Positions 1-64,000 of a stretch of 64,000 bases of DNA are shown here, one piece after another. The DNA lies in contig JAJFFH010000024.1 in the NCBI GenBank assembly GCA_021776735.1, positions 87,744 through 151,743 on the forward strand, given 5' to 3'. The translations under genes were made by a program, and so were the position numbers. Each line of letters begins with the position of its first letter. Position 1 is the stretch's first letter. The DNA comes from Planctomycetota bacterium (GTDB taxonomy: Bacteria > Planctomycetota > PLA2). Under the pieces are notes generated by a model. That model searched no databases. It was given only the letters and a program-made list of their open reading frames with translations, and had not been told where the DNA came from.

Positions 1-1
1 T

Positions 2-157
2 CCGGGAGAACGCGGCGCGGGTTGGATCGGCACGCTGAACGCGGGTCTGACCTACGCCATCGACGAGGACACACAGATCGACCTGGGCACGTTCGTCGGC
101 CTCAGCCGCGAAGCGGACGACCTTGTCGTCTTTCTTGGAATAACGCGTCGGTTTTGA
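2..157 (+). CDS. 3-prime end of a gene truncated by the window edge; the C-terminal peptide ...GLSREADDLVVFLGITRRF ends in Phe like outer-membrane beta-barrel proteins
   Basis: Open frame running from the window start to TGA at 155-157. A terminal aromatic residue is typical of OMP C-termini. Only a fragment is visible. Confidence 0.3.
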   Translation, partial: PGERGAGWIGTLNAGLTYAIDEDTQIDLGTFVGLSREADDLVVFLGITRRF

Positions 158-387
158 ATTCGGAACTCGCCGACAGCCCGCATTATTCATGGCCACGTGG
201 AGTATCGGCCCGATGCAGACGCGCAGAAACAATCCTTAGACGGCACCGGCGCCGCTCACGCATTCCGGTCGTTTGTTCTGGGCGAGGACAGATCGGCGAG
301 GTCAAGGAACGACGACGAAGGCGGCTCGGAGGAGCCGTCTAGGAGGAGAGACGCAGAGATCGGCGATATGGACCGGCCAGAACCCGC

Positions 388-900
388 GTGGTCGTGAATA
401 ATGCGGGCTGTCGGGATACTCAAAGCATGGTTTCTCGTGATGCCGATGCGGCGGTCGTGCGAATTCCGCCGCCGCTGGTCTACCTTGCAGCGCTCGGCCT
501 CGCCCTGGTGCTTCATGTCTTCCTGCCGTTCCGGCTCGCGCTCCCCGTGCCGGTGCGCATCGGGGGCGCGGGTTTGATCGGTGGCTTTGGCGTCGCATTG
601 GTGCTCGTTGCCGTTGGCGCGTTTCGCCGCACCGGACAGAGCCCGAAGCCGTGGAAGACAACGCCGGAGTTCATCGCCACCGGGATGTATCGCGTCTCGC
701 GAAACCCGATGTATGTCGGCATGGGGCTGGTCCTCATAGCCCTCGGCATCGGTCTGGCGAACGGCTGGATTCCTGTTTTGGTGCCCGCCGTGCTTGTGGT
801 CGTTCACCAAACCGCAATCCGTCCCGAAGAAGCCTACCTGGAAAAAAAGTTCGGCGACTCCTACCGCACATACAAACACCAAGTGCGCCGCTGGCTCTAG
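388..900 (+). CDS. isoprenylcysteine carboxyl methyltransferase (ICMT)/phospholipid methyltransferase-family membrane protein
   Basis: Multi-TM hydrophobic protein with the ICMT-family signature ...YRVSRNPMYVG... near the C-terminus. An alternative start lies at ATG 427. Confidence 0.65.
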   Translation: MVVNNAGCRDTQSMVSRDADAAVVRIPPPLVYLAALGLALVLHVFLPFRLALPVPVRIGGAGLIGGFGVALVLVAVGAFRRTGQSPKPWKTTPEFIATGMYRVSRNPMYVGMGLVLIALGIGLANGWIPVLVPAVLVVVHQTAIRPEEAYLEKKFGDSYRTYKHQVRRWL

Positions 901-920
901 ACATCGCCGTCCGTTTGCTG
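901..920 (+). repeat. copy of the dispersed motif (ACATCGCCGTCCGTTTGCTG; reverse complement of the core ACGGACGGCGAT at 903-914)
   Basis: Exact 12-mer plus the shared GCAAAC flank. Begins 1 nt after the ICMT stop, in the convergent intergenic region before the trkH end. Confidence 0.8.
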
Positions 921-1095
921 TTGGCTCTTTTCCTTCTCCGGGCCCCTCTGTGATTGTCTTCCTGACACGGATCACGTCGCGGTCATGCGCGGGACACGCG
1001 CGCGTGGCATCAGCAAGCGCTACGTCTACATGGGCGTCGGTCGGGAACGTTTACGATTCGGCGAGGTCGGGATCGGGGTCCGCTTCGCGGACGGG

Positions 1096-2568
1096 CTAGT
1101 CGCGCCAGGAGATCGTGCGTACGACCTCGGGGTGGAGGAGCACGAGCACGGTCATGACTTCCAGGCGGCCGATCCACATGTTCAAGAAGAACAGGAGTTT
1201 GCTGGCGGTGTGGAGATCGCCGAAGGATTCCATCGGGCCGAGTGCGCCGAAGCCGGGGCCGATGTTGCCCAGGGTTGCGATCGAGCCCGAGAAGCCGACG
1301 GCCATGTCGCCCTCGATAACGCTGACGGCGACCGCGACGATCGCGAAGATGACGAGGTAGGCGACGAAGAAACTCACGATCTGTCGAATCGTGTCGTTTT
1401 GGAGTGGACGACCGCCGACGCGTACGACCTTGAAGGCGCGGGGGTGGACCGAGCGCAGCACTTCGCGGGAGAGGAACTTCGCCATCACGATGTGGCGGAT
1501 GATTTTGGGGCCGCCGCCGGCCGATCCGGCGCAGCCTCCGGCGAACATCAGCGCAGCGAGGATCGCGAGCGCGGACGCGGACCAGAAATTGAAGTCCTCG
1601 CTGGCGTAGCCGGTCGTCGTGACGATGCTGAGCGATTGGAACAGGCCGTGGCGCACGGACGCCTCGAAACCGTGGCCGGGGCTTCCGGCGATCACCACCG
1701 CGAGGCACAGGCCCGCGAAGATCGTGACCGCCGCATAGACGCGGAACTCCGTGTCGCGCCGAAGCGCACGCGGGCGCTTGAGGGCGCGGTATTGCAGGGT
1801 GAAGCTCGCGCCGGCAATGAACATGAACACGATCACGATCCACTGCGACGCGGCCGAATAGCCGTCGAGGGAGCGGCCGTGCGGACTGAACCCACCGGCG
1901 GCCAGCGTCGTGAACGCGTGGCAGACCGCATCGAACACGGACATGCCCCCCACCGTTGAAAGCAGCAGCGCCTGCACGGCGGTCAGCGCGATGTAGAGGC
2001 GCCAGAGCGCGGCCGCCGTCTGGCGGATGCGCGGGGTCAGCGACTCCTCCTCCGGGCCGGGCGCCTCGGAGAAAAACATCTGCCGGCCGGCGACGGCGAG
2101 CGCGGGCAAGACGGCGACGAACAAGACGATGATGCCCATGCCGCCGAGCCACTGCGTCATGGCGCGCCAAAACAGGAGGCCGTGGCTGAGCACGCTCTGT
2201 CGGTCGGCGCCGTTGAAGTGTTCCGAGGAAAAGATCGTCGAGCCCGTCGTCGTGAAACCCGACATGGTCTCGAACAGCGCGTCGATCCACGAGAATCCCT
2301 GCTGCATGTATGGCACCGCGCCAAACGTGCTTACGAGCAGCCACGACGCGGCGACGACCGCCATCGCTTCGACGCGCGCCAGCGTCGGGGCGCGACCGCT
2401 CCGCGCAAGCGCACGACCGAGGACGTAGGCGGCGACGGCGGTGATCGCGAATCCGGCGGCGCCGTCCGGCCGGCCGTAGTACAGATCGACCGCGGCCGGA
2501 ACGAGTAGGAGCACCGCAAACGGGCGCAGGATCTGCCCGAGCACGCGAAGAACGCGAGCGCACCTCAC
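1096..2568 (-). CDS. trkH: TrkH/KtrB-family potassium uptake membrane protein
   Basis: 490 aa polytopic protein with repeated GFTTTG / TTTGYASEDF selectivity-filter-like motifs and SEHFNGADRQS. 4-bp overlap with the upstream trkA. Confidence 0.9.
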   Translation of the reverse strand: MRCARVLRVLGQILRPFAVLLLVPAAVDLYYGRPDGAAGFAITAVAAYVLGRALARSGRAPTLARVEAMAVVAASWLLVSTFGAVPYMQQGFSWIDALFETMSGFTTTGSTIFSSEHFNGADRQSVLSHGLLFWRAMTQWLGGMGIIVLFVAVLPALAVAGRQMFFSEAPGPEEESLTPRIRQTAAALWRLYIALTAVQALLLSTVGGMSVFDAVCHAFTTLAAGGFSPHGRSLDGYSAASQWIVIVFMFIAGASFTLQYRALKRPRALRRDTEFRVYAAVTIFAGLCLAVVIAGSPGHGFEASVRHGLFQSLSIVTTTGYASEDFNFWSASALAILAALMFAGGCAGSAGGGPKIIRHIVMAKFLSREVLRSVHPRAFKVVRVGGRPLQNDTIRQIVSFFVAYLVIFAIVAVAVSVIEGDMAVGFSGSIATLGNIGPGFGALGPMESFGDLHTASKLLFFLNMWIGRLEVMTVLVLLHPEVVRTISWRD

Positions 2569-3929
2569 GGCACCGGCTCGAACAGGGCCGCGCGCACCTC
2601 ATCAACGCGCTCGGCCCTGCAGATCACGAGACACCGGTCGCCCGGCCCGACCAGCGTCGCGCCGCCGGGCACCAGGGCATCGTCCTTGCGCACGAGCGCC
2701 GCAATGATGGAGTCCGGCGGCAAGACGACCTCCTTGAGTGCCGTGGGCGTGAACGTCTCGGGCACGGTCAGCTCCAGGACCTCGCCCTGGCCCTCGCCCA
2801 GCGTCGCCAACAAATCGACTTCGGCATGCTGGATGGAGTGCAGCACGGCTTCGGTTGCGGCACCACGGGCGGACAGCGGCACATCGATCCCGACGCGCTC
2901 GAAAACACGGCGGTTTTGCGAACTCGAAACGCGCGTCACGACCTTCGGGATGCCAAGCTGCCGGCCCAGTAACGAGGCGAGCAGGTTTTTTTCGTCGCTG
3001 TCGGTCACCGCGACCAGTGCGCGCGCGTGGCGTACGCGTTCGGTCTCGAGCAGGTCGAGGTCGCAGCCGTCGCCGTGCAGAACCAGGGTCCGCGAAAGTG
3101 CGTGCGCGACATGCGCGCAGCGGTCGGCATCGTGTTCGATCAACTTGATCCGCACGCGCGGATTGCGCTCCATGGACCGTGCCAGGCGCAGCCCGACGGT
3201 GCCGCCGCCGACGATGACGACCTCGCCGCCCTTGTCGCCACCAAGGTGGCGCGCCGCCCACGCCGCGAGCTGCTGCATCGCATCGGCCCGCCCCATGAAC
3301 AGCACGCGGTCACCCGTGGTCAGAATGCTCTGCCCGCGGGGTACGAACCACTCGTCGCCGCGCGTCACGCCGACAATCAACACGCCCGGAGGAAGCACGC
3401 GCAGATCCGCAAGGGGCCGATCCACCAGGGGCAGCTCGCCGGTAAGCCGGTACTCGAGCAGGCCGATCCGACCGCCCGCGAACGAACCCACGTCGGTCGC
3501 GCCGGGCACGGCGAGCACCTTTTCGATCTTGTCCGCGAGCATGCGCGCAGGCCAGATGAGCCGGTCGATCCCGAGCTGCGGCGCGCCGCTGACCACGCCG
3601 CCGTCCCCCGCGGCAAACGTGCGGACGTACTCCTCCTTGCCCACAAAGCAGATCGTCTTGGGCGAGCCCAGACGCCGCGCCGTGAGGCAACTGAGGATGT
3701 TCATCTCGTCCGAACGCGAGCAGGCAATCAGATAGTCAGCCTTCCCCGCACCGGCACGCTCGAGCACGTCGGCGTCGTTGCCGGCGCCCTCGAGCAGCTC
3801 CACGTCGAGTTTCTCAAGCTCGCCCCGCCCGTCCTCGCCGTCGTGCACGACCGACACGTCATGGTTGACGCTCAACTCGGCCGCGAACTGCCGGGCGACG
3901 TTCCCGTTGGACACGAGCACTATGCGCAT
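2565..3929 (-). CDS. trkA: TrkA potassium transporter peripheral NAD-binding subunit (two RCK_N/RCK_C modules)
   Basis: 454 aa with two Rossmann GxGxxG segments (VLVSNGNVARQ..., VVIVGGGTVGLRLA). Operonic with trkH. Confidence 0.9.
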   Translation of the reverse strand: MRIVLVSNGNVARQFAAELSVNHDVSVVHDGEDGRGELEKLDVELLEGAGNDADVLERAGAGKADYLIACSRSDEMNILSCLTARRLGSPKTICFVGKEEYVRTFAAGDGGVVSGAPQLGIDRLIWPARMLADKIEKVLAVPGATDVGSFAGGRIGLLEYRLTGELPLVDRPLADLRVLPPGVLIVGVTRGDEWFVPRGQSILTTGDRVLFMGRADAMQQLAAWAARHLGGDKGGEVVIVGGGTVGLRLARSMERNPRVRIKLIEHDADRCAHVAHALSRTLVLHGDGCDLDLLETERVRHARALVAVTDSDEKNLLASLLGRQLGIPKVVTRVSSSQNRRVFERVGIDVPLSARGAATEAVLHSIQHAEVDLLATLGEGQGEVLELTVPETFTPTALKEVVLPPDSIIAALVRKDDALVPGGATLVGPGDRCLVICRAERVDEVRAALFEPVP

Positions 3930-4092
3930 CGGGGCGGATGCTATCAGCTACGAAATCTGCCCGGCGGATTTCGATAGGGGCCGGGGTTCGGCTTCGCCGC
4001 CCGAACGGCCATGAGCATGAAGAGGAACATGAACAGGAACTCCCCTGCGGGAAATGATCCTGAGTTCGTCTTTGGGGGGGCGGGGGCGTGGG

Positions 4093-4112
4093 ACATCGCC
4101 GTCCGTTTGCTG
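4093..4112 (+). repeat. copy of the dispersed motif (ACATCGCCGTCCGTTTGCTG; core at 4095-4106)
   Basis: Exact 12-mer with the GCAAAC flank, in the intergenic region upstream of the trkA start, beside a G7 tract. Confidence 0.8.
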
Positions 4113-4141
4113 TGGTCCTCGTCCGCCGGGTAAGCGCGCGG

Positions 4142-5242
4142 TTATCTCAGCTTGTCGGCGGCGGCGCTTGCTTGTTCGCGCCAGTACGGGTCCGGGACGT
4201 TTTTGACGGCCTCTCTTGCTTGGGCGTAGGCGGCCTTGGCTGCGTCTTGGTCGCCGCAGGAGAGGTGGGCGTGGCCAAGGATCAGATAGACCTCGGCCTT
4301 GAGTTGGGGCTGTTGGAAACCGCAGCGGCGGAGCACCTTCAGCGCCTGCGCGCGCACGTCCGTGGCCGGCGCGTTCGTTCTCGCCTTCTCGGCGAGGAAC
4401 CCGCGCATCTCCACGCACGCCATGCGCAAGGCCGTCCGCTCGACGACCAGCAATTCGTCCGGTCCCAGGTCCGACCGTCCGCCGGTGAGGCGGCCGGACA
4501 TGTCGTCGCGAAACGTGGCGTAGTCATAGAGTCCCGCGGCGGCCAAGAACGCCTCGGAGCCGACGACGTAGGTCTCGTACTGCAGGAGGAGTGATCCCTT
4601 TTCCTTCCTGATCGCGTGGTGGATGGCGACAAGCGAGGTCATCATCCGGTCCTGAAGTTTGCCCGGACCCGTGGCCAGGATCACGCGGGCCAGTTCCAAG
4701 TGAACCCGGGCGCGTTGGCGGGATCCCGGATACGCCTTGAGAAACGCGCGTAACTGCTTCTCGGCGTCCGGCGCCTTTCGACGCGCGGCCACGACCGCCC
4801 GCCACGCGACCGCGCACTCCTTGATCCACGCGTTGGCGCCGTCCTTGGCGTACCGATCGAGCACCACCGCCGCTTTCTTGAGGTTGCGTCCGTGCCGCGC
4901 GTCGCGGCGCGCGGCAAGAAGATCTTTTTGCTCGGGCCCCTCGCGGACCAGTTCATCGATCCGGCGAAACGGAATGCGGAACGTCTTGCCGTTCTTGTCG
5001 CGCACAGTGGCGACGCCGTCGCTCTCGGACACGACTTCCTTGAGGCGGTCCACCTTCCAGTTGCCAAAGCGGTCCAGCCACGTCACACTCCGAAACGCCG
5101 GCGGCCCTGCGCCCCCCTTCTCACCACCGCCCGCTTCATCACCATGGACAAGACCGCCGGGCAACGCCGCCAGCCCCAACAGGACCGGCAGCAAAAACAG
5201 GAGCGAGACGCGCACGCCCACTACTATAGTCGCGGATGGCAC
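4142..5242 (-). CDS. hypothetical secreted/periplasmic protein with N-terminal signal/TM segment
   Basis: 366 aa ORF. Hydrophobic N-terminus [16 protein letters not shown] and a helical, TPR-like C-terminal half. No recognisable catalytic motif. Confidence 0.55.
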
Positions 5243-5571
5243 TTGAGACGTTTTCCAATCCCCGTCCGGAACGCGACTACGACATCGTGATCGAGTCCCC
5301 GGAGTTCACGTCGGTCTGCCCCAAGACCGGGCTGCCGGATTTCGGGACGATCACGATCCGCTATGTGCCCGACCAGCTCTGCATCGAACTGAAGTCGCTG
5401 AAGTACTACCTCCTCGACTACCGCAACAAGGGCATCTTCTACGAGGCGGTCGTGAACACGATCCTGGACGACCTCGTTGCGGCGTGCGCTCCGCGGCGCA
5501 TGGAGGTCACCGGCGCATTCACTGCCCGCGGCGGTATCACGACGAATGTTGTGGCCCGCCACCCGGCGTAG
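5236..5571 (+). CDS. queF: NADPH-dependent 7-cyano-7-deazaguanine (preQ0) reductase QueF, unimodular type
   Basis: 111 aa with the catalytic Cys context [12 protein letters not shown] and the QueF motif ELKSLKYYL. Confidence 0.9.
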
Positions 5572-6427
5572 CCGGCATGGCCGGGCTGACCGGACCCGCG
5601 TAGGTGTTGAGAAACAGCGCGCCTTCCGCGCGTTCGCGCAAGAGCACGGCCAGCGTCTTCGCGGTGTAGGTCGGCTCGACAAGAAGCCCCGCCGCGCGCG
5701 CGGCTTCCATGGCGGCGTCCACCGCGGGCGTGGTCTCGCCGTACGCGCCTTCGCCCTTCACGACGCGCAGCCGGACGGTCTTGCGCGGCCGGGGCAAGTC
5801 GGGATTGCAGCGCCGCGCCAGACGCGCCGCCCGCCGCGCGCGCCCCTTCAAGCCCGGCGGCGACGGCGCCACGCGCACGGCCACGATCTCGGTCGTCACG
5901 CCGCGCAACATGAAGCCCGCCAGGAGCCCGCTCACGGTCGTTCCGCTACCGAGCGGCACATAGATGCGCTCCGGGACGGGATCGATCTCGAACGCGGCCT
6001 CGACATAGCCGAATGCGCCGCGCGCGGACGCCCCACCGGGCGGGATGATGCGCGTCCCGGGCCTCCAAAGCATCGCCGTCCGTAGCAGGGCGCTCAAAAT
6101 TCCGCCGACCTCCACGATGCGCGCGGCGACTTTGGGAAGCGCGCGGTACGCACCCGTCGGTTGCCCCCGGCTGATGAGGATCACGTCGCAGGGTGCCGGC
6201 GCGTGCACGGCGGTGGCGTAGGCGTGGTGGGCGGAGAGAGTGCTATAGGTCAAGAAGCGTACGGACGGCGATGCCATCAGGAACTGGAGGGCACGCGGCT
6301 TGTTGCCGGCGTAGTTCGGGCAGCAGCGATCCTCGCGCTTGACAAGGAAATCGAGGCCGGCGACCGTCACGGGCTCGACGGGGGTCGGCCGGACGCCGAG
6401 GTCGAGCCGAGCCGCGTTCAGGCGCAT
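5537..6427 (-). CDS. PLP-dependent enzyme of the ACC deaminase / D-cysteine desulfhydrase family
   Basis: Carved from the C-terminal 296 aa of the 930-aa shadow ORF: ...[18 protein letters not shown]... and the Gly-rich PLP loop [17 protein letters not shown]. Start ATG at 6427 (alternative 6442). Converges on and overlaps the queF 3-prime end. Confidence 0.7.
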
Positions 6428-6506
6428 CCCGTTCTGGCGCATTCGGGGGAGGATACACCCGGGTACACTGCCCGCCGTGCGTGTCACGATCGACGATCCG
6501 CCGACG

Positions 6507-6809
6507 ATGAACATCCTCGGCCTTTTTCTGGCCTCCTCCCTGCGCCGCAACCTGATCGAGCGCGGGCGTTCCTGCACGCTGACTGGCGTGCTCGCGATCG
6601 ACGCCGACGGCATGCACGCCGCGGTCCGGTTTGAAAAGGACGGCGTAACCGTGACGCGCCAGGAAGCCGAGCCGCGTACGCGCATCGCCGGGCCGCTGTC
6701 GCTGCTGGTCGGCGCCCTTGTGCGGCCCCGGCTCGGGACGCTGTTGCGCATCAAGGTGCGCGGCAGCCGATTGTTTGCTCTTCGCGCGCTCAGGTTCTTT
6801 GGCGCATGA
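6507..6809 (+). CDS. SCP2 sterol-carrier-like domain protein
   Basis: About 100 aa, MNILGLFLASSLRRNL...GVLAIDADGMHAAVRFEKDG...LRIKVRGSRLFALRALRFFGA. ATGA overlap with the downstream FAD oxidase. Confidence 0.6.
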   Translation: MNILGLFLASSLRRNLIERGRSCTLTGVLAIDADGMHAAVRFEKDGVTVTRQEAEPRTRIAGPLSLLVGALVRPRLGTLLRIKVRGSRLFALRALRFFGA

Positions 6810-8191
6810 GGGCTGCGCTGGTCGATATCTTCGGCACCGAATCGGTGTCGGACGACGGCGCCGATTACGCGGGCGACTGGACCGAGAACGCACCGGCCAT
6901 GCCCGCGTTCGTCGTGCGCGTATCGCGCGAGGAGCAAATCCCGCAACTGCTCGCGCTGGCCAACGAGCGCCGCATCCCGATCACGCCCCGCGTCGCGGGC
7001 ACCAACAGCGGCGGCCTGGCGATTCCATCGGAGGGTGGCATCGTGCTCGAACTGGGCGCGCTTGACTCGGTCGCGATCGACCCCGTGCACATGATCGCGT
7101 GGATCGGGCCCGGCGTGACCTGGGAGCGGCTCAAGGCAGAAACCGCTGCGCATGGTCTCCGGCTGGGGTATCCCCTTGCACCGCCGGACACGTCGGTCCT
7201 TGCGTGCGCGCTGATGGACGGGCTCAGCACGATGTCGCTCTCGCACGGCTCGCTCGGCGACTGGGTGCTCGGCGTCGAGGCGTACCTTGCGGACGGCACG
7301 AAGGTCAAGACCGGGAGCGCGGCCGCGAGTGGCCTGCCGTGGCCCTTGAGCCGAGGTCCCCTGCCGGACCTGACCGGACTGTTCGTCAACTGGCTCGGCA
7401 CGACCGGCATCACCACGCGGCTGGCGCTCACGCTCTGGCCGCTGCGTTCGCACCGGCGGCGCGACATGATTCCGTGCGTCCGCAACGAGGATGCGTTCGA
7501 ACTCATGCGAACGGGCGCACGCACGGGCCTGTTCGACGACATCGCCGGCATCGGCTGGCCGGGTGCGAAGTGGGCCCTCGGTCTCGACGAACTTGGACCG
7601 CGCGACCCCGCGGAACCATCGCAATACGTCATCGCCGACTATGGCGCGGACACCGAGGCGGAGATCGAACTCAAACACAAGCGCCTGGTCGAGCTGGCGC
7701 CGGTCGCACCGGTCCCGGTCGCCGACCTCGTGGCGCTCGCGCCGGAACTCGAGCCGTTCTCGGACCTGCCCACGCGCCTCGATTTCCTCCTGGACCACGA
7801 AGGCGGCGGCCTGACGTGGGTCGGCACCTACGGACCCCTGGACAAGCTCGAAGAGGGCGCGGCGCTGGGCGAGGCGATTCTCGCGGAGGCGGGCTTCCCC
7901 CCGCTGACTGTGACTCGGCCGATGAAGGGCGGCCACTACGCCGTCCTGCGCATGATCGAGCGGTTCGACCGCCGCAGCGAGGAAGAGACGGCCCGGGTGC
8001 GAAAGGTCAATATCAAGGTCGGGCGTGCACTGATGGAACTCGGATACGTCCCCTACAAGTGCCCGGCGGTGCTGTACGACGAGCTCTTCGCGCGCCTCGA
8101 CCCGGGCTTTTTGAAGCTCCTCAACACCGTGAAGCGCGCGGTCGATCCCAACAACATTTTGAGTCCCGCCCGCTGGCGCTTCGACCGGTAG
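6806..8191 (+). CDS. FAD-linked oxidase (PCMH-type FAD-binding domain; GlcD/alkyl-DHAP-synthase-like)
   Basis: 461 aa with the FAD-binding segment ITPRVAGTNSGGLAIPSEGGIVLEL. Confidence 0.8.
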   Translation: MRAALVDIFGTESVSDDGADYAGDWTENAPAMPAFVVRVSREEQIPQLLALANERRIPITPRVAGTNSGGLAIPSEGGIVLELGALDSVAIDPVHMIAWIGPGVTWERLKAETAAHGLRLGYPLAPPDTSVLACALMDGLSTMSLSHGSLGDWVLGVEAYLADGTKVKTGSAAASGLPWPLSRGPLPDLTGLFVNWLGTTGITTRLALTLWPLRSHRRRDMIPCVRNEDAFELMRTGARTGLFDDIAGIGWPGAKWALGLDELGPRDPAEPSQYVIADYGADTEAEIELKHKRLVELAPVAPVPVADLVALAPELEPFSDLPTRLDFLLDHEGGGLTWVGTYGPLDKLEEGAALGEAILAEAGFPPLTVTRPMKGGHYAVLRMIERFDRRSEEETARVRKVNIKVGRALMELGYVPYKCPAVLYDELFARLDPGFLKLLNTVKRAVDPNNILSPARWRFDR

Positions 8192-8270
8192 AATCGGGAC
8201 AGACCAGGCTGAGCTGGGCGTCGCGGCTCCGGCGTCCAAGAACCCGACAAACCAAGAAGAGGAGACCGAC

Positions 8271-9077
8271 ATGAGCGACAGTGCCCAATCTGACCATGGC
8301 AGATTCGTCTGGGACGACCTGATGACCACCGACCGCGACGCCGCGGCCGCGTTTTACAGCGAGCTGCTGGGCTGGAACATCAAGGCCATGCCCGTTGAGG
8401 GCATGGGCGAGTACCACATGATCCACCGACCGGTCGCGGACGGAGACGACGAGGGCCTCGGCGGCATCGTGCAGCTCGAGAAGGAACACGGGCTGCCGTC
8501 ACACTGGATCAGCTACGTCGCCGTGGACGATGTCGATGCGACGTGCGAGCGCGCGGCGGCAGCGGGCGGCAAGACCTGCGTGCCCCCCACCGATCTCCCC
8601 AACATCGGGCGCTTCGCCGTGATCGAGGACGGAGGCGGCGCGTACATCTCGCCGTTCAAGACCGCGCACGGATACCTCCCGGAAGCCGATGGTCCGCCGC
8701 CGGACAGTTCGGTTTGCTGGCACGAGCTGATGACCAACGACGTCGCCAAGGCCAGGACGTTTTACTCCGAGGTCTTCGGCTGGAAGCCGACCGACATCGA
8801 CATGGGCCCCGCGGGCACATACACGATTCTCAAGCGCGGCGACAAGGACGCGGGCGGAATCATGCAGATGCCGGAAGCTGCTGCCGGCACACCGCCGCAC
8901 TGGCTCGCCTACATCGCGGTCCCGAACGTCGATGAGGCCACGGCCAAGAGCACGGCGCTGGGCGGCAAGACCTTCTGCCCGCCGACCGACATCCCGAACA
9001 TCGGCCGCTTCTCGGTCAACGCCGACCCGACGGGCGCAGTGTTCGCCTTCTTCAAGGGCGCTTCGACGAAGTGCTAG
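8271..9077 (+). CDS. VOC (glyoxalase/bleomycin-resistance/dioxygenase) family protein, two tandem domains
   Basis: 268 aa internal duplication (FYSELLGWNIK... / FYSEVFGWKPT...; ...HW[IL][SA]Y[VI]AV[DP][DN]VD... twice). Confidence 0.8.
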   Translation: MSDSAQSDHGRFVWDDLMTTDRDAAAAFYSELLGWNIKAMPVEGMGEYHMIHRPVADGDDEGLGGIVQLEKEHGLPSHWISYVAVDDVDATCERAAAAGGKTCVPPTDLPNIGRFAVIEDGGGAYISPFKTAHGYLPEADGPPPDSSVCWHELMTNDVAKARTFYSEVFGWKPTDIDMGPAGTYTILKRGDKDAGGIMQMPEAAAGTPPHWLAYIAVPNVDEATAKSTALGGKTFCPPTDIPNIGRFSVNADPTGAVFAFFKGASTKC

Positions 9078-9615
9078 GACCAGCCCCAACCCAAGCGGGC
9101 GCTCCGTCGTCGCCAAGCCGGCGCGCCACGTCGAACACGTCGAGGTAACCCTTGAGGTGCAAGCCGTGGCGCGCCAATTGAATCAACGGCACGACGAGCG
9201 TGAACCACCAACGCCGGCGCACGTACGCCCCGAACGGATCGACGTGTGCCTGCACCCGGTCGTCATCCCACCCCGCAAAGTGCTTGAGATGCAGCGACGG
9301 TCCGAACGTCCGCTCGCTCGCCTCCCACCGACCGTTTTTCTCGCTAAGCCGGAAAGGCTTGCCGCGCCGAAGCGCGTCCGCGCGAAGGCGGGACGGCGAT
9401 GTTTGCAGGGCAGCGCGCAGCGCCTCGACGTCCGTGCAGCGAAAGTGGAGCTTGCCGGGCTCTGAACCGTCCTCGCGCGCGACAAAACGCCAGAGATCGC
9501 CCATCTTGTACCGGCAATTGAGCACCGTCTGGCGCATCTCGGGCGTCGCGCCCAAAAACCACGCGTCGTCGTAGCCGGGCCGGGCAAGATCGGAGAGGTT
9601 GTGAATAAGTCCCAT
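9052..9615 (-). CDS. hypothetical protein
   Basis: 187 aa ORF with reasonable composition and no motif I recognise. Overlaps the VOC gene 3-prime end by 26 bp (convergent). Confidence 0.4.
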   Translation of the reverse strand: MGLIHNLSDLARPGYDDAWFLGATPEMRQTVLNCRYKMGDLWRFVAREDGSEPGKLHFRCTDVEALRAALQTSPSRLRADALRRGKPFRLSEKNGRWEASERTFGPSLHLKHFAGWDDDRVQAHVDPFGAYVRRRWWFTLVVPLIQLARHGLHLKGYLDVFDVARRLGDDGAPAWVGAGPSTSSKRP

Positions 9616-9857
9616 CGTAAGGCCCGAGGGCGAGCGAGGACACGCTAGGTACGGAACGCCGACGAGTCGTATCTGGACGATACGCCGAGGACGGCGCGAC
9701 GCAGCCCGATTCTGAAAGAATCGGGGCGGGCGCCGAAGGCGACCGACATAGCGCAGCCGCAGCCGGCCGAAGCCAGAGGGGGTTTATTCACAGCCTCGGC
9801 GGGCCGCACGCAGGCAGTATGCCCGAAACCCGGGCGCAGGCGACGGGTTCAAAGCAC

Positions 9858-10571
9858 ATGAAGGCTGCTGCGGCATTGCCCATGATCCTGTCCGCGGCCG
9901 CCCTCGGCGGCGTGTTGGTGCTGTTTGCCGCGGGTCCCGAGGCAGCCCCTCCGCGCCGCGAAGCCGAGCCCGCAACGCCGATCGGTGTGGCCTCCATTAC
10001 GTCCCGCATCGACGAACTCGAAAGGGAGATCGACGAACTCGAGCGAGAGGTCGCGCGCCTGCGCAAAGCCGCCGTGGTAACAGTGCCGGCGGCGCAGCCG
10101 GAAAGAACGCCGCTTGAGGAGGCGCGCGCCACGCCGGAACCGACGGCGGACGATAACGCCCGCGACACGAAGCCGAAGCCTAAAAAGGACGCCGGCGCGG
10201 ACCGCCGCAAGCGCCGCGAGGAGGCTCTGGAGCGTCGCCGCACCGAGCAGCTGCAGCGTCTCGTCGATGACGACAAGATCACGTCGATGACGGACGATCA
10301 GCGCCGCAAGCTCGACAAGACCCTGGAGGGCGCGCGCGAGAAGTTCGCGGAGGCATTCGGCGTGCTGCGCGTGGATCCGAAGATCAAGGAAATGTCGCGC
10401 GAAGAGCGCCGCGAGGCGATGCAGGCCGAGATGAAGCGCGTGCGCGAAGAGGTGGTGCTCGAGATGGAGGCCTACCTGCCCGCGGAGGACGCCAAGATCA
10501 TTGCGGAAACGATGCTGCGCCGCGGCAACAATCGCCGCGGCCGCGGAAACCGCCGCCGCCGAAACGACTAG
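9858..10571 (+). CDS. secreted/membrane-anchored coiled-coil protein with Arg-rich tail
   Basis: Start at MKAAAALPMILSAAALGGVLVLFAAG (signal/TM). Long charged coiled-coil (ELEREIDELEREVARLRKA...), ends RRGNNRRGRGNRRRRND. Confidence 0.55.
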   Translation: MKAAAALPMILSAAALGGVLVLFAAGPEAAPPRREAEPATPIGVASITSRIDELEREIDELEREVARLRKAAVVTVPAAQPERTPLEEARATPEPTADDNARDTKPKPKKDAGADRRKRREEALERRRTEQLQRLVDDDKITSMTDDQRRKLDKTLEGAREKFAEAFGVLRVDPKIKEMSREERREAMQAEMKRVREEVVLEMEAYLPAEDAKIIAETMLRRGNNRRGRGNRRRRND

Positions 10572-10682
10572 GGAAATCTGCACGGAACGGGGATCCCCTG
10601 GCCAACTTGTAGCGATACGACCGGGCACATTTCCCGAGCATGAGCCGGAGCGCGCTGAAGGACCGACAGCGCGTCGTCGCGA

Positions 10683-11813
10683 TCAGATCGCGGTCCGTTC
10701 CACACGCACGCCGCACTCGGCGAGGCGCGTCAGGTACGACTCTCCGAAACCGCAGCGTTCGGGCGGGTGCGCGCCCGGCGGCAGCTCTCTTTGCGCCAGC
10801 ATGCGCGCGACCACCGTGGTCGGGTAGCCGGTGGTCTGTTCCATGGCCGTGAACCCGGTCTCTTCGTCGAAGTGCTGGAGCATCTGAAACCGTACACCCT
10901 TGCCGGCGGCGTCGGTGACTTCGACCTGCAGTAGCGCCAGGTCGCGAACGTTCGGCACGACGAGCCGCGGCGCGACGATCGCGTGAAACGCATCGCGCGG
11001 CACGAGGTCGGCGGAGCCGAACCAGATCGGCGCCTGGTCGAGCAGTCCGAGATCGATCATCGCGCGCACGCGGTCGAAGTGGCCGCGGTAACGGATCGTC
11101 TTGTAGTCGTAGGTTTGAAGACGCCCGCGAAACGTCCGCGGTGCCGTGCTCGTGCCGCCCGAGGTCAAGAACGCCTCCAGCTCGCCGAGTTCGGGCGGGC
11201 CGTCGAACGGCTCGCACTCGGTGAACGCCTCGCGGGCCTCGAGTTCGCCGTCGCGGATCATTTCCGCGTCTCCGGTGTACTCGTTGGTCAGTCCTTCGAT
11301 CGAAAACAGCAGCGCGTAGCCGAGCGGTCCGGTCTTGTCGATCGGCAGGCCGCCGCAGCGAATCCGCACATCACGCGCGCCCGAAACCTGATCGACCCCG
11401 ATGCTCGCGAGGATGTTTCCGAGCCCGGGCGCGAGACCGCAATCCGGCACGATCGCAACCCCGGCCTCTTTCGCCGCGCCATCCAGCGCCAGCTCCTCCT
11501 CGACCACCGCGGTATTGCCGCCGAGATCGCAAAACGACGCCTGCGCCTCCACCGCCGCCCGCGCCAGCGCGGCGTTGAACCGGTACGGCACCGCACTGAC
11601 CACGACATCGCTTCCCCGCATCAGCGCCACAGGATCGTCCTCCACCGAAGCATGGACAGCACGACACGTCGCACCAAGACCGGCCAATCGCTCAACACCG
11701 GCCCGCAGCCGGGCGTCGTCCGCATCCACGAGGGAAACGTCCCCGCCATGGCGTGCGAGATCGTAAGCAATCGCAAGCCCTTGCCGCCCGGCCCCCAGCA
11801 CGATGTACCGCAT
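10683..11813 (-). CDS. saccharopine dehydrogenase-family NAD(P)-binding protein (LYS1/LYS9-like)
   Basis: N-terminal Rossmann MRYIVLGAGRQGLAIAYDL and saccharopine-DH-like core. The upstream in-frame ATG at 11855 would read through the dispersed motif (MRQRTDGD...). Confidence 0.8.
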   Translation of the reverse strand: MRYIVLGAGRQGLAIAYDLARHGGDVSLVDADDARLRAGVERLAGLGATCRAVHASVEDDPVALMRGSDVVVSAVPYRFNAALARAAVEAQASFCDLGGNTAVVEEELALDGAAKEAGVAIVPDCGLAPGLGNILASIGVDQVSGARDVRIRCGGLPIDKTGPLGYALLFSIEGLTNEYTGDAEMIRDGELEAREAFTECEPFDGPPELGELEAFLTSGGTSTAPRTFRGRLQTYDYKTIRYRGHFDRVRAMIDLGLLDQAPIWFGSADLVPRDAFHAIVAPRLVVPNVRDLALLQVEVTDAAGKGVRFQMLQHFDEETGFTAMEQTTGYPTTVVARMLAQRELPPGAHPPERCGFGESYLTRLAECGVRVERTAI

Positions 11814-11830
11814 GCGAGAGAGGTTACGAA

Positions 11831-11850
11831 AATCGCCGTCCGTACGCTGC
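11831..11850 (+). repeat. copy of the dispersed motif (AATCGCCGTCCGTACGCTGC; core at 11832-11843; GCGTAC-flank subfamily)
   Basis: Exact 12-mer in the divergent region between the saccharopine DH start and the Sel1 gene start (11883). Confidence 0.8.
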
Positions 11851-11882
11851 CTCATCCCCGGAACCGATGAACAAGACTAGCC

Positions 11883-12737
11883 ATGAAACACCTGACACTT
11901 CTCGCCGTTCTCGGCTGCCTCGCGACCGCACGTGCCGACGACAAGGAAGAGCCTCCCAAGAAACGGCCCCCCGAGAAACTAGCCGACAAGACCGGGATCG
12001 AAACGATCCAGATCGCGCCCGGGATCACGTTCACGATCGACTGGAGCAAGCCGGACAACGTCAACGTCCTCGGCGGGCTCTACGCGAAGCAGGACAACTA
12101 CAAAAAGGCGATCGAACTGTTCTTGAAAGCCGGGCGTGCGGGTTGTGCCGACGCGTGGGCGAACCTCGGCGACTGTTGCGAGCGGGGCAACGGGATGAAG
12201 CAGGACGACAAGAAAGCGCTCGCGCTGTACCGCAAGGCGGCGGACGCGGGCAGCGCGTTCGGCATGCACAAGACGGGCACGATCCACTACCAGGGGCGCG
12301 GCGTGCCCCGGGACTACAAGAAATCGCTGGAGTGGTTTCGCAAGGCGGCGAACAAGAAATACGCGCGCGCGATGTTGCAGATCGGCTTCATGTACAAGGC
12401 CGGCCACGGCGTCGACAAGGACCTGAAGCAGGCCGACGCGTGGTACCGCAAGGCGGCCGGGCACGGCAACCGCGACGCGATGTACAACCTGGGCAACGCC
12501 GCCCACCGCAACAAGGACAAGGCCGCCGCGGTGCAGTGGTGGGACAAGGCCGCCCAGGAAGGCCACCCCGAAGCCGCGTTCAACCTCGGCGTATGGCACT
12601 ACCAGGGCAAACTGAGCAAGGATGGCAAGCCGAACCAGAAAAAAGCGATCGAGTACTGGAAGATCGCCGCCCAAAACGGCCACGAGAAAGCACAGTCGGT
12701 CCTGAAGGATTCAGGCATCCCCTGGAAAAAAAAGTAG
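11883..12737 (+). CDS. Sel1-repeat (TPR-like, HcpA-like) secreted protein
   Basis: Signal peptide MKHLTLLAVLGCLATARA. Multiple ~36-aa Sel1 repeats (...A..WYRKAA..G...A...LG..Y..G.GV..D). Confidence 0.85.
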   Translation: MKHLTLLAVLGCLATARADDKEEPPKKRPPEKLADKTGIETIQIAPGITFTIDWSKPDNVNVLGGLYAKQDNYKKAIELFLKAGRAGCADAWANLGDCCERGNGMKQDDKKALALYRKAADAGSAFGMHKTGTIHYQGRGVPRDYKKSLEWFRKAANKKYARAMLQIGFMYKAGHGVDKDLKQADAWYRKAAGHGNRDAMYNLGNAAHRNKDKAAAVQWWDKAAQEGHPEAAFNLGVWHYQGKLSKDGKPNQKKAIEYWKIAAQNGHEKAQSVLKDSGIPWKKK

Positions 12738-12760
12738 ACCGCCGTCCGAATCCCGAAGGG

Positions 12761-12780
12761 AGCAAACGGACGGCGATGTT
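12761..12780 (+). repeat. copy of the dispersed motif (AGCAAACGGACGGCGATGTT; core at 12766-12777)
   Basis: Exact 12-mer with the GCAAAC flank, between the convergent 3-prime ends of the Sel1 gene and the 12802..13635 gene. Flanked by short complementary runs (CCCGAA ... TTCGGG). Confidence 0.8.
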
Positions 12781-12801
12781 TTCGGGGCGGTTTGTGCTGG
12801 G

Positions 12802-13635
12802 TTAGTCGAGCTTGGCTTGGGCGACGACGACCAGCGTGCGGGCGCCTTCTTTTTTCAGACGCCAAGCTATTTTGCCGCCGTTCGGGAGGGTCATCGTGCG
12901 GCGGAACCTTCGGGTTTGCATTTTCGGGATCTGGATCTTCGTGTTCGGGAGGTGGCCGTTCACGACCTCGATCGGGTATTGCGCGCCCTCGTGCCGCCCT
13001 TGAAGCTCCAGCGTGATGAAGCGGCGGTCGCTCGACACGATCGGACGACAGCGCACGACGCCGTGCTCGCGGTATGTCTTGATGACCGGGTCCGTGATCG
13101 TCTTGTTCTCGTGCACCTCGACATCGAACTCGGCGAGAAACGCCACGCCGACGTCGATGGTCCCTCGCGCCGGGAGGCCGTCGGGCGCGGTGATCTGGTG
13201 GCGAAACAGGCGTTCGTCCGCGCGCTCCCAGACGGCGAACTCGGCGGCAGTCTCAGGTAGCTTGCTCGCCCGCTTGTGCGGCACCGAGTAGACCGACAGG
13301 GTGACCGTGATCGACGCGTCGCTGTGCCGCATGGCCGCAAACATGCGATCGATGCGGTCAGCCTCGGCCCCTTTCGCCTTGGCGCGGCGCTCCACGAGTT
13401 CGACCAACCACGCACCGGGATCGTGCGCCCTGCGGGTCATCTCGCGCAACACGCGCCGCCCATACGCGTCGCCGTGCCGCGACACGATGGCGAGCCCGCG
13501 GCCTCGCGCCGCCTTGCGGGGAGAAAGCAGCAGCGCCACGACTTCCTCGGGTTGGGGAACGGACGGAGACTCTTCCGCCCGAACGGAAAGCAAAGGGCAC
13601 AACGAAAGGAGACAAGAAAGCGTGACGCCGCGCAT
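12802..13635 (-). CDS. hypothetical secreted protein
   Basis: Start at MRGVTLSCLLSLCPLLSVRA (signal peptide). 277 aa, no recognised domain. Confidence 0.5.
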   Translation of the reverse strand: MRGVTLSCLLSLCPLLSVRAEESPSVPQPEEVVALLLSPRKAARGRGLAIVSRHGDAYGRRVLREMTRRAHDPGAWLVELVERRAKAKGAEADRIDRMFAAMRHSDASITVTLSVYSVPHKRASKLPETAAEFAVWERADERLFRHQITAPDGLPARGTIDVGVAFLAEFDVEVHENKTITDPVIKTYREHGVVRCRPIVSSDRRFITLELQGRHEGAQYPIEVVNGHLPNTKIQIPKMQTRRFRRTMTLPNGGKIAWRLKKEGARTLVVVAQAKLD

Positions 13636-13760
13636 GCGTGCACGATGCGTGCGGCGTGTCACGCCGCGCTCATCGTCGTGTCAAAAACGACGGTTGGGTT
13701 TGGAACAACTACGAAAACCTGCAAACGAGGCGCTCGCGCGTCGGGGCTACGTCGATACAA

Positions 13761-13780
13761 AGCATCGCCGTCCGTACGCT
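13761..13780 (+). repeat. copy of the dispersed motif (AGCATCGCCGTCCGTACGCT; core at 13764-13775)
   Basis: Exact 12-mer, GCGTAC-flank subfamily. About 130 bp upstream of the 12802..13635 gene start. Flanked by AAAGC ... GCTTT. Confidence 0.8.
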
Positions 13781-14005
13781 TTCGGAGCGAGGTTCGTCCC
13801 CTCCCAAAGAAACGGCCGGGGAGCGGCGCCGCGTCCAGCTGCAAGCACGCAGGCGCGGTTCGGACGAGCCCAGGACCGTTCGCACCGGGTAGCTCGTCCC
13901 CCGCCAACAAAAGTCTGCCATGCGGGTTTTTGGATGGAGGAAACCGCGGCACCCCTACCGCGTCATCGGTTTCTTGGGGCCGCCGCGGTCCTCCGTAGTT
14001 GTTGA

Positions 14006-15493
14006 TCAGCGGGTGGTGCGCTTCACTGTGGGGACGCGCAGGGCGTTGGTCAGGGTTTGGCCGCCGCGGCGCCAGCGGATCGACAGGGAGCCCTTGGCTC
14101 CGGCGAGGGCGGCGCGGAGTTCTTCCAGGTTGGCGATGTTGCCGTCGCCGCCCCAAAAGATCAGGTCGCCGCGGCGCAGGCCTGCGCGGTGCGCCGCGCT
14201 GCTCTTGCGCACCTGTTGGACGAGCACGCCGGTCGTGTCCGCATCGAGCCCAAAGAAGGTACGGAACTGGTCGCTCAGATCGACGCAGGTCAGGCCGAAG
14301 TTCGATTCGTTCACCAGCTCGCGGCGCGCTTCGGTGAGGTCGCCCAAGGTGACTTCGACATCGCGGGTGTCGTCGCCGCGACGCACACGCAGGGTCAGCT
14401 TGTCGCCGGGTGCGCGCATCGCGAGGGCCCGCGACAACATCGCGCTGCTCTGACACCGCACGCCGTTGGCGGACAAGACCTTCTGGCCCTTTTGCAGGCC
14501 CGCGGTCTGCGCCGGTGACTTGTCCAGTACCGCGGTGATCTCGACGCCCTTCTCCCCCACCGTCTCGCCCAGCACGACACCCAGATAACTGTGGCGCACG
14601 CGGCCGTGCTCTTTCAGATCGGCGACGACCCGCGCAATGACCGGTCCGGGGACATAGGCGTTACGGGCGTGCGGCGAGGCCCTGCCGCGACGTCCGACGA
14701 CGCGCCCGGTTGCGGCGTTCAGGTATTGGGTGTTGGCGACGGCCACCAGGGTGTGCCGCTGGCTCGTGACTCCGAGGTTGAGATCGGTCTGCGTGTTCGC
14801 TCCGGCGTGACACTGCCCGCACGACATCGCCGATGCGACCTTGAGGCCGCCACCGATACCGAGCAGCTTGCCGCCCGCGCCGATGAGCGCACCGCCGAGC
14901 TGCCCTTCGCCGCCGTACAACCAGCCGAGAACCGGGTCTGCACCTTGCACGAGCGCCAACCCGAGTGAACCGCGCGCGTGCACCGCCAGCGTACCGGTCG
15001 CAAGATCGTTCCAGTCCCGCGCGGGCTCTAGTCCCGTCAGCTTCGCAGCGGTGTCTTTGGGCAACGCAAAAACAGCCACGCCCAACTCGGCGTCGCCGCC
15101 CACGCGCTCCGCGCCCATCTCGCTGCCGTCGGGCAGGATCACCTGCAGTTTCTTCGCGCTGGCGGCCACGGCGTGGGGCACGACGACGACCGGCGGGTTC
15201 CCCACAAGCACCCCCGTACCCGCCACGCGCTTGCTCCGTCGCGTGAGTTGACTTCCGCGGACGACGAATTCGTACACCCCCGCCCTGTTCTTGGTGGCGC
15301 GATGGCCCGGCCACGTCACGAGCCCGGTGTGCGGATCCCTGGTCGCGGCAACGTGCACTTCGACGGTCGCGGCGCGAGCCTGCACGGCCAGCTTGCGGGT
15401 TTCGTTTTGCAGACGCTGCAGCAGCGAGTCCTCGCCGACGGTCAGCGCCGTCACGCCCAGCAGCGCGCAGGTGATCAGTAGTTTTTGTTTCAT
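14006..15493 (-). CDS. HtrA/DegP-like periplasmic protein: S1C trypsin-fold domain plus two PDZ domains; catalytic serine apparently absent
   Basis: Signal peptide MKQKLLITCALLGVTALTVG. His (VVPHAV) and Asp (DAELGVAVFAL) regions present. The position of the GNSGG serine motif reads GEGQLGGALIGAGGKLLGI. Two PDZ-like segments (YLGVVLGE...GLQKGQKVLSANG; FGLTCVDLS...GLRRGDLIF). Confidence 0.7.
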   Translation of the reverse strand: MKQKLLITCALLGVTALTVGEDSLLQRLQNETRKLAVQARAATVEVHVAATRDPHTGLVTWPGHRATKNRAGVYEFVVRGSQLTRRSKRVAGTGVLVGNPPVVVVPHAVAASAKKLQVILPDGSEMGAERVGGDAELGVAVFALPKDTAAKLTGLEPARDWNDLATGTLAVHARGSLGLALVQGADPVLGWLYGGEGQLGGALIGAGGKLLGIGGGLKVASAMSCGQCHAGANTQTDLNLGVTSQRHTLVAVANTQYLNAATGRVVGRRGRASPHARNAYVPGPVIARVVADLKEHGRVRHSYLGVVLGETVGEKGVEITAVLDKSPAQTAGLQKGQKVLSANGVRCQSSAMLSRALAMRAPGDKLTLRVRRGDDTRDVEVTLGDLTEARRELVNESNFGLTCVDLSDQFRTFFGLDADTTGVLVQQVRKSSAAHRAGLRRGDLIFWGGDGNIANLEELRAALAGAKGSLSIRWRRGGQTLTNALRVPTVKRTTR

Positions 15494-15541
15494 CTCTTGC
15501 TCCTTCTCTCGGTCCTGAATGGCTCTCGGTCCCGATGGTTC

Positions 15542-15959
15542 TCAGCGGAGGCGGCGGTTGACGACAAAGCGCACCGCCGGCTGGGTCGGTTGGTCCATCT
15601 TCATGACCCGCGGCGGCCGCGCGGACGGGGCGCCTGCTTTTTCGCCTGAAATGGGTGCACGGTCGGTGGGCGAACGCGCGAGCAACGTGGACAGGACGCC
15701 CGCCACGAACACGGCGGCGTAGCGCATGATGCGCCGCCACGGCCGGTCGTGAAACTTGGCCAGGATGCGCCGCGGCTGATCCTCGGTCGGCGGCGCAACG
15801 GCGTAGGGCCTGAAGAGCAGCGCTCGCACGCGGGCGACCTCGGCGAACACCTGCGGGTGCTCAGCGATCGCCTGTTCCGCCGCGCGCGCCTCGTCGGCCT
15901 CGAGCAACTCGTCGAGGTAGTCAGCCATGAGGGTCTTGAGTTCGTCGCCGTGCTTCATG
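15542..15959 (-). CDS. anti-sigma factor (zinc-finger/RseA-like N-terminal domain, one TM segment)
   Basis: 139 aa directly downstream of the ECF sigma gene (start 2 nt after its stop). N-terminus MKHGDELKTLMADYLDELLEADEARAAEQAIAEHP and a central TM MRYAAVFVAGVLSTLLA. Confidence 0.65.
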
Positions 15960-15960
15960 G

Positions 15961-16512
15961 TTACTGCTCGCTCTCGATCACGGGCCTCAGCCGGTGCGCG
16001 AGAATCTCGCGCGCGTGCCGAAACCGCTGTTTCGCCGTGCGTTCCGAGACATCGAGCGCCTCGGCCACCTTGGCGTAGGTCAGTTCGTGGTGTGCGCGCA
16101 ACAAAAACGTCGCGCGCAAGTCCGGCGGCAGCCGCTCCACCTCGGCGCGCACGCGCGTGTCGAGGTCGCGGGCCGCCACCGCGTCGACTGCATCGCCGTC
16201 CGTCAGCTCCCCGTCGAGGCGTTCGACAGGACGACGCCGGCGCAACCGATCCCGAAACAGATTCGTCGCCACGCGAAAAAGCCACGCTCCCAGGGTTCCG
16301 TTGTGAACGTGGAGCCGGTGTTGGTGACGCAGAAAACGTACGAAGGTCTCTTGGCAAAGTTCGTCCGCTGCCCACGGATCGCCGGTCAGGCGGGCCAGGT
16401 AGCCGTGGATTTTTCGTCCATACTCCTGGTAGATCGCTTCGAATCCGTCCGCCATGCACCCCGTAAGACGCGGGGGACGCGTGATTCGGGAAGGGAATCC
16501 CGGCGGATTCAT
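15961..16512 (-). CDS. RNA polymerase ECF-type sigma factor (sigma-70 family, regions 2 and 4)
   Basis: FEAIYQEYGRKIHGYLARLTGD...DELCQETFVRFLRHQ (region 2) and LTYAKVAEALDVSERTAKQRFRHAREIL (region 4 HTH). The start at 16512 gives an ATGA overlap with the upstream gene; alternative start MADGF at 16455. Confidence 0.85.
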   Translation of the reverse strand: MNPPGFPSRITRPPRLTGCMADGFEAIYQEYGRKIHGYLARLTGDPWAADELCQETFVRFLRHQHRLHVHNGTLGAWLFRVATNLFRDRLRRRRPVERLDGELTDGDAVDAVAARDLDTRVRAEVERLPPDLRATFLLRAHHELTYAKVAEALDVSERTAKQRFRHAREILAHRLRPVIESEQ

Positions 16513-17069
16513 GTGAGCAGAAACAAGACGAGGGCGGTCCCGATCGGGATGCTCAGGTTGTCCGCTTTCGCCCCGCTCAGCGCCTCAAGGCCCGCCGCAG
16601 CCGCACCGCCCGCCACGGCGACGGGCCACGGGAAGAAAAAGAGCGCCCCCCCGGTGGCCGCCACGAAGCAGGCGAGGGTGCCTGCGACCGAGACCTTTCC
16701 GCGGCGCGGCGACCGGACGGAGCCGCCGACGATCGCAGCGGACGGGTCGCCCAGGGCCAAGGCGAGAATACCGCCGCACGCCGGCGCTGCGGGAAACAGG
16801 GCGACCGCGGCGGCGCACCCGGCAAAGTACAGGGTCGAACTGTTCCACCCGTGCATGTCCTTTTTGTCGAGGATGGCGCGAAACCACTTGCCGAACCAGG
16901 CCTGGACTTCGGGCGACCGGGCGCGGAGGAGGTCCAAGGCGCCCCAGGCGACGACAATGCCCGCCAGAATGCCCGCGGCGACGGGCCGGGAGAGCGGTAC
17001 GAGGCGGTAGACCAGGACGATCACGACGCCGGTCGCGTGGAAGAGCTTGCGGGAGTAGTGGACGGCCAT
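16509..17069 (-). CDS. polytopic membrane protein, CTP-dependent transferase/dolichol-kinase-like family
   Basis: 186 aa, about 5 TM segments, N-terminus MAVHYSRKLFHATGVVIVLVY typical of the phosphatidate cytidylyltransferase/dolichol kinase superfamily. The assignment is tentative. Confidence 0.45.
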   Translation of the reverse strand: MAVHYSRKLFHATGVVIVLVYRLVPLSRPVAAGILAGIVVAWGALDLLRARSPEVQAWFGKWFRAILDKKDMHGWNSSTLYFAGCAAAVALFPAAPACGGILALALGDPSAAIVGGSVRSPRRGKVSVAGTLACFVAATGGALFFFPWPVAVAGGAAAAGLEALSGAKADNLSIPIGTALVLFLLT

Positions 17070-17271
17070 ACGGGCGGTTTCGTGGCACGCTGTGGTGCGT
17101 TGGGTACAGATCCATACACGAGCGGCGAGGCGAGGGCGGTCGCAAACCCATGCGGCGGCGGTATTTACAGATTTTTTGCGGAATTTGCGGCGTAGGACCG
17201 GTGTTTGCTACGTCTATACATATGTGTGGGGCCCGGACGGGTCGAGCCGACAAAAGCAAAGAAGAAGTCCG

Positions 17272-17640
17272 ATGCCGAACCAGACGAAGAACCCCCAAAA
17301 CCGTACCCGGAACGGAAAGACGACACGCGAATCGTCCGAACAGGGCGAACTGCGTGTCCTGCGCCGTGGCACCACCGCGGTCCGCCAAGCGACCCTTCGA
17401 AAGGCCGAACCCCGGATGCACCCCATCACGTTTTGCGTGAGCTGCCAAGAGGCGATTCCCGCCAAGGCCATCACGTGCTTTCGCTGTAACGCGAAGCAGC
17501 CTCACGGCGAAGACGCCGTCCAGGTCGTCTTCTGCGACAAGTGCGAGAAGGACTATCCGGCCCGCGCGCTGTCGTGCCACCACTGCGGCCACCTGAACGC
17601 ACGCCACCCGTTGGTCCGCGGCGGCAGCATTGCCAGCTAG
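17272..17640 (+). CDS. double zinc-ribbon domain protein
   Basis: 122 aa with CxxC...CxxC...CxxC...CxxC spacing (FCVSCQE...CFRCNAKQ...FCDKCEKD...CHHCGHLN). Confidence 0.55.
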   Translation: MPNQTKNPQNRTRNGKTTRESSEQGELRVLRRGTTAVRQATLRKAEPRMHPITFCVSCQEAIPAKAITCFRCNAKQPHGEDAVQVVFCDKCEKDYPARALSCHHCGHLNARHPLVRGGSIAS

Positions 17641-17725
17641 CGGTCGCGGCCTCCGGGAACGTTCGCGCGTGTTCGGCATCGCGCGTGCCCGTGCTTCGGC
17701 GCGTCGAACCCCTTCTGAGGCAGTC

Positions 17726-17744
17726 GACGGACGGCGATGTTTGC
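17726..17744 (+). repeat. copy of the dispersed motif (GACGGACGGCGATGTTTGC; core at 17727-17738)
   Basis: Exact 12-mer at the left edge of a 760-bp ORF-free region. Confidence 0.8.
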
Positions 17745-18403
17745 TCGCTTCGGGGGGGATCCCCACATTTGAGCTGCGGGATTTCGCGCCTGCGCGAGGC
17801 CGAGTCCCGACCCCCGCGTCCACGGCTTCAACAAGCCCGGAAAAATAAGTTGTACCCGCCGGCGAGTGCCGCCCCGCCAGCGGATACAGGAGGTAAGGAG
17901 GGTCGAGGGTGTTTCGCTGCCCACCCGGCGTTGCGCCGCGTAGGCATGGGAACGTTATCCCTGGTTTCGCGAGGCGCAAACCAATGGGACCAAAAAGGAC
18001 GAATTGGGACCAAAGGACCGGAGTCGGCGTTAGTCTCGGCCTTAGGGCGGCTCCGTCAGCTCTGCGACAGCCGCTTTTGCGTTCGGAATAGATTACGCCC
18101 GCGGCTCGCTGGCCGATTCTCTGTCGCACCCTCGCGTTAGGCTTTCGTTAGCCTCGAAGATCGAGGCTGATCGCCGTTCCCGTGTTCACCACACGCGGTT
18201 CGAATGCTCAGGGTTCGATCGGCGGGGGCAGAGGCACCCACGCACGACCCATGCGGCGACCGCGGCGCTGGCGCATCCGAGGTGCGCGAGCGCGCACCGC
18301 CCTACCGGTGCAGGCCGGTGCGAGCACGCGGGAGCGAACCACCCCGGTAATGGCAACTGGACCGCCCTGATCGCGGTCGCGCCCACTTCCTACAGCTGCC
18401 AGA

Positions 18404-19153
18404 CTACCGGCCGCGATCTCCACGGGTGCGGTTGCCGCGGAACATGTTCCGTCGGCTCAGGGACTCATCCACGATTGTCTTGGCGTCTGCCGCGGCGACG
18501 AAGCCTTCCAGGTCCTTTTGGGCTTCGGCCTTCAGGCTGTCGAACTCGGTCTGGAACAGGGTCCGCATTTCTTCGCGAGGCATGCTGCGCAAGTCGTTGT
18601 TCTCGCGGATTCTGGTCCAGATCTGGGGAATGCGGCCGCGGGCGCCCAAGAGCGACTTCGCGACCCGGATCTTCTTCTTGGCGCTGAGGGACGCGATCTT
18701 GTTGTCTGCGCTCAGCTTGTCGATGTCCTCGACCACGCGATTGATGCGGTCCTCTTCACGATTGAGTTCGTTGGCCTCCGCGACCTTCTTGCGGAAGGTC
18801 TCCATCGCGGGATCGGCGGCGACCGTGACTTCCGTGCCCTCCGCAGTGGCGTCGGCAGTTTCGGTCCCGCCGCCTTCGACGGCTGTCGGTGCGTCCGACC
18901 CGTCGCCGGAGAACGGGACCATTCCGCCGCCCTCGGCGACGGCGCCCTGTCGGAGCGATGCGAGTTCGGCTTCCATACGACGCTTCCACTGCTCGTTCAT
19001 GCTGCTGTCGTCGTACGCCGGATCGGCGCCGCGTTCGGCCTGGGTCCGGCGGTTGTCCACCTTCGCCTCAAGGTCCGCCTGACCCATCCAGAGATAGGCG
19101 ACGAGCGCGAGGGCGATGACGTTGCTGATGACGAGAATGGGCACAGCCTTCAT
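18404..19153 (-). CDS. membrane-anchored hypothetical protein (single N-terminal TM, acidic/coiled-coil body)
   Basis: 249 aa, MKAVPILVISNVIALALVAYLWMG then a charged helical sequence. Confidence 0.5.
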   Translation of the reverse strand: MKAVPILVISNVIALALVAYLWMGQADLEAKVDNRRTQAERGADPAYDDSSMNEQWKRRMEAELASLRQGAVAEGGGMVPFSGDGSDAPTAVEGGGTETADATAEGTEVTVAADPAMETFRKKVAEANELNREEDRINRVVEDIDKLSADNKIASLSAKKKIRVAKSLLGARGRIPQIWTRIRENNDLRSMPREEMRTLFQTEFDSLKAEAQKDLEGFVAAADAKTIVDESLSRRNMFRGNRTRGDRGR

Positions 19154-19233
19154 GGCACGAACTCCTGCGGAGGGACCGGATCCGCTCTTGTATTAACCTA
19201 CAGGTCCCTCCTGAAGTTCCGCTGAACCCCAAA

Positions 19234-20865
19234 ATGACGTATCTGCTCCTCGTCTGCCTCGCCGCTCCCAACTTCGTAAATGTGGCCGAATCCGCCGGTC
19301 TGACCGGTTTTTCCAGCGGTAGGGCCGTGTTTGTGGACCTGAACGCCGACGGCCGCCTCGACGTGGTCCTCGACCGGCAGCACTTCTTTCGCCAAGCCGA
19401 AAACGGCCGATTCGAGAAGCTGCCCCCCCTCCCCGCCCCCTCCCCCCCCGGCCTCCTCCTGTTCGCCGACTTCGACAATGACGGCGACCTCGACTGCTTC
19501 GCGGGGTACTTCACCGAGCCCGAGAATCCGAAGCGCAAGAACAACGACGGCCGGAACACGCTGTATCGCAACACCGGCGACGGCTGGGTGGCGGTGCCGC
19601 TCAAGATGCCGCGCACGTCGGTCCACGCCGCGTGCGCGTTCGACTATGACCGCGACGGCAACCTCGACCTGTTCGTGGCGTCCGGCTACGTCGTCTACGG
19701 GCGCGGGCTGGAGGCGCATCCCGACCGGCTCTACCGCGGCGATGGCAAGGGCGGCTTTGTCGATATGACCCAGCGCGTCGGACTGCTGACCGCGACTGCG
19801 CCCGGGAAAATGGCCTCCAGCAAACCGACGTACGGCGCTGCGCACGGCGATTTCGATGGCGACGGCTGGCAGGATCTCTGGGTGTGCACCTACGGACGAC
19901 AGTGGAACCATCTCTGGCGGTACGACCCCAAGCGCGCGGCATTTGCGAACGTCGGGAAAGATAGCGGGTTTCGCGGCGATGCCGTCACGCACGGCCGATA
20001 CCCGGCGTGGCTCAAGAAGTTCTGGAAGAAAAAGTACGGCAGCGAGCGGCAGGACGAGCAACCGTTTCGGGCCAACGGGAACACGTTCGACTGCGCGATC
20101 GCCGACTACGACAACGACGGCGACATGGACTGCATCCTTGCCGAGATCACGCATTTGTGGGCCGGGGACTCGAGCGACCGGACCTCGCTGCTCGTAAATC
20201 AGGGCGGGAAGTTCCAGCGGCGCGCGGACGCGTTTTCACGCCGGCACGTCATCGAACGGTGGAACCAGGGCGACATCCACGCCGGCTGGATCGACTTCGA
20301 CAACGACGGACTGCTCGATGCGCTCATCGCCAGCAGCGACTACCCCGACCGCCAGGAGCTCCGGTTGTTCCGCCAGCGGCCGGACCACACCTTCGAGGCG
20401 CCGCGGACGTTCTCGTGGGAGGGCGCGGGCCAGATCAGCGTCGGCGACTATGACAACGACGGCGACCAGGACATTCTCTGCGGGCGCAGCCTGAACCGCC
20501 TGCCAAAGGACCGGCGCAAAGAACTCGGAAAATCGTGCGCGCTGTTTCGCAACGAGGTCGGCAACAAGAACCACTGGCTCCAGGTGGTTTGCACCGGAAA
20601 GAGCGGGAAAGGCGGAAAGGGCGCAAATCGCGACGGCATCGGCTGCCGCATCCGAGTGACGACCGCGGACGGAGTCACCCAGACCCGTGAGATTCGCGGC
20701 GGCCTCGGTCATGCCGGGCACAACGGCCCGTACGTCGCCCATTTCGGGCTGGGAGCGCACAAGACGGCGGCGCGCGTCGAAGTCGTCTGGCCGGACGCAG
20801 CCGGCAGCCGCCGGGTACTCAAGGACCAATCCGCGAACCGCCGCCTGCAGATCGAACAGCGATAG
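19234..20865 (+). CDS. FG-GAP/VCBS-repeat protein with C-terminal ASPIC/UnbV domain (CRTAC1-like)
   Basis: Repeated Ca-binding-like FDNDGDLD / DYDRDGNLD / DFDGDGWQD / DYDNDGDMD / DFDNDGLLD / DYDNDGDQD motifs. C-terminal ...GIGCRIRV...GGLGHAGHNGPYVAHFGLG is typical of the UnbV/ASPIC domain. Confidence 0.85.
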   Translation: MTYLLLVCLAAPNFVNVAESAGLTGFSSGRAVFVDLNADGRLDVVLDRQHFFRQAENGRFEKLPPLPAPSPPGLLLFADFDNDGDLDCFAGYFTEPENPKRKNNDGRNTLYRNTGDGWVAVPLKMPRTSVHAACAFDYDRDGNLDLFVASGYVVYGRGLEAHPDRLYRGDGKGGFVDMTQRVGLLTATAPGKMASSKPTYGAAHGDFDGDGWQDLWVCTYGRQWNHLWRYDPKRAAFANVGKDSGFRGDAVTHGRYPAWLKKFWKKKYGSERQDEQPFRANGNTFDCAIADYDNDGDMDCILAEITHLWAGDSSDRTSLLVNQGGKFQRRADAFSRRHVIERWNQGDIHAGWIDFDNDGLLDALIASSDYPDRQELRLFRQRPDHTFEAPRTFSWEGAGQISVGDYDNDGDQDILCGRSLNRLPKDRRKELGKSCALFRNEVGNKNHWLQVVCTGKSGKGGKGANRDGIGCRIRVTTADGVTQTREIRGGLGHAGHNGPYVAHFGLGAHKTAARVEVVWPDAAGSRRVLKDQSANRRLQIEQR

Positions 20866-20928
20866 CGCCCGCGGGACCGAATCGGTAGACTCCCGCCTTC
20901 GGCACGGACACCTAAGCGGAGGATTCCG

Positions 20929-22446
20929 ATGGAGCAAGGTCGCGAACGCTGGGCCAGCCGGCCCGCGTTCATCATGGCAGCGGTCGGCAGCGCGATCGGT
21001 CTGGGCAACGTCTGGCGTTTCCCGGGCGTGGCGTTCGCCAACGGCGGCGGGGCATTCTTCGTCCCCTACTTCATCGCCCTGCTGACGGCCGGCATTCCGC
21101 TGATGATCGTGGAGTACGGCCTCGGCACCCGCTACCAGGGGTCGGCGGCGAAGTCTTACCGAAAGCTTGGTGCGAAGTACGAGTGGATCGGCTGGTGGGC
21201 GGTGCTCATCGGCCTCATGATCTCGTTTTACTACTGCGTAATCCTGGCGTGGTCGTGGGAGTACTGCTGGGAGTGCGCCAAGGGCATCTTCAGCGGCGAA
21301 TTGCCGTGGGACAAGGGCAAGGCGGGCGACTACTTCGACAAAGAGATTGTCCAGAACACCGGCGCAGACAACCTAGGCAGCTTTAACATCGCGGCCGCAC
21401 TCGGCCTCGCGGCCACGTGGATCGTGGTCTATCTGTCCATCGCCAAGGGTGTCCTGCGCGTGGGCAAGGTCGTCATGATCACGGTGCCGCTGCCGCTGAT
21501 TATCCTGGTTCTGCTCGCCGTACGCGGCCTGTCGCTTCCAGGTGCGATGGACGGACTCGCCTACTACCTGGCACCCGACTGGGCCAAGCTGGCGGAGTTC
21601 GACACATGGGTCGCAGCCTACGGCCAGGTGTTTTTCTCCCTATCGGTCGGCTGGGGCATCCTGATCGCATACGCGTCCTACATGCCCAAAGACTCCGACG
21701 TGGTGAACAACGCCTATCTCACGTCGTTCGCCAACTGCGGCTTTTCGTTTCTCGCCGGCTTCGCCGTGTTCAGCACCCTGGGCTACCTCGGTTTTGCGCT
21801 GAATCAGCCCATCGCGGATCTCAAGACGACCAGTTTCGGACTGGCGTTCACGAGCTACCCCACGGCGGTCGAAAACTTCCCGGGCACCGGTAGTTTCCAG
21901 GCGTTACTCGGTCTGCTATTTTTCCTGATGCTCCTGACCCTGGGCGTCGATTCGGCGTTTTCGATCGTCGAAGCGATGGCCACGGCGATGTACGACAAAT
22001 TCCGGATGAACCGCCAGCGGCTGACGCAGATGCTCTGCGGCGGTGGCTTCCTGATGGGGCTCATCTACTGCTTCGGAACCGGGTTGTCTTGGCTTGACAT
22101 CACGGACAAATACCTGACCGACTATGGGTTAACCATGGTCGCCCTGACCCAGTGCCTCCTCGTGGGCTGGGTGATTTCGAAGTCCCGCTTCAAGGAGTTG
22201 CAGGACGAGATCAACAAACGCTCCGAGTTCCGCGTCGGCGCGTTCTGGAAATGGTCGCTCAAGGCGATCACACCGCTCGTGCTGATCGTCACCCTCTGGC
22301 TCGCTTCGAAGAAACTCATCGCCGAGGGCTACGGGGGCTATCCCACGGACAAGCTGATCATCTTCGGGGTCGCGCCCGCCGCAATCGTCTTGGTGCTGTC
22401 GTTTGTCTTGATGAACATGAAGGGAGCCGGCGATGATGAAGACTAG
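20929..22446 (+). CDS. neurotransmitter:sodium symporter (NSS/SNF, SLC6-like) family transporter
   Basis: N-terminal signature RERWASRPAFIMAAVGSAIGLGNVWRFPGVAFANGGGAFFVPYFIALLTAGIPLMIVEYGLG and about 11-12 TM segments. Confidence 0.9.
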   Translation: MEQGRERWASRPAFIMAAVGSAIGLGNVWRFPGVAFANGGGAFFVPYFIALLTAGIPLMIVEYGLGTRYQGSAAKSYRKLGAKYEWIGWWAVLIGLMISFYYCVILAWSWEYCWECAKGIFSGELPWDKGKAGDYFDKEIVQNTGADNLGSFNIAAALGLAATWIVVYLSIAKGVLRVGKVVMITVPLPLIILVLLAVRGLSLPGAMDGLAYYLAPDWAKLAEFDTWVAAYGQVFFSLSVGWGILIAYASYMPKDSDVVNNAYLTSFANCGFSFLAGFAVFSTLGYLGFALNQPIADLKTTSFGLAFTSYPTAVENFPGTGSFQALLGLLFFLMLLTLGVDSAFSIVEAMATAMYDKFRMNRQRLTQMLCGGGFLMGLIYCFGTGLSWLDITDKYLTDYGLTMVALTQCLLVGWVISKSRFKELQDEINKRSEFRVGAFWKWSLKAITPLVLIVTLWLASKKLIAEGYGGYPTDKLIIFGVAPAAIVLVLSFVLMNMKGAGDDED

Positions 22447-22894
22447 AATCGTGTTGCTCGCTCTTCTGGCCGCGGCGCCCCTGTGGGCGGAAGAAAAGAA
22501 AGACGCGCTGGCGATCGTCGGCGACCTCAAGGCGGTCATTGAGGCAGACAAGCCGTGGAAGGAGCGCTGGACGGCCTACCGCAACGCCAAGGACGCCGTG
22601 GACGCAGCCGAAGTCGAGTTCCTTAGGAAACTCTCTGCCGACCAAAAAAAGACACTGAAGAATCAGCTTGAGCAGATCAAGAAAGACCGCGGGCCGGAGC
22701 ACGGTGACTACGGTTCCCCGGCGGGCAAAGCGTACGAGGCAATTCGCAAGGACGTCGCGGACTCAATCCGTCGCGATGCGCTTCCCCCCAGCGGCTGGAT
22801 CATGGCACTGGTCGGCATCGTCTTGCTCTGGGGTGGGTTCGCATTCTGTGTGGGCCGCGCGGTGCGGACGGGCAAGGATGCCGCAAAGGGCTGA
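22433..22894 (+). CDS. small secreted/membrane protein translationally coupled to the NSS transporter
   Basis: 153 aa with signal peptide MMKTRIVLLALLAAAPLWA and a C-terminal TM. Start overlaps the transporter 3-prime end by 14 bp. Small accessory subunits are known next to some bacterial NSS genes. Confidence 0.5.
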   Translation: MMKTRIVLLALLAAAPLWAEEKKDALAIVGDLKAVIEADKPWKERWTAYRNAKDAVDAAEVEFLRKLSADQKKTLKNQLEQIKKDRGPEHGDYGSPAGKAYEAIRKDVADSIRRDALPPSGWIMALVGIVLLWGGFAFCVGRAVRTGKDAAKG

Positions 22895-23000
22895 CGTCCA
22901 CTTTCCGGGACAATCCGGGGCGCCACACAGCCTTGCGGGGTCGCTATGATGGCCCCGCTCGACAAGCGCGCGTGGCACGGGGTTTGACCATGCCCGGGCG

Positions 23001-24086
23001 ATGACGAGTTCTGTCGCCGTGCCGCCCCCCGCCGATACCGCCCAGCCGGACTGCGAGTTCCGGCGCCTTGACCCCACGGATCCGGCGTGGCAGGCCTTGC
23101 TCACAACCCACCCCCTCGCGGAGTCGGTGCGGCCGATGTGGGAAGAGGTCGCCGGGTGGGAAGCGATTCGGATCGGGAAGTTCACGGACGGCGATGTCCA
23201 GGCCGGAATCCAGTTCCACACCCGCGGCCTCCCCGGCCTGCCGTGGCGCCTCGCACGCATCACACAACTCCTGCCCACACCGATCGCGGACCGATCGCAG
23301 GCCTGCACGGCAGCGCTCCTGGCCGAAGCCGAACGCGTTGCGTGGGAACGCCGGGTCGTGGAAATCGAGTTCCGGGCGCACATCCCGGTGCCCGACATGA
23401 TCGACGCCCACGGGTTCCACTCGGGCATCGGCAAAGGGCTCGACCAGGCCGGTTACACGCAGGTTCCGGAGTTCAACGGCACCTACTTCGTCGATATTGA
23501 CCGCAGCGACGAGGAGCTCCTCCTCTCGTTCAAGAAAACCACGCGCAGCGAGGTCCGCCGCCCGAAGAAGAAGGGTTGCCGAATCGAAAGGGGCGACGAA
23601 TCCCTGCTTGAAACCCTGTTCGACGGGTACGCCGCTATGGGCGCGCGCAAGGGTCTCGGCGAAACAACGTTGCCGCGCCCGTTCGTGGTGGATCACATGA
23701 AACCGCTGGTACAGGCGGGCCATGTGCACCTGTACTACGCTGCGTACGGCGACGACATCAGCGACATCGCCCTGATCGATGCCCTCGGCACACCGATCAA
23801 CATGCAGTCGGTACGCCTGACCGCCAGCCTGTCGAACAAGTACCCGTCAGCCGCGCGCCGCCTCCACTACGTCATCATGACGATGCTCCGCGACGAGGGC
23901 AAAAAGCTGTACGACCTCGGCGGCAGCCCGGCGCCGGTCCCGATCCCCGGCCATCCGAACTACGGCGTCTGGCAGCACAAGTACCACTACAAGGGCACCT
24001 ACGTCCCGTACATCCCCCGCTTTCGCAAGGCACGAAGCCGCTTCGGTGCCAACCTCGCCCGAACCGTCCGCTTCGTCCGCGACTGA
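23001..24086 (+). CDS. FemAB-family (GNAT-fold aminoacyl-transferase-like) protein, copy 1
   Basis: 361 aa with the FemAB-like C-terminal half (...LHYVIMTMLRDEGKKLYDLGG...). Proteins of this kind are described next to exosortase/PEP-CTERM polysaccharide loci. Contains an in-frame copy of the dispersed 12-mer (FTDGDVQ). Confidence 0.65.
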   Translation: MTSSVAVPPPADTAQPDCEFRRLDPTDPAWQALLTTHPLAESVRPMWEEVAGWEAIRIGKFTDGDVQAGIQFHTRGLPGLPWRLARITQLLPTPIADRSQACTAALLAEAERVAWERRVVEIEFRAHIPVPDMIDAHGFHSGIGKGLDQAGYTQVPEFNGTYFVDIDRSDEELLLSFKKTTRSEVRRPKKKGCRIERGDESLLETLFDGYAAMGARKGLGETTLPRPFVVDHMKPLVQAGHVHLYYAAYGDDISDIALIDALGTPINMQSVRLTASLSNKYPSAARRLHYVIMTMLRDEGKKLYDLGGSPAPVPIPGHPNYGVWQHKYHYKGTYVPYIPRFRKARSRFGANLARTVRFVRD

Positions 24087-24140
24087 CGAGCCCGTCCGAC
24101 CGACAGCCCGAGGCTCATCGCGCAGGAATCCCGAGAAAGC

Positions 24141-24381
24141 CCACGGACGGCGATGTGTGCCCGAACCGCACATCCGCGCGGCAGGATTGCCTGGCACCAA
24201 TCAGGCTCGCAGTGCGGCAGGATTACATGGCACCGTCCCGGCTGACAGTGCAGCACGATTACGTGGCACCAATCAAGGCCGGGTGGTCGGCGTGCGTAAC
24301 CGATTGTCGCTAAACGGCTTGCGACGAATTCGCGCCGCTGCGGGCGGCGTCCCCGGGACATCGCCGTCCGTTTGCTTGCTG
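24141..24381 (+). repeat. composite intergenic repeat element A: inverted copies of the dispersed motif (24143-24154 and 24360-24371) flanking three 36-bp direct repeats (24178-24285) that each contain TGGCACC
   Basis: Repeat units GCGGCAGGATTGCCTGGCACCAATCAGGCTCGCAGT / GCGGCAGGATTACATGGCACCGTCCCGGCTGACAGT / GCAGCACGATTACGTGGCACCAATCAAGGCCGGGTG. TGGCAC at 24192, 24228 and 24264, exactly 36 bp apart. Confidence 0.75.
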
Positions 24382-24445
24382 CAGGATCCGCCGAGCCAAT
24401 GCCGCGGGCTAAGGCGTGCGCGGTGCTAGAACCGATGGAAGATTC

Positions 24446-26404
24446 GTGTGCGGCATAGCGGGATGGTTCCAACAAGACGGTGCGCCCGTCGACCCCTCGG
24501 TGCTGCGGGCGATGGGCGATGTCATCGAGCATCGCGGCCCCGATGAGGAGGGTTTTTTTCTCAGTCGATCGGAGCCGCCGCCGGAGTGGCCGGCCGGGGT
24601 GCCGCTACGCTGCGCTGGACCAGGCGTGGGCGAAGTGGGCTTTGCCCATCGCCGGCTGTCCATCATCGACCTCAAAACCGGGCAACAGCCGCTCTGCAAC
24701 GAGGACGGCACGGTCTGGATCGCCTTCAACGGCGAGGTCTACAACTTTGCCGGACTCAAGACCGAGTTGGAGGCCAAGGGCCACCGCTTCCGCACGAACT
24801 CCGACACCGAAACCATCGTCCACGGGTGGGAAGAGTGGGGTGAGGGCGTCGCCGAACGGCTCCGCGGCATGTTCGCGCTGGCGGTCTGGGATGCGAAGAA
24901 GCGTTCGCTCTACCTGGCTCGCGATCGCCTCGGGAAAAAGCCGCTGTACTACCTGCACGACGGCAAGCGCTTCCTGTTCGGCTCCGAAATCAAGTCGATC
25001 CTCGAGGTGCCCGGCGTGTCGCGCGACATCGATCCCATCGCGCTGTCGGACTACCTGTCCTTGCTCTACGTCCCGGCGCCGCGCTCGATCTTTCGCGCGG
25101 TCTCAAAGCTCCCGGCCGGCCATCACGCGATCGTGACGCCGGACCGGATGACGGTGAAGCCCTATTGGGACCTGTCGTTCGAGCCCGTGGACGAGGCGCC
25201 GCAGAGCGAACAAGAGGGGCGGCTGCTGGAGATCCTCGGCGACGCGACGGACATGCGCATGATGTCCGAGGTTCCGCTGGGCGCGTTCTTGTCCGGCGGC
25301 GTCGATTCCTCCGGCATCGTCGCGCTCATGGCCGGCCTGTCCGACCAGCCGGTGAAGACCGCGTCCATCTCGTTTAGCGAGAAGGCCTACGACGAGTCGC
25401 CGCACGCCCAAAGAGTCGCGGAGTTGTTCGGCACCGAGCACCACGTCATGCGGGTGACGCCGGACGCGGTCTCTGTCGTCGAGAAGCTGGCCTGGCACTA
25501 CGACGAGCCATTCGCGGACTCGTCCGCGGTCCCGACGTACTACGTCTCGAAGATCGCCCGCGAAAAGGTCACTGTCGCCCTTTCCGGCGACGGCGGCGAC
25601 GAGAATTTCGCTGGCTATCGCCGCTACGCGATCGACGCGCTCGAGCACCGCATCCGCGGCATGATGCCGCGCGGCCTCCTCGCGCTGGCGGGCCGGCTGT
25701 ACCCGAAGGCGGACTGGCTACCGCAGCCGCTACGCGCCAAGACCGTGCTCTCGAACGCCGCGCGCGACCCCGCGGCAGCGTATTGCCACACGATGTCGTT
25801 CCTGCACGAGGCCGACAAGCGTCGCCTGCTCGCCCCGGGCATGCTCGCCGCCCTCGACGGACACGAAACAGTGGAACTCTTTCGCCGCCACTACGACGCC
25901 GCGCGCGCGAACGACCATCTCTCGCGCCTGCAGTACCTGGACATCAAGACCTACCTCTGCGACGACATCCTGGTCAAGGTGGACCGGGCAAGCATGGCGA
26001 ACAGCCTGGAAGTACGCTGCCCGATTCTCGACCACGTCTTCATGGAGTACGCCGCGACGATCCCCAAGGACCGCAAGCTCAAGGGCAAGGACGGCAAGCA
26101 CATCCTCAAGAAGGCGTTCGGCCGGTTGCTTCCGGAAGACATCCTCTACCGCAAGAAGATGGGCTTCCGCGTCCCGATCAAGGAGTGGCTGCGAACCGAC
26201 CTCAAGGACTTCGCCCACGACCTGATCGTGAACGGCGCGGGCACCCAGACCTACCTCCAGGCCAACGAGGTCAGCCGCCTGTGGAACCAGCACCAGGGCG
26301 GCATGCGCGACCGCGCCACGGAGCTCTGGACACTCCTGATGTTCAACCTGTGGCACAAGACCTTCGTAGAACGCGGCTCCCCGATCGCCACGACCTCGGC
26401 CTGA
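24446..26404 (+). CDS. asnB: asparagine synthase (glutamine-hydrolysing)-family amidotransferase
   Basis: Start GTG 24446 gives M-CGIAG (Cys2 nucleophile). N-terminal Ntn glutaminase domain and C-terminal PP-loop SGGVDSS. The ORF tool's upstream start at 24416 is also GTG. Confidence 0.9.
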   Translation: MCGIAGWFQQDGAPVDPSVLRAMGDVIEHRGPDEEGFFLSRSEPPPEWPAGVPLRCAGPGVGEVGFAHRRLSIIDLKTGQQPLCNEDGTVWIAFNGEVYNFAGLKTELEAKGHRFRTNSDTETIVHGWEEWGEGVAERLRGMFALAVWDAKKRSLYLARDRLGKKPLYYLHDGKRFLFGSEIKSILEVPGVSRDIDPIALSDYLSLLYVPAPRSIFRAVSKLPAGHHAIVTPDRMTVKPYWDLSFEPVDEAPQSEQEGRLLEILGDATDMRMMSEVPLGAFLSGGVDSSGIVALMAGLSDQPVKTASISFSEKAYDESPHAQRVAELFGTEHHVMRVTPDAVSVVEKLAWHYDEPFADSSAVPTYYVSKIAREKVTVALSGDGGDENFAGYRRYAIDALEHRIRGMMPRGLLALAGRLYPKADWLPQPLRAKTVLSNAARDPAAAYCHTMSFLHEADKRRLLAPGMLAALDGHETVELFRRHYDAARANDHLSRLQYLDIKTYLCDDILVKVDRASMANSLEVRCPILDHVFMEYAATIPKDRKLKGKDGKHILKKAFGRLLPEDILYRKKMGFRVPIKEWLRTDLKDFAHDLIVNGAGTQTYLQANEVSRLWNQHQGGMRDRATELWTLLMFNLWHKTFVERGSPIATTSA

Positions 26405-26435
26405 TTCGAGCCGGAATCCACTCCGGGGCGGAAGC

Positions 26436-26650
26436 AGACGGACGGCGATGCCTCCGGCTCCGGGGTCAGTCGAACGCGTCCGTCGGCGTCGAGGCCGCCG
26501 AGTACGGGTGCCAGGTAATCCTGCTGCCATCACCGGCCGGCAACAGCAGGATCCCCTGGCACCGTACCGGCAGCACGGCAGCAGGATCCCCTGGCACCGT
26601 ACCTCTGGCACCGTACCTCGTGGCACCGTACCTCGCCGTCCGTACGCTCC
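26436..26650 (+). repeat. composite intergenic repeat element B: inverted copies of the dispersed motif (26438-26449 and variant 26633-26644) flanking an imperfect inverted repeat (26506-26528 / 26546-26568) and a 15-bp x3 tandem array of TGGCACCGTACCTC(G)
   Basis: GGGTGCCAGGTAATCCTGCTGCC ... CAGCAGGATCCCCTGGCACCGTACC. TGGCAC at 26557, 26592, 26606 and 26621. The unit GCAGCAGGATNNCCTGGCACC is shared with element A. Confidence 0.75.
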
Positions 26651-26780
26651 GGTTCTCGAGCGCCCGCCGCGGGCCGAAGGCCCGTCGGTGCGCCTGCCAA
26701 AAAAAGGCGAGCAGCGGCTTTTTGGCCCGGAGTTCGCGCTACCCCACGCAACAGGCCGATTCTGTTCATAGAATCCGACA

Positions 26781-27887
26781 TTGCGGACACCTACGTTGCT
26801 GACCCCCACCATTTCCACGATTTCGAGTAGCTCGACCGTGACAATCGCGACCCCCTCCCTCGTGCGTGCGTTCCGAACATCGGACGCTCCCGCATGGGAC
26901 GAGTATGTGACGCGACATCCGCGGGCCACGTTTTTTCACCAGACCGGCTGGAAGCGCGTGCTCGAGCGGGCGTTCCCGCACGCTGCGTACTACCTCGTGG
27001 CCGAGCGCGCCGGCGCGATCTGCGGGGTGCTGCCGATGTTCTTGTGCCGCGGACTTCGAGGCCGGCTCGGCCTCTACTCGCTGCCGCACACTGTCTTCGG
27101 CGGTCCGCTCGGCGACGACCGCGCCGTGGAGGAATCGCTGCTTGCCGCCGCCCACAACCTGGGCTCCTCGCTCGGCGCACGCGTCCTGGAACTGCGCAAC
27201 CGCTACGAGAACCTGCTCGACCTGCCCGTCCACGAGGGCAACGTCACCTTCGAAAAGGAGCTGCCGGCCACGGTGGACGAGGTCAGGGGCACGTTCCCCA
27301 AGAACGCACGCGCGGCGATCAATCAGGCAGTGAAACGCAACGGGCTCTCCGCCGCGTTCACGCAGGAGCTCGACGTCTTCTACGAAATCCTGGGACAGAC
27401 TTACCACCGGCTCGGATCGCCCCTCTTTCCGCGCGAGTTCTTCGCCGCGATGCGCGACGAGTTCCCGGACGACGCGTTGATCCACGTCGTTCGCCAAGGC
27501 GACACGCCCGTCGCCGCCGCGCTCTGCCTGTGCTGGCGCGGCATCATCAGTCCGGTGTACAGCGGCCAGGCGCCCGGCGCACAACGGCTCAATGCCGACA
27601 ACTTCAAGTACTTCGACATCATGCGCGAGGCCGTCGCCCGCGGCATGACGCACTTCGACCTCGGCAAGACCCGCACGTCCAACACCGGCGGGATGAGGTT
27701 CAAGAAGCACCAGGGCTTTGTCCCGACGGCCCTGCCGTACCAGACCGTCGAGCTCGTGCCCGGCGCGGGCGACGACGGCTCCGATCCGACCAGCGGCTTC
27801 TTCATGAAAGCGCGGCGCATCTGGAGTCGCATGCCGGCCGGCGTGGCCGGTGTTCTCGGTCGGCGTCTGATCCGCTTTTTTCCGTAG
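26781..27887 (+). CDS. FemAB-family protein, copy 2
   Basis: 368 aa, paralogous in architecture to 23001..24086 (HQTGWKRVLERAF..., ...YFDIMREAVARGMTHFDLGKT...). Confidence 0.65.
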   Translation: MRTPTLLTPTISTISSSSTVTIATPSLVRAFRTSDAPAWDEYVTRHPRATFFHQTGWKRVLERAFPHAAYYLVAERAGAICGVLPMFLCRGLRGRLGLYSLPHTVFGGPLGDDRAVEESLLAAAHNLGSSLGARVLELRNRYENLLDLPVHEGNVTFEKELPATVDEVRGTFPKNARAAINQAVKRNGLSAAFTQELDVFYEILGQTYHRLGSPLFPREFFAAMRDEFPDDALIHVVRQGDTPVAAALCLCWRGIISPVYSGQAPGAQRLNADNFKYFDIMREAVARGMTHFDLGKTRTSNTGGMRFKKHQGFVPTALPYQTVELVPGAGDDGSDPTSGFFMKARRIWSRMPAGVAGVLGRRLIRFFP

Positions 27888-27896
27888 TCCCGTCCC

Positions 27897-29120
27897 ATGC
27901 GCGTCCTGACCTTTACCACCCTCTACCCGAACGGCGCCATGCCGAACCACGGCATGTTCGTGCGCAAGCGTATGGAAGCCGTCGCGCGGCGCCCGGGCGT
28001 CGAGGTGGTGGTCGTGGCGCCGGTGCCGTCCGCACCGAGGCTGCCGGGCTGGTCACGCGCCAAAGTGTTTTCCAGCGTGCCCAAGGCCGAAGAGATCGGC
28101 GGACTCTCCGTGCACCACCCGCGCTTCTTGTCGCTCCCCGGCGAGTGGGCCCGTCTCAAGCCGCGCTGGATCGCCCGTGGCGCCTGGGCATGCGTCCAGG
28201 CCTTGCATCGCGCGCAGCCGTTTGACATCGTCGATGCGCACTTTGCCCGCCCCGACGGCGCGGCCGCGGCGGAAATCGCGCGCCGCATCGGCCTGCCGCT
28301 CGTGCTGAGCGTGCGAGGTTCCGACATCCACCGCGACCTCGAACGCCCGCGCACAAGGCCGCTCGTCCTCGCGACGCTCCGCGCGGCGGCGTCCGTCATC
28401 TCGGTGGCGCAACCGCTGACCGACAAGATGATCGCCGCCGGGATCGCCGCGGACAAGATCGCCACGATCCCGAACGGCATCGATCTCGCCCGCTGGTCGC
28501 ACGTGGACCGCGACGCGGCGCGCGCCGAGCACGGAGTTGCGGACCAGCGCCGCATCGTCCTGAGCGTCGCCGCGATGAAGCCCGTGAAGGGCCACGACAC
28601 GTTGATCGAAGCCTTCGCGACGTTGGGTACGGACGGCGATATCTCCGACACGGAGCTGTGGCTCGCGGGCGCCGGTCCGTTGCACGACGAACTCCGGCGC
28701 CGCGTGGCGCAACTCGGCCTCACAAAACGCGTGCGTTTTCTGGGTGCCGTGCCGCACGACAAGCTGCCCTCGCTGTATGCCGCCGCGGACATCTTCGCGC
28801 TGCCGAGCCGCAACGAGGGCTGCCCGAACGTCGTGCTGGAGGCGCTTGCCTCCGGCTGTCCGGTCGCCGCAACGGCGGTCGGACACGTACCGCACATGGT
28901 GCGCAACCGCGAGAACGGCCTCGTTGTTCCCGCGGACGATCCCCGCGCCTTCGCTCTTGCGTTGCGCGCACTTCTGAAAACATCGCCGTCACGGACTGTA
29001 GTCCGAGCCACCGTGGCCGACTGCACCTGGGACGACGTCGCCGCACGGGTAGCCGGCGTCTTCCAAGGCGCCCTGGACCTGAAACCGAACACGGAAACGA
29101 GCATCTCCCAATGCGGGTAA
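27897..29120 (+). CDS. glycosyltransferase, GT4 (group 1) family
   Basis: 407 aa. C-terminal GT-B segment ...FLGAVPHDKLPSLYAAADIFALPSRNEGCPNVVLEALASGCPVAATAVG... Contains an in-frame copy of the 12-mer (GTDGDIS). Confidence 0.8.
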   Translation: MRVLTFTTLYPNGAMPNHGMFVRKRMEAVARRPGVEVVVVAPVPSAPRLPGWSRAKVFSSVPKAEEIGGLSVHHPRFLSLPGEWARLKPRWIARGAWACVQALHRAQPFDIVDAHFARPDGAAAAEIARRIGLPLVLSVRGSDIHRDLERPRTRPLVLATLRAAASVISVAQPLTDKMIAAGIAADKIATIPNGIDLARWSHVDRDAARAEHGVADQRRIVLSVAAMKPVKGHDTLIEAFATLGTDGDISDTELWLAGAGPLHDELRRRVAQLGLTKRVRFLGAVPHDKLPSLYAAADIFALPSRNEGCPNVVLEALASGCPVAATAVGHVPHMVRNRENGLVVPADDPRAFALALRALLKTSPSRTVVRATVADCTWDDVAARVAGVFQGALDLKPNTETSISQCG

Positions 29121-30421
29121 TCGCCATCCTCATCTGCTACGGCGTCGGAACGCTGCTGAGTCTGCGCTCCGTCACGTATGCCGCGTGCCTCTTTATCTGG
29201 AGCGAGATCTTTCGGCCGATCGATTTCGCCTGGCGCGTCTTCGAATTCCCGGCCGCGCACCTCGTGGCGGCGACGCTGCTGCTCTCGCTCTTCATGGCGA
29301 AGTGGCAGAGGCGCTGGAATCCGGTCGCCACGCTCGTTCTGGCCATGATCGGCTGGATCTACGTGTGCGCGTTCTTCGCCGTCCACCGCGTGGTGGCCAT
29401 GGATCACGCGCTGTTCGCGACGAAGTACCTGATCCCGCTCGTCATCATCTCGATCTCGCTGACGACGCGATGGTCGCAGAAGATGTTTCTGTACACCCTG
29501 GCAGCCTCCGTCGGCCTCTGGGCCGCCCAGGCCGGTCTGCACCTGGCCAGCAAGGGCCCCGGCGACGAGGTGTTCATTCGCGGCGGCCAGATGTCGGACC
29601 GCAACGACTTCATGGCGGGCGTGCTCGCCTGCCTGCCCATGCTCGTCTACATCGCCCGCAGCTACGACTGGCGATACAAGAAACTCATGCGCGCCGCGGC
29701 GTGGGCGATGATCGCCATGAGTCTCGTCGCGATGGTCCGCTCCAATTCGCGCGGCGCGATTCTCGGCGCCGGACTGCTGTTCGCGTTCTTCCTGCTCGCG
29801 ACCGGGCGCATCGGCAAGCGGCTCGTCCTTGGCGGCGCGGTCGTGGTCGTCGCGCTCATGTTCATGCCGGACTCCGTGGTCGAGCGCATGAGCACGATCG
29901 AGATGAGCACCGATGTGCAAACCGAGAGTTCCGCGTCCAACCGCCTCGCCCTGGCAAAGATCGGCATCGAGATGACGCTCGACTATCCGATTACCGGCGT
30001 CGGCCCGAAGAACTTCACCTACCTCGTGACGAGCTACGGCTTCGACACGCGGCACGATCCGCACACGATCTGGCTCAAGGCGTCCGCCGAGTACGGCTTC
30101 CCGATGCTGATGCTGTTCTTGCTGACCATCTGGCTGATTCTCAGCCGCCTCGCCCGCGAACGAAAGTTCGCCGCGGAACGGGGCGATCGCGACACGGAAC
30201 GGCTGGCGATCACGCTCTCCTGCTCGATCGTGGGCTTCCTGGGTGCGGCAACATTCCTGAGCCAGTTCCTGAGCGAGTATTTCTGGGCCATCTGCTGCCT
30301 CACCGGAGCGTTCATCGGACGCGAGGAATACCGTCGCCGCAACCCCGACGCGGCAACCCGGGAAATCGAAGAAGTGCTCGACGACCAACCCGCACCCGGC
30401 CAGACCGTCGGGGCGCAGTAG
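29111..30421 (+). CDS. O-antigen ligase / Wzy-like polysaccharide polymerase family membrane protein
   Basis: About 10-12 TM segments and a large periplasmic loop (...VRSNSRGAILGAGLL...). 10-bp overlap with the upstream glycosyltransferase stop. Confidence 0.7.
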   Translation: MRVIAILICYGVGTLLSLRSVTYAACLFIWSEIFRPIDFAWRVFEFPAAHLVAATLLLSLFMAKWQRRWNPVATLVLAMIGWIYVCAFFAVHRVVAMDHALFATKYLIPLVIISISLTTRWSQKMFLYTLAASVGLWAAQAGLHLASKGPGDEVFIRGGQMSDRNDFMAGVLACLPMLVYIARSYDWRYKKLMRAAAWAMIAMSLVAMVRSNSRGAILGAGLLFAFFLLATGRIGKRLVLGGAVVVVALMFMPDSVVERMSTIEMSTDVQTESSASNRLALAKIGIEMTLDYPITGVGPKNFTYLVTSYGFDTRHDPHTIWLKASAEYGFPMLMLFLLTIWLILSRLARERKFAAERGDRDTERLAITLSCSIVGFLGAATFLSQFLSEYFWAICCLTGAFIGREEYRRRNPDAATREIEEVLDDQPAPGQTVGAQ

Positions 30422-30477
30422 ACAAGCAGGCAGCAGGCTCTCGCACCGGCGCGCATGGCGCGCTCGGCATCGACACG

Positions 30478-30506
30478 AAAAAAAGGGCGGCCCATGCGGG
30501 CCGCCC
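30478..30506 (-). terminator. rho-independent terminator for the minus-strand large lipoprotein gene (possibly bidirectional)
   Basis: AAAAAAA GGGCGGCCC ATGC GGGCCGCCC. On the minus strand this reads as a perfect 9-bp GC stem followed by a T7 run, 35 bp downstream of the 30540 stop. Confidence 0.7.
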
Positions 30507-30539
30507 CTCTCAATTCTCATGGGTCCTGTGGGCCGAAGC

Positions 30540-33500
30540 CTACGGGACGCTGACTGTCGCGACGTTGCTCACGTCGCTCATCTGCTTCTCGGTGAGCGCA
30601 ACCAGCGCGACATAGATCGTGCCGGAGGCCGAAACCTCAAACTCGATCGTCTTGCTGGCACCCGCCGCCACCGGGAAAATTCCGGCGGAGTTGGAAGCCC
30701 AAGCCTGGCGAACACCACTGCCGCTGTCATAGGTCGGCGCGATGGGCTCGGTGGACCAGACCAACAGCACGCGCTCGGCATTCGCCGGAGCGGTGAAGCT
30801 CGCCCGCACCTTGCCGCCCGCGACCGAAGCGGACAGGTTCGTGACCTTGCCCGGACGGGCATGGTTGTTCACGCCTTCCTGGATGTGCCACCAGTAGGCG
30901 CGGGTCTCGTAGGAACCGTTCCAGGCCCCGGAGCCCCAGTTGTTGCCGTACGGCGCCTTGCCGTCGCCGACGCCGCCGTCGATGAAGTCGTCGACGAGCG
31001 TTCGGTGGCCTTCCTGGCCGGTGATCTGATACCAGTAGACCTCGGGGTCGATCATGCTCAGGCCCGAACCACTCGACTTGTTGTTGACCTCGTCGTGTCC
31101 GACGTAGTAGCCGAAGCGGCCGCTGTTGAGCTGCCAATCCATGATGCCCCAGAGGAACTGGAACGCCCGCGCTTCATGCTCGGGATGATGGTTGCGCATC
31201 TCGTTGTAGGCCCCGGAGAACGTGCGGGCCATAAAGCCCATCTGGAACGACGCTTCGCCGTTCTTGCGGAAGTTGCCGTAGCGGGGGAAGTAGGTGAACG
31301 TGCGAATCCACTCGAGCCGGTTCTTGATCGCACTCAGAAGCGAGGCATCGCCGGTTACGCGGAACGCTGCCAACGACTGCGCCAGCATGTGCGCCTCGCC
31401 GCGTGTTTCCCAGTTCCACTCGAAGAGACCGTCATCGTCATCCTGGTCCTTGGTGGTGCGCAGGAGCGACCGCTTGCGGAACTCGCCCATCCACTCGTAC
31501 CAGTCCCGAATCCACGGGTTGGCCGACTGGAAGTAGAAGTCCTCCATGTGGTAGAGCCAGCCGTGCTCGTTGTCCCGCGGCTTCCACTCGGTTGTGGAAG
31601 TGCCGGACAGGTACGGCGCGGCCAAGTACGGACGACCGTGGCCGTCGAACGCGCGCCAGCTCTTGCCGCCGTACGGGTTCATGGTCGGGGTGATGGTCGC
31701 GAAGTCAGCCTCGTGCGTGTAGCCGGGGATCCACATGGGGCGTACGTAGATGTCGCCGTAGACCCAGGCCTCGGTCTCGTAGTAGTCCTGGACGCGCCCG
31801 CTGGCGAAGAAGTGTCCGCCACCACGCGGCCAGTCGCCGACCTGGTTGGACTTCTTGCGCTTGGAATCGCCGCCGTAGTTGACCCAACCGAGACGGTACC
31901 GGGCGTGACCCGGATCGCGGTGCTTTTCCTCGAACTGCGGCACCTTGTTGTCGGCGCCGGAGACGAACGACGTGGACATCGAGCCGCCGAGCCCGGGCAC
32001 GGCGCCCGAGTTGGCGTAGTCCGCCGCCGGGATCACCGTGACGGGGTGCCACGTGAAGTTGGCAGCGAGCGCCTCGATCTCGTTGTTCGAGGTGTTGGCG
32101 CCGTGGAAGTAGAGCAGAGTCTCCTTGACGGAGCACTGCATCTCCTCGAGCCAGTACAGGCCCGTGCCGTTGTGGTCGCCGTTGAGGAACATCGAGCTCC
32201 ACTTGGGCCAGAGACGGACGGCGATGTTCTTGTCGCTCTCGATCTCGACCGCGTTCGGCCAGCGCAGCGCCATGTGACGAATCATCACGGCGACGCCCTT
32301 GCTGGAGTCCGAAACGTCGGCCCAACCGAACGACTCGGTGCCGGCCGTGTGCGACCCGCTCTCGAGCGTGCTGTTGTTGCCCGAGTCGCGTACGACCGAG
32401 CTGTGGTCGGTGTTTTGGAAGACGTGACGCCCCGAGCCGAGCGCGCCCTGCCAAACGACGCCGGCCTTGGGGCTCATGCGCACGGTGGCCGAGCCCAGGC
32501 TCGGCTTGAGGTTCAGCGAAACGTCGTCGAAGTACAGCGGCGAGGAGAACTTGACGTTCTTCGCGCCGTTCTGGAGCTGATAGTCGACCTTCACGAACGC
32601 CTTGCCGGCGTACGCGAACAACCGCACGGCGAAGCCGTGGCGATGGTCGGTTGTGCTGTGGTACGAGCCGAGGCTCTCGATGCGGATCACGGCCCGCAGC
32701 GGTCCCGCCTCCTCGACCTTGACGGTGAGGTTGGTGCGGTCGCGACTGCCCTGGACGTCGCCGTCCAGGCGACCGGTGAAGACGGCGCCCTCGCTGGCCC
32801 CGGACTCGATGATCCGCTCGGAGGCGGCGTACGAGCCGTTGCCGTCGGCATCGACGTCAACCGTGTCGAAGATGTTGAAGCCGCTCTTCTTGACGGTGAA
32901 GCGCACCTTGCCCGTGTCGACCGTGACCAGATCGCTGGTCTCGGTGACGTTCAGGGCCATGCTCGGCGCGGGGTTCGCGCCGCCATCCGACTTGAAGAAG
33001 AACGTCGCGTCCCCATCGGCGGGAACTGTGGCCGTGAAGTGTGCGGCAACAAAGCGCAGGCTGTTGTCGCGCGCCCACCAGCGGCTGAGAATCTTGAACT
33101 GCGCGGCGACGGAATTGCCGTCCGCGTCGGTGATGCGGAACTTGTCGATCGACTGGTACTGACCGAAATCCATCGGGATCACCGCGATGACGGGGTGCGC
33201 CGTCGCGCCGTAGCCGGCGGCGTCCTTGACCGTCAGGCGGATGCCGTCACCCTGCGGCGCCTCGTCGTCGGAAGCGACGATGGAGACGCGCACGGGATCG
33301 GCGCCGGTCAACGTGACCTGCGCGACCGCAAGGCCGTCGATGGAGTTGGCGTCCTGAACGGCACTGAACGTGACCGTCTGGATCTGGTCCCAGTTGTCGC
33401 GCGTAAACGTCAGGCTCGCGGGACCGCTGTAGACCAGCGACCCGTCGTTCTCGACGATCTCGATTGCGATGGTAACCGTCTCGGCCGGGAGCGCCGAAAG

Positions 33501-33788
33501 GCGTACCGGCAGCGATGCTTCCGCGCCCTCGGGCACGACAAGCGTCCCGGCCTCGAGCACAACCGTCAGGTCGTTGCTCGGATCGGGCTCAGGTTGCGGA
33601 TCAGGTTCGGGCTCCGGATCGGGCTCCGGCACGCCCGGATCGGGATCCGGGTTGGTCTCGCCCTCATCGGGCGTCGAAACCGCCTCTCCATCATCCTTGA
33701 GCAACTCGCCCAAGGGTGTGCAGGCGGGCAAAAGCAGAAACGCGGCGGCCAACAGTAGCCCTCGCGCTCCGCGAAACAGGTGCGACAT
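30540..33788 (-). CDS. large secreted lipoprotein (about 1080 aa) of unknown function, probably polysaccharide-active
   Basis: Lipobox signal MSHLFRGARGLLLAAAFLLLPAC, acidic PEPEPDP linker, then a long Trp/Tyr-rich body (WVYGDIYVRPMWIPGY..., DFYFQSANPWIRDWYEWMGEF...) resembling carbohydrate-active enzymes. The 1079-aa plus-strand ORF over the same DNA is an Arg/Gly/Val-rich shadow. Confidence 0.65.
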   Translation of the reverse strand: MSHLFRGARGLLLAAAFLLLPACTPLGELLKDDGEAVSTPDEGETNPDPDPGVPEPDPEPEPDPQPEPDPSNDLTVVLEAGTLVVPEGAEASLPVRLSALPAETVTIAIEIVENDGSLVYSGPASLTFTRDNWDQIQTVTFSAVQDANSIDGLAVAQVTLTGADPVRVSIVASDDEAPQGDGIRLTVKDAAGYGATAHPVIAVIPMDFGQYQSIDKFRITDADGNSVAAQFKILSRWWARDNSLRFVAAHFTATVPADGDATFFFKSDGGANPAPSMALNVTETSDLVTVDTGKVRFTVKKSGFNIFDTVDVDADGNGSYAASERIIESGASEGAVFTGRLDGDVQGSRDRTNLTVKVEEAGPLRAVIRIESLGSYHSTTDHRHGFAVRLFAYAGKAFVKVDYQLQNGAKNVKFSSPLYFDDVSLNLKPSLGSATVRMSPKAGVVWQGALGSGRHVFQNTDHSSVVRDSGNNSTLESGSHTAGTESFGWADVSDSSKGVAVMIRHMALRWPNAVEIESDKNIAVRLWPKWSSMFLNGDHNGTGLYWLEEMQCSVKETLLYFHGANTSNNEIEALAANFTWHPVTVIPAADYANSGAVPGLGGSMSTSFVSGADNKVPQFEEKHRDPGHARYRLGWVNYGGDSKRKKSNQVGDWPRGGGHFFASGRVQDYYETEAWVYGDIYVRPMWIPGYTHEADFATITPTMNPYGGKSWRAFDGHGRPYLAAPYLSGTSTTEWKPRDNEHGWLYHMEDFYFQSANPWIRDWYEWMGEFRKRSLLRTTKDQDDDDGLFEWNWETRGEAHMLAQSLAAFRVTGDASLLSAIKNRLEWIRTFTYFPRYGNFRKNGEASFQMGFMARTFSGAYNEMRNHHPEHEARAFQFLWGIMDWQLNSGRFGYYVGHDEVNNKSSGSGLSMIDPEVYWYQITGQEGHRTLVDDFIDGGVGDGKAPYGNNWGSGAWNGSYETRAYWWHIQEGVNNHARPGKVTNLSASVAGGKVRASFTAPANAERVLLVWSTEPIAPTYDSGSGVRQAWASNSAGIFPVAAGASKTIEFEVSASGTIYVALVALTEKQMSDVSNVATVSVP

Positions 33789-34359
33789 TTTCTCCTTTGC
33801 CTCCCCCCGCGAACAGGCAGCGGCCGTGCGCACCATCGAAGCCGATGGCCAAGCCGTTCCCTCGCGCGGGATTCCTCACAAGCTCTTCGGTAACTGGCTG
33901 CCCGCTGCCGGTCTTTCCGGCAGGGAGGGCCCTATAGCTTTGCGCCACCCGGTTTCCCGGGCTTTGCCCTTATCGGAGCCGATGGGAGGAGCCTCTTTTG
34001 CCGCTGGGCCCGGATGATCCGAAACCCGCCGACTTGTCGGCTACCACCGCGCTGGGAGAGGGGCCTGGGGGCCCCGCCAGCTCATCAGCTTCCACCGGGA
34101 ACCTATCTCCCGATGCCGCACAGTCAAATCCGCTCCTATTTCGGGGAAAAAACTGACCGAAAGCAATCTCCGAAAGGCTCAATCCCGACTGGTCGCGTGT
34201 CGATCACTAGAAAGGGGACAACGGCTGGCCAAGCCGGATGTCCCGTTGTGTGCACACGAATCGAAAAACCTGATGAACAGCGACTTTTCGCCGGGATTCC
34301 GCCACTGATATCCGCCACATGGCTGATTCTGTCTGAATAGTCTGCCACGAGCCTCCCCC

Positions 34360-35634
34360 ATGTCTACCGGCAAAATCGGGCTAATTAGTTATTGGGCCCC
34401 GCCCCAAGGAGCGATCGCCGCCCACCGAATTGTACGCCTCAGCCGCTGTCTGCAGGCCGCTGGCCACGAGGTCCACTGGATCACGCTGGACGCCGCTCGA
34501 CTCGACAAGACGGATCCCGCGCTCGCCAAGATGGTGCCGGCGGGCATTGTTCGACACGGCATCTCGGGCTCTGACATCGTCGCCCGGGGCGCGGCCCAGG
34601 GATTTTGGCAAAAAGTCGGGGTCACGGCGATCGAGTGGGTGCGCCGGCACACCGTGATCCGAGACGGTCACCTGGCGTGGGCGCTGCGGCTCCGAAGACG
34701 GCTTCCGGAAATCGTCCGCAAGGCAGGACTCGACGTCGTAATGGCGTCGTGCGGCCCCCACAGCTCACTCCTGGCCCTGCCGCGGCTGCGCGCGCGAGCG
34801 CCGAGCGTCCGGATTTTTGCCGACTATCGCGATCTATTGAACGGCAACGCCTGGAACGACTCCGATGACGAGGGCCGGCGGGCGAAGCTGCTGGCCCACG
34901 AGAGGGAGGCTCTTGCCGCGGTCGATGGCCTGTTCGTCAACACCGAGCACGCCCGCGATCGGTTTCTCAAGGTCGTCCGTCCTCGGGATGGATTCCCGGT
35001 CGAGGTCATGCGCAACGCTGCCGACTACGAGTTAGCCGACGAGATTCTTGCCGACATCGCCGTCCCGGACCTCGGTGACGGCATCCACGTCGGGTACTTC
35101 GGAACCGTCTTCCCGCGGCGACGCCTGGCCCCCGTTATCGAAAGTATCGCGCGCCTGCCGGCCGACGTCCGCGGTCGATTCCGGTTTCACCTGTACTCGA
35201 GCGTCGAATCGATCGCGCTGGCGGAAGAAGACTGCCACGCCGCCGGAATCGAACCGGACTCGCTGCTCGTGCGCCACGGCTTCGTGGAGTACGGCCAGGC
35301 ACTGGCTGCCATGCGGGCAATGGACGCTCTGGTCCTGGTCAACGGCCCGACGCTGGACGACCGCATCTTCGTACCGGGAAAGCTGTTTGACTACCTGATG
35401 GCGCGCCGCCCCATCCTGTTTGTCGGAGAGCCGGGGGATGCATCCCGTATCGTGGGTGACTGCTGCGGTTCGCAGTGGTGCCTGCGCCACACCGACCCGG
35501 ACGGCATCGACGCGGCCCTGAACCGACTCGCGCAACAGCGGCTCCCGGACGAAGCGCCCCACGACAGCTACGCTCCCAACGCGGCGTTTGCACCGCTGCT
35601 CGAAAAGATGAAACAAACCCAGACGGCATCATGA
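34360..35634 (+). CDS. glycosyltransferase, GT4-like (N-terminal subfamily-4 domain)
   Basis: 424 aa, MSTGKIGLISYWAPPQGAIAAHRIVRLSRCLQAAGHEVHWIT... and a C-terminal GT-B Rossmann half. Confidence 0.7.
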   Translation: MSTGKIGLISYWAPPQGAIAAHRIVRLSRCLQAAGHEVHWITLDAARLDKTDPALAKMVPAGIVRHGISGSDIVARGAAQGFWQKVGVTAIEWVRRHTVIRDGHLAWALRLRRRLPEIVRKAGLDVVMASCGPHSSLLALPRLRARAPSVRIFADYRDLLNGNAWNDSDDEGRRAKLLAHEREALAAVDGLFVNTEHARDRFLKVVRPRDGFPVEVMRNAADYELADEILADIAVPDLGDGIHVGYFGTVFPRRRLAPVIESIARLPADVRGRFRFHLYSSVESIALAEEDCHAAGIEPDSLLVRHGFVEYGQALAAMRAMDALVLVNGPTLDDRIFVPGKLFDYLMARRPILFVGEPGDASRIVGDCCGSQWCLRHTDPDGIDAALNRLAQQRLPDEAPHDSYAPNAAFAPLLEKMKQTQTAS

Positions 35635-36680
35635 AAGACTCCGTACGGCGCTTCGGGAGCGAAGCTCTCTATCGAACGGGGCTGCTGCACGTCGCCTCAT
35701 GGATTCGCCGACGGCGGCGCCGCCACGGGTTGGTGCTGACGTTTCATTGCGTGAGTACGCCGGGCAAGCCGTACTTCCGGCGCGGTATGGACGTGTCGTC
35801 CGACCATTTCCGGCAGATTCTGGAGATGCTCCTCCGCGCCTTTCGAGTCGTGCCTCTCGACGAGCTGCCCCAAGCCCTCATGAATCCGGAGCGCAAGCCC
35901 ATCGTCGCCATCACGTTCGATGACGGCTATCGCAGCGTGCACGACAACGCGTTCCCGATCATGAAGGAACTCGGCGTGCCGGCAACGGTCTTTTTGCCCA
36001 CCGACTTCATTGGCACGGGTCGCCTCCTGTGGTGGGACGAGGTCTACCACCTCGCGACGAGTGCGCCGGACACAGTGCTGGCGTTGGCTGGCGCCGACAA
36101 TCCGGATCACGCGGTCGATATGATGAAGTACCTCGATCCCGGCGCGCGCTGCAAGCTGCTCGCGCGCATGCGCGGTGTCGCGGGCGACGTCGCAGCCCCC
36201 CGGCGGCTGATGCTCGACTGGGACGAGATCCGCGCGATGCACGCGGCAGGCCTCCGCTTCGGCGGCCATACGGTCTCGCATTCCTACCTCGACGTGCTCG
36301 GGCCGGATGCGCTGCGTGCCGAACTGCGAGGTTGCCGCGCGGTGATCGAACGCGAGATCGGCGACGCCCCCACGGCGTTCGCATACCCCGACGGCCGTTT
36401 CAGCAAACCCGTGCTCGCCGCCACGCGTGCGGCCGGCTACTCGGTGGCGGGAACCACGATCGCGGCGCCATGCTGGGCGGGCGCAAACCCGCTGCTGCTC
36501 GGCCGCATCGACGGCAGCCTCCCGTTCACGGCAGGCTCCGACCACGTCCGTTGGCCGGTCCTGTGGTCTGAACTGCTCGGAATCTGGGACACGCTGCTCG
36601 TCCGCCGGCAACGAAACCCCGAACGTTTCAGCCGACAACGGCCCAGGACCAAGGTGCCGGTCGGAGCCGACCAGACGTAA
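35631..36680 (+). CDS. polysaccharide deacetylase (NodB-homology domain)
   Basis: KPIVAITFDDGYRSVHDNAFPIMKELGVPATVFL..., ...FGGHTVSHSYL... ATGA overlap with the upstream glycosyltransferase. Confidence 0.85.
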   Translation: MKDSVRRFGSEALYRTGLLHVASWIRRRRRRHGLVLTFHCVSTPGKPYFRRGMDVSSDHFRQILEMLLRAFRVVPLDELPQALMNPERKPIVAITFDDGYRSVHDNAFPIMKELGVPATVFLPTDFIGTGRLLWWDEVYHLATSAPDTVLALAGADNPDHAVDMMKYLDPGARCKLLARMRGVAGDVAAPRRLMLDWDEIRAMHAAGLRFGGHTVSHSYLDVLGPDALRAELRGCRAVIEREIGDAPTAFAYPDGRFSKPVLAATRAAGYSVAGTTIAAPCWAGANPLLLGRIDGSLPFTAGSDHVRWPVLWSELLGIWDTLLVRRQRNPERFSRQRPRTKVPVGADQT

Positions 36681-36693
36681 GCGGACGAACGCC

Positions 36694-37836
36694 CTAGCAC
36701 CGCGCCTGATCCAGCAAAAACGTCCGCCAGCGGTCGATCATCGTCTGGTGATCGAAGCGATCGACCGCACGATCGCGGTGCGTCGCGCCGATTCGGGTTC
36801 GCAGGTCCACATCGACGAGCAGTGTCCTGAGGGACGCCGCGTAGAGGGTCTCGCCCGCAATCGGCACCACGAAGCGCCGCGCCTCGTCGCAGACCATGTC
36901 CTTGACGTCCCCGACGTCGGTGCTCACGACCGACTTGCCTGCGGCCATCGCCTCGGCAACGGAGAGTGGCATCTGCTCGGTGTGGCTGGACAGGCAAAAC
37001 ACGTCGAACGCGCGGTAGTAGGGCGCGGTGTCCCGCACGAGGTCGGTGAAATGGACGCGGTCGCGGAGTTGAAAGTGATCCAGACCGTTTTGCAGATCGG
37101 TCCACGCCTGGTCGTGGCCGGCGCTCTGGTCTTTCGGGGTTCCGCCGACGTACACGAGATGCGCCTGCGGAAACTCCTCGGCGATGGCCGCGAATCCGCG
37201 CAGCAGGAGCGCGGGGTTTTTTTCAGCGCGCAGGTGCGCGACGGTGCCCACGATCAGATGGTCGTCGTTGAGCCCGAGCCGCGCGCGGACATCGGATGCC
37301 GGGCCGGGCGTGAAGCGGTCGGTGTCGATGCCGTTGGGCATGTAGAGCGTCCGCTCGCGCCTTATGCCCCAGGATTCGAGCGCAAGCCGCTCCAGAACAC
37401 GCGACACCACCAGGACCGCGCTCGCCCGGCGATACACGCGCCGCCGAAAAAACAGTCGACGCGCGAGCTGTCCCGTGGCCTCGTCCTCGGCCATGCCGTC
37501 CATGACCTGGCACCAGGGCCGGACCCGGCGCAGCACGCAGCCAATCATCGGAATCAGGGAGGCCCAGTTGTAGCCGAGCACGACATCGCCCTTGAGCGCG
37601 CGCAACTGGCCTCCCAGGCCCCAAGCCTGGCGCAGACCCGGGTCGCGCGGCAGCGTCACGAACTCGATGTCCACACCGGGATCGACCTTGTCCTTGCAGC
37701 GCTCGTCCTTGCCCATGTGAACGATCGTGTGCCGGAACTCGTCCTTGAGCCCGTTCATCACGACCGCGGTGCGCACCTGGGCGCCGCCCGGACCGAACGA
37801 ATCGAAGACATGGACGATGTGCGGTTTTTGGGCCAT
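36694..37836 (-). CDS. glycosyltransferase, GT4 (group 1) family
   Basis: 380 aa, MAQKPHIVHVFDSFGPGGAQ... and ...VYVGGTPKDQ...FDVFCLSSHTEQMPLSVAEAMAAGKSVVSTDVGD... Confidence 0.8.
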   Translation of the reverse strand: MAQKPHIVHVFDSFGPGGAQVRTAVVMNGLKDEFRHTIVHMGKDERCKDKVDPGVDIEFVTLPRDPGLRQAWGLGGQLRALKGDVVLGYNWASLIPMIGCVLRRVRPWCQVMDGMAEDEATGQLARRLFFRRRVYRRASAVLVVSRVLERLALESWGIRRERTLYMPNGIDTDRFTPGPASDVRARLGLNDDHLIVGTVAHLRAEKNPALLLRGFAAIAEEFPQAHLVYVGGTPKDQSAGHDQAWTDLQNGLDHFQLRDRVHFTDLVRDTAPYYRAFDVFCLSSHTEQMPLSVAEAMAAGKSVVSTDVGDVKDMVCDEARRFVVPIAGETLYAASLRTLLVDVDLRTRIGATHRDRAVDRFDHQTMIDRWRTFLLDQARC

Positions 37837-37937
37837 GGAAGTTCAAGGCGAGCAGGAGGCCAAGCGGAAGGTCGAGAGTCTAGCTTTTGCCGGCTTGGCG
37901 GCATAGTGCTTGCGGGAAGCTTCGCGTTGGCCGCATC

Positions 37938-38921
37938 ATGTCCATCGAAATCGACACGTCGTACTCGTCTTCATCCTCCTCGGGCTCCTCGCCGTCTGGG
38001 TCCTCCGGCTCCTCCGGCTCCTCCGGATCCCCCGGTCCGGGCGCGTCGATGCCCGGTGCACCGCCGATCCCGGCACATGCACTCACGATCGACGTCGAGG
38101 ACTGGTATCACGTCGAAAACCTGACCCCGGTCTGCCCGCCCGACCGCTGGGACAGCTACGAGGCCCGCCTGCCGGCCAACCTCGACCGCATGCTGGATCT
38201 TTTCGACGAAGCGGGCGTCAAGACGACGTGCTTCGTGCTGGGCCGCGCCGCGGAGCGCCACCCGGAAATCGTCGGCAAAATCGTCGCCCGCGGCCACGAA
38301 CTCGCATGCCACGGCTGGTCGCACGAGCTGATCTACCGCCAGACACCCGCGGAGTTCCGCGAGGAGACGATCCGCGCCAAGAAATTCCTCGAGGACCTCG
38401 CAGGCATCGCCGTCCTTGGCTACCGCGCATCGACCTTCTCCATCGTCGAGAAGACCCTGTGGGCGCTCGACATCCTGGCTGAGGCGGGGTTTGAATACGA
38501 CTCGTCAATCGCTCCGTTGCACCACGATCGGTATGGCATCCCGGACTCGCCGAAGCAGCCTCATCGAAGGGAGCTGACGGACGGCGATATCTTGGAGTTT
38601 CCGGTCTGCACGATGCATGGATTGCGCCGCACCTTCCCGCTCGGCGGTGGGTTTTTCCGGTTGTTCCCGGTGTCGTGGGCGCGCAAGAGCATCGAAGAGC
38701 ACGCCGCGCGCGGACAGAGCGCGATGGTGTATCTGCACCCGTGGGAGATCGATCCCGGCCAGCCGCGCGTAGACGGCCTCAAGTGGAGCCACCGCTTTCG
38801 GCATTACGCGCGGCTCGGCGCCACGATGGGCAAGCTCCGGCGCCTTCTGAAGGGCCACCGCTGGGACACGATGGCCTCGATTCTGGGGCTCGCGGGAGAC
38901 GCCGCCGAGGGCAACGCCTAA
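37938..38921 (+). CDS. polysaccharide deacetylase family protein of the subfamily described at exosortase (PEP-CTERM) loci
   Basis: LTIDVEDWYHVENL..., CHGWSHELIYRQT..., LGYRASTF..., YLHPWEIDP. Ser/Gly-rich N-terminus encoded by GGCTCCTCC repeats. Contains an in-frame copy of the 12-mer (LTDGDIL). Start uncertain (37938 or 38047). Confidence 0.8.
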   Translation: MSIEIDTSYSSSSSSGSSPSGSSGSSGSSGSPGPGASMPGAPPIPAHALTIDVEDWYHVENLTPVCPPDRWDSYEARLPANLDRMLDLFDEAGVKTTCFVLGRAAERHPEIVGKIVARGHELACHGWSHELIYRQTPAEFREETIRAKKFLEDLAGIAVLGYRASTFSIVEKTLWALDILAEAGFEYDSSIAPLHHDRYGIPDSPKQPHRRELTDGDILEFPVCTMHGLRRTFPLGGGFFRLFPVSWARKSIEEHAARGQSAMVYLHPWEIDPGQPRVDGLKWSHRFRHYARLGATMGKLRRLLKGHRWDTMASILGLAGDAAEGNA

Positions 38922-38956
38922 AAAGACCGCCCAAAGAGAGCCGATAGAACAGTCAG

Positions 38957-40054
38957 ATGAAGATCATAAACGTCGTCGGCGCGCGTCCCAACTTCATGAA
39001 GATGGCGCCGCTCGTGCACGAACTGAACCGGCGCGGCATCGAACAGATGCTGGTGCACACCGGCCAGCACTATGACGACAACATGTCGAAGGTCTTTTTC
39101 GACGACCTGCGCATGCCCGCGCCCGACGTCTACCTGGGCATCGGTTCCGGCTCGCACTCCGAACAGACCGCCAAGGTCATGGTCGAATTCGAAAAGGTGT
39201 GTTTGGAACACAAGCCGGACCTTGTGGTCGTGGTCGGAGATGTCAACTCGACGCTCGCGTGCAGCATCGTGGCCGCCAAGCTCTGGATCGCGGTCGCCCA
39301 CGTGGAGGCTGGTCTACGCAGCTTCGACATGAAGATGCCAGAAGAGGTCAACCGGATCGTGACCGACCGGCTGACCGACCTGTTGCTGACTCCGTCGCCC
39401 GACGGGGACGAAAACCTCCGTAAGGAGGGCGTCGCCGAGGAGCGAATTCACCGGGTCGGCAACATCATGATCGACTCGCTGTTCGCGAACGTCGAGCGCG
39501 CGAAGGACTCGAAGATCCTCGACGAACTCGGCCTTGCCCCCAAGGGCTACGGCGTGCTGACGCTGCACCGCCCGAGCAACGTCGATGATCCGGAGATACT
39601 CCTCAAGCTCATGACGGTCCTGCACGAGATCTCCGAGCGCCTGCCGCTGGTTTTTTCCTGCCATCCGCGTACGGCGCAGCGGCTTGAAGATCTCGAGGCA
39701 TACGCGCGCCTCAAGGACCGCGGCGATCTCCGCATCCTGCCGCCGAAGGGCTACCTCGACTTCATGCGCCTCGTGTCGCAGAGCCGTCTTGTGCTCACGG
39801 ACTCCGGCGGCCTGCAGGAGGAGACCACGGCCCTGCGCATCCCGTGCGTGACGATCCGCGAAAACACGGAAAGGCCGATCACGATCACGGAAGGCTCCAA
39901 CACGCTGGCCGGCACCAACCCGGACAAGATCCGCGCCGCCGCGTACGCCGCCTTGGACGGCGACCAAAAGGACACGAGCGTCCCCGACCTGTGGGACGGC
40001 AAGACCGCCCACCGCATCGTGAACGTATTCGAATCCTGGTGGGCCGCGCGCTAG
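38957..40054 (+). CDS. wecB: UDP-N-acetylglucosamine 2-epimerase (non-hydrolysing)
   Basis: MKIINVVGARPNFMKMAPLVHEL...HTGQHYDDNMS...GDVNSTLACSIVAAKL...LTDSGGLQEET... Confidence 0.9.
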   Translation: MKIINVVGARPNFMKMAPLVHELNRRGIEQMLVHTGQHYDDNMSKVFFDDLRMPAPDVYLGIGSGSHSEQTAKVMVEFEKVCLEHKPDLVVVVGDVNSTLACSIVAAKLWIAVAHVEAGLRSFDMKMPEEVNRIVTDRLTDLLLTPSPDGDENLRKEGVAEERIHRVGNIMIDSLFANVERAKDSKILDELGLAPKGYGVLTLHRPSNVDDPEILLKLMTVLHEISERLPLVFSCHPRTAQRLEDLEAYARLKDRGDLRILPPKGYLDFMRLVSQSRLVLTDSGGLQEETTALRIPCVTIRENTERPITITEGSNTLAGTNPDKIRAAAYAALDGDQKDTSVPDLWDGKTAHRIVNVFESWWAAR

Positions 40055-41748
40055 CGCGGGCGCGCGGGCAACTCGGTCGGTCGCCAGTAGGCCGCGCCCT
40101 TGACCCAGGCCAGGTTCAGCGCGAAGAAAGACCGCCCTGGACCAAGATCGACCACGAGAATCCTCGCGGCGCGCTTCCGAGAGAACGTCTTGTGCCGCGC
40201 CGCAAGGAGTCTTCTTGAAACCGGAGACGCGTCGGCCGCACAGACAACAATCCGGATCTTCGACCGATCCCGGATCAGGTCCAATACGGTCGCGCCCCAC
40301 GAACGAAGTTCGCCCACCCTCGCCCGTTCGGGCGGTTCGAAGTGGCCGCGCATTTCCACGGGCGCGGCCGTTTGGAGCAGGCCATGCAGATGTTTGGCCC
40401 ATCCCCGCCCGGTCCAACCGCCCCGGTCCACGTCCATGCGCGGCGAAGGATCGACCAGAAACAGGATCGGGTCTTCCGACGGCGTCAGAAAGTCGGCGAA
40501 GAGATCCTCTGCCGCGGGCCCGCTGAGATCGTCCGGGAGCATGGGTGGCGTGCCGAGCTGTGCGAGATGGACCGCCAGTCGCCCTCCCGGCGGCCTCTTG
40601 CCCACACCATCCAGAATCAGGAGCGCCTTTTGGGGGTCGGCCTTCAGGCCCCCGCGCCGGACAAACGCCCGGAACTTCTCCCACCGCACGTAGCGGATCG
40701 ACCATTCGAGCCCGCTTGCACTCCGGCGACGCAGCGCGCGCTCCACATCATAGCGCCCGAGATAGGCGATCGCTGCCACACCCAAGAGGTAGCCGATCCG
40801 CCCGTAGCGGTAAAAAACCCACGGCGGCGCGTCCACCCAACGGGCCAACGTGTCGTTCGGGAACACGAAGCCGTACGCCTCCCAGTGGGACAGATAGCGG
40901 TTCAGCAGAGCCAGGAGCGGCCCCATCCGCGCCAGTGGAAAGCCGATATCGCGATCGCCCTTCCGGCCGAGCGCCAGGTATTTGGCCAGCCCCTCGCCGA
41001 CCAGCCGCGAGTCGGTGAACCGCTCGTTGAGATAGAACGTGACCGCGTGCGCGAGCTCGTGTTTCAGGGTGCGGCGTCGGTAGCGCGGCGGAGACTTGGT
41101 GCGAACGACAATGAACCGGTCGTCCAGAAAGTAGGTGCCAGCGGCACGCGCGTTCTTGAACCCGCGAAAGACCTCTGCGCCCATTCGGGGGGTTGCGAGC
41201 ACGTCGATTCGATGCGGGAGGCGGCCGCGCGCTACAGAGAGCCAAAGATCGACGAGACGTTCCCCCTCGGTGCGATCGTACTCGTGATAGCGCCCGTCGA
41301 GCGTCCAGAAGCGTAGGTGATTACCACCGCTGACCTGTTTGGGAAGCGTGTACAGGTAGAGCCGGGACACGCTGGCCTTCCACGGCCAGCGCTCATCGAA
41401 CCGATCCGCAGCCACGAAGTGCTCCGACAGCGCGTTTAGCTCTTCGGGACCCTTGGCACCCCACACGTACGGGTTGAGGTTTAGGCGACGCACGAACGGA
41501 GTCGGGCCGTCCAGCGGGGGAAGCTCGGGACGGCGATGCTTTTGAACATCGGTGCCGGGCGCGGTATCGAGGTCGGGTGCGGGGTCGGGGTCGCGACTGG
41601 GATCCTTGGGCCTGTCCTGCTCCGCCGGGTACGCCACGATTTCGCCCTGCCCGCGTGATCCGGACCCGTTGATGTCGCGCGTGAGCAGCCAGATCAGACC
41701 GATCGCCACCAAGATGACCGCAACGAGAATGAACCGGTCGGCCCTCAT
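40051..41748 (-). CDS. membrane-anchored protein with HExxH zinc-metallopeptidase-like motif
   Basis: N-terminal TM MRADRFILVAVILVAIGLIWLL, Pro/Asp-rich linker, then ...TLKHELAHAVTFYLNERF... No further family assignment from the sequence. Confidence 0.5.
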   Translation of the reverse strand: MRADRFILVAVILVAIGLIWLLTRDINGSGSRGQGEIVAYPAEQDRPKDPSRDPDPAPDLDTAPGTDVQKHRRPELPPLDGPTPFVRRLNLNPYVWGAKGPEELNALSEHFVAADRFDERWPWKASVSRLYLYTLPKQVSGGNHLRFWTLDGRYHEYDRTEGERLVDLWLSVARGRLPHRIDVLATPRMGAEVFRGFKNARAAGTYFLDDRFIVVRTKSPPRYRRRTLKHELAHAVTFYLNERFTDSRLVGEGLAKYLALGRKGDRDIGFPLARMGPLLALLNRYLSHWEAYGFVFPNDTLARWVDAPPWVFYRYGRIGYLLGVAAIAYLGRYDVERALRRRSASGLEWSIRYVRWEKFRAFVRRGGLKADPQKALLILDGVGKRPPGGRLAVHLAQLGTPPMLPDDLSGPAAEDLFADFLTPSEDPILFLVDPSPRMDVDRGGWTGRGWAKHLHGLLQTAAPVEMRGHFEPPERARVGELRSWGATVLDLIRDRSKIRIVVCAADASPVSRRLLAARHKTFSRKRAARILVVDLGPGRSFFALNLAWVKGAAYWRPTELPARPR

Positions 41749-41768
41749 TGGCCGATGATGTTTCCTAT

Positions 41769-42614
41769 ATGAGAGTCTTGGTCACCGGTGCCCGCGGAAT
41801 GCTTGGGCGTGCTGTCGTCGCGGCGGCTCCGGCGGGTGCGATCGTCGTCGGCGTGGACCGGGACGAGGCGGAGCTGTCCAACGCCGCCGCCGTGGCCGAG
41901 CTGTTCGCGCGTGAGGGCTCCGTAGGCGCCGTTATTCACTGTGCCGGTTATACCGCCGTCGATGCGGCCGAGTCCGACGAAGCCGGTGCGTGGCGCGACA
42001 ACGTCGATGCGATGCGCGAGGTCGCGGCGGCCTGCGCGCGGACCAATGCCGCGTTCTTGGGAGTGAGCACGGACTACGTTTTCGACGGACTCGCGGACCG
42101 ACCGTATCGCGAGAACGACACCAAGAGTCCGGCGTCGGTGTACGGCCGCAGCAAGCTCGCCGGCGAACGCGCCGCCCGCACCGTGCATCCGAAGGGCACG
42201 CGCATCGTGCGCACGGCGTGGCTGTACGGCCCGCACGGCGGCCACTTCCCCCAAACGATTCTCAGACTCGCCAGGGAGCGGACGGAGCTCAAGGTCGTGG
42301 CCGACCAGCGCGGCTCGCCGACCTCGACCCTCGAGCTGGCCCCGGTGCTCTGGGAACTGCTCGACGCCCCTCCGGACGTGTACCACGCCGCCGGCGACGG
42401 CGACGCGACCTGGTTCGATGTCGCGCAGGCGACGCTCGAACTTGCGGGCGTCGCCGACGTGGGAGTCATGAGGTGCACGACGGCGGAGTTTCCCCGTCCT
42501 GCCCCCCGGCCCCCCTATGCTGTACTCGACTGCGCCAAGCTCGAGGCGACGATCGGAAGTCGGCTGCGTCCCTGGCGCGTGGCCCTCGCTGACTATCTTG
42601 AGAACCATGAGTGA
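41769..42614 (+). CDS. rfbD: dTDP-4-dehydrorhamnose reductase
   Basis: MRVLVTGARGMLGRAV...TDYVFDG...YGRSKLAGE (SDR, RmlD-like). The tool's upstream start is at 41748. Confidence 0.85.
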   Translation: MRVLVTGARGMLGRAVVAAAPAGAIVVGVDRDEAELSNAAAVAELFAREGSVGAVIHCAGYTAVDAAESDEAGAWRDNVDAMREVAAACARTNAAFLGVSTDYVFDGLADRPYRENDTKSPASVYGRSKLAGERAARTVHPKGTRIVRTAWLYGPHGGHFPQTILRLARERTELKVVADQRGSPTSTLELAPVLWELLDAPPDVYHAAGDGDATWFDVAQATLELAGVADVGVMRCTTAEFPRPAPRPPYAVLDCAKLEATIGSRLRPWRVALADYLENHE

Positions 42615-43650
42615 ATTCGACACCCTCCTCGTCACCGGCGGCGCCGGCTTTATCGGCTCGAACTTCGTGCATGTCGTCGCCGAACGGACACCCGCCCGCC
42701 GCGTCGTGGTCCTCGACAAGCTGACCTACGCGGGCAACGCGGAAAACCTCGCCGGGCTCGATGTCGAACTCGTGCGCGGCGACATCGCGGATCCGGAAGA
42801 CGTCGGGCGGGCCTTTCAGGCGACAGGTACAGGGGGGGGCGGGGGCGCCGAAAACATCGCCGTCATTCACTTCGCGGCGGAGACTCATGTCGATCGCTCC
42901 ATCGAGTCCGCCCTGCCGTTTTTGCACACCAACGTGGTCGGCACCCAGGTGCTGCTGGACGCCGCGCGCGAACGCGGCGTGCGCCGCTTCGTGCATATCT
43001 CGACGGACGAGGTGTACGGCCCGATTCCGGACGGCGTCTTTACGCCGGAGGACGACCTGCTCAATCCGACCAATCCGTACTCGGCGAGCAAGGCGGCGAG
43101 CGAACACCTGGTGCACGCCGCCACAATCACCCACGGCATCGACGCCGTGATCACGCGCTGCTCGAACAACTACGGGCCGTATCAGTTCCCGGAGAAGCTG
43201 ATCCCGCTGATGATCGCCAACGCGAGCGAAGACAAGCCGCTGCCGGTGTACGGCGACGGCCTGTGCGAACGCGACTGGACCCACGTGCGCGACCACTGCG
43301 ACGCCGTCCTCGCCGTCCTGGAGCGCGGGCGCGCCGGGGCGACCTACAACATCCCCGGCAACACCCACAAGACCAACCTGGAGGTGCTGCACTTCCTGCT
43401 CGACGTGCTCGGCAAGCCGCGCTCGCTGATTCACCACGTTAAGGACCGGCCGGGCCACGACCGCCGGTACGCTCCGGACGGCGCGCGCATCCAAAGCGAA
43501 CTCGGCTGGACCCCTTCGCGGACGTTTGACGACGCGATGGAAGAAACCGTCCGCTGGTATCAGGACAACACCGACTGGCTCGAACGCGTCCGCAGCGGGG
43601 AATACCGCAATTACTACGAGCGCCACTACGGCGAGAGGCTGAAGACGTGA
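42607..43650 (+). CDS. rfbB: dTDP-glucose 4,6-dehydratase
   Basis: [15 protein letters not shown]...[11 protein letters not shown]...[11 protein letters not shown]... Start overlaps the rfbD stop (ATGAGTGA). Contains a Gly5 insertion encoded by a G8 tract at 42832-42839. Confidence 0.9.
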
Positions 43651-44534
43651 GCGCGGCGCGACGCGGCATCATCCTGGCTGGGGGCTCCGGCACACGGCTG
43701 CACCCGATCACCAAGGCGACGAGCAAGCAGCTCCTGCCGGTGTACGACAAGCCGATGGTGTACTACCCGCTGTCCACGTTGATGCTCGCCGGGATTCGCG
43801 AGATCCTCGTAATCACCACCCCGCGCGACAGCGAGGCGTTTCAAACGCTGCTCGGCGACGGCGCGGAATGGGGCCTTGAGCTGCGCTACGCGACGCAGCC
43901 CAACCCCGGCGGACTCGCGCAGGCGTTCTTGATCGACGAGACGTTCGTCGAGGGTCGTTCGAGCGCGCTGGTCCTCGGCGACAACATCTTCTTCGGACAC
44001 GGGCTGGCGAAACGACTCCAAGCCGCCAATGCGCACGACGGCGGTGCGACGGTGTTCGGCTACTACGTCAAGGATCCGCAGCGGTACGGCGTCGTCGAAC
44101 TGGACCGCGACGGCAACGCGCTCTCGATCGAAGAGAAACCCGAAAGCCCGAAGTCGCACTACGCCGTCACAGGCCTCTACTTCTACGACGACACGGTGCT
44201 CGACATCGCCCGCAACCTGAAGCCGAGCGCGCGCGGTGAACTCGAAATCACCGACGTCAACGCGCGTTACCTCGAACGCGGCGCACTGCGCGTCGAAACG
44301 CTGGGCCGCGGCATGGCATGGCTCGACACCGGCACCGTCGATTCGCTGCTGCAGGCGACGAACTTCATCGAGACCATCGAAAGCCGGCAGGGACTAAAAA
44401 TCGCCTGCCCGGAAGAGATCGCGTGGCGGATGAACTACATCGACGATCGCGGACTGGAAACGCTCGCCGACAAACTCAAGAAGACGGTGTACGGCGAGTA
44501 CCTGAGAGAAATCCTCAGGGACGGACGGCGATGA
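43647..44534 (+). CDS. rfbA: glucose-1-phosphate thymidylyltransferase
   Basis: [50 protein letters not shown]... GTG start overlapping the rfbB stop. The last codons (...RDGRR*) lie inside a copy of the 12-mer. Confidence 0.9.
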
Positions 44535-45067
44535 ACGTCGAGAAGACTTCGCTCGCCGGCGTGCTCTTGATCGAGCCCAGGGTTTTCGGCGACCATCGCG
44601 GTTTTTTTTCAGAGACATGGCACGCGGAGCGGTACGCGGAACACGGCGTGCCGACGCGGTTCGCGCAAGACTGCGCGTCGCTCAGCAAGAAGGGCACGCT
44701 GCGCGGCATTCATCTGCAACGCCCGAGTCCGCAGGGAAAACTCGTCTGGGTGTCGCGCGGCGAGGTCTGGGACGTCGCCGTGGATCTTCGGTCCGGCTCC
44801 CCCACGTTCGGCCAGTGGACGGCCCACACGCTGAGCGCAACGAACCACCGCCAACTCTGGATCCCGGAGGGCTGCGGCCACGGCTTCGTCGTCACCAGCG
44901 AGGAAGCGCTGTTCACCTACAAGTGCACGGCCAAGTACGCCCCGGAGTGCGAGCGGGCGATCCGCTGGAACGACCCGGGACTCAATATCTCCTGGCCGAT
45001 CGACGACCCGATCCTGAGCGACCGGGACGCCACCGCGCCATCTTTGGAAGAGTTCCAGGCGGAGTAG
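44531..45067 (+). CDS. rfbC: dTDP-4-dehydrorhamnose 3,5-epimerase
   Basis: ...[11 protein letters not shown]...RGIHLQ...[20 protein letters not shown]...TFGQW... (cupin, RmlC). Its ATG (44531-44533) is the GATG end of the 12-mer and overlaps the rfbA TGA. Confidence 0.9.
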
Positions 45068-45079
45068 ATCCGCGCCCAG

Positions 45080-45102
45080 GACATCGCCGTCCGTTTGCTG
45101 CC
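45080..45102 (+). repeat. copy of the dispersed motif (GACATCGCCGTCCGTTTGCTGCC; core at 45083-45094)
   Basis: Exact 12-mer with the GCAAAC flank, 13 bp after the rfbC stop. Confidence 0.8.
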
Positions 45103-45236
45103 GTCCGAATCGCGCACGATCCGGGGCAAAACTCGCTGTTTTTGGGGAAAACCCAATGGCGAGGCCATAATCGGCGGCGTCGCCTGCGTATCCGTGGGTA
45201 ACCGATTGAAAATACCCGTTCCAACGGAGAAAACGA

Positions 45237-45943
45237 TGATGCGAGCGAAGAAGACGATAGTTGTTGCGGCCGTGCTCATGGCGCTGCCCGTTCTCGCCGA
45301 GCTCGGCGCGGACTGGACCAAGCAACGCGAGGAGTCGGCCGCCGTGATGAAGCAGGCGCGCGGGCTGCTTGCCGAGGCGCCGAAGAAGGAAAAGAAACTC
45401 GACAAGAAGACGCGCAAGTACCTGTCGTCGACGCGCAAGGGTTTTCAGAAGTCGACCGGCTTTGCCAGGGCGCTCGTGCCGTCGCTGCTCGCGAGCGGCG
45501 AGGCTCTGACGGTTGCCGCGGCGGACGAGAGCAAGGCCGACGCGAAGTCGCCGATCGCTGCGCATCTGCGAGACATGGCCGCCACCTACGAGGCGCTGGC
45601 CGCCACCTTGAAGAAGGGTTCGAAGATTCGCGCGGGCGACGCCGCGACAGCTCAGAAGTCGCTCGCGAAGGCCGAGAAGAACTGGAAGAAGGTCGCGAAG
45701 AAGCTGGCCAAGATCGGCCAGGTTCGGGCCGACTGCCAGGCCGCGGTCAACCAGGACAAGGCGCTCAGCTCGATGTGCCCGATCACAAAGGCGATCGACG
45801 GCGCGATGCGTTCGCTCGATCAGGGCTACGAGGTTCTGGCGGCTTCGGGCAAGCGCGACGACATGATCGCCGCCGCCAAGACGCACCACTCCGCGCTCAA
45901 GACGAGCATGCAGTTGCCCGATCCGAACGCGGCCCCGTCGTGA
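45237..45943 (+). CDS. hypothetical secreted Lys/Ala-rich protein
   Basis: Signal peptide MMRAKKTIVVAAVLMALPVLA. GGAG 8 nt upstream of ATG. Helical body, no known domain. Confidence 0.55.
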
Positions 45944-46008
45944 AGCCTGACCGGCGGATGAGGCTAAGCCCTCACCACTCGGACCGGTTCGGTCCGAAAA
46001 ACGACTCC

Positions 46009-46040
46009 AAAGCCCCGGCAAACGTCCGGGGCTTTTTTTT
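46009..46040 (+). terminator. rho-independent (A-tract/T-tract, potentially bidirectional) terminator
   Basis: AAAGCCCCGG CAAACGT CCGGGGC TTTTTTTT, between the convergent 45237..45943 gene and the DegT gene ending at 46127. Confidence 0.75.
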
Positions 46041-46126
46041 GCGCGCACACCAAGCGAAGCACCGTCCGCTGGCATCCGTAGGTGTTCGACGGCCCACCGC
46101 GTACGCAGGCAACGGGCCGCAGAACC

Positions 46127-47287
46127 CTAAACAGGGACGTCCAGATCCAGCTTCAGCACCTCGTCCGCAATGAAGTCGAGCTGCTTGATCGAGACGTCCT
46201 GGTGGATCGGCAGCTCCAGCACATGGCGGCGGAGCCAGTCGGTCTCGGGGAACCGGCCCTCCGGGATCTCCTTGACGCCGTAGTTCCAAAACGGTGTGGC
46301 CATGACGCCGCGCCTCTGCAGAACCTCGACGGCCCGGTCCTTGTCGGGCACGCAGACGGTGTAAAACAGCGGGCACATGCCCTCTTCGAGCCCGCGCGGC
46401 AAGAGCAGCGCCTTGCCATTGAAGCGGTCTTCCAGGTACGCCCAGTTGCGCCGCCGCGCCGCAACGATCGCGTCGTAGTCGAACTTCCACAGGAGGTTGC
46501 GGCAGTAGTCGGCCATGCCGAGGTTGACGTTGTCGACGTTAAACCCCATGTCGCCGACCGGCACACGTTTCACCCGCACCGCCGACATCATGCGCCCGGC
46601 CATCTTCTTGGCGCCAAAGAGCGCGCCCCCGACGAGGTCGGAGCGTCCGCGCAGCCACTCGAGGTGCAGCTCGGCGATGCGCCCGCCGATCATCGCCCGC
46701 CCGGGCCCCGGTGTGTCGAGCTCGTCCAACTCGGGAAACACGTTCCGGTTTTGGACCAGCAACGCACCGTTGGGCAGCGGCAGGGTCTTGTAGAGACAAA
46801 AGATCGAATAGTCGCCCATCGACCCGAGCCGGCGCCCGTCGGGGGTCTTCGACAGAAGCGACAGCGCGCAGTCCTCGACCAGCACAACGCCGTACTTCTC
46901 GCAAAGCGCCAGAATCTCGTCCATGGGCTGCGCCCACCCGATGTACTGGATCAGGATGAGCGCCTTCGCGCCCTTGCGCATGAGATCCTCGAGCTCCTCG
47001 AGGTCAGGCTCGAGACGCTTGTTGATCGAGAAAAACTCGACGTGCGCGCCGACGGCCTGCACCGGCAGCACCTCGTTGGTGCTGTGGTACGACGGCATCA
47101 GGACGGTGTCGCCGGCCCCGATCCCCATCGCCTTCATGAGGTGCCAAAAACCGTTGCGCGCGACGTGAAAGCCCGTCGCGTGTTCCGCGCCAAGCGGATA
47201 GGGCAGCGGCGTACCGTTGCGATGCGCACGCTTCAGGAGGAGTTGGGGGCTAAGGCCCTGCCAGGCCGATACGTACATCAAAGACAC
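46127..47287 (-). CDS. DegT/DnrJ/EryC1/StrS-family PLP-dependent sugar aminotransferase
   Basis: 386 aa with fold-type-I AAT-like architecture (...GDTVLMPSYHSTNEVLPV..., ...GVVLVEDCALS..., ...GSMGDYSIFCLYKTLPLPNGALLV...). Confidence 0.75.
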   Translation of the reverse strand: MSLMYVSAWQGLSPQLLLKRAHRNGTPLPYPLGAEHATGFHVARNGFWHLMKAMGIGAGDTVLMPSYHSTNEVLPVQAVGAHVEFFSINKRLEPDLEELEDLMRKGAKALILIQYIGWAQPMDEILALCEKYGVVLVEDCALSLLSKTPDGRRLGSMGDYSIFCLYKTLPLPNGALLVQNRNVFPELDELDTPGPGRAMIGGRIAELHLEWLRGRSDLVGGALFGAKKMAGRMMSAVRVKRVPVGDMGFNVDNVNLGMADYCRNLLWKFDYDAIVAARRRNWAYLEDRFNGKALLLPRGLEEGMCPLFYTVCVPDKDRAVEVLQRRGVMATPFWNYGVKEIPEGRFPETDWLRRHVLELPIHQDVSIKQLDFIADEVLKLDLDVPV

Positions 47288-47390
47288 CTCACGCGTTCAC
47301 GGAATCAGACACTCCGCGCCAGCACCGGTCGATTTGCAAGAACCGGACCAATTCGCAAGAACCGAACCAAGCTGCCCGCGGCCCCAGAAC

Positions 47391-48542
47391 ATGCGCTTTC
47401 CGCAAGTCGTCCCCGAATACCCGGTGTGGACCCCGTCCCGCGCAGCCGCCCATCCGCAATGGCGTGGACTGGCTGAGCGAACGGAAGCGGACGGACGGCG
47501 ATGTTCCTTTGCGCGCACGGGGATCTTTCTCGGTTTGAAGGCGCTCGGACTCCAGTCCGGCGACGAAGTCCTTTTGCCCGCGTGGCACTGCGCCGCACTG
47601 GTCGTCCCGGTCGCCAAGGCCGGTTTCACCCCGATTTTCTACGATCTGGACGAAAACGGCCGCCTCGACCCGGCCCGCCTGGAGGCTGCCTGGACCTCCA
47701 AGACCCGCGCGGTCCTCGCGGTTCATCTCTTTGGGTTCGCCGAGGACCTCGCGCCGGTCCGGGCGCTGTGCGACGCACGCAACGGCTTCCTGGTCGAGGA
47801 CGCCACGCAGGCGTACTACCTGGCCCAGGACCCGGTCGGCGATCTCGTTTTGGTCAGTCCGTACAAATTTCTCCCCGCCGCCGAGGGCGGCGAATACTGG
47901 CTCAAGGACGGCTTCGGGCCGGCCCCCGCCCCCCCCGAAACCACTCTCACTGGCACCCTCAAGGCGTTCCTCAAGGACGCCTACCACATTGGCGAGGCAT
48001 CGTTCGCCGCGCGCCGTGGAGGGCTGTGGCAGTGGCTTTTCGGCGCCGTGATCCGGCTGCGCTACCTCGGCCGGCCCTCGCCGTTTCAGGTACACAGCAA
48101 GGCCCCTGCGAATGCGGTCCCGCCCACCGCGGATGACCTACCCACGGCGGACGACCTGATGGAAAAGTGGCACGTGGCGCCGCGTGCGCCCGCGAAGTGG
48201 TCGGCACGGCTGGTCCGACGTGCGCCGCCGGGTGCGGGTGCCGAGGAGCGTCGGGCGAACTACGCGTGGTTTGCGGAGCGGCTGGAGGGCGTATCGGCGC
48301 TGCCTGACGACGTGGTGCCGTACATGCTGCCGCTGTTTCGCGACGAGCCTGGACCGGTGCTCGCCCGCCTGCGGCGCGCGTCGATCCAGTTTCAGCGCTA
48401 CGGCCTGCCGCCTTGGCCGGAAATGGACTTCGCGGCCTTCCCGAATGCCGCCCGGCTGGCCCACACCGGGTTCCAGATTCCGATCCACCAGAACGTGGAC
48501 GCTGCGGCCCGGGAGCGGATTCTGGGCGCTCTGAACGGCTGA
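47391..48542 (+). CDS. DegT/DnrJ/EryC1/StrS-family PLP-dependent aminotransferase (second, divergent copy)
   Basis: ...GDEVLLPAWHCAALVVPV..., ...GFLVEDATQAY... Start uncertain: 47391 gives 383 aa, and the N-terminal codons contain a copy of the 12-mer (ADGRRC). Confidence 0.65.
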   Translation: MRFPQVVPEYPVWTPSRAAAHPQWRGLAERTEADGRRCSFARTGIFLGLKALGLQSGDEVLLPAWHCAALVVPVAKAGFTPIFYDLDENGRLDPARLEAAWTSKTRAVLAVHLFGFAEDLAPVRALCDARNGFLVEDATQAYYLAQDPVGDLVLVSPYKFLPAAEGGEYWLKDGFGPAPAPPETTLTGTLKAFLKDAYHIGEASFAARRGGLWQWLFGAVIRLRYLGRPSPFQVHSKAPANAVPPTADDLPTADDLMEKWHVAPRAPAKWSARLVRRAPPGAGAEERRANYAWFAERLEGVSALPDDVVPYMLPLFRDEPGPVLARLRRASIQFQRYGLPPWPEMDFAAFPNAARLAHTGFQIPIHQNVDAAARERILGALNG

Positions 48543-48555
48543 TAGCCAGCGGACT

Positions 48556-49284
48556 TTGCCCGCTTTTTGGCACAAATTGGCGCAAAACTGCCCAAAACGG
48601 TGGTTCTGGCCGATTTCATCAAAAGTCATGCTGGGGACCACCTCTTCCCCCGATTCCTGCGCAGTGGACTCGCTCGCCCACGGCGTCGGCGGCATCCTGG
48701 CCGACCTCCGCACGAACGTGAGCGCGTGCCGGCTGTGCCCGCGCATGGCGCCCTTCAAGAAGGTGGCGCCGGATGATTCGCAAACACTGTCCACGGGCTA
48801 CATGCTTGTGGCGAACGCCCCCGACAAGCGCGGCCGTCTCTTTCACGGCCCGGCCGGACAGGCCCTGCGGGCAGCGTTGCGGGCCGTGGAAGACCCGCGC
48901 TACCGTGAACTCGAAGATCTGTTCTTCATGACCGCGGCGGCGCGCTGCTCTCCACGCCAAAAAAACGACAAGCGCAAGCTGCGCCCGCCGACAGTGGCGG
49001 AGTGCCGCAACTGCCGTCCGTACCTGCACCTCGAAATGCGCGCGCTGCACCCGCGACTCATCCTCGCGGTCGGCGCGCAAGCGGCCGGCGCAACCCTCGA
49101 CGAACCGGTCCGCGTGGAAGAAGTCCACGGCCAACGCCACCGCATCCGCGAAGGCCAGGTGCTCACGCTCCTAAGCCCGGCCCCGAGCAACCGAGCCTCA
49201 ATGAAGCGCCTGGGCATCACCCCCGAGACCTACAGCCGCTGGCTGACCGGCCTGTTCGGCACCCTCATCGACGAGTTGAGGTAA
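48556..49284 (+). CDS. uracil-DNA glycosylase, family 4 (Fe-S type)
   Basis: ...CRLCPRM..., GYMLVANAPDKRG...GRLFHGPAGQALR..., ...CRNCRPYL... Start may be the downstream ATG near 48630. Confidence 0.7.
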   Translation: MPAFWHKLAQNCPKRWFWPISSKVMLGTTSSPDSCAVDSLAHGVGGILADLRTNVSACRLCPRMAPFKKVAPDDSQTLSTGYMLVANAPDKRGRLFHGPAGQALRAALRAVEDPRYRELEDLFFMTAAARCSPRQKNDKRKLRPPTVAECRNCRPYLHLEMRALHPRLILAVGAQAAGATLDEPVRVEEVHGQRHRIREGQVLTLLSPAPSNRASMKRLGITPETYSRWLTGLFGTLIDELR

Positions 49285-49424
49285 ACGCGGGTTCGGGAGA
49301 ACCTCCCGACGGGGCCAGGTCAGGGACAGGTCACCGGCTCCATGCGGTGTGTCCCAAATGGGTCCGCGGTTTGCTCCGCTTGTTTGACGGGAACCGGCTA
49401 CGATAGCGCCCATAGGGGCGCAAC

Positions 49425-50225
49425 ATGCGTGCTGTGGTTATCGTTGTGAGTCTGATCGCCGTGATAGCGCGAGCGGGCGCTCCAGGAACACCGGCGAACA
49501 AGCCCCATGGTGACCCCAAGGCGAACGCCGTACGTGCCTGCATCTGCTCGGAGGAGAACTTCCAGGACTGCTTCCCGGGAATCATGGACTTCGCCATCTC
49601 GTGGTGGAAGTTCAAGGGGGATCTCCGAATCACAAGCGAGGCCGAAATGAAGGCGTACTACGAGAACACGAAGTTCTTCTGCAAAAAAGACGCCTGCGAC
49701 GCAACAGCTGATGATCCGGGATGGATGTGTCCTGGCGATACATCGATCGTCAACGCTGGCAACCCGAGCATCCAGGACAACATCTGGTTCAAGAAGCTCG
49801 TTGTTTTTGAGGAGATCTGGCACGCTGCATTCCAGCCGACGGGGGTGGCGTGGGATCTGATCTTCACGCTTATCGACAACGACCAACCCAGTATCGACGT
49901 TCGGGGCGCAATGAAAGATGCGGCGACTTCCTATCGAGATGTCGAAGCCAAATCGTGGATGGTTTTTTGGATCGACGACGACTGGGATCTTGGTGGCGGA
50001 ACGACAGCTGAAGAAAAGCTCAAGAAGGAAGCGATGAAGGAGTTGGCAGCCACGCTCCAGAAGTCGTTGAGCGACTTGGAGAAAGCCCTCGCGAGGCTCG
50101 AAGAACTCAAGAAGAGTGGCGCGGCGAACGACGTGGATCGGACGAACCGGTGGATCAACCGATGGACCGCCTGCCTGCGCAAGGGGAAGAAACGCCTGGA
50201 ACGGCTCAAAGAGCTACTGGGCTAG
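49425..50225 (+). CDS. hypothetical secreted Cys-rich protein with C-terminal coiled coil, in a lower-GC tract
   Basis: Signal MRAVVIVVSLIAVIARAGA. Cys-rich N-domain (CICSEENFQDCF...FFCKKDACDATADDPGWMCPGD), Trp-rich middle, KKEAMKELAATLQKSLSDLEKALARLEELKK. GC visibly lower (about mid-50s%) than the flanks. Confidence 0.5.
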   Translation: MRAVVIVVSLIAVIARAGAPGTPANKPHGDPKANAVRACICSEENFQDCFPGIMDFAISWWKFKGDLRITSEAEMKAYYENTKFFCKKDACDATADDPGWMCPGDTSIVNAGNPSIQDNIWFKKLVVFEEIWHAAFQPTGVAWDLIFTLIDNDQPSIDVRGAMKDAATSYRDVEAKSWMVFWIDDDWDLGGGTTAEEKLKKEAMKELAATLQKSLSDLEKALARLEELKKSGAANDVDRTNRWINRWTACLRKGKKRLERLKELLG

Positions 50226-50245
50226 GACTAAACGAGGACATCAAA

Positions 50246-51508
50246 ATGCGAATCAGACTCATTCTCGTGTTGATATCGGCTGTAGTGCTCCCGGCATGCC
50301 AGCGCGCCGGAAGTGACGCCCCTCGCTTGATCGCCCGCTCGCAAGTCGTGCTCCTGAGCCCGCCCACTGAATTCATCACGGGCTCGCTGGACGGTTGGCT
50401 GTTCTCGGCACAGGGGGGGGCCACAACGATTGAGTTTTCGTATACGCCCGGAGGTCAGGAAGATACCGATCTCGTCGTCCCGGGCGTGACGCTCCTGCTC
50501 GCACAGTCCGACAGTCACGATGGCGTGCGGTATCTCTTGGTTGGTACGCTTGACGCGGCTGAACGGTACTCACTCCATCGCTACCACGACACGTCGGGCG
50601 ACGGGGCGCCCGACGCGGGCACGCAGTCCCTTCTGTTCACTTCGGTCGAGCCGATGTACGTGACCTATCTCTCGCGCACCGCCGCCGGTACGACGTATCT
50701 CCTTGACAAGCGCTGTCAAGACATACTGGTCGCGACGGACAGCGACGGCGACGCCTGGCCGGACCAGATCGCGGCGGCGCCGTTCGCCCGATCCGCGGAC
50801 CACGAAACGCTCCTCGATGCCGGATTCATCCGGATGCTGTCGAACGGCAACCTGCTGGCCATGATCAACGCGCGAATGGAGCGCTTTCATTCGCCCCACG
50901 ACATCTTCAGGGACACGGACGGCGACCTGGTGGCGGATGTCCATGTCGTCGGTCCCGAGGGGGACAAGCCGATTTACTTCTCCGCCTTTTTGTCGGTCGG
51001 ACAGGACGAACTCACCGTCGCCGCCCAGGTGGGCAACGTCGTCGAGGTCTGGGAACTCGACTCGTCCGGCGCGACGAACGTTCTGCTTGGTTCCGCCACG
51101 GTGGCTTCGAACGGACGTGCCACTATCTCACTCACGCGGACACTCGCCGCGGGCGACGAGATCGGCATCAAGTACGCATCGTCAACCGAGATCGCGATCA
51201 CGAACACCGTGATCGCGAAGATCCCTCAAGTGCTGGACGTCGAGCCGAAGACGGCCCTGACCAATCAGAATTCCACGATAGTGCTCACGGGCCAGGACTT
51301 TACAACGACGATGACCGTCACGTTGCGGGAAATGGACGGCACGACCCACACCCTCACGGTTCAGTACATCGACACAACGACGGTCAACGTCACCGTCCCC
51401 AGCCTCACCACCGAGGGATCGGTAGCAATCTACGCCCACGAACCCGGTCAAGATCTGGAAGAATTCGGAGTCCGCGGACGAACGATCCAAGTCTGCAACC
51501 CGCAGTAA
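50246..51508 (+). CDS. lipoprotein with C-terminal Ig-like (IPT/TIG-like) beta domain
   Basis: MRIRLILVLISAVVLPAC lipobox. Thr/Val-rich beta-strand C-terminus (...TIVLTGQDFTTTMTVTL...). Confidence 0.5.
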   Translation: MRIRLILVLISAVVLPACQRAGSDAPRLIARSQVVLLSPPTEFITGSLDGWLFSAQGGATTIEFSYTPGGQEDTDLVVPGVTLLLAQSDSHDGVRYLLVGTLDAAERYSLHRYHDTSGDGAPDAGTQSLLFTSVEPMYVTYLSRTAAGTTYLLDKRCQDILVATDSDGDAWPDQIAAAPFARSADHETLLDAGFIRMLSNGNLLAMINARMERFHSPHDIFRDTDGDLVADVHVVGPEGDKPIYFSAFLSVGQDELTVAAQVGNVVEVWELDSSGATNVLLGSATVASNGRATISLTRTLAAGDEIGIKYASSTEIAITNTVIAKIPQVLDVEPKTALTNQNSTIVLTGQDFTTTMTVTLREMDGTTHTLTVQYIDTTTVNVTVPSLTTEGSVAIYAHEPGQDLEEFGVRGRTIQVCNPQ

Positions 51509-51613
51509 CCGTCATTCATCCTCATACCTCATAGACTCATGCCGGGCCTGCCAGCGGCGAAGCCGCTCCCAGGCCGGACTACCGAAAATCGCGCAGCGCG
51601 ATTTTCGTAGCCG

Positions 51614-52726
51614 CTAATCCTGCCAATCCACAACGAAGACATTGGTCTCGTTCGGCTTGTCGTTGAACCGGTTCGAGCAAAACACGAGGCGTTTGCCGTC
51701 GCTCGTGAACATCGGGAAGCCGTCGAAGTCGTCCGAGCGACGCGCACCCTCTCGGCGCCGGGAAAAATGCGTCACCTGCTCGAGTTTCCTGGTCGTGATA
51801 TCGACAAGAAACAGGTCGAAGTTGCCGCCGCGCGGGGCGTGGTGGTTCGTGGCGAAGATGATGCGCTTGCCATCCGGGTGCCAAAACGGCGCGAAGTTCG
51901 CGGCGCCGTTGTCCGTGATCTGCTGCTTGTTCGAACCGTCGGCGTCCGCGATCCAGATCTCGAGCTTGCTCGGGCGCACAAGACCCATCTTCAAGAGCGG
52001 GTGGTAGTCCTTGCTCACCCCCTCCTTGCCCGGCGCCCGCCAGACGATCTTCTTGCCGTCCCATGAGAAAAACGCGCCGCCGTCGTAGCCGGGCCGGTTC
52101 GTGAGCCGCTTGACGTCGGTCCCGTCGAGCTTCATCGAGTAGAGCTCGATGTCGCCGTCGCGCGTGGACGTAAACACGATCCGATCCCCCTTGGGCGAAA
52201 TCGTCGCCTCGGCGTCGTAGCCCTCGCGCTTCGTGAGGTTGACGGGATCCGAACCGTCCGCGTTCGCGATCCAGATGTCGTAGTTCTTGAAAAGCGCCCA
52301 GACGTAGCCGCGGGAATGGTCGGGGGGCTTAGGAGGCTTGTCCCCGCCGGCGTGGGTCGAGGCGTAGAGGATTTTCTTGTCGCCGGGGAGGTAGTACGCG
52401 CACGTCGTGCGCCCCTTCCCGGTCGATACGAGCCGGACGCGGGACCCATCCGGTCGCATCGTGAAGATCTGGTCCGCGGTGTACGGCGGCCGCGTCGACT
52501 GAAAGATCAGCGACTTTTCGTCGAACGACCAGTACGCCTCCGCGTTTTCGCCCCCGAACGTGAGCTGTTTCAGCGTCTTGAAGTGGGTTTCGCACTTAAA
52601 CGGCTCGTGCGCGACCGCAGGCGAAGCGGCGGCCGCAGGCTGTTTCTTCTGAGTACCCGCGTCGTCGCAGGAAACGAGGCCCGAGAGCAGGATCGTGGCG
52701 GCAAGAAAGAGACGCATGGGCGACAT
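51614..52726 (-). CDS. TolB-like / PD40 WD40-like beta-propeller lipoprotein
   Basis: Lipobox MSPMRLFLAATILLSGLVSC, then repeated ...DG..IVF.S.RDG..ELY...DG... PD40 units. Confidence 0.75.
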   Translation of the reverse strand: MSPMRLFLAATILLSGLVSCDDAGTQKKQPAAAASPAVAHEPFKCETHFKTLKQLTFGGENAEAYWSFDEKSLIFQSTRPPYTADQIFTMRPDGSRVRLVSTGKGRTTCAYYLPGDKKILYASTHAGGDKPPKPPDHSRGYVWALFKNYDIWIANADGSDPVNLTKREGYDAEATISPKGDRIVFTSTRDGDIELYSMKLDGTDVKRLTNRPGYDGGAFFSWDGKKIVWRAPGKEGVSKDYHPLLKMGLVRPSKLEIWIADADGSNKQQITDNGAANFAPFWHPDGKRIIFATNHHAPRGGNFDLFLVDITTRKLEQVTHFSRRREGARRSDDFDGFPMFTSDGKRLVFCSNRFNDKPNETNVFVVDWQD

Positions 52727-52855
52727 GGTAGAGCCAGACCGGCCCGCCCCCAAGACCAGCGCAGGGCATCTTGCGGACAGCAAACGGGCCTGCCCGCGCC
52801 GAAGCGCCAAGTGAAGGCGGGACGGCGATGCCTTCGGTGGTCGGGGGCGGGCTCG

Positions 52856-53335
52856 TCAGACGAGCTGCTTGGTCAGGATTGTGACCGTCCGGCCCTTGCA
52901 CGGGCCGCCGCGAATCTCCCGCGTCTCCGAAGTGGCCAAGTTCATTTTCTCGTAGAACGGGATCGCGCTCGGCGCCACGACGCCCAACAACAACGCGGCA
53001 AAGCCATGCTTCGCGACGAGTCTTTCCGCATGACGAAACAGTCGTGCCCCAACGCCCTGCCGTTGCGCCTCCGTGGCCACGTACAGCTTCGTGATCTCGT
53101 TCTGGCTGACGCTGATCATCCCGACGATGGCCTCGTCCCGCACGGCAACAAGGACAAACTCGTCCTCGATGAGTCGTTCGATGCTCTGTTCGGTGCCGCG
53201 CAGTCCGATCAGCTCTTCGATCAGAGCGGGCGAAAAGCCATCGGTGAATTCATGCTCGCAGTAGCACGAAGTCACGATCTCGCTGATCCGCGCAGCGTCA
53301 GCGGCGGTCGCTTCACGAATCACGGTTTTGTCCAC
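52856..53335 (-). CDS. GNAT-family N-acetyltransferase
   Basis: ...VGMISV...LYVATEAQRQGVGARLFRHAERLVAKHGF... (acetyl-CoA-binding Q/RxxGxG/A). Confidence 0.8.
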   Translation of the reverse strand: MDKTVIREATAADAARISEIVTSCYCEHEFTDGFSPALIEELIGLRGTEQSIERLIEDEFVLVAVRDEAIVGMISVSQNEITKLYVATEAQRQGVGARLFRHAERLVAKHGFAALLLGVVAPSAIPFYEKMNLATSETREIRGGPCKGRTVTILTKQLV

Positions 53336-53861
53336 AGCCCGGCCTCACCCGAAAGATCGCGCCCTTGCCCTTCACCGCGAAGGACTCCTCGACGGCGAGC
53401 TTGCCGTCGGACGCGAACGAGTACGGAAAAATGACGATCACCGAATAGCTGTCGCGATGGTCCAACGCCACGGCGATGGCGTCTTGCTTTTTCCTCTTGC
53501 CCGGCGGAATGGTCCTGATGTCGTACACGAGAGCCGTGGCCCGGTGCTCGCCGCGCCCGGCGCCGGCACGAAAGCCATCGTTCAGCAGCTTCATGACTTC
53601 CACGGATGCCGGTCGCTCCTCGCCCGTCCATGCGGCCGCCTGAGCGATCGTTCCGTCCATCGACATCGTCCCCCCATACGGAAAGAACTCGCGGTGTTTC
53701 CCAAGCATTTCGTTGGCGAACGGAAGAACCGCATTCATCAACTTCTCGCAGTCCGCCGCCGCCGCACCGCCCCCGCCCGCACCCGACCCGCGGTCCTCAC
53801 CACATCCAGTGAATGCCGCAAGAACCGCGATGAGCGAGCATCGAGCTACGAACATGACCAA
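53313..53861 (-). CDS. hypothetical lipoprotein
   Basis: MVMFVARCSLIAVLAAFTGCGE lipobox. 182 aa, no known domain. Confidence 0.5.
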   Translation of the reverse strand: MVMFVARCSLIAVLAAFTGCGEDRGSGAGGGGAAAADCEKLMNAVLPFANEMLGKHREFFPYGGTMSMDGTIAQAAAWTGEERPASVEVMKLLNDGFRAGAGRGEHRATALVYDIRTIPPGKRKKQDAIAVALDHRDSYSVIVIFPYSFASDGKLAVEESFAVKGKGAIFRVRPGCGQNRDS

Positions 53862-54052
53862 CGAAGTACCGCTTCCGTACTCAAAACGCGAGCGACAAGC
53901 CTAGATTCTCGCGCCGTGGGTGCGCACGCCGGCAAGCCGCGAAGCGATCAGCCTCTCGCCCGCTCGGGGCGCAACCGGCGGGCCCGCCAGCGGACGCACC
54001 AAACAGGTCGTCCGCCCCCATTAACAAGAATCGCCGCAGGCGATTTTTGCAG

Positions 54053-54077
54053 GGACATCGCCGTCCGTACGCTCTCT
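54053..54077 (+). repeat. copy of the dispersed motif (GGGACATCGCCGTCCGTACGCTCTC; core at 54057-54068)
   Basis: Exact 12-mer, GCGTAC-flank subfamily, between the lipoprotein gene start and the TPR gene end. Confidence 0.8.
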
Positions 54078-54083
54078 CCGTCC

Positions 54084-57000
54084 TCACTCCGTCGGGCGCG
54101 GGAAATCAGGGCGGACGTAGAGCGGGGGCGGAGCGTGCGGGTCGTCGGCGGGCGGCGCCAGGCCTCCGCGGCGGGCCTGCAGGCCCGGGTAGTTCGCATC
54201 GACCGATTCGATTTCGATCAGGCAGCTTCTTGCGCGCGTGCGATCGCCGTTGTCCAAGTACGACTCGGCCAGGAGCATGCGCGCGGCGCGACCCACTTCG
54301 GTGTCGGCGCCCGCGGTTTCGCGCACGGCTTCGAGCATCTGCGCGGCGGCGTCGTAGCTGTGCGCGGCGTGAAGTGCGACGCCGACGAGATAGCGCGGAC
54401 CGACCTGGTCCGGAGCCGCGGCGAGGGCTGCCTGCGCGCACTCCACCGCTTCGGTCGTGCGACCGAGGCGCACGAAGCGGCCGACGGCAGCGGCAGCGGC
54501 GGTGAATTCCGTGGCGGACTTGTCGGCGTCTTCCTTGGCCTTTTCGAACTCGCGCTTGCGGTGCCGTGCCCGCAGGAACTCATAGTAGCGCCGTTCGAGG
54601 ACATCGTGTTTGCTCGCCTCGTCGAAATCGTCGAAGGCCTGATCGTCGTGGCGCAACGCCGCATGCGAGTCGCCGCGCCCGAGCAGCAGCGGAACCTTGA
54701 GTGCCGCCGGCGGGCTCGCGTCGAGGCCCTTCGTGAACGCGGCGGCGGCGTGATCGTGGTCTTTTTGGAACTCGGCGTACGTCGTGCCAACCGCCAGCCA
54801 CAAGAGAGCGGGGTGCTGGGATCGCGGCGCCGCTTCCTCCATGGCCGCGATGGCCGCTCCGGCTCGATTGCGGTCGACTTCTACCGCGGCGCGAAAGTGG
54901 CGCACCGTGTCGTCGGCCTCGTCGCCCGCGAGATGAGCCTGCGCCAGCGCAAAGTGCGTGTCCGGCGCGAACGCGTCCAGGTCGAGCGCCTTGCGCAGCA
55001 CCTCGACGCAGTCGCGCCGCGCGCCCGGCCGCAGCCGGCGGGCCGAGATCGCGTGCTCGGTCGCCGCGGAGGCGTTGCGCATGTCAAGACAGACTCTTGC
55101 GAGGAAGAGCCGTACGTCGGGATCGTCCGCACGGACCACGAGCCCCTCGGCCGCCTTCGCCACGTTTTCGCGGCTCGTGATGTCGTCGTCGTACAGGCGA
55201 GTCAGCGACTTGAGCGCGTCGCCGGTTCGTTCCATCCGGTCGAACGCGCTCGCGAGCGCGAAGTCGGCGTCCGGACGCGCCTGCCCCGAATCGATGATCG
55301 CCTCGAGCGCCTGCGCGGCGCGCGCGCGGGACTTGGGATCCGATGCGACAAGATCGGACAGGGTCTGCACGGCTTCGTCGGTGCGACCGAGTTGCAAGAG
55401 CATCTTGGAGCGCAAGACAAGCAGTTCGGAACGCTTGTCGTCACCGATGACCGCGATGGACCGTTCCGCACCGTCGCTCACCTGGTCGGGTAGCTGCTCC
55501 AAGATTCGGCCGGCGGTCTCCAGGTCGTTTTTTGAGAGCGCCGAACGGGCGACATCCTCGAGATCGGTGGCGACCGTGGCGCGGTCGGCATCGCCGCACA
55601 CAAACCGCTTGAAATGGGCGTCGGCAGCCTCCGGAACGCGGTCCAATTCGACCAGTGCAAGCGCACGACCGCGGTGCGCCGCCTCAAGATCGGACGCCTC
55701 GCGGCAAACGGTCTCAAGACGCTGCAGGCGTTCACCGGCGTCGCACGGCCGAGCGCCAAGCTCCTTGACGGCCTGGCGGTATTGCTTCTTGAAAATGTGA
55801 ATGTCGGCGCGACCGAGGGTTGCGGCCCCTATAGCCCCCGCGCCCCCCTTCACCCCCTCGGCGGCTTCCGCCAACTCGCCCAACAACTCGAACGCCTCGT
55901 CGAGTTCCGCGGCCTTGGCCGGGATCGCGCGCAGGTCGCGTACGGCGTCGTCGGCCCGGTCCGCGGACCGCAGCAGCTTCGCCCGCACGAGACGCGCGAA
56001 CGCAAGCCGCGGCGAGCCCTTTAGGAGAGCGTCCGCCAGCGGGAGCAGAGTGCGCGCCTCGTCACCGGCGGAACGGCGCGCCTCGATCAGCTCGATGGCG
56101 ACCTCGCCCTTGCCCTGGCCCACGAGAACGTCCGCCAAGACACGGCCCGCGTGGGCGTGCCGGCCCGCCTCGCGCGCCAGCACCTGGACGTTTTCCTCGA
56201 CACTTGAGAAGAGACGTCGGGCGCGGTTTTGGTCGCCGAGCGCGAGGGCGCAACGAAACGCCACGGTCTGAAACGCGCGATCGTCGCGCAGACGGCGGCC
56301 CTGCAGCAGGTTGTCCACGGCCTTGCCCGTGGCTTCGTCAAGCGGCAGCCGGGACAAGAGATCCGCGGCTTGTGCTTTCTGACCGTCGCCCAGCAGGGCT
56401 TCGGCTCCCTTGAGCGCGGTCTCTGGCGAGACCGCCGCGCCGCCGAGACGCCCGCCCAACTCGGCCAACAAGGTCGAGTCCGAACGGGCGGCATGGAGCA
56501 GCCACTCCGCATGGTCGGCCACCGCGTCGCCCTCTTCGGCGAGATCGGCGGCACGCCGGAGCACCACGGCGGGCGCGGACCCGGCCTCTGCCCATTGGCG
56601 CGCCAAGTCGAGATGGCCGGGCTCCTGCAAGAGGGCCGCGGCTTCGTCCGGTGCGTCCTGGCCCAGGTGCCACTGGCCTACGGCCAGACGCAAGTCGTCG
56701 CGGTCCGGCGCCGCCTTGAGCAGCTTCGGCCCCCCGCGCCCCCATGCATCTGCCCGCTTGTCCGGCGCGATCGCCAACGCCGCGTCGGTCGCTTGCTTGA
56801 CACGCGCACCGTCGGCGCGCAACGCCGCTCCGACCACAGCAGCAAAGACCTCGGCGGACCCGTCCCAGGAACCCACGCGACCGACAAAGAGATCCGCGAT
56901 CGGCGCCGCGACTTCCGGACTCTCCGTCACCAGACCCTCGAGAATGCGGCACGCGTTCGGCGCCTTGCCACCATGGAGCAGCCCGAGCGCGCGGATGACC

Positions 57001-57827
57001 TTGCCCGGCGGACCATCGGCGTTGGCGCGCTTGGCGATGGCGATGAGTTCTGCGGGCTCGGTGTCGCCGGCGGCCTGGAGCAGGTGTTCAAGTGACGCGT
57101 TCTTGAGAGCGATCTCGACGCGGTCGGCGGCCGACACGTTGTCGAGCGTCCAGGTCCAGACCTCGTCCGGGTTTTCCTCGAACGCCTTGCCGGCAAACGC
57201 GAGGAAACGTTCCTTGTCGCCGGACCGCTGGGCGAGTTGCGCCAGGATGTAGCTGACGGGGCCGTCCTGATAGCCCGCGTCATAGAGCGACTCGACGAGG
57301 CGCGAGGCGAGCGTGGTCCCGGCCTGATTGCCCAGGAGGCGGTCAGCCAGTTTCATGCGGTCGGTCTTGAGCGCGCCGAGCGTGGCCAGCAGGAAGATGC
57401 CGGTCGCGCCGGCGGCGTCCTTGCGGTCCAGGAGTTCTTTCCCACGCCGCGAGGCATCCACACCGTTGGCCTCGTGCAGCGCCGTGGCGTGACGCAGGGC
57501 CAGGACCGTGTCACCCTTCGCCAGCGCCAGCTCCCAGAGCACGTCGCGGACGGCGTGGTCGAGCTTGTTCTTGCGCAAGTGCGTCTCGGCGTGTTTCATC
57601 GCGGCCGAAAGCCGAGCCTCCGCCTTGACGGCGATGCCCCGGAGTTGCTCCGCCGCCGGCTTCCCACCGCCCTCCGCCAGCAGAAGCTCGAACGCGACTT
57701 CCTGGAGCGCGGCCCCCTTGGTGCCGCCCTTGAGCGCCTTGTCGAACGTCTTGCGGGCGGGCTTGAGGCGGTTCTTGGCGATGTAGCCGCGGATGTCGGC
57801 CACGATCTGCGTAAGACTCTTAGCCAT
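54084..57827 (-). CDS. very large (1247 aa) tetratricopeptide-repeat protein
   Basis: Ala/Leu/Arg/Asp-rich helical repeats throughout (AxxAxxxLG pattern). No enzymatic motif seen. Confidence 0.65.
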   Translation of the reverse strand: MAKSLTQIVADIRGYIAKNRLKPARKTFDKALKGGTKGAALQEVAFELLLAEGGGKPAAEQLRGIAVKAEARLSAAMKHAETHLRKNKLDHAVRDVLWELALAKGDTVLALRHATALHEANGVDASRRGKELLDRKDAAGATGIFLLATLGALKTDRMKLADRLLGNQAGTTLASRLVESLYDAGYQDGPVSYILAQLAQRSGDKERFLAFAGKAFEENPDEVWTWTLDNVSAADRVEIALKNASLEHLLQAAGDTEPAELIAIAKRANADGPPGKVIRALGLLHGGKAPNACRILEGLVTESPEVAAPIADLFVGRVGSWDGSAEVFAAVVGAALRADGARVKQATDAALAIAPDKRADAWGRGGPKLLKAAPDRDDLRLAVGQWHLGQDAPDEAAALLQEPGHLDLARQWAEAGSAPAVVLRRAADLAEEGDAVADHAEWLLHAARSDSTLLAELGGRLGGAAVSPETALKGAEALLGDGQKAQAADLLSRLPLDEATGKAVDNLLQGRRLRDDRAFQTVAFRCALALGDQNRARRLFSSVEENVQVLAREAGRHAHAGRVLADVLVGQGKGEVAIELIEARRSAGDEARTLLPLADALLKGSPRLAFARLVRAKLLRSADRADDAVRDLRAIPAKAAELDEAFELLGELAEAAEGVKGGAGAIGAATLGRADIHIFKKQYRQAVKELGARPCDAGERLQRLETVCREASDLEAAHRGRALALVELDRVPEAADAHFKRFVCGDADRATVATDLEDVARSALSKNDLETAGRILEQLPDQVSDGAERSIAVIGDDKRSELLVLRSKMLLQLGRTDEAVQTLSDLVASDPKSRARAAQALEAIIDSGQARPDADFALASAFDRMERTGDALKSLTRLYDDDITSRENVAKAAEGLVVRADDPDVRLFLARVCLDMRNASAATEHAISARRLRPGARRDCVEVLRKALDLDAFAPDTHFALAQAHLAGDEADDTVRHFRAAVEVDRNRAGAAIAAMEEAAPRSQHPALLWLAVGTTYAEFQKDHDHAAAAFTKGLDASPPAALKVPLLLGRGDSHAALRHDDQAFDDFDEASKHDVLERRYYEFLRARHRKREFEKAKEDADKSATEFTAAAAAVGRFVRLGRTTEAVECAQAALAAAPDQVGPRYLVGVALHAAHSYDAAAQMLEAVRETAGADTEVGRAARMLLAESYLDNGDRTRARSCLIEIESVDANYPGLQARRGGLAPPADDPHAPPPLYVRPDFPRPTE

Positions 57828-59010
57828 CGTCGGTGTCCCCCGCCGCCAACACGACGTTTGCGACCGTGACGGCGAGCGCCGCGGCGTCCGGCGGCGGAGC
57901 CCCCGTCCGGCGGGCGCGCAAGTCCTCGAGTGCGGCGGCGGCGGCGGCGTGCCACGGATCTTCGTCCAAAGTCTGGTTCAGCAGATCGACCGCGTCCTCG
58001 GACCGGCCGACCGCGTAGGCCGCGCAGGCGCGCGCATACGCCAACTCCGCGCGCAGCACGGGGTTTGACGGGTCGGGCGCGTCCTTGAGCAGGCTCTCGG
58101 CCGCCGCCGGATCGCCCTCCTTGAGCTTGAGCGCAGCCAGCGTGATCCTCGCCGGGGTGTAGCCGGGATTCTCGGCGAGAACCTTGTCCAGTACCTCGGT
58201 CGATCGGTCGGCGAGCCCGGCCTTGACGTACGCCGTCGCCAGATCCCCGGCCACGGCCTCGTCGGGTCCACGTTTTAGGGCACGCTCCAGCAAGCGCACG
58301 GACGCGCCCGGGCGCCCGTCGCGCAGGGCGGCCCGTGCCGCCAGCCGGGCATCCCGCCGCGCCCGGACCTGCTCGCTGACACCGGAGGCCTCGACGGCCC
58401 GCGCAAGCTGCTCGAAACCGGCCGCAGCCTGCTGCTGGTCGCCCGCAAGCGCCGCGATGGCGGTCTTCACGTCGCCAAGGATCGAGGCCACGTTGCCCAG
58501 CGCCGCCACGACCTTCTCCTGCTCAGGCACGAGCCCCTTGACGGCCCCCTCGGTCCCGCGAGACGCGTTGACCAGGGCATTCAGGAGGTTCGCAGTCTTG
58601 TTGGTCGAGGCCCCGACCGTTTGGCTCACATGGTTGCGCATCTGCCGGCTGCCTTGCCGCTGAGAGGCCAGGGCATAGGCCATCTCGCCCAGCGCGCACC
58701 GCTTTTCGACGGCGTCGTACAGCATGCACTTGGCCTTGAGGCAGCGGGCGGGGACCAGATCGCCCTCTCTTTTTTGCTCGAAGGGCAGGAACGGGCAGAC
58801 ATCGCCGACCGAATCCTTGATCTTCGGCTGCGAAAAATCGGCGGCCTTGCCCCCGCAGCCCGCCACGGCGCACTTCTCCCCCGCCGCGAACCAGGACTGG
58901 CTCAGATACGGAGCTGAGCACTTCCTACAGCGCGCGATTTGGGGATTCTTGTCGTCCAGGACGATCGGACGACCGCTGTATGTGCAGATTTCGCCGGTGA
59001 ATATGACCAA
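57820..59010 (-). CDS. zinc-ribbon N-terminal domain plus TPR C-terminal domain protein
   Basis: CxxC pairs near the N-terminus (CRKCSAPY...CAVAGCGG...CPFLPF...CLKAKC). TPR-like C-terminal half. 8-bp overlap with the TPR gene. Confidence 0.55.
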   Translation of the reverse strand: MVIFTGEICTYSGRPIVLDDKNPQIARCRKCSAPYLSQSWFAAGEKCAVAGCGGKAADFSQPKIKDSVGDVCPFLPFEQKREGDLVPARCLKAKCMLYDAVEKRCALGEMAYALASQRQGSRQMRNHVSQTVGASTNKTANLLNALVNASRGTEGAVKGLVPEQEKVVAALGNVASILGDVKTAIAALAGDQQQAAAGFEQLARAVEASGVSEQVRARRDARLAARAALRDGRPGASVRLLERALKRGPDEAVAGDLATAYVKAGLADRSTEVLDKVLAENPGYTPARITLAALKLKEGDPAAAESLLKDAPDPSNPVLRAELAYARACAAYAVGRSEDAVDLLNQTLDEDPWHAAAAAALEDLRARRTGAPPPDAAALAVTVANVVLAAGDTDDG

Positions 59011-59138
59011 CCCGAGCCTCCTTGACGGGCCTCCTTGCGGGCCTCCTTGAGGGGGGTCACTTTACTCGATTCTCCCGGTTGACGAATAGCGTCATTGGGG
59101 AGAACCCCGTGGCTACCTATAATCTGGCGCAGGCCGGT

Positions 59139-60413
59139 ATGTCGTCTCAGTACGTCCTTGTTGTGTCCTCGGGCAAGCTGCGGCGGGAAGTTGCCGTCGG
59201 AGAAGAGCCGCTCGTCGCGGGGCGCGGCCCCACGTCGAATCTGCGGCTGCCCGACGACTACTGCTCCCGCGAGCACGCCCGGTTCGTGAGCCGGGGGAGC
59301 GATCTGTACGTCGAGGATGTCGGCGCCAGGAACGGCGTGTTCGTGAACGACGAGCGGGTACTCCTCGACAAAAAGCTGACGGACGGCGATGAAGTCCGCC
59401 TTGGACGGACCCAGATCATTGTCCGCCGCGCGGCCGCGCCCCCGCCCCCCGACCCGACTACCGAGGGCGATCTGTCCGACACCGCGACCAAGGATCTCGG
59501 GCCGGAGGGCATTCAGTTCGTCGATCCGGCCGTGGAACTCGGGTTTACCCTGACGCGCCTCGTCGCGGTCTCGGGCATGGGCCTCCTGTTCGAGGCCAAG
59601 GACGTCAAATCCGGGCACAAGGTCGCGTTCAAGATCCTGCGGCCCGACCGCGCGACCGAAGCCAACGTGGCCCGCGCCGTCGAAGAGGCCAAGTCGCTGT
59701 CGAGCATCCACCACGAAAACATCGTGCGGATCCTTTCGACGGGGCGCATGCGCAACGGCGAGTCGTTCCTCGTCATGAAGTACGTCGATGGTCCGACCGC
59801 GACGCAACTCGGCAAGGCCGGCCGCCTCTGGATTCCGGAGGCGCTCAAGATCGCTTCGGACACCTGTTCTGCGCTCCACGCGGTGCACACGCGCGGCATG
59901 GTCCACCGCGACGTCAAGCCGAGCAACGTCATGATCGAGGAAGCGACGCTGCGGATCGTCCTGATCGACTTCTCGCTCGCACTGACGGAAGCCGGCGGCC
60001 TCGCCAGCGCGCCTGCCGGGACGATCATTTTTTGTGCGCCCGAGCAGGTGCAGCCACGCGCCGGAGACGACGCGATGCAGCCGGTGGTCGATGTCTACGG
60101 ACTCGGCGGTACGCTGTACTTCATGCTGACCGGCTCGCACCCGTTCCGCGGCCAGAGCACGATGGAAATCCAGGAAAAGAAACTCAGCGCGCCGCTGCCC
60201 ACGGTCAAGACCCGGCTGAAAGGGCGAGCGATCCCCGAGCTCGACGGGATCATCCACCACTGCATGCAGCCGGATCCCGCGAACCGTCCGCCGAGCATGA
60301 TGGATGTGAAAAAGGCCATCGACCGCGCCCGCCGGCGCTACCCCGCACCGAAGTTCACCGACGCGAACAAGTCGGCCACGCCGTCTCCCGTGCGGGGCAG
60401 GGCGAAGCGTTGA
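59139..60413 (+). CDS. FHA-domain-containing Ser/Thr protein kinase
   Basis: FHA (YVLVVSSGKLRREVAVGEEPLVAGRGPTSNLRL...SREHARFVS...NGVFVNDERV) then Hanks kinase (VAFKIL, HRDVKPSNVM, IDFSLA, APE). The tool's start at 59022 is also possible. Confidence 0.8.
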   Translation: MSSQYVLVVSSGKLRREVAVGEEPLVAGRGPTSNLRLPDDYCSREHARFVSRGSDLYVEDVGARNGVFVNDERVLLDKKLTDGDEVRLGRTQIIVRRAAAPPPPDPTTEGDLSDTATKDLGPEGIQFVDPAVELGFTLTRLVAVSGMGLLFEAKDVKSGHKVAFKILRPDRATEANVARAVEEAKSLSSIHHENIVRILSTGRMRNGESFLVMKYVDGPTATQLGKAGRLWIPEALKIASDTCSALHAVHTRGMVHRDVKPSNVMIEEATLRIVLIDFSLALTEAGGLASAPAGTIIFCAPEQVQPRAGDDAMQPVVDVYGLGGTLYFMLTGSHPFRGQSTMEIQEKKLSAPLPTVKTRLKGRAIPELDGIIHHCMQPDPANRPPSMMDVKKAIDRARRRYPAPKFTDANKSATPSPVRGRAKR

Positions 60414-61606
60414 GCGATCCCGGCCTGTTGCCGCTCCACGGGCTCGGCGGAGCGCCCCGGATCGCAATCCCCAAGACCGGCGAGCTACCGCTCGGTCGCG
60501 AACCGGGCGGGAGCGGAGTCAAGATCGCCGATCGGCGGTGCTCACGCCGCCACGCCGCGGTTTTTCGGCGCGGCAACGACTGGCTCGTCAAGGATCTCGG
60601 ATCAAAAAACGGCACCTGGGTCAACGGCCAGCGCGTGACCGAAGCAGCGCTGCAACGTGGGGACAATCTTAGAATCGGCCACGCCGAGTTCGCGTTCTCG
60701 TCGGAGGACGAGGCGTTTCGCTGCGCGTCGTGCCTCGAAACGCTGATGATGGCGCCGGCCGACATGCCGTTTTGTACGGAGTGCCGCCGGACGTTCCCGC
60801 TCCTCGGCCAGACCCTCGGCCAGCGACGCCTCGTGCGCGGCCTCGGGACCGGTTCGTTCGGTTCGGTCTATGTCGGCCACCATCGCGGCACGCCGTACGT
60901 CGCGGTCAAGGTGCTGCACGTTGAGTTCACCGAGACCCCCGACGTCGTGATGAAGTTCCTCAAGGAGGCGTACGCCACCTCGGGCCTCGAGCACGAAAAC
61001 ATCGTGCGGTTTGGCGACTCCGGCCACGAGTCGGGCCACTGGTACATCCTGCTCGAGTACTTCCCGTCGCAAAGCCTGAAGGAAGTCCTCGAAGAACGGC
61101 GTTTCCTGCCCGTCGACGAGGTCGCCGCGATCGCGCGCCAGGTGCTGGGCGCGCTTGAGTACGCGCACGGCCAGCGCCTCCTGCACCGCGACATCAAGCC
61201 GGGCAACATCCTCATTGACGAGAACGCCCGCGTGAAGGTCGTGGACTTCGGGCTCGCCAAACGCCTGGTCGACTCGGCCTTCACGTCGCACACCACCACG
61301 GGCATGCCCGGCACGCCCCTCTTCATGGCGCCGGAACTGCTGAACGGCGGCAAGGCGACGTTTGCGGCGGACATCTACTCCTCGGCCGCCACGCTTTTCA
61401 GGATGCTGACCGGCCGGCACCCCATCGAAGCCCGCAAGCTCAACGAGTGGCTCCAGGCCATCCAAACCCAGGTTCCGCCGACCGCCCAGTCGCTGCGTCC
61501 GGAGATCCCGGACAAGGTCAGCGCCGCCCTGGACCGTGCCCTGGACAAGAACCCGGCCAAGCGCCCGGCCACGATCACCGAATTCCGCCGCGACCTGGGC
61601 ATGTAG
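60410..61606 (+). CDS. FHA-domain plus zinc-ribbon plus Ser/Thr protein kinase
   Basis: FHA (...CSRRHAAVFRRGNDWLVKDLGSKNGTWVNGQRV...), CxxC...CxxC, kinase (GTGSFGSVY..VAVKVL, HRDIKPGNIL, VDFGLAK, APE). Start tentative (TTG 60410 overlapping the upstream stop). Confidence 0.75.
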   Translation: MSDPGLLPLHGLGGAPRIAIPKTGELPLGREPGGSGVKIADRRCSRRHAAVFRRGNDWLVKDLGSKNGTWVNGQRVTEAALQRGDNLRIGHAEFAFSSEDEAFRCASCLETLMMAPADMPFCTECRRTFPLLGQTLGQRRLVRGLGTGSFGSVYVGHHRGTPYVAVKVLHVEFTETPDVVMKFLKEAYATSGLEHENIVRFGDSGHESGHWYILLEYFPSQSLKEVLEERRFLPVDEVAAIARQVLGALEYAHGQRLLHRDIKPGNILIDENARVKVVDFGLAKRLVDSAFTSHTTTGMPGTPLFMAPELLNGGKATFAADIYSSAATLFRMLTGRHPIEARKLNEWLQAIQTQVPPTAQSLRPEIPDKVSAALDRALDKNPAKRPATITEFRRDLGM

Positions 61607-61808
61607 CCCCGCAATTCCAACGACCGCGGACCTGTGGATCGTCGCAACTCGATGTGATCAAGCAGCTTACATCAGGCACGCACCGTCACGGCTTCGTCAC
61701 CAATTGCTGCTCGGCGCTGTATTCTCATCCTTTTGATCCCGGCTCGGTATGGCTGTCAGGCGCACGTGCGATCAACGGCGCGGCTCCAAACCGCCCGTGG
61801 CCCTCGGG

Positions 61809-62219
61809 CTATACGAAGGTCGCGGCGTAGAGCCAGACGCCGGTTGCGACCGTGGCGCAGAACAGGGCGATCAGGATTCGGCCGCGGCGGCGGTGCGCGT
61901 CGCGCTCGTCGAAAACCCGCTTGCCGCGGGCGATCTGGTAGGTCCAGAGCAGCGTGGCCGGGATCGCGAAGGTGAGGTGAATCGCGAGGGCCAGCGCGTC
62001 CAGGGGCGGCGGCGTGGCCTCCAAACGGACCTGAATCTCGAAGGCGACAACGGCAAACAGGAAGACGACGTAGCACGCCGTCATGACCCGCGCGTGCCTC
62101 TTGACCTGACCGCGTCGCACCAGCCGCACGGCCCATAGGAGCACGGGCAGCATCACGACCAAGACGACCAGGAACAGATCCACGAAGAACCCGGCCTCGG
62201 TACCGAAAAAGCCGCTCAC
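61809..62219 (-). CDS. DUF420-like small integral membrane protein
   Basis: 136 aa, 4 TM. 4-bp overlap with the thiI start. Confidence 0.55.
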   Translation of the reverse strand: MSGFFGTEAGFFVDLFLVVLVVMLPVLLWAVRLVRRGQVKRHARVMTACYVVFLFAVVAFEIQVRLEATPPPLDALALAIHLTFAIPATLLWTYQIARGKRVFDERDAHRRRGRILIALFCATVATGVWLYAATFV

Positions 62220-63373
62220 AGGATCAAGTCCTCGCTTGTGGCGGCCGCGACAGCCTCTTCGACCAACGCCGCGACGTCGAGATCGGCCTCAGCGACATCG
62301 CCGTCCGTACGCGTTGTCTTGGTGGCAGGCCGATTCGGCACAAAGAGCTGACAGCAGTCCTGATCGGGCCGAATCGAGATGTCGAAGGTCCCGATTCGTC
62401 GGGCTACGTCGATGATTTCCCGCTTGTCGGTGCCGATCAGGGGCCGGAGGACCGGAATCTGGGCGACCGCATCGACCGTGGAGAGGTTTTCGAGGGTCTG
62501 GGAGGCCACCTGGCCGAGGCTTTCGCCGGTCACGAGGGCGCCGCAGCGCCGGCCGCGGGCGATCCGCTCGGCGATTCTGAGCATGAAGCGCCGGTACAGG
62601 ACGACGCGAAGGGCTTCCGGGCAGTGGAGCCGGATTTCTCGCTGGATCGGAGCGAGCGGAACCATGTGGAGGCGGGTCCGGTACTGCCAGCGGGTCAGCG
62701 TCTCGGCCAGATCGCGGGCTTTTTCCTGCGTCGTGCGGTCCACGAGCGGGAAGCTGTGGAAGTGGACCAGATCGACGTGGCAGCCCCGGTTGATCATGCG
62801 CCACGCGGCCACGGGCGAGTCGATCCCGCCACTCATGAGCGCCGCGACGCGCCCCCCGGTCCCGACCGGCAGACCGCCGGGACCCTCGACCCTGTCCAGC
62901 CCCACGAGCACCTCGTCCTTGAGTACGGAGACGTGATAGTCGTACGCGGCGCCCTTGAGTTGCACGCCACGACCGGTCTCCCGCACCACGACGGCACCGA
63001 TATCACGGTCCGCCTCCATCGACAGCAACGGAAACGTTTTGTCGACCCGCCGCGTGGAGATGCGAAACGTGCCCGGCGGCCGGGCGGCCAAATCCGCCGA
63101 GATAGACCGCCCCACGGCCTCCATATCGCGCGGCAGCCGCTCGAGCCGCAGCACGTACGAAACCCCGCATACCTGCGCCAGCCGGCGCTGGATCACGGCC
63201 GGGTCGACGTCCGCCTCGATCGTGACGAGCACGCGGCTCATGTACGACCGGGTCTCACACGGCCCGATTTCGGCCAGCGCCCGCCGTGCATTGTTCCGCA
63301 GCGCCCGCTCAAAGCGGCTCCGGTTGCCCCCTTTGAGCGCCAGCTCGTGAAAATGAAGCCCGAATGTCGCCAC
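62216..63373 (-). CDS. thiI: tRNA 4-thiouridine(8) synthase ThiI (THUMP + PP-loop ATPase, no rhodanese domain)
   Basis: ...HFHELALKGGNRSRFE..., PP-loop LMSGGIDSPVAAW. C-terminal region contains an in-frame copy of the 12-mer (KTTRTDGDVAE). Confidence 0.85.
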   Translation of the reverse strand: MATFGLHFHELALKGGNRSRFERALRNNARRALAEIGPCETRSYMSRVLVTIEADVDPAVIQRRLAQVCGVSYVLRLERLPRDMEAVGRSISADLAARPPGTFRISTRRVDKTFPLLSMEADRDIGAVVVRETGRGVQLKGAAYDYHVSVLKDEVLVGLDRVEGPGGLPVGTGGRVAALMSGGIDSPVAAWRMINRGCHVDLVHFHSFPLVDRTTQEKARDLAETLTRWQYRTRLHMVPLAPIQREIRLHCPEALRVVLYRRFMLRIAERIARGRRCGALVTGESLGQVASQTLENLSTVDAVAQIPVLRPLIGTDKREIIDVARRIGTFDISIRPDQDCCQLFVPNRPATKTTRTDGDVAEADLDVAALVEEAVAAATSEDLIL

Positions 63374-63454
63374 GAACCGCCCATGGGAACGACGAAAGGC
63401 CCCGCGCGCAAGGATTCGAAGGCTATTCGAGGGAGACTTCCAAAAACGTCAGGA

Positions 63455-63481
63455 ACGGACGGCGATGTTTCCGATCTGGCC
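63455..63481 (+). repeat. copy of the dispersed motif (ACGGACGGCGATGTTTCC...; core at 63455-63466)
   Basis: Exact 12-mer in the divergent region between the thiI start and the 63520 gene, followed by duplicated GTTGACCCC. Confidence 0.8.
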
Positions 63482-63519
63482 GGTTGACCCCCCGTTCCCG
63501 CCCCCCTATCGTTGACCCC

Positions 63520-63999
63520 ATGCAGCAGGATGCAGCCCTCGTAATCCTGAAGACCTTCGTGATCGCGGTCTTCGCGACGTTTTTGGCGCTGAACTTCTTG
63601 TCCCGGGAACAGGCATCGGAAAAGCTCGACAAGTTCCGGGACAAGGTGGACGGCCTTTCGACCACGGTCGCCGAGAGCAACCGGCGAGTGGACAAGGCCA
63701 TCGAGGAGTCCCAAGCCGCGAAGGCCGCCACCGACCGCACCTACGAACGCCTCAACGCGCTGCTCGACGTCATCGAGCGCGGCGGGGTCGTGGCGCGCGG
63801 CCCACATGAGAATCAGCCGAAAACCGACCAGCCGAAGACGCCGGTCGAAGAGAAAACCGGCACGCCGACGATCATTGCAGGCAAGAAGGTCTACCCGCGC
63901 AACAAGGGTTGGACCGTGGTGTGCGACAAGAACGCGAACGACGATCCGAAACGGGCGATTCCCGAGGACAAGGTCGATTGGGACGCGAGCATGCCGATC
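63520..63999 (+). CDS. 5-prime part of a gene for a membrane-anchored protein (runs off the window end)
   Basis: ATG 63520, N-terminal TM ALVILKTFVIAVFATFLALNFL then a charged sequence. No stop before the window end. Confidence 0.45.
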   Translation, partial: MQQDAALVILKTFVIAVFATFLALNFLSREQASEKLDKFRDKVDGLSTTVAESNRRVDKAIEESQAAKAATDRTYERLNALLDVIERGGVVARGPHENQPKTDQPKTPVEEKTGTPTIIAGKKVYPRNKGWTVVCDKNANDDPKRAIPEDKVDWDASMPI

Positions 64000-64000
64000 C

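Follow-up and report, generated by a model that had tools for sequence, protein, structure and literature searches.

A predicted small RNA gene with an anti-Shine-Dalgarno-like core in a mostly spacer region between convergent planctomycete genes

In Firmicutes, RsaE/RoxS is independently transcribed, ends with an intrinsic terminator, and pairs through unpaired C-rich motifs (CCCC/UCCC) with the G-rich Shine-Dalgarno regions of several mRNAs. The cyanobacterial Yfr1 contains a 5' stem-loop, an unpaired ultraconserved C/U-rich motif of 11 nt, and a GC-rich Rho-independent terminator with a U-tail, while its stems vary (PMC2190773). In alphaproteobacteria, the cuckoo/alpha-r14 RNAs (NfeR1, RSs0680) contain an ultraconserved, unpaired, anti-Shine-Dalgarno-like motif and show compensatory changes in their stems; their sigma-70-type promoter is preceded by a conserved stretch, and occlusion of ribosome-binding sites was proposed as their mode of action (PMC4615179, PMC10746234). 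A review of 2022 counted only 8 distinct annotated small RNAs in the Planctomycetes-Verrucomicrobia-Chlamydiae group, against 345 in Proteobacteria (PMC9029176).

Here we analysed a gap of 763 nt (17641–18403) in a planctomycete window, i.e. the whole 64-kb stretch of DNA under study. This gap separates two convergent genes, as stated in the first-pass annotation; the plus-strand one encodes a zinc-ribbon protein, and its minus-strand counterpart a protein of 249 aa. From the sequence and its comparison with relatives, we infer that the gap holds a single small-RNA gene, which lies on the minus strand and would be transcribed independently from a predicted start and promoter. The functional part of the gap is only about 175 nt. 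The features are as follows.

17272–17640, plus strand: double-zinc-ribbon gene bordering the gap
17641–17840, no strand: spacer from the small-RNA terminator to the zinc-ribbon stop, not conserved, folding no better than shuffles (z = +0.15)
17727–17739, plus strand: copy of a dispersed motif, ACGGACGGCGATG, within the spacer 17641–17840
17841–17946, minus strand: predicted small RNA of ~105 nt (covariance model R1 and comparison)
~17841, minus strand: predicted 3' end within the U-run (comparison)
17841–17850, minus strand: U-rich tail ACUUAUUUUU, following the hairpin in every member
17851–17888, minus strand: intrinsic terminator hairpin of 16 bp with a 6-nt loop (terminator scan and covariation)
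17889–17909, minus strand: near-invariant core CCCUCGACCCUCCUUACCUCC, a putative seed with two CCUCC motifs, predicted unpaired
17910–17917, minus strand: A-rich linker GCGAAACA, predicted unpaired, purine/A-rich and variable in every member
17918–17946, minus strand: 5' stem-loop SL1, beginning at transcript nt 1–2 (per-sequence folds)
17946/17945, minus strand: predicted transcript start at an invariant UG (comparison)
17952–17979, minus strand: inferred sigma-70-type promoter (-35 TTGCGC at 17979–17974, 16-nt spacer, -10 TAACGT at 17957–17952)
17985–18013, minus strand: two direct repeats TTGGTCCCA, 20 nt from start to start, at about -40 to -68
18014–18403, no strand: spacer from the 249-aa stop to the repeats, no function detected
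18404–19153, minus strand: 249-aa gene bordering the gap

The RNA, about 96–141 nt long among the members, is laid out as a 5' hairpin, a 29-nt unpaired stretch, and a terminator hairpin followed by a U-run. This is the architecture of Yfr1, here with an invariant 11-mer, UCCUUACCUCC, inside the 29-nt unpaired stretch. However, the Yfr1 motif ACUCCUCACAC is missing from the window RNA, Yfr1 is shorter (54–69 nt) and comes from another phylum, and its Rfam model gives no match at E <= 10; the likeness is one of design, not of homology. With cuckoo/alpha-r14 the locus shares the unpaired C/U-rich motif and the compensatory stems, and, as predicted and proposed here, a sigma-70-type promoter behind a conserved stretch and an action on ribosome-binding sites. 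Unlike the cuckoo motif CCUCCUCCC, which lies in the loops of 2–4 hairpins of often multi-copy genes, CCCUCGACCCUCCUUACCUCC is one linear unpaired segment between two hairpins of a strictly syntenic RNA with a single copy per locus. The CCUCCUCCC string is missing from the window RNA, and no Rfam match places it in the cuckoo family. RsaE/RoxS, as described above, likewise has an unpaired C-rich motif and an intrinsic terminator, with transcription and pairing being predicted here, but its motifs, structure and phylum differ and its family gives no Rfam match.

The ~175-nt block (18013–17841) is carried at the same syntenic position by at least 14 planctomycete genomes or contigs, and the 14 complete copies come from Planctomycetota genomes and metagenomes. 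Eight lineages were retrieved independently of the core, which gave seven complete copies and the truncated L019: the window, L002, L005, L006, L007 and the partial L019 by homology of the 249-aa protein, and L022 and L023 by p186 homology together with the covariance model. Seven more copies were retrieved with the 21-nt core pattern, all with the same synteny; the relevant flank is missing from L020 and L021. The contigs of members include JAJFFF010000044.1, CAZMXP010000008.1 and JBCDBY010000063.1. The one genome scan and the one metagenome scan used the exact core pattern (the relaxed form is CCCTCNAYCMTCCTTACCTCC), and therefore variants such as L022 and L023 were missed by them. One archaeal match of the 21-mer (L013) was rejected as a chance match, which lies inside coding sequence and reaches only 20.7 bits with the covariance model.

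When the gap of the window was compared with those of its relatives by blastn, this block was the only conserved part, while the flanking protein is 32–57% identical. Against L002, the closest relative, the RNA is 83% identical and the flanking genes 68–77%, while the spacers are at noise level. The comparison suggested by the first-pass annotation thus bore out its RNA candidate for the ~175-nt block, which is conserved with covariation in its hairpin, and not for the spacers. The core is identical in 11 of the 14 complete members, the variants being L006 with two substitutions and L022 and L023 with one each, and the 11-mer is invariant in all 14. In the 64-kb window, the core occurs once even with up to 3 mismatches allowed. 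Covariance model R1 gives 89 bits for the window copy at 17841–17946 on the minus strand, which is part of the training set, and 66.8 and 64.7 bits for L022 and L023, which are outside it. By strand, scores are 65–97 bits for the sense and 15–26 bits for the antisense.

The 144-nt segment 17984–17841, i.e. 38 promoter-proximal nt plus the RNA, folds with z = -4.46. For the terminator, 94.2% of cells are paired across the 14 sequences, and 12 of the 15 pairs show changes on both sides, which was reached by none of 500 shuffles, while slid controls gave 35–47%. The minus strand is indicated by the U-run, which follows the hairpin, and by the G-U cells, 18 on this strand versus 2 if the hairpin is read on the other. 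As for SL1, a hairpin of at least 5 bp beginning at nt 1–4 is found in all 14 members despite differing arm sequences (mean z = -2.85), and arm compatibility is 0.44 across sequences against 1.0 for own arms, the latter by construction. RNAalifold on MAFFT alignments failed for the 5' part because the length of the SL1 hairpin varies, and per-sequence folds were used instead. Between the two hairpins, the mean unpaired probability in 12 members is 0.75–0.97 for the 21-nt core and 0.82–1.00 for the 13-nt CCUCCUUACCUCC. A pairing of GGGCUA with CCCUCG of the core was rejected: it is inconsistent among members, and the -10 region is the better explanation of these conserved letters.

The covarying GC-rich hairpin with its U-run, the lack of a conserved ORF and the conservation above the neighbours are features of intrinsically terminated bacterial small-RNA genes. 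The "candidate ncRNA locus" of the first-pass annotation does contain an RNA gene, of only ~105 nt (~175 nt with promoter and repeats) and on the minus strand. Its two strongest features, the terminator with T-run (17888–17851) and the C/U-rich core (17909–17889), both on the minus strand, had been overlooked.

Upstream of SL1, 12 of 12 members have TTGCnn-(15–17)-TAnnnT-N5-TG at the aligned position; the spacer is 16 in 10 of them and its sequences are unrelated, and the invariant TG lies 6–7 nt downstream of the -10. The geometry is also kept in L022 and L023, with CG for TG in L022. A generic promoter consensus scan of the window did not flag this site, and the promoter is therefore a prediction drawn solely from the comparison of members. 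Further upstream, the annotated duplicated word TGGGACCAAA is indeed present at 17985–17994 and 18005–18014. Among the features listed in that annotation, the duplicated GGGACCAAA words are the only one belonging to the RNA gene, where they form conserved direct repeats immediately 5' of the promoter. Their pattern, TTrGynnCA-N10-12-TTrGysnCA, is kept in 11 of the 14 members and is missing from the L010/L014 clade, and the 64-kb window has no second tandem of this kind. We regard the TTGGTCCCA repeats as candidate sites for a transcription regulator.

The block could instead belong to the upstream operon (the 249-aa gene with or without DUF3891) as its 3' UTR and terminator, perhaps processed to a 3'-derived small RNA. 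A 249-aa-family or DUF3891 gene always precedes it on the same strand, it starts only 0–40 nt past the stop of that gene in L006, L007 and L005, and the terminator scan gave the 249-aa gene of the window no further canonical terminator between 18403 and 18014. However, in the window the block starts 390 nt past the stop codon, beyond an unconserved spacer, and the upstream gene of L005 and L019 ends in a strong terminator of its own, with a T-run, immediately before the repeats. The fixed TTGCnn-16-TAnnnT-N5-TG with a variable spacer is the trace of a promoter rather than of an RNA motif, and in every member the 5' hairpin sets in right at the predicted start. We consider an origin as a 3' UTR quite unlikely.

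On the other side of the block, a same-strand GT4 glycosyltransferase gene follows in L002, L006, L012, L015, L016, L017, L022 and L023, sometimes 11–60 nt past the U-run. The block might therefore be a cis-acting 5' leader or attenuator of GT4, orphaned in the window by loss of that gene, and its 3' end is a terminator, as in attenuators. Against this, the block is intact and its core identical where no same-strand gene comes next (the window, L005, L010, L014 and L011). A riboswitch or leader should have a same-strand gene downstream in all members; what follows the block in the window, L005, L010 and L014 is the zinc-ribbon gene, which is convergent to it. GT4 starts have their own -10-like hexamers (TATGAT, TATCAT, TAGGAT) 6–14 nt upstream, the window shows no detectable trace of GT4, and neither an alternative antiterminator fold, nor conservation like that of a ligand pocket, nor an Rfam riboswitch match was seen. 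From the above, a GT4 leader is very unlikely. The sole Rfam match in the window at gathering scores is a c-di-GMP-I riboswitch, located elsewhere than the gap.

The gap had been described as "ORF-free", with no frame longer than about 70 codons, which does not hold: mechanical ORFs of 199 aa (17541–18140, plus strand) and 514 aa (16585–18129, minus strand) cross it. Codon-position GC is flat over 17675–18400 (maximum minus minimum at most 0.18, versus 0.3–0.55 in the flanking genes) and neither ORF has a Pfam match, so both look like GC-driven shadow frames. A small protein might also be encoded in the block itself, either on the plus strand behind the Shine-Dalgarno-like GGAGGTAAGGAGG or on the minus strand across the core. 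In the window, the plus strand has AGGAGGTAAGGAGGG and then a GTG at 17909, which opens a 60-aa ORF. In the relatives, however, the ORFs behind the same plus-strand sequence are absent or are 1–94 aa long, in differing frames and unrelated, and on the sense strand no frame with a start codon is open in all members. Indels in the block are not multiples of 3, variation of the synonymous type is not seen in the core, and codon-position GC is flat in the block; the probability of such a protein is close to negligible.

No Rfam 15 family accounts for the RNA. By cmscan of the window at the gathering scores of Rfam 15, RNase P RNA, tmRNA, SRP RNA and the other families were unmatched at the element; a permissive scan of 17400–18650 (E <= 10) gave two chance-level matches, both outside the element, and a scan of eleven related loci gave none. 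The covariance-model check proposed in the first-pass annotation therefore left the element without a match, even at E <= 10. The loose resemblance of a hairpin to RNase P RNA mentioned there, and any likeness to tmRNA or SRP RNA, is unsupported by the Rfam scans and by ARAGORN, which found 0 tRNA or tmRNA genes in the 64-kb window. In summary, we class this predicted RNA as a new family of a known sort, the intrinsically terminated bacterial small RNAs; it is absent from Rfam 15.

Conservation, structure and family matches are all lacking from about 590 of the 763 nt, which are ordinary spacer. "Structured region" is thus apt for the 144-nt small-RNA segment and not for the two spacers (z = -0.89 and +0.15). 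The spacer 18027–18403 folds no better than shuffles (z = -0.89), and for 18014–18403 we found no similarity to the equivalent spacer of L002, no Rfam or tRNA match, and no remnant of GT4 or DUF3891. The two perfect hairpins noted at about 18149–18165 and 18280–18297 do exist (18150–18168 and 18281–18298), but they sit within this spacer, which is unconserved in the closest relative and no more structured than shuffles. Four nested perfect-hairpin matches (2 distinct) were counted in the region, compared with 0.81 on average in tiles of 763 nt; this number is reached in 3 of 83 tiles. The words likened to T-loops lie in spacer without conservation in the closest relative, and the ARAGORN result gives them no support. 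The dispersed motif copy reported at 17727 is present (17727–17739); the motif is genome-specific, with 25 copies in the 64-kb window versus 0.37 expected.

In relatives, this gap is occupied by a GT4 glycosyltransferase and/or a DUF3891 gene, and gene loss has therefore probably made part of the spacer of the window. A pseudogene remnant was rejected, since tblastn with GT4 and DUF3891 proteins against 17400–18650 gave only noise; matches obtained with uncorrected composition were on the wrong strand and came from Arg/Ala/Gly-rich shadow frames. The outcome that would have dismissed the annotated RNA candidate, namely a long spacer or degraded pseudogene in which hairpins occur by chance and no RNA is functional, fits the ~590 unconserved, unstructured and unmatched nt, and the relatives do carry GT4 or DUF3891 genes in the gap. 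For the whole region it is scarcely plausible: no GT4 or DUF3891 remnant is detectable, and comparative data refute it for 17841–18013, the block being conserved, covarying and syntenic in at least 14 lineages.

As to function, the RNA carries a conserved, predicted-unpaired C/U-rich stretch, the putative seed, as expected of a base-pairing small RNA, and CCUCCUUA of the core matches the 3'-terminal octamer of E. coli 16S rRNA. A trans-acting base-pairing RNA with an anti-Shine-Dalgarno-like seed appears the most likely function. Transcription would begin at the invariant UG (17946/5), driven by the TTGCnn-16-TAnnnT promoter, with a regulator binding the two upstream TTGGTCCCA repeats. The product would be an RNA of ~105 nt with a 5' hairpin, 29 unpaired nt and a terminator. 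Its unpaired core would pair in trans with mRNAs, at Shine-Dalgarno or ribosome-binding regions that are rich in purines (GGAGG or UAAGGAGG-like). Such pairing would block 30S binding and alter the translation or stability of the targets. Taken as a whole, an independently transcribed small RNA whose anti-Shine-Dalgarno-like core pairs in trans with target mRNAs, within a region that is mostly spacer, is the reading we favour, by a little over even chances.

Target searches were carried out around the locus. In the 64-kb window, complements of the invariant 11-mer are not enriched (4 versus 7.9 expected), and the best duplexes in a duplex scan of the window are only G-rich tracts inside coding sequence. 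The start or ribosome-binding regions of 35 syntenic genes have no conserved complementary site. A strong Shine-Dalgarno sequence is missing from most genes around the locus, and any set of targets would therefore be small and not visible here. A partial match at 37853–37878 (plus strand) could not be linked with any gene start.

The 21 near-invariant nt exceed a typical seed, and may equally well reflect a site for a protein or a partner RNA that is itself highly conserved. A real RNA may act as a protein sponge or decoy, its core binding a single-strand RNA-binding protein or mimicking the 16S 3' tail for the factor that recognises it. This is consistent with a core longer than most seeds and near-invariant where the flanking proteins are only 32–57% identical, and with the failure to find complementary sites locally; the same alternative was raised for the invariant Yfr1 motif (PMC2190773). 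Moreover, every locus with enough flank has a gene for a small basic zinc-ribbon protein in synteny with the RNA. However, each RNA has one copy of the motif, while known protein sponges carry many, and its succession of 5' hairpin, unpaired motif and terminator is how base-pairing small RNAs are built. We consider the decoy function unlikely.

A further possibility, tentative and rather unlikely, is an anti-Shine-Dalgarno mimic: a single-copy regulator in which CCUCCUUA-CCUCC would imitate the 16S tail, and which would compete with the ribosome for the few messages that have a strong Shine-Dalgarno sequence, or titrate a factor recognising the 16S tail. It might be wired to an envelope-biogenesis cluster through the regulator of the TTGGTCCCA repeats. 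The conserved cluster so named contains a polyprenol-kinase-like gene, GT4, and an ECF sigma / anti-sigma / PDZ protein set, and the setting is a phylum in which most genes appear to lack strong Shine-Dalgarno sequences.

Returning to the proposed base-pairing RNA, the locus is a well-delimited candidate, with a predicted start, end, promoter, regulator sites and seed. Covariance model R1 already retrieves members that differ from the seed pattern, and the putative seed is of a length that allows mutagenesis and direct searches for targets. Should the anti-Shine-Dalgarno-like seed act in the way proposed, this RNA would be an entry to post-transcriptional control, and to the role of Shine-Dalgarno pairing, in a phylum with unusual envelope biology.

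The locus lies between two convergent genes, and L001, assembled independently from the same organism, is 100% identical over 9670 nt with the same gene calls.

17272-17640, plus strand: double-zinc-ribbon gene, 122 aa (Pfam DZR)
17641-18403: 763-nt gap between the convergent zinc-ribbon and 249-aa genes
18404-19153, minus strand: 249-aa gene, no family match

The first-pass annotation reported no frame longer than about 70 codons in this gap, which is wrong, as ORFs at 17541-18140 (plus strand, 199 aa) and 16585-18129 (minus strand, 514 aa) traverse it. Their products are rich in Arg/Pro/Gly/Ala without any Pfam match, and codon-position GC is flat over 17675-18400 (spread <=0.18, vs 0.3-0.55 in the flanking genes); thus the gap is non-coding in substance. 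No tRNA or tmRNA was found in it, and the Rfam search that had been proposed gave no family match, neither at gathering scores nor at E <= 10.

Homologues of the 249-aa protein number only 12 among 5.8 billion sequences, and we compared their contigs. A second, distant paralogue of its C-terminal part lies at 10251-10517 (plus strand; 29% identity, E = 1e-8, tblastn). They share a conserved cluster that, with the 249-aa-family gene set on the plus strand, consists of FG-GAP/ASPIC (minus strand), 247-aa, 249-aa-family (plus strand) and DUF3891 genes, the gap, and then GT4 glycosyltransferase, zinc-ribbon (minus strand), 186-aa, metallophosphoesterase, ECF sigma, anti-sigma-like and PDZ protein genes, of which the 247-aa, DUF3891 and GT4 genes are present in some relatives and missing in others. 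The database name of the 186-aa protein is dolichol or polyprenol kinase family protein of Planctomycetota, and NCBIfam models confirm the ECF sigma factor, with a weak anti-sigma-E-like match and HtrA-like PDZ domains. The comparison with related genomes, which the first reading had recommended, revealed a single conserved block, 17837-18026 (minus strand), and nothing else shared between the gap and those of the relatives (blastn). Identity of this block to the window is 75-76% in L002, 73% in L007/L008 and about 65% in L005 and L006, and the flanking protein of these relatives is only 40-57% identical.

Inside the block is a C/U-rich 21-mer core, CCCTCGACCCTCCTTACCTCC (17909-17889, minus strand), with one occurrence in the window even at 3 mismatches. 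We scanned one genome collection and one metagenome collection with it as an exact pattern, which retrieved three Planctomycetota MAGs (L010-L012) and five metagenomic contigs (L014-L018; the copies in L014 and L018 are identical), and every genuine match has the same synteny (tblastn with the cluster proteins). An archaeal match within coding sequence was discarded as chance. Homologues of the 186-aa protein, together with R1, the covariance model of the small RNA, led to two further members independently of the pattern: L022:223-322 (66.8 bits) and L023:4319-4426 (64.7 bits), whose core variant is CCCTCTACC...; exact-pattern scans thus underestimate the spread of the family. This brings the family to 14 distinct complete copies and one partial copy (L019, whose contig ends within the core), one per locus and no other in the window. 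UCCUUACCUCC is invariant in 14/14 complete copies, and since the core pattern itself retrieved 7 of the 14, this invariance rests mainly on seven independently found complete lineages; variation is found at three upstream positions (L006, L022/L023). In L011, about 40 nt are inserted between 5' hairpin and core; the insertion resembles a degenerate core duplicate (CACACCCTCAAAATCTCTTACCT) and looks like a seed module that was duplicated and is now decaying.

On the minus strand, the unit is organised as follows:

18013-18005 and 17993-17985, minus strand: two direct repeats TTGGTCCCA, the GGGACCAAA words of the first-pass annotation
17979-17974, minus strand: -35-like TTGCGC, then a 16-nt spacer
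17957-17952, minus strand: -10-like TAACGT, then five nt to TG
17946-17945, minus strand: invariant TG, predicted start site
Nt 1-4 of the predicted transcript, minus strand: beginning of the 5' hairpin, in all 14 members
17888-17851, minus strand: terminator hairpin, 16 bp, then ACUUAUUUUU

The repeats are kept as TTrGynnCA-N10-12-TTrGysnCA in most members, although not in the L010/L014 clade, and in the window such a tandem is found only once. TTGCnn-(15-17)-TAnnnT-N5-TG is found at the aligned position in 12/12 members (script), with a spacing of 16 in 10/12 and unrelated spacer sequences; L022 and L023 match this geometry as well, L022 with CG instead of TG. Constant spacing combined with free spacer sequence is the signature of a sigma-70-type promoter, from which we infer a start at the TG, while a generic consensus promoter scan did not call it. 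In L005, a 13-bp terminator and TTTTT stand immediately ahead of the first repeat, and L019 is arranged alike, so the upstream gene's transcript would end before the small-RNA promoter there. An own promoter and an RNA product of about 105 nt are predicted with good support.

The arms of the 5' hairpin differ greatly in sequence among the 14 members. An A-rich linker and the 21-nt core make up the unpaired stretch (29 nt in the window), with an unpaired probability of 0.82-1.0 for CCUCCUUACCUCC. Over the 14 sequences, 94.2% of the terminator cells are paired and 12/15 pairs have both-sided changes; 0/500 shuffles reach any of these measures, and slid controls give 35-47% pairing. The U-run follows the terminator hairpin only on the minus strand, 18 terminator cells are G-U when read on this strand vs 2 when read on the opposite one, and R1 scores 65-97 bits in sense and 15-26 bits in antisense (hairpin only), which together place the RNA on the minus strand. 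A small plus-strand protein encoded after the complement of the core, which looks like a Shine-Dalgarno sequence, was rejected, as ORFs there are missing or up to 94 aa long, in differing frames with unrelated peptides; on the sense strand, no frame with a start codon reads through the core in every member. The core also lacks third-position-like variation despite neighbouring proteins diverged to 32-57% identity. The unit is conserved, structured, non-coding and terminator-ended with an invariant unpaired C/U-rich stretch, and it is very probably a genuine non-coding RNA gene.

In many relatives, the small RNA and the zinc-ribbon gene are separated by GT4 (L002:11220-12296, L006:3094-4158, L022:380-1477, L023:4473-5567), for which the element could serve as a leader. 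This is unlikely, because the element is intact where GT4 is absent without detectable remnant (the window, 17641-17840; L005, L010, L014), and GT4 has -10-like hexamers of its own (TAGGAT, TATCAT, TATGAT), only 6-14 nt upstream of the start codons:

L006:3075-3096: GT4 start region with hexamer
L002:11195-11222: GT4 start region with hexamer
L022:355-382: GT4 start region with hexamer
L023:4448-4475: GT4 start region with hexamer

These positions suggest leaderless or very short-leader GT4 mRNAs, with a promoter abutting the small-RNA terminator.

By analogy, the small RNA would act in trans, base-pairing to ribosome-binding regions that are rich in purines. CCUCC occurs twice in the core, and CCUCCUUA within it is identical to the final eight bases of E. 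coli 16S rRNA, so its complement GGAGGUAAGGAGG resembles an extended Shine-Dalgarno sequence. Sites complementary to the core are not enriched in the window, and no conserved complementary site was found around the starts of 35 syntenic genes, of which most lack a strong Shine-Dalgarno; the best duplexes in the window are G-rich coding tracts. The length of the invariant stretch would also suit a protein-binding site, which the core may be. For the full statement, a small-RNA gene acting by base pairing, our confidence is only slightly above even. A partial match to the core complement, GGAGGCCAAGCGGAAGGTCGAGAG at 37853-37878 (plus strand; duplex -30.7 kcal/mol), is intergenic and adjoins a glycosyltransferase-like gene starting at 37836 (minus strand), with no assignable plus-strand gene start. 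Separately, the window (17070-17110, minus strand) and L002:12824-12863 share a conserved 5' untranslated region of the 186-aa polyprenol-kinase-like gene, GTACCC..CGCACCACAG.GTG.CAC.AAACCGC, which lacks complementarity to the core.

The description of the whole gap as a structured non-coding RNA locus holds for the conserved, covarying minus-strand gene, where the RNA plus 38 nt upstream (144 nt) folds with z = -4.46, but not for the remaining spacer, which folds no better than shuffled sequence (18027-18403, z = -0.89; 17641-17840, z = +0.15). Neither spacer has detectable similarity to the closest relative or a remnant of GT4 or DUF3891, genes that fill this gap elsewhere. The words and hairpins listed earlier are present in the sequence. 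Both perfect hairpins, like the words TTCGAAT/TTCGATC, lie in this spacer sequence, and a function for them finds no support. The dispersed motif ACGGACGGCGATG is real, with 25 copies in 64 kb vs 0.37 expected: one in the gap at 17727-17739 (plus strand) and 24 others (e.g. 902, 4094, 6071, 6261, 12766, 13763, 16191, 23184, 24143, 44521, 63455). Its extended consensus is about rAGCrwACGGACGGCGATGty, copies occur on both strands with unrelated flanks, and its internal ATG begins a long ORF in just 2-3 of them. The motif was missing from all 22 loci of relatives, which makes it specific to this genome or lineage. Elsewhere in the window, a c-di-GMP-I riboswitch aptamer (RF01051) lies at 33886-33978 (minus strand; 61.5 bits vs a gathering score of 35), with no obvious -35/-10 pair upstream.

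The design of the small RNA matches that of cyanobacterial Yfr1, which has two stem-loops, an invariant 11-mer within 16-20 unpaired nt, and a 3' helix serving as terminator (PMC2190773). Its logic also matches cuckoo/alpha-r14, where the ultraconserved anti-Shine-Dalgarno-like CCUCCUCCC occupies unpaired regions between covarying stems, and whose NfeR1 has a sigma-70 promoter and a conserved upstream stretch (PMC4615179, PMC10746234); unlike the core, the cuckoo motif is in hairpin loops. Membership in either family was rejected, as the defining motifs of both are absent and no Rfam model matches; full-text literature searches on the core string gave nothing relevant. For the PVC group as a whole, a 2022 review counted just 8 annotated small RNAs (PMC9029176). 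The element represents a new family of small RNAs of a familiar type, which in the sampling so far is confined to a planctomycete lineage with few sequenced genomes.

Follow-up and report, generated by a model that had tools for sequence, protein, structure and literature searches.

An exosortase-associated polysaccharide gene set on a Planctomycetota-labelled contig, with no exosortase found in 64 kb

The closest described relatives of the locus reported here are the XrtA/PEP-CTERM exopolysaccharide (EPS) loci of Proteobacteria, i.e., the epsH loci and the zooglan-type clusters, with which it shares a TIGR03006 deacetylase, a TIGR03019 FemAB protein, a TIGR03108 amidotransferase and a TIGR03097 ligase-like protein, as well as GT4 glycosyltransferases related to TIGR03088 and an adjacent wecB. 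A second system is the Wbp/Vim linking-sugar pathway of Porphyromonas gingivalis and Tannerella forsythia, in which the functions of VimE, VimA and WbpS were experimentally dissected (PMC7468200). Its CE4 deacetylase (VimE), FemAB/TIGR03019-like protein (VimA), AsnB-like protein (WbpS) and WecB/WbpI-type 2-epimerase all have counterparts here, the links of VimA to TIGR03019 and of WbpS to TIGR03108 being taken from that study. Finally, under the same broad lineage label as our contig, exosortases are found split from large glycan loci: the EpsH gene of the planctomycete R. baltica (RB2461) has no linked EPS genes (PMC1569441), and two Planctomycetota-type exosortases (L092 and L093; L numbers denote sequences used for comparison) reside in small separate cassettes of exosortase, EpsI, PilZ and Bac_transf.

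We analysed a stretch of 64,000 nucleotides, referred to as the window. It comes from an uncultured bacterium, and the label Planctomycetota is taken from the names that its closest relatives bear at NCBI. An earlier note on this DNA had listed the genes of positions 23001-45067, and NCBIfam and Pfam scans recovered each of them in the same order. The features, extended to the right, are as follows.

23001-24086, plus: FemX-like aminoacyl transferase, first FemAB-superfamily gene (PDB 6snr; Pfam FemAB)
24446-26404, plus: AsnB-type glutamine amidotransferase, XrtA-associated subfamily (TIGR03108, 760.3 bits against a cutoff of 816.9; TIGR01536, 502 bits; Pfam GATase_7 and Asn_synthase)
26781-27887, plus: FemAB-family protein, XrtA/PEP-CTERM-associated type, VimA-like (TIGR03019, 249.8 bits over the full model against a cutoff of 260.35; Pfam Acetyltransf_6, FemAB, FemAB_like)
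27897-29120, plus: GT4 glycosyltransferase (top NCBIfam match TuaC-like, 168 bits; this and its matches to TIGR03088 and TIGR04063 all below cutoffs)
29111-30421, plus: Wzy/O-antigen-ligase-like polytopic membrane protein (TIGR03097, 126.4 bits against a cutoff of 188.1; Pfam Wzy_C, 76.9 bits, and DUF5935)
30540-33836, minus: reading frame (1098 aa) of a large secreted lipoprotein with a PcRGLX-like (rhamnogalacturonan-lyase-like) beta-sandwich, likely start 33788
33886-33978, minus: c-di-GMP-I riboswitch aptamer (RF01051), 5' leader of the lipoprotein gene
34360-35634, plus: GT4-like glycosyltransferase (Pfam Glyco_transf_4, 34.9 bits; Glyco_trans_4_4, 34 bits)
35631-36680, plus: NodB/CE4 polysaccharide deacetylase, general type (Pfam Polysacc_deac_1, 86.2 bits; weak PgaB-like NCBIfam match)
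36694-37836, minus: GT4 glycosyltransferase (top NCBIfam match TIGR03088, a PEP-CTERM/XrtA-system family, 126.3 bits at full length, the cutoff of 409 being far higher)
38049-38921, plus: XrtA-system-type polysaccharide deacetylase, NodB plus DUF3473 (TIGR03006, 339.6 bits, above the cutoff of 276.2; Pfam DUF3473, 143 bits, and Polysacc_deac_1)
38957-40054, plus: wecB, UDP-GlcNAc 2-epimerase of the WecB/WbpI family (TIGR00236, 331.3 bits; cutoff 210)
40051-41748, minus: membrane-anchored HExxH...EGLA(K/E)Y protein, putative gluzincin metallopeptidase of a rare family
41778-42614, plus: rmlD, dTDP-4-dehydrorhamnose reductase (TIGR01214, 264.6 bits; cutoff 224; start from the L003 gene call)
42607-43650, plus: rmlB, dTDP-glucose 4,6-dehydratase (TIGR01181, 419.9 bits; cutoff 365; ATG start at 42607)
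43647-44534, plus: rmlA, glucose-1-phosphate thymidylyltransferase (TIGR01207, 488.4 bits; cutoff 361)
44531-45067, plus: rmlC, dTDP-4-dehydrorhamnose 3,5-epimerase (TIGR01221, 227.3 bits; cutoff 156)
45236-45943: secreted protein, likely part of the extended locus
46127-47287, minus, and about 47391-48542, plus: two divergent DegT/DnrJ/EryC1-like PLP aminotransferase genes (Pfam DegT_DnrJ_EryC1, 87.4 and 78.2 bits, both matches covering the N-terminal half of the model only)

Gene set and boundaries

For four genes, encoding the second deacetylase, the amidotransferase, the second FemAB-like protein and the Wzy-like ligase, an XrtA-associated family is the best or sole NCBIfam match, and the co-location of four such genes is far beyond chance. 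One of the four matches, TIGR03006, passes its trusted cutoff; TIGR03108, TIGR03019 and TIGR03097 remain below their curated cutoffs, and judged by these scores the three proteins are best regarded as closest relatives of the families, not as certified equivalogs. The family assignments stand, and with them the identification of the locus as the set of genes known from the surroundings of xrtA; the outcome that the earlier note had named as contrary to it, placement of the FemAB-like, amidotransferase and deacetylase genes in unrelated subfamilies, did not appear.

The second NodB protein had been assigned to the subfamily of PEP-CTERM loci, as its TIGR03006 score confirms. It keeps the columns that are invariant in 16 family members, Asp, Glu and His positions included, its relatives are named 'XrtA system polysaccharide deacetylase' at NCBI, and L093 carries a DUF3473 deacetylase 43% identical to it. 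In 16 of the fetched loci a WecB homologue is encoded no more than 10 kb away from the deacetylase, and many canonical XrtA loci have it about 1.1 kb upstream. The amidotransferase starts at a GTG codon (24446) to give M-C-G, retaining the N-terminal nucleophile Cys2, and its nearest solved structure is a hydroxyamidotransferase (7ylz, E 3e-56). The FemAB-like genes had been described as paired. Both are present, but they are of different kinds: the second, whose L006 orthologue passes TIGR03019 at 282.2 bits, is weakly similar to the PDB structure of an aminoacyl-tRNA-dependent peptide synthase (9wqy), whereas the first resembles Lipid II:glycine glycyltransferase (6snr, E 7.6e-17), reaches merely 28.7 bits with TIGR03019 and 23.9 bits with Pfam FemAB (slightly below the gathering score of 24), and shows no similarity to the second by BLASTP. 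An orthologue of this FemX-like protein, 40% identical, is found in L095.

The Wzy-like protein has TIGR03097 (XrtA-associated O-glycosylation ligase) as its sole NCBIfam match, about eight transmembrane segments, and a match of E 1.5e-81 to an HMM of the ligase-like proteins from the reference loci. The longest open reading frame in this region, 29185-30615, was rejected as being in the wrong frame, GC3 supporting 29111-30421. The start of the general NodB gene overlaps the stop of the preceding GT4 gene, a call that agrees with L003, and that GT4 gene has a 50%-identical orthologue in L094.

Compared with the proteobacterial loci, the window lacks xrtA/epsI between FemAB and amidotransferase, PEP-CTERM genes, EpsE/F/G export, the PrsK/R/T regulators and the EpsB priming transferase, and the gene order differs. 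It has in addition the rml genes, a second NodB gene, the FemX-like gene, the riboswitch-controlled lipoprotein and the HExxH protein. Unlike the Wbp/Vim pathway, it is found outside the Bacteroidota, has no T9SS context and lacks WbpA/B/D, which make the 2,3-diacetamido-uronic acid precursor.

The right edge of the locus is probably at about 48.5 kb, which adds the secreted protein and the two DegT-like genes; the latter, which we tentatively take as an accessory part, are absent from L004 and L006 and flank the deacetylase in L095, where one is 38% identical. To either side of positions 23001-45067 the window holds unrelated genes, on the left over 23 kb (TrkAH, QueF, HtrA-like, ECF sigma, NSS transporter) and on the right over 19 kb (UDG, TolB-like, TPR, FHA-kinases, ThiI).

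Exosortase and export functions

The earlier observation that no exosortase or PEP-CTERM protein is encoded in the window was upheld by every search. In NCBIfam scans no gene candidate in the window matched an exosortase (families TIGR03109, TIGR02602 and TIGR04178; Pfam counterpart PF09721), and a locally built XrtA HMM, which scores 169-179 bits on the divergent Planctomycetota-type exosortases of L092 and L093, gave no match in six frames even at E<=10. PEP-CTERM tails were found neither by a regular expression nor by a motif-free scan for a hydrophobic helix with a basic tail (six frames), nor did NCBIfam scans of the window return TIGR02595. In a survey of its polytopic membrane proteins the only unassigned one has four transmembrane segments, is too short for an exosortase and is unmatched by the XrtA HMM; all others belong to identified families.

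Export genes, which the earlier note had suggested looking for, are likewise missing. NCBIfam scans and a priming sugar transferase HMM detected no Wzx flippase, priming transferase or Wza/Wzc in the window, and EpsE/F/G-type OPX/PCP/kinase proteins, PrsK/PrsR/PrsT and EpsB gave no matches above noise, the sole hit being that of a generic TPR protein to PrsT (30 bits against a cutoff of 312). The locus can therefore be only one part of a dispersed pathway. Since Wzx is carried by the relatives L006, L088 and L094, the Wzx, priming and export functions are probably encoded elsewhere in the genome of this bacterium.

The seven closest relatives are Planctomycetota-labelled MAGs with deacetylases 58-79% identical to that of the window, among which the locus is conserved as a mosaic; none has an exosortase in its available flanks. 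Full flanks were available for 50 reference loci: in 32 of them XrtA and the deacetylase are about 2.2 kb apart, and in the other 18 no XrtA occurs up to 10 kb away. In a neighbour-joining tree, which left out the later-fetched L094 and L095, the window and five relatives form one clade without XrtA linkage, and its sister branch joins the XrtA-linked L046 with the unlinked L036. The biosynthetic module is thus separable from the exosortase, and to speak of a divergent variant of the system, as had been considered, overstates the case.

The locus is a real and fairly ordinary cluster for both making and decorating a rhamnose-containing surface polysaccharide. Based on these data we propose, with a probability of roughly two in three, that it covers sugar supply, assembly and modification within a dispersed pathway of the Wzx/Wzy type for a surface polysaccharide or exopolysaccharide, in which the deacetylase/FemAB/AsnB module would yield an aminoacylated, amidated sugar.

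It is also conceivable, though we consider it doubtful, that the genome has no exosortase at all and that the module decorates a surface polysaccharide, altering its charge or structure, and takes no part in sorting proteins. The vimA/vimE clusters of Pseudomonas mosselii, Aeromonas and Vibrio would then be parallels, as would the vimA and vimE homologues recorded in species from which no exosortase is known (PMC7468200), and the reading fits the unlinked reference loci and the lack of an exosortase in the window, in the 5 kb beyond it and in the flanks of the relatives. Yet the TIGR03006 equivalog was delimited by its occurrence in the genomes that have an exosortase, Planctomycetota commonly carry exosortases and PEP-CTERM proteins apart from EPS genes (PMC1569441; the L092 and L093 cassettes), and as Wzx, priming transferase and export genes must also lie elsewhere, absence from the window says little.

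That the exosortase and its partners lie within some 30 kb outside the window, as parts of one large contiguous XrtA locus, is improbable. The parent contig (163,781 bp) does extend about 100 kb beyond the window, and in some reference loci XrtA is 9 kb from the deacetylase; however, unrelated genes extend for about 23 kb to the left and to the right of the locus, the 19 kb on the right being followed past the window end by about 5 kb of peptide ABC-transporter genes (L001). In L004 and L006, too, the locus is followed by these non-EPS genes, L006 sharing the UDG, TolB-like and TPR genes, and the exosortase of canonical loci sits between FemAB and AsnB. The suggestion in the earlier note that it is to be found just outside is accordingly unlikely.

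The HExxH protein and a lipoprotein gene preceded by a riboswitch

The protein encoded between wecB and rmlD had been called an HExxH membrane protein. The gene is present and the membrane anchor stands, but the protein is not polytopic, having a single N-terminal hydrophobic segment. It has no Pfam or NCBIfam match, and a word-indexed search of 5.8 billion proteins returned just one homologue, the syntenic gene of L004; the family has 58 representatives among 1.84 billion, with H230, E231, H234, E252 and G253 invariant in 48 of 48 members.

That this gluzincin-like protein replaces the exosortase, processing cargo proteins or attaching them to the aminoacylated glycan, is the least probable of our readings: the rarity of the family, its absolutely conserved zinc-peptidase signature, the usual N-terminal anchor and the shared position in the window and L004 speak for it, but BLASTP reveals no orthologue at the corresponding place in L094, none is called in L006, L087, L088, L090 and L095, the window holds no candidate cargo with a C-terminal signal, the predicted structure is unusable (pLDDT 42), and we know of no transpeptidase of the HExxH gluzincin kind.

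The lipoprotein, read from the opposite strand, has a signal peptide with an LLPAC lipobox-like site and matches Pfam PcRGLX_2nd at 41 bits (gathering score 23.5); its likely ATG start at 33788 is preceded by the ribosome-binding site aaaggaga. A full-length orthologue, 49% identical, occupies the same position in L094. One may guess that it is a polysaccharide-processing enzyme. About 97 nt upstream of its likely start codon lies the aptamer, which matches the full RF01051 covariance model (positions 1-87) at 61.5 bits (gathering score 35; E 1.3e-9). The orthologous genes of L005 and L094 are preceded by the aptamer as well (60.7 and 58.4 bits, respectively). The three copies retain its structure, and one base pair shows compensatory change; a search for an intrinsic terminator was negative. 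In its score well above the gathering threshold, its location in a 5' leader and its setting in a biofilm/EPS-related locus it resembles other c-di-GMP-I (GEMM-I) riboswitches, and what sets it apart is that it precedes a gene for a PcRGLX-like lipoprotein. The arrangement is predicted to place this lipoprotein under c-di-GMP control.

We give little credence to a broader proposal, in which the clade has no exosortase and has kept the acceptor-sugar genes, the sugar being coupled to another partner, e.g., the HExxH protein as a new surface-protein processing or attachment enzyme, while the riboswitch-controlled lipoprotein remodels the matrix.

A proposed pathway

The Wzy_C protein, three GT4 enzymes, rmlABCD and wecB together provide the polymerase or ligase, glycosyltransferases and nucleotide-sugar genes of a Wzx/Wzy-type locus. 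Homology shows that RmlABCD supply dTDP-L-rhamnose and WecB a 2-epimerised N-acetyl-hexosamine of the ManNAc type, that the three GT4 enzymes build a repeat unit, and that the Wzy/O-antigen-ligase-like protein polymerises or ligates this unit.

By family matches, the CE4 deacetylase, the VimA/TIGR03019-like protein and the AsnB/WbpS-like protein of the Wbp/Vim module occur together in the window. The analogy is incomplete: WbpA/B/E/D are lacking, no UDP-sugar 6-dehydrogenase or Wbp-type 2,3-diacetamido-uronic acid genes are present, and searches of the window for a UDP-sugar dehydrogenase, a GFO/IDH/MocA oxidoreductase and a hexapeptide acetyltransferase were negative, leaving the two partial DegT-like genes and the WecB/WbpI-family epimerase as the only Wbp-like precursor genes. 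As far as the analogy extends, the CE4 deacetylase would remove an N-acetyl group, the FemAB/VimA-like transferase would attach an amino acid to the amine thus exposed, the FemX-like enzyme may add a further one, and the AsnB/WbpS-like enzyme would convert a carboxylate to the amide. For XrtA systems it has been proposed that PEP-CTERM proteins, once cleaved by the exosortase, are transferred to an aminoacyl sugar of this sort as acceptor. If this bacterium has an exosortase, its most likely place would be a small cassette apart from the locus, which would also hold the missing priming transferase.

Gene content of the polysaccharide locus

Genes were called by GC3 and codon usage and every candidate was scanned against NCBIfam and Pfam. 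As the G+C content of the window is about 66%, the raw ORF lists were crowded with shadow frames. The Wzy-like gene is not the longest ORF of its region; the ORF at 29185-30615 is in the wrong frame, with an Arg-rich nonsense translation, and 29111-30421 was taken instead. The list and order of genes that an earlier note had read from the sequence proved right gene for gene in these scans. No tRNA genes were found.

Genes of the envelope-polysaccharide locus (window coordinates, strand, assignment; scores and cutoffs in bits)
23001-24086, +, FemAB-superfamily protein, FemX-type (PDB 6snr, E 7.6e-17)
24446-26404, +, AsnB-type amidotransferase (TIGR03108 760.3, cutoff 816.9)
26781-27887, +, second FemAB-family protein (TIGR03019 249.8, cutoff 260.35)
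27897-29120, +, GT4 glycosyltransferase, TuaC-like (168)
29111-30421, +, Wzy/O-antigen-ligase-like protein (Wzy_C 76.9; sole NCBIfam match TIGR03097 126.4, cutoff 188.1)
30540-33836, -, lipoprotein of 1098 aa (PcRGLX_2nd 41)
34360-35634, +, GT4 (Glyco_transf_4 34.9)
35631-36680, +, NodB deacetylase (Polysacc_deac_1 86.2)
36694-37836, -, GT4 (TIGR03088 126.3, cutoff 409)
38049-38921, +, XrtA-type deacetylase (TIGR03006 339.6, cutoff 276.2)
38957-40054, +, wecB (TIGR00236 331.3, cutoff 210)
40051-41748, -, HExxH protein, without a family match
41778-45067, +, rmlD, rmlB, rmlA and rmlC (each above cutoff)

The two genes described earlier as paired and FemAB-like both belong to the FemAB superfamily and yet encode different enzymes, the first being of FemX type; as BLASTP shows no similarity between them, they are not a duplication. 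The amidotransferase starts at the GTG at 24446 and reads Met-Cys-Gly, and its nucleophile cysteine is kept.

Exosortase genes in the window, in related loci and in the flanks

The absence of any exosortase or PEP-CTERM protein from the window, claimed on first reading, was upheld by every search made. None of the candidate genes matched the NCBIfam models for exosortase, EpsI, PEP-CTERM, Wza/Wzc, Wzx or priming transferases. An HMM of XrtA (exosortase A), built from 41 polytopic proteins adjoining the deacetylase in reference genomes (one member checked is TIGR03109, 323.6 bits against a cutoff of 208), had no match in any of the six reading frames of the window with a threshold as loose as E<=10, and it recognises divergent Planctomycetota-type exosortases, used as positive control, at 169-179 bits. 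C-terminal sorting tails were sought in the window by PEP-like motifs and by a motif-free scan (a hydrophobic helix with a basic tail), and neither search found one. The polytopic proteins of the window are TrkH, the NSS transporter, the Wzy-like protein, one ICMT-like and one DUF420-like protein, and a 4-TM protein whose gene adjoins that of an ECF sigma factor. A candidate for PrsT was rejected, its weak TPR match (30 bits against a cutoff of 312) being generic TPR similarity. A ligase-like HMM matches the Wzy-like gene (E 1.5e-81), and HMMs for Wzx and for priming sugar transferases have no match in the window; the Wzx/Wza/Wzc export genes, which the earlier note had proposed to look for, are thus missing from it. 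The missing exosortase is therefore no more telling than the missing Wzx, priming transferase and export genes.

How often such a deacetylase stands beside XrtA was gauged in 80 GTDB loci around TIGR03006-like deacetylases, 42-52% identical, among the matches listed. XrtA lies within 10 kb in 32 of the 50 of these loci with full flanks, and in the other 18 none was found within that distance. The usual order in linked loci is deacetylase, FemAB (+0.8 kb), XrtA (+2.2 kb) and amidotransferase (+4-5 kb). In a neighbour-joining tree, which predates the fetching of two close relatives (L094 and L095) and so leaves them out, the window and five relatives form a single clade without XrtA linkage; its sister branch holds L046, a Planctomycetota locus with XrtA adjacent, and L036, an Allorhodopirellula locus with no XrtA, and linkage is almost uniform in the clade of alpha-, beta- and gamma-proteobacteria. 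Two Sphingomonas loci (L016 and L022) have the deacetylase, FemAB and amidotransferase, and XrtA is missing from the usual interval between the latter two; all the branches neighbouring them in the deacetylase tree have XrtA in that interval.

The deacetylase also stands, identical, in the records of a 163,781-bp NCBI contig and of Logan contigs of run SRR15505515, and the neighbourhoods of seven relatives with deacetylases 58-79% identical to that of the window were compared. In two of these, L004/L005 and L006, synteny with the window reaches as far as the downstream UDG, TolB-like and TPR genes. L094 shares with the window the lipoprotein (49% identical), GT4, deacetylase, wecB, rmlB and rmlA, and carries Wzx; L095 shares the FemX-like gene, NodB, GT4 and a DegT-like gene; in L090/L091 the deacetylase has a Wzy_C gene, GT4 genes and two FemAB-like genes in its vicinity. 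L087 (3219-8614) and L088 (13114-18512) hold a GNAT-ACP-acyl-CoA ligase-PLP decarboxylase-GT4 block and two to three tandem AsnB paralogues, extra genes that are typical of XrtA loci, and no exosortase was found within 10 kb in either. Within the available flanks, none of the seven relatives has a PF09721 annotation or a match to the XrtA HMM. Unannotated genes beside the deacetylase in L087, L088 and L090 were considered as cryptic exosortases and rejected, having 0-2 hydrophobic segments and no XrtA-HMM match.

Planctomycetota-type exosortases are found in two further loci (L092, 10001-14658; L093, 8731-14103) in small cassettes, together with EpsI, PilZ and Bac_transf; one of the two adds a DUF3473 deacetylase with 43% identity to that of the window. 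The cassettes hold exactly the priming function missing from the window, and the partners of the sortase in them are a c-di-GMP receptor domain and a priming glycosyltransferase and not a large EPS locus. In the table of Haft et al. (2006), who defined the exosortase/PEP-CTERM system, Rhodopirellula baltica has 12 PEP-CTERM proteins and an EpsH gene, to which no partner genes are linked (PMC1569441). We put at about 0.65 the probability that an exosortase, should the genome have one, is encoded elsewhere, unlinked, in a dispersed system. A genome with no exosortase at all strikes us as rather unlikely, if a reading to be taken seriously. PEP-CTERM-negative genomes also have homologues of the deacetylase, the glycosyltransferase and related families (PMC1569441). 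A 2025 preprint on Sphingomonadales reports that exosortase and an EPS cluster of this type are not always found together.

That an exosortase lies just outside the window, one of two alternatives in the earlier note, is very improbable, since no exosortase-related gene is found in about 23 kb on either side of the locus, the right side including about 5 kb past the window end (contig L001), in which peptide ABC-transporter genes lie. The earlier interpretation is partly right: the XrtA-associated gene set stands (TIGR03006 339.6 against 276.2), and the nearby exosortase is improbable.

The left flank (1-23000) holds trkH/trkA, queF, an FAD oxidase, saccharopine dehydrogenase, an HtrA-like protease, an ECF sigma factor, an FG-GAP/ASPIC protein and an NSS transporter. 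Within 15961-17207 (-), the gene of the 4-TM protein comes before that of the ECF sigma factor, both on one strand; the 4-TM protein has no family match and is possibly the anti-sigma partner. Directly upstream of the locus, the NSS-family sodium-dependent transporter gene and an ORF whose C-terminal end matches a MetS-like NSS small subunit (20929-22894, +) mark the left boundary. After rmlC follow a small secreted protein, two DegT-like genes, a family-4 UDG and a TolB/PD40-like protein and, further on, a 1247-aa TPR protein, two FHA-Ser/Thr kinases and thiI. The DegT-like genes (46127-48542) are divergently oriented and overlap at the 5' ends of the present calls, and their matches to the DegT/DnrJ/EryC1 model are confined to its N-terminal half; the pair is missing in L004 and L006, and similar genes flank the L095 deacetylase. 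The 396-aa and 1247-aa TPR proteins are on the minus strand just upstream of two tandem genes (59022-61606, +), each of which joins an FHA domain to a Ser/Thr protein kinase; the called ORFs overlap, and the second probably starts at a more downstream position. The locus is followed by a block of UDG, TolB/PD40 (Tricorn-like) and a TPR protein of about 1240 aa in the window (48556-57827), L004 (8212-11520) and L006 (18336-20846), and this conserved synteny contributes to the evidence that the three are of one lineage.

A riboswitch and a rare HExxH family

The most useful by-products of the analysis are a riboswitch and the rare family of the HExxH protein. The 5' leader of the large lipoprotein gene contains, at 33886-33978 (-) and about 97 nt upstream of the likely start at 33788, a c-di-GMP-I riboswitch aptamer of full length (RF01051, 61.5 bits; gathering score 35). 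The aptamer is kept before the orthologous gene in two other lineages, L005 (1600-1691, -) and L094 (3421-3515, -), with 58-62 bits across the three, in all of which the structure is retained, with one compensatory pair. Neither a sigma-70-like promoter nor an intrinsic terminator was found near the riboswitch. The lipoprotein and its L094 ortholog (126-3341, -) have a PcRGLX-like (fungal exo-rhamnogalacturonan-lyase-like) beta-sandwich domain, and the N-terminus of the former shows a lipobox-like LLPAC site followed by a Pro/Asp/Glu-rich linker; a sequence search of the PDB returned nothing meaningful. The gene sits within a dTDP-rhamnose-making locus, and the lipoprotein may cleave or trim the rhamnose-containing polymer. 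A conserved riboswitch before a lyase-like lipoprotein offers a direct, testable regulatory handle on the locus.

The HExxH protein, which has a homologue in L004 (2654-4300, -), had been called a membrane protein; it does have an N-terminal hydrophobic segment, as do 39 of the 48 aligned family members, and with just this one it is not polytopic. It has no Pfam, NCBIfam or PDB match. The family is rare, with 58 representatives among 1.84 billion proteins, and a word-indexed search of 5.8 billion proteins returned only one homologue. A gluzincin-like signature, HExxH-x17-EG(L)AEY, is invariant in the family. AlphaFold2 with a two-sequence alignment gave an unusable model (pLDDT 42).

The XrtA-associated genes as a glycan-modification module

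Homology shows the supply of dTDP-rhamnose and of a ManNAc-type precursor, three GT4 enzymes and a Wzy-like polymerase/ligase. It also shows CE4 deacetylases and FemAB-superfamily transferases, two of each, and a glutamine-dependent amidotransferase that retains the catalytic Cys. With these, a sugar would be de-N-acetylated and then N-aminoacylated, possibly in two steps, and amidation of a carboxylate would be added; no dehydrogenase for uronic acid supply was found in the window. The modified sugar could be the acceptor for sorted proteins, if an exosortase is encoded elsewhere. The work of Veith et al. (2020) on P. gingivalis and T. forsythia showed how such a sugar is made: VimE, a putative CE4 deacetylase, is proposed to strip the 2-N-acetyl group, Ser or Gly is next attached by VimA, a TIGR03019 match, and the AsnB-like WbpS produces the uronamide; the three give the linking sugar that is the attachment point of T9SS cargo (PMC7468200). 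The authors also point to this trio beside the exosortases of Nitrosomonas, Nitrosococcus and Desulfovibrio, and to homologues of vimA/vimE in species from which no exosortase is known (PMC7468200). In floc-forming bacteria, large conserved clusters have been described that contain two asparagine-synthetase genes.

The arrangement of the locus is common and has already been noted in the literature. Our results show that the XrtA-associated set of deacetylase, FemAB, amidotransferase and ligase is a separable glycan-modification module, which a whole clade retains without a neighbouring exosortase. As the module is separable, names such as "XrtA system polysaccharide deacetylase" are no evidence of an exosortase system. 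The linked and unlinked loci provide a compact comparative set for the hypothesis of the T9SS field that the module makes an aminoacyl sugar to which sorted proteins attach.

Follow-up and report, generated by a model that had tools for sequence, protein, structure and literature searches.

Probable REP-like repeat clusters around asnB in a planctomycete exopolysaccharide locus, and related repeats beside RAYT-type transposase genes

The spacer between a FemAB-like gene and the asparagine synthase gene asnB of this Planctomycetota bacterium contains a repeat element, here called element A, that probably consists of three REP-like repeats, which follow each other head to tail in the manner of a BIME and belong to a family cognate to a planctomycete RAYT-type HuH/Y1 transposase. 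As its units are copies of a repeat that flanks genes for such transposases, the element is seen here as a cluster of non-autonomous repeat DNA and not as a series of sigma-54 promoters. A second element of the same layout, element B, is found directly 3' of asnB (26438-26643). The two elements thus bracket asnB, and both are located in intercistronic spacers of an exopolysaccharide (EPS) gene cluster. In the following, "the window" refers to the whole stretch of DNA that was analyzed, which has a length of 64 kb and a G+C content of 66%; all positions are counted from its first letter.

Layout of the two repeat clusters

The FemAB-like open reading frame (FemAB-1) ends at 24086, and asnB starts with a GTG at 24446, which confirms the two gene borders given in an earlier note on this DNA and leaves a spacer of 360 bp. 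The asnB product is a glutamine-hydrolysing asparagine synthase that begins with MCGIAGW and possesses the Pfam domains GATase_7 and Asn_synthase. The earlier note had also described inverted motif copies that bracket an array of three in-phase 36-bp repeats with one TGGCACC each, and this description holds as well. The components of element A and its neighboring genes are:

23001-24086: FemAB-like open reading frame (FemAB-1)
24143-24156, plus strand: left 14-mer ACGGACGGCGATGT of element A, 57 nt past the FemAB-1 stop
24178-24213, plus strand: REP-like unit 1, core GCAGGATTGCCTGGCACC at 24181-24198
24214-24249, plus strand: REP-like unit 2, core GCAGGATTACATGGCACC at 24217-24234, one stem mismatch
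24250-24285, plus strand: REP-like unit 3, core GCACGATTACGTGGCACC at 24253-24270, 3' half degenerate
24286-24357, no strand assigned: unique 72-nt spacer from the array to the right 14-mer, matching no other repeat found here
24358-24371, minus strand: right 14-mer of element A, inverted, 75 nt 5' of the asnB GTG
24446-26404, plus strand: asnB, the context gene between elements A and B, not a repeat

The two 14-mers of element A (24143-24156 and 24358-24371) form a perfect inverted pair with 0 mismatches. At 87% complementarity, the arms can be lengthened to 23 nt, which leaves 201 nt in between. The left copy is preceded by AGCNN and fits the generic extended form of the motif that is described below. 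Between the arms, the three units follow each other in register from 24178 to 24285 with identities to unit 1 of 100, 78 and 69%, and TGGCACC is present once per unit, at 24192, 24228 and 24264. Tandem Repeats Finder (TRF) describes this stretch as an array of 36-bp period at 24178-24275, with 2.7 copies and a score of 119. Unit 1 is closest to the repeats found elsewhere in that CGCGGCAGGATTGCCTGGCACC (24178-24199) agrees with the RAYT-flanking consensus in 21 of its 22 positions. The unit can be written as GCAGGWTYNCCYGGCACC. At up to 3 mismatches, the 18-mer core GCAGGATTNCNTGGCACC occurs six times in the 64-kb window against 0.56 copies expected, and of the 14-mer there are 31 copies with 2 mismatches or fewer (16 on the plus and 15 on the minus strand) against 1.5 expected; it follows from these excesses that the repeats of element A are not a product of chance. 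All six core units and all tail units of the window are found in the two intergenic spacers that flank asnB, and these are the only two clusters of the 36-bp unit family in the window.

The earlier note had not connected the two elements, and the link between A and B comes from the present analysis. Element B is composed as follows:

26438-26451, plus strand: left 14-mer of element B, 1 mismatch, 34 nt past the asnB stop
26507-26527, minus strand: inverted REP-like unit, core GCAGGATTACCTGGCACC
26544-26603, plus strand: two direct REP-like units with a 35-bp period
26592-26629, plus strand: three short tail units TGGCACCGTACCTC(G) with a period of 14-15 bp
26630-26643, minus strand: right 14-mer of element B, inverted, 1 mismatch, abutting and overlapping the last tail unit

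From 14-mer to 14-mer, element A measures 229 bp and element B 206 bp, but the interiors differ in content and order and are not collinear. The core of the inverted unit in element B (26507-26524) is identical at 18 of 18 positions to RAYT-flanking copies and their consensus, and together with 26544-26563 the inverted unit (26507-26527) forms an inverted doublet of 20 nt with 90% complementarity. The two 25-mers 26544-26568 and 26579-26603 are 100% identical. The sub-unit TGGCACCGTACCTC(G) that makes up the tail is also reiterated in the RAYT-flanking arrays of three planctomycete contigs (L005, L117 and L142).

Neither in nor near elements A and B was an Rfam family matched, the sole match in the window being a c-di-GMP-I riboswitch elsewhere, and the stretch 22800-27000 gave no sigma-70-like promoter. 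A conserved stretch further downstream in the EPS locus, 26759-26774, is a putative operator. FemAB-1 and FemAB-2 display no significant similarity to each other, so that FemAB-1 is not a recent duplicate of FemAB-2.

The earlier note had proposed a comparison of this region between related strains for presence or absence of the repeats. The closest syntenic relative is a JGI metagenome contig (L114), which is collinear with 14185-27161 of the window and encodes an AsnB of 84% amino acid identity, at 82% nucleotide identity of asnB. Both elements are absent from it. Only 60 bp separate the small upstream gene from asnB there, and FemAB-1 and element A are therefore missing. The spacer past asnB lacks about 260 nt that correspond to 26405-26664 of the window, which includes all of element B with both 14-mers, and the alignment resumes 3' of this missing block. 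Two further orthologous loci with AsnB proteins of 67% identity (L115, L116) contain neither the units nor the 14-mers, and no unit of the 36-bp family was found in any of the three relatives. A gain of the elements in the lineage of the window would be a simpler reading of this distribution than their loss in the relatives.

Apart from the window itself, this region is publicly represented only by a Logan contig of 7.1 kb (L001) that is 100% identical and that was found by look-up of the SNF transporter of the window; an exact-protein look-up of AsnB with two alternative starts gave no match. This contig breaks off inside element B. Such an end, like the short contigs on which most RAYT-like genes are found (see below), is expected if the flanking sequences are repeated.

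The unit family and its RAYT-like transposase genes

The family core, GCG-GCAGGWTYACCTGGCACC-GTAC, is also present beyond the window, in planctomycete contigs, and has a common layout of a short hairpin CAGG-N4-CCTG and a GGCACC-GTAC tail. Among the matches listed in a pattern scan of species-representative genomes, most were single chance matches, and a contig of a Planctomycetaceae MAG (L005) with several unit copies was also among them. At 1509-2501 this contig carries a gene for a protein of 330 aa with a Pfam Y1_Tnp (IS200-like) domain (PF01797, E 9e-8). Nine units are located upstream of the gene on the minus strand (880-1400) and four downstream on the plus strand (2864-3080); between them, GGCACCGTACC and GTACC sub-units are repeated.

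A metagenome scan with the protein of this contig gave 14 full-length relatives at a sequence identity of at least 58%. A unit or the tail GGCACCGTAC is present within about 60-250 bp of the gene ends in 12 of these 14 loci. Without exception, copies upstream of the gene are on the minus strand and copies downstream of it on the plus strand, so that they face outward from the gene at either end. Relatives with 41-44% identity possess no unit at any locus. The same orientation rule applies to the RAYT gene in two longer contigs (L142 and L144), which also contain copies at a distance from the gene. In the first of these, a further cluster, intergenic and at a distance of 6 kb from the RAYT gene, is built like element B, with an inverted doublet and three CTGGCACGGTAC tail units, and the second has a solo intergenic copy at 17589, 6.5 kb downstream of the gene. 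A tandem array in another contig (L118) has a period of 38 bp, and its inter-unit spacer ends in CAGT, as does that of element A. The copies thus occur in different forms, three head-to-tail units in element A, an inverted doublet plus direct units in element B, a doublet plus tails in L142 and a tandem array in L118. All units of the window are extragenic, like the distant cluster of L142 and the copy at 17589 of L144, and elsewhere the units neighbor unrelated genes, such as those for DUF2959 proteins, oxidoreductases and molybdopterin enzymes. A Y1 transposase is not encoded in the 64-kb window.

The protein encoded at these loci can be assigned with the help of an alignment of 15 relatives. 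The motif HHVMNRG, the HuH motif THFH (THFHLL) and the Y motif YIHDN[AP]V vary little or not at all, and about 190 residues of the 330-aa protein form a conserved C-terminal extension. The sole NCBIfam match is NF047646, the REP-associated tyrosine transposase, which aligns over the full profile with E values of 1e-14 to 2e-16 but with scores of 54-60 bits that are below the curated cutoff of 80. A search of the PDB with the alignment profile returned only one chain, 4ER8, which is E. coli TnpArep (E 0.004), and many of the relatives are labeled "REP element-mobilizing transposase RayT" at JGI. At E <= 1e-20 the relatives number 649, and wherever an organism is named for them, it is a Planctomycetota or Planctomycetaceae MAG. 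The majority of the relatives are on contigs of 1-3 kb that end just past the gene, as is expected of assemblies with repeated flanks. A Y1 gene between inverted copies of a repeat that is also found at other intergenic sites is by definition a "REPtron" (PMC6006769; PMC3733652), and the locus type represented by L005 is such a REP/RAYT arrangement.

The hairpin of the unit is short. The pairing that is supported by the alignment comprises CAGG-N4-CCTG and one outer G-C pair, with 93% of the cells paired in 35 distinct copies, while registers slid against this one are only 22-59% paired. The stem covaries, with A-T replaced by G-C in 8 cells, 4 G-T intermediates, and a change of G-C to C-G in unit 3 of the window, the stem CACG/CGTG of which is a compensatory variant of CAGG/CCTG. 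None of 500 shuffles reached the observed covariation score. Covariation of this kind indicates pairing of nucleic acid and not a fixed half-site for a protein. As DNA, single units fold weakly at -2 to -7 kcal/mol, with z values mostly from -1.3 to +0.9 that are non-significant, and for this reason the units are no more than marginally palindromic. The core stem of 4 bp, or about 8 at most with mismatches, is short for a REP. The tetranucleotide by the hairpin is GTAC, which 38-41 of 49 units match at each position, and which differs from both GTAG and CGTC. In the three units of element A, GTAC is replaced by AATC, GTCC and AATC, and element A is, by this foot, the more degenerate of the two clusters.

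Alternative readings and the 14-mer motif

The most serious alternative is a composite MITE, in which the inverted 14-mers would be the terminal inverted repeats and the REP array the cargo, inserted as a whole by a DDE-type transposase. The earlier note had already considered a MITE-like insertion, and one part of that proposal stands, namely that a dispersed non-autonomous repeat family is present and that the closest syntenic relative lacks the block. Elements A and B share the order plus-strand 14-mer, array, minus-strand 14-mer over their 229 and 206 bp, and inverted repeats are present at their ends as in MITEs (14 nt perfect in A, one mismatch in each copy in B). Moreover, the block that is missing in L114 (26405-26664) coincides within about 30 nt with element B as bounded by its 14-mers. 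In the predicted folds, both elements are closed by pairing of their 14-mer arms (z -2.5 and -3.7), which is however largely due to the inverted repeats themselves. That both clusters are bracketed by inward-facing 14-mers by chance has a probability of about 1e-3, as roughly estimated from the intergenic density of the motif.

Against this composite MITE stands first of all the nature of the supposed termini. The 14-mer is mostly solo and about half of its copies lie in coding sequence, the four element ends share nothing but the generic AGCNN-14-mer consensus, and two other close pairs, at about 6070/6261 and at 38404/38577, face outward. No target-site duplication was detected, as the flanks match each other directly no better than shuffled sequence does (p 0.32 for A and 0.53 for B), and neither was extended homology of the flanks outside the arms (p 0.24-0.66). 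The apparent direct repeat GCAGGA(A)TCC..CGAG that flanks element A is not significant (p 0.32). In addition, the interiors of A and B differ in content and order, and one coding copy of the motif at a syntenic site is set apart from the L114 sequence by substitutions and not by an insertion. Without a target-site duplication and with such a generic 14-mer, a MITE bounded by terminal inverted repeats is not supported, and we think that it is unlikely. The Correia elements of Neisseria illustrate the point: they resemble A and B as intergenic blocks of about 200 bp that are bounded by inverted repeats and absent from a relative, but A and B lack the target-site duplication, their "termini" are generic and mostly solo, and their interiors are not collinear.

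The 14-mer itself deserves a closer description. Its density is about 0.4-0.5 per kb, with copies on either strand and in coding as well as intergenic sequence, and its consensus extends to RAGCNN-ACGGACGGCGATGY. Within 1 mismatch of the 13-mer there are 25 copies, about half of them intergenic and about half coding, and mostly solo. The copies at about 6070 and 6261 are inside a PALP-family gene. Five intergenic copies, including the left ones of A and B, are found in sense orientation 16-57 nt past a stop codon; between convergent genes, the copy at 12766 makes up the 3' arm of a hairpin that resembles a terminator, and one copy supplies the start codon of rmlC (44531). A general role of the ATG in the 14-mer as a start or translation-initiation signal was considered and dismissed, as it fits only rmlC; open reading frames that begin with this ATG are mostly short or of low GC3, and the case at 5537-6073 is inside a longer PALP-family gene. 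A further candidate, the 14-mer as the loop of a hairpin with covarying flanks, was rejected with a mean of 2.33 pairs against 2.34 in the control (permutation p 0.49).

In L114, a syntenic coding 14-mer site reads GCATCGCCGTCCAC, from which it can be seen that this copy differs by substitutions only and not by an insertion. In the stretch that is syntenic to L114, 6 of 7 copies of the 14-mer are in window-specific DNA. The motif is absent from L005, from L114, L115 and L116, and from all RAYT loci, and literature searches with the strings of the unit and of the 14-mer returned only unrelated primer sequences. The 14-mer is thus a separate, lineage-specific motif and does not represent the ends of the REP family. 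Four of its 31 copies bound elements A and B, and this bracketing of both clusters is a real association for which the REP model does not account.

One attempt to include this association is to regard the elements that flank asnB as composite cassettes of 14-mer pairs of the DNA-uptake-signal type and REP arrays. The 14-mer would then arise by point substitution, often past stop codons and sometimes as inverted pairs, such pairs could act as terminator-like long hairpins, and REP arrays might colonize their loops and expand there. We regard such cassettes as rather improbable. If they were real, Planctomycetota would have in the 14-mer their first reported oligomer that is uptake-signal-like or otherwise actively driven, and the cassettes would represent an interplay of two unrelated repeat systems. 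The location of 6 of the 7 copies in window-specific DNA would fit an acquisition or rearrangement that is linked to the motif.

Far less probable is the array of sigma-54 (-24/-12) promoters or transcription-factor sites that would control asnB and the EPS genes, and that the earlier note had suggested as a driver of the downstream gene. At first sight, element A does resemble such an array: each of its units has a perfect TGGCAC -24 box, the units are upstream of asnB and co-oriented with it, and CAGG-N4-CCTG is a small dyad. With respect to the -12 element, the GG-N10-GC spacing had been attributed to each unit, but it is found in units 1 and 2 only and is shifted by one base in unit 3. In the wider family, this resemblance is lost. 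A GC at -12 is present in 8 of 49 distinct homologous units, which is about the expectation from composition, TGC or TTGC at this position in none of the 49, and CGGCAC replaces TGGCAC in 10 of 49. The conserved stretch (GCGGCAGGWTYACC) is located 5' of TGGCAC and not toward the -12 box, and the covariation of the dyad is a signal of pairing, not of a protein half-site. The units flank transposase genes while facing away from them, they also adjoin unrelated genes, and none is present at the orthologous EPS loci L114-L116. A scan of 30 window proteins revealed no domain of a sigma-54 activator. Compared with true sigma-54 promoters (TGGCAC-N5-TTGCW), the likeness is confined to the TGGCAC box and to GG-N10-GC in two units of element A, whereas the family as a whole has no conserved -12, occurs in arrays and on both strands and faces away from genes. 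Because of the non-conserved -12, the orientation, the neighboring genes and the absence from the EPS loci, the promoter-array reading is rejected.

Three further candidates can be dismissed briefly. An idiosyncratic local tandem duplication without family or function would be suggested by the adjacent units with identities decaying from 100 to 78 and 69%, but it is next to impossible to reconcile with the 18-22-nt core that is also present in element B, L005, 12 RAYT loci, L142 and L144, which come from different assemblies. A CsrA-type GGA sponge RNA (CAGGAT motif) is contradicted by the pairing of the GGA in the sole supported stem, by the units on both strands and by their placement around transposase genes, and a CRISPR-like array by its "spacers" of 14-15 nt, which are diverged copies of one another and too short.

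Relation to known REP/RAYT systems

Having weighed these alternatives, we consider element A an ordinary REP cluster, the family of which we have not found described in the literature. The most relevant known systems are the REP/BIME sequences and RAYTs of E. coli, Pseudomonas and Stenotrophomonas (Nunvar 2010; Ton-Hoang 2012; PMC3733652). Common to these and to the present family are the short extragenic repeat with a putative stem-loop, which is non-autonomous and has a conserved tetranucleotide by the hairpin, the occurrence as singles, inverted doublets and tandem clusters, the HuH/Y1 gene between inverted repeats, and the assembly breaks. It is also known that REP clusters can be reiterated in tandem, that some REP stems have just 5 bp, and that the planctomycete Rhodopirellula baltica possesses many tyrosine transposase genes with matching flanking repeats (PMC3733652). 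The planctomycete family differs in its stem of 4 bp with weak folding, in the GTAC foot, which is missing in element A, and in the hairpin-less sub-unit GGCACCGTACC that is reiterated in the arrays. The protein differs from known RAYTs in its length of 330 aa with the C-terminal extension of about 190 aa, and in its score below the NCBIfam cutoff.

Two related groups have to be distinguished. The REPINs of Pseudomonas fluorescens are REP doublets that form hairpins (Bertels and Rainey 2011, PMC3116915), while element A is head-to-tail only and doublets are not the prevailing form in the material analyzed here. The class 3 TnpA_Y1 genes of Planctomycetes and Acidobacteria are flanked by "atypical secondary structures" (Quentin 2018, PMC6006769). 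Like the loci described above, they combine a planctomycete Y1 gene with several small flanking structures that have a tetranucleotide foot and can be high-copy. However, class 3 is characterized by a Y----Q motif (YV[VI].EQ), an NHVH HuH motif and a CnGA foot (PMC6006769), and the present protein with YIHDN[AP]V and THFH corresponds by these motifs to class 2 (RAYT-like), with the foot GTAC that is also unlike that of class 3.

By analogy with the characterized REP/RAYT systems, above all E. coli TnpArep (4ER8), we infer that the units would be recognized by a RAYT as single-stranded DNA hairpins, and that they could be mobilized by cutting and rejoining in trans through a RAYT encoded elsewhere in this genome. 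A cognate RAYT in the source organism is assumed here, its genes being present beside the units in related genomes. The arrays may grow and shrink by tandem duplication, as the identity of 26544-26568 with 26579-26603 suggests. At this locus, they would be passive DNA, and the likeliest local effect would be structural, in the form of stem-loops in the FemAB-1/asnB/FemAB-2 transcript or in the DNA.

REP/RAYT systems have been studied almost entirely in Proteobacteria, and a REP-like family with a RAYT-like protein is now defined across many Planctomycetota assemblies. For annotation, this means that arrays with TGGCAC should not be labeled as sigma-54 promoters in these genomes; the arrays also account for the breaks of assemblies at such sites. 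The long spacers around asnB represent lineage-specific repeat DNA and not conserved regulatory sequence. The novelty that remains is the abundant 14-mer and its pairing with the REP clusters, which could lead to something new.

A second repeat element and the RAYT-like proteins

The element immediately downstream of the asnB stop codon, at 26438-26643, is built like element A, the REP-like repeat cluster upstream of asnB, and has the following composition:

Outside: inverted 14-mers
Inside: REP units as one inverted doublet and as two identical direct copies, plus three TGGCACCGTACCTC tail units

In the syntenic comparison, this entire block is missing from the metagenome contig L114, the closest syntenic relative, as are both the first FemAB-like gene (23001-24086) and element A (window 22895-24430 versus L114 9770-9831). 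As the first and second FemAB-like proteins match in BLASTP only with an E value of 0.09, the two genes are, judged by protein comparison, not recent paralogues. Apart from the window itself, the region was found in one public sequence only, the 7.1-kb Logan contig L001 from SRR15505515, which is 100% identical to window 19474-26571 and terminates within the repeats of the 26438-26643 element. The contigs that carry homologues of the RAYT (REP-associated tyrosine transposase) gene are mostly 1-3 kb long and likewise terminate at the flanking repeats.

The RAYT-like family, comprising the gene product of 1509-2501 on the Planctomycetaceae contig L005 and its relatives, shares a conserved extension at the C terminus, about 190 aa long (columns about 150-337 of the alignment A2) and absent from E. 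coli TnpArep (165 aa):

Extension consensus: LADGTRPW ... KDAW..LRAGLLRLL.G.TH.EI..RV.RH..TISRDVRDH

Because a precomputed HTH_38 match exists for one relative, P0135, this extension may be a DNA-binding domain.

An abundant 14-mer

The 14-mer ACGGACGGCGATGT, whose extended form is RAGCNN-14-mer, occurs 31 times in the window versus 1.5 expected, and was not found in L114 or in L115 and L116, two relatives with a 67% identical AsnB. The copies are found on both strands, about half of them coding and half intergenic, frequently 16-57 nt 3' of stop codons, and C-rich tracts (CCCCCGCCCCCCC-like) follow several copies after 10-40 nt.

Examples of 14-mer sites: 901, 4093, 12766, 17727, 23184, 32214, 45081, 47491, 54055, 62295, 63455
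C-rich tracts: about 4065-4090 (-), 42830-42850 (-), 63480-63500 (+), 19423-19459
19423-19449: C-rich run of 27 nt, close to the start of the FG-GAP/ASPIC gene
12738-12774: terminator-like hairpin separating convergent genes (CGCCGTCCG, 18 nt, CGGACGGCG; A-run before, T-run after), with a 14-mer copy as its 3' arm

Within the stretch syntenic with L114, six of the seven copies lie in window-specific DNA. The copy at 23184 is in frame within the first FemAB-like gene and encodes T-D-G-D, and that at 17727 occupies the middle of a stretch of only about 210 bp (17629-17836) at the place where L114 carries a GT4 glycosyltransferase gene (3814-4890). In its sequence properties the 14-mer resembles a DNA-uptake-signal-like or otherwise driven oligomer.

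Candidate regulatory sites of the polysaccharide locus

Two further sites are found at this locus:

26759-26774: perfect dyad ATTCTGTTCATAGAAT, upstream of the second FemAB-like gene
33886-33978 (-): c-di-GMP-I riboswitch (Rfam RF01051, 61.5 bits), directly 5' of a PcRGLX-like gene (30540-33836, -; 1098 aa)

The dyad is unchanged in L114 (11871-11886) despite divergence of the spacer around it. As a candidate for a conserved operator it is preferable to the repeats. The predicted riboswitch would tie the polysaccharide locus to c-di-GMP control.

Follow-up and report, generated by a model that had tools for sequence, protein, structure and literature searches.

The stretch of DNA analysed here, called the window below, spans 64 kb at 66% G+C and includes an XrtA/PEP-CTERM exopolysaccharide locus that holds two repeat clusters, elements A and B, in adjacent intergenic regions. 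The surrounding genes encode a FemAB-like protein (FemAB-1), an XrtA-system amidotransferase (asnB-like, below asnB), a FemAB-family protein (FemAB-2) and a GT4 glycosyltransferase (Table 1). In a homology search the closest named homologues of the amidotransferase came from Planctomycetota MAGs, at about 66% identity. An exact-protein look-up of asnB gave no match, and the homology search then led to two contigs, a Logan contig from the same organism that is identical to the window (L002) and a JGI contig with an 84% identical amidotransferase (L001). A scan of 24050-26850 found no intrinsic terminator and no sigma-70-like promoter, and Rfam searches of the same interval (gathering and E-value) returned chance hairpin matches with E 0.27-0.96, far below the gathering scores. 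The ORF that overlaps element B (26448-26771) has a GC3 of 0.64, against ~0.85 in genes, and no Pfam match. Elsewhere in the window, a c-di-GMP-I riboswitch (Rfam RF01051, 61.5 bits, E 1.3e-09) lies at 33886-33978 (-), directly upstream of a 1098-aa ORF at 30540-33836 (-) that is without an NCBIfam match.

Table 1 Genes and repeat features at the locus, with positions in the window
Feature	Position	Strand	Remark
FemAB-like gene (FemAB-1)	23001-24086		weak match, 28.7 bits to TIGR03019
Element A, left 19-mer	24138-24156	+	
Element A	24178-24275	+	three degenerate head-to-tail REP units at 24178, 24214 and 24250; exact 36-nt period
Element A, right 19-mer	24358-24376	-	
XrtA-system amidotransferase (asnB-like)	24446-26404		760 bits to TIGR03108
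Element B, left flanking 19-mer	26433-26451	+	AGCAGACGGACGGCGATGC; 29 nt past asnB stop codon
REP unit B1	26502-26528	-	+ strand reads tag first, GTAC-G-GGTGCCAGGTAATCCTGCTGCC; left half of REPIN
REP unit B2	26543-26568	+	ACAGCAGGATCCCCTGGCACCGTACC; right half of REPIN
REP unit B3	26578-26603	+	GCAGCAGGATCCCCTGGCACCGTACC; head-to-tail duplicate of B2, 35-nt period
Two truncated REP units (right arm + GTACC tag)	26606-26617, 26621-26632	+	TGGCACCGTACC
Element B, right flanking 19-mer	26630-26648	-	AGCGTACGGACGGCGAggt on - strand
FemAB-family gene (FemAB-2)	from about 26781		250 bits to TIGR03019
GT4 glycosyltransferase	27897-29120		

Architecture of elements A and B

REPs are short hairpin-forming mobile repeats that are spread through bacterial genomes by a RAYT transposase. 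Element B (26432-26648) occupies the spacer between asnB and FemAB-2 and consists of three 26-nt units of the form GCRGCAGGATnnCCTGGCACCGTACC, one inverted and two direct, and behind them two truncated units of 12 nt, TGGCACCGTACC; the whole is framed by mutually inverted copies of a dispersed 19-mer. The inverted repeat that the earlier note had described as 17/20 matching with a 15-nt spacer is present, with 20-nt arms at 26507-26526 and 26544-26563 that are complementary at 18/20 positions (90%) and stand 17 nt apart. As single-stranded DNA, the B1/B2 dimer folds into one long hairpin (-23.3/-25.7 kcal/mol, z -5.5/-7.0). Units B2 and B3 have the direct repeat CAGCAGGATCCCCTGGCACCGTACC in common (26544-26568 and 26579-26603, 25 nt, 100% identity) and form a tandem of period 35 and 2.1 copies. 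The array for which three tandem 14-15-bp units had been reported exists at 26592-26635 (period 15, 3.0 copies, 96% matches), but its first 'copy' is the right arm of B3, so that the truly truncated units number two. The right 19-mer adjoins the last of these, with the ATGT tail replaced.

That elements A and B have a repeated unit in common was proposed at the outset and is borne out by six sites of the 18-nt pattern GCAGGATNNCCTGGCACC, three in each. At up to three mismatches this pattern occurs at seven sites in 64 kb against 0.76 expected, and six of the seven fall within the two elements, element A having three, all direct (24181, 24217, 24253), and element B two direct and one inverted. 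The tandem of element A (period 36, 2.7 copies, 75%) has lost the GTAC tag from two of its three units, and element A is an older, decayed cluster of the same REP family as element B. All REP units of the window are intergenic and confined to these two intergenic regions, which amounts to two clusters in 64 kb. The earlier note regarded one composite in two adjacent spaces as unusual, whereas it is ordinary in REP-carrying genomes.

The two related contigs place element B in context. L002 ends inside element B, at its second unit; contig breaks of this kind are a typical result of repeated DNA. L001 has the same gene order, but lacks FemAB-1 and element A. The spacer between asnB and the FemAB gene measures 142 nt in L001 compared with 377 nt in the window, and the whole L001 spacer aligns solely to the promoter-proximal ~130 nt of the window spacer, which places element B inside the ~235-265 nt that are missing from L001. 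Element B is an insertion between asnB and FemAB-2 and not a conserved part of the operon. The two spacers have diverged outside CCGATTCTGTTCATAGAAT (26756-26774; L001 11871-11889), an inverted repeat ATTCT-N6-AGAAT that is kept upstream of the FemAB-family gene in both, which makes it a candidate for an operator or promoter element there. A 1.5-kb insertion/deletion also lies beside the other REP cluster (window 22950-24380 compared with L001 9366-9831), where L001 has a 134-aa gene and then asnB directly.

The repeat unit in other Planctomycetota

The consensus of aligned units (47 in one alignment, 54 in another) is GCRGCRGGATTACCYGGCACCGTACC. The unit has 26 nt, in which the imperfect palindrome GCRGCRGG-ATTA-CCYGGCAC leads into a conserved tail, C-GTAC-C; the opposite strand reads 5'-GGTAC-G-palindrome. 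The stem has a 4-bp core, CRGG/CCYG, around the loop ATTA, with interrupted outer pairs. For a 7-pair helix, 80% of cells are paired over 54 units, compared with 24-59% when the 3' partners are slid, and pair 11-20 (R-Y) covaries in the same units (A-T 28, G-C 10, G-T 13). The tag is well kept, its G, T, A and C each being found in 39-42 of 47 units. Single units fold weakly, at -4.5 to -7 kcal/mol with z from +0.2 to -3.1.

As had been expected, the element is not confined to this locus, and the unit is present in other Planctomycetota contigs. A scan of GTDB genomes with CRGCAGGATNNCCTGGCACC returned 80 loci, the source genome not among them, and nearly all of these are single chance matches in unrelated phyla. 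The sole informative locus, L009, is on a Planctomycetaceae MAG contig, where the - strand has GCGGGATTACCYGGCACCGTACC 9-10 times at 893-1392 and the + strand four times at 2864-3078. Between both arrays lies an ORF (1509-2501) that matches Pfam Y1_Tnp (PF01797) at 32.8 bits, with a cut-off of 23, and NCBIfam NF047646 (REP-associated tyrosine transposase) at E 1.3e-14 and 54 bits, below the curated cut-off of 80. When metagenomes were scanned with GGATNNCCYGGCACCGTACC, 54 loci were returned, and at four of these, homologues of the L009 transposase (67-91% identity) lie directly beside units. Together with five loci from a protein look-up, this makes ten RAYT loci, with homologues that are 63-100% identical.

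At nine of the ten RAYT loci the units flank the gene in inverted orientation, the closest upstream (-) unit being 66-150 nt away; at L009 and L089, which have long arrays, the closest full upstream unit is about 185 nt from the gene. A (+) unit follows 188-460 nt downstream of the RAYT gene in every locus having downstream DNA, and the GTAC ends of the flanking units face outward. An arrangement of inverted flanking units with outward tags is what defines a RAYT gene with its REPs. The proteins are ~330 aa long with an invariant HxH (H60, H62) and Y119, and many of the homologues carry the JGI label 'REP element-mobilizing transposase RayT'. A PDB search with one RAYT sequence gave no match; the family profile alone reached a sole PDB match, 4ER8 (E. 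coli TnpA-REP), which is weak (E 0.022) and has both catalytic motifs aligned. The C-terminal ~190 residues are conserved and without a Pfam match. Most contigs of homologues P0121-P0240 are 1-2.5 kb long, barely beyond the length of the gene, which fits flanking repeats breaking assemblies. Within the 64-kb window, tblastn found no RAYT gene, and a search for the source organism's own RAYT among Logan homologues gave three, all from other samples.

Units are also found amid unrelated genes without a transposase gene (L103, L108, L109, L120, L129, L131), and across genomes they adjoin transposase, VanZ, DUF2959, ALAD, MoxR and tRNA genes. The metagenome Ga0187893 has units on five contigs (L089, L103, L109, L120, L129), and the related sample Ga0187892 has a further cluster on L108. 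Unit spacing is irregular, from 26 to 71 nt, and truncated units are interleaved with full ones in L009 (7), L089 (3), L108 and L120. Inverted dimers in L103, L120 and L131 have a start-to-start spacing of 121-122 nt. L103 and L120 match at 94% identity across 278 nt of the dimer region, up to a tRNA gene on the right, with unrelated left flanks, and L103 has a second dimer copy of 134 nt. The dimer with its spacer thereby recurs at 92-94% identity (L103 3175-3450, L103 4353-4486, L120 6540-6817), and two of the three copies are just upstream of a tRNA gene.

We therefore read element B as a REP cluster, BIME-like and with one REPIN, of a family occurring in Planctomycetota, at a probability of roughly 85%. 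It is assigned to a REP family and not to an operon device because the same unit stands beside a transposase and unrelated genes and is absent from L001. The inverted repeat with its 20-nt arms represents two head-to-head REPs (a REPIN), and the '15-bp minisatellite' is the right arm of B3 plus truncated REP units. A literature search for the literal repeat sequences returned unrelated primer matches only, and the REP family GGTAC-G-GTGCCRGGTAATCCYGCYGC with its clade of ~330-aa RAYTs in Planctomycetota appears to be undescribed.

The dispersed 19-mer

The 19-nt motif AGCnnACGGACGGCGATGT, or AGC-NN-ACGGACGGCGATGT, is separate from the REP unit. Its 11-mer core ACGGACGGCGA has 25 exact copies in 64 kb, about one per 2.5 kb, and 31 sites at up to one mismatch against 5.6 expected; a 9-mer core occurs 30 times, with full flanks in 25 of the 30. 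The motif is not palindromic, is found in 14 plus and 11 minus orientations, and the sequence outside the 19 nt is unrelated among copies. Sites include 904, 4096, 12766, 13765, 17727, 24143, 24361, 26438, 26633, 45084, 47491, 54058 and 63455, and several 19-mers lie 16-57 nt past a stop codon, co-oriented with the preceding gene. The inverted 12-mer copies first noticed at element B are part of this set; both are present, although their coordinates were off by one, with ACGGACGGCGA at 26438-26448 (+) and 26633-26643 (-).

Inverted core pairs are also found elsewhere in the window. At 12740-12776, between convergent genes, an imperfect inverted pair with a 17-nt loop is preceded by an A-run and followed by a T-rich stretch, and by its appearance this 12740/12766 pair looks like a bidirectional terminator. 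Another pair, 6073-6083 (-) and 6261-6271 (+), lies inside a PLP-dependent enzyme gene (about 5537-6560 (-)) that is apparently intact, its Pfam PALP match being continuous over residues 82-341. The 19-mer is hence tolerated in coding sequence in both orientations. In L001 it occurs once in 12 kb, within coding sequence. A 19-mer 'dialect' in that contig was considered and rejected, given that GACGGCGAT is frequent there but mostly represents D-G-D codons without common flanks. The ATG of the 19-mer as a start codon was likewise rejected, as only rmlC (44531) starts there and the other downstream ORFs are short or have a low GC3.

The 19-mer is independent of the REP family: it neither forms the end of an element nor is related to the tandem unit, and the flanking 12-mer of the earlier note belongs to this dispersed motif. 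That note had seen the motif as a likely member of the tandem unit; the GTACGG... likeness behind that view hangs on the variable NN of one copy, and the REP clusters of other species are without the 19-mer.

Elements A and B are both bracketed by (+,-) 19-mer pairs, which the REP model leaves unexplained. Chance alone does not account for both clusters being bracketed; its probability is about 0.2-2%, a rough estimate made after the pattern was seen. The pairing may thus not be coincidental, and the 19-mer pairs could, with low probability, form hairpins that are preferred landing sites for RAYT-mediated REP insertion, or the 19-mer could be an undescribed genome-wide signal of this Planctomycete, uptake-sequence-like or tied to gene 3' ends. 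The 19-mer may be likened to DNA uptake sequences (Neisseria DUS, Pasteurellaceae USS). It is short and asymmetric, with an invariant core of 9-11 nt and weaker flanks, recurs in either orientation about once per 2.5 kb, both between and within genes, and sometimes forms terminator-like inverted pairs (12740/12766). A difference would be that it is not common to a relative at 84% asnB identity. The unexplained 19-mer is a more interesting loose end than the REP cluster.

A composite MITE-like element would also account for the bracketing, the segment from 19-mer to 19-mer (26433-26648, and likewise in element A) being the mobile unit, with the 19-mers as TIRs and the REP-like units as cargo. 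The 19-mers bracket both clusters in one and the same order (+,-), at distances of 195 and 218 nt, and the bracketed segment is similar in size to the DNA that the window has in excess of L001 (~235-265 nt). We nevertheless consider this quite improbable. About 20 of the 25 19-mers are solitary or otherwise arranged, some of them inside intact genes, and the interiors of A and B have no sequence in common beyond the REP units. Moreover, the 19-mer was not found in the REP loci of other species, and its two unconstrained positions would be unusual for an end recognised by a transposase.

Regulatory readings, proposed mechanism and known relatives

Element B is a genomic parasite of an ordinary kind; it does not serve the operon as a regulatory device. 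The units might instead be operators of a dimeric transcription factor, or activating sites of a PEP-CTERM response regulator, that control asnB and the FemAB genes, and the core CAGG-N4-CCTG is a small dyad, of which this exopolysaccharide locus has three sites in one intergenic region and three in the next. Such a role is very improbable. The sites are absent from the orthologous spacer of L001, although the conserved CCGATTCTGTTCATAGAAT is kept there, the same units stand elsewhere beside transposase, VanZ, DUF2959, ALAD, MoxR and tRNA genes, their spacing is irregular (26 to 71 nt) and truncated half-units are common. Of the two roles initially offered for the inverted repeat, the hairpin thus stands (-23 to -26 kcal/mol as single-stranded DNA) and the dimeric regulator site does not, the arms being REP units that L001 lacks.

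There is next to no probability that the TGGCAC-containing units are sigma-54 (-24/-12) promoters. Every unit has a perfect -24-like TGGCAC and 3/6 window units have GC at the -12 position, but this reading fails because the -12 positions are unconserved over 47 units (G19/C16/T6/A6 and G20/C13/A9/T5, with TGGCAC-N5-TTGC expected). In addition, the conserved parts, the upstream half GCAGGATTACC and the GTACC tail, are without a counterpart in sigma-54 promoters, and units occur in both orientations and as half-units. A CRISPR-like array, a CsrA-sponge RNA, iterons and Tn7-type end sites were rejected on the basis of irregular spacing, half-units, transposase association and varied gene neighbourhoods.

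For the REP cluster, a mechanism can be proposed by analogy. It is established that E. coli TnpA-REP and IS200/IS605 transposases cleave and rejoin DNA at a folded single-stranded hairpin. The units of element B would be non-autonomous and mobilised in trans by a RAYT, an HUH/Y1 transposase with a single-copy gene at another site in the genome; this enzyme would recognise the folded single-stranded hairpin together with the tag and cut and rejoin beside the tag, probably on the lagging-strand template. The cluster most likely grew by local tandem duplication, of which the 35-nt period of B2/B3 would be a sign, and the truncated TGGCACCGTACC units may stem from slippage or from errors in cutting and rejoining at the tag. 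For the operon, any consequence would be secondary; in the transcript, the REPIN hairpin could change the stability of the asnB 3' end or read-through. If the REP reading is true, the source genome should contain RAYT genes flanked by GCAGCAGGATnnCCTGGCACCGTACC and many further extragenic units.

IS200/IS605 elements are alike in having a Y1 HUH transposase and subterminal hairpins that are recognised as single-stranded DNA. However, each of them has one left end and one right end that differ from each other, and it is the entire IS that is repeated, whereas here both sides of the gene carry one unit, inverted and often several times, and the unit is also frequent without the gene. The resemblance to REP/REPIN-RAYT systems (E. 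coli REP, Pseudomonas REPINs, Stenotrophomonas SMAGs and the GTAG-tagged families of Di Nocera et al. 2013, PMC3733652) lies in several features: a short imperfect palindrome, a conserved unpaired terminal tetranucleotide, an extragenic location, occurrence as singletons, head-to-head dimers 20-100 nt apart, head-to-tail repeats and mixed clusters, identical units, inverted and with tags outward, on both sides of one HUH/Y1 transposase gene, and presence or absence that varies among close relatives. REPs and RAYTs are documented in the Planctomycete R. baltica (PMC3733652), and the layout of tag and hairpin is that of the GTAG-tagged REPs in the same work. The tag found here, GTAC, nonetheless differs from the canonical GTAG/GTGG and is outside the variants listed there (GTAG, GYAG, GYRG, GTRG, GTMG, GTGG), the core stem is merely 4 bp with interrupted outer pairs, and tandem truncated half-units are unusually frequent. 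The Planctomycete protein, at ~330 aa, is twice as long as E. coli TnpA-REP (165-residue chain), with a conserved C-terminal half and an NCBIfam score under the cut-off.

For annotation, elements A and B should be labelled REP clusters and not regulatory architecture of the XrtA/PEP-CTERM locus. Such repeats break short-read assemblies, as in L002 and most RAYT contigs, are likely to vary among strains and, through the REPIN hairpin, could alter asnB transcript stability. This Planctomycetota family extends REPIN-RAYT systems, which have mostly been studied in Proteobacteria, by a variant tag. A Myxococcales MAG (L061) has two tandem 23-nt units GGCAG(A/G)ATCACCTGGCACCACC at 1968-2015, just past a stop codon; their core is the same as that of the Planctomycete REP, without the GTAC tag, and they may represent a related family or a chance match.
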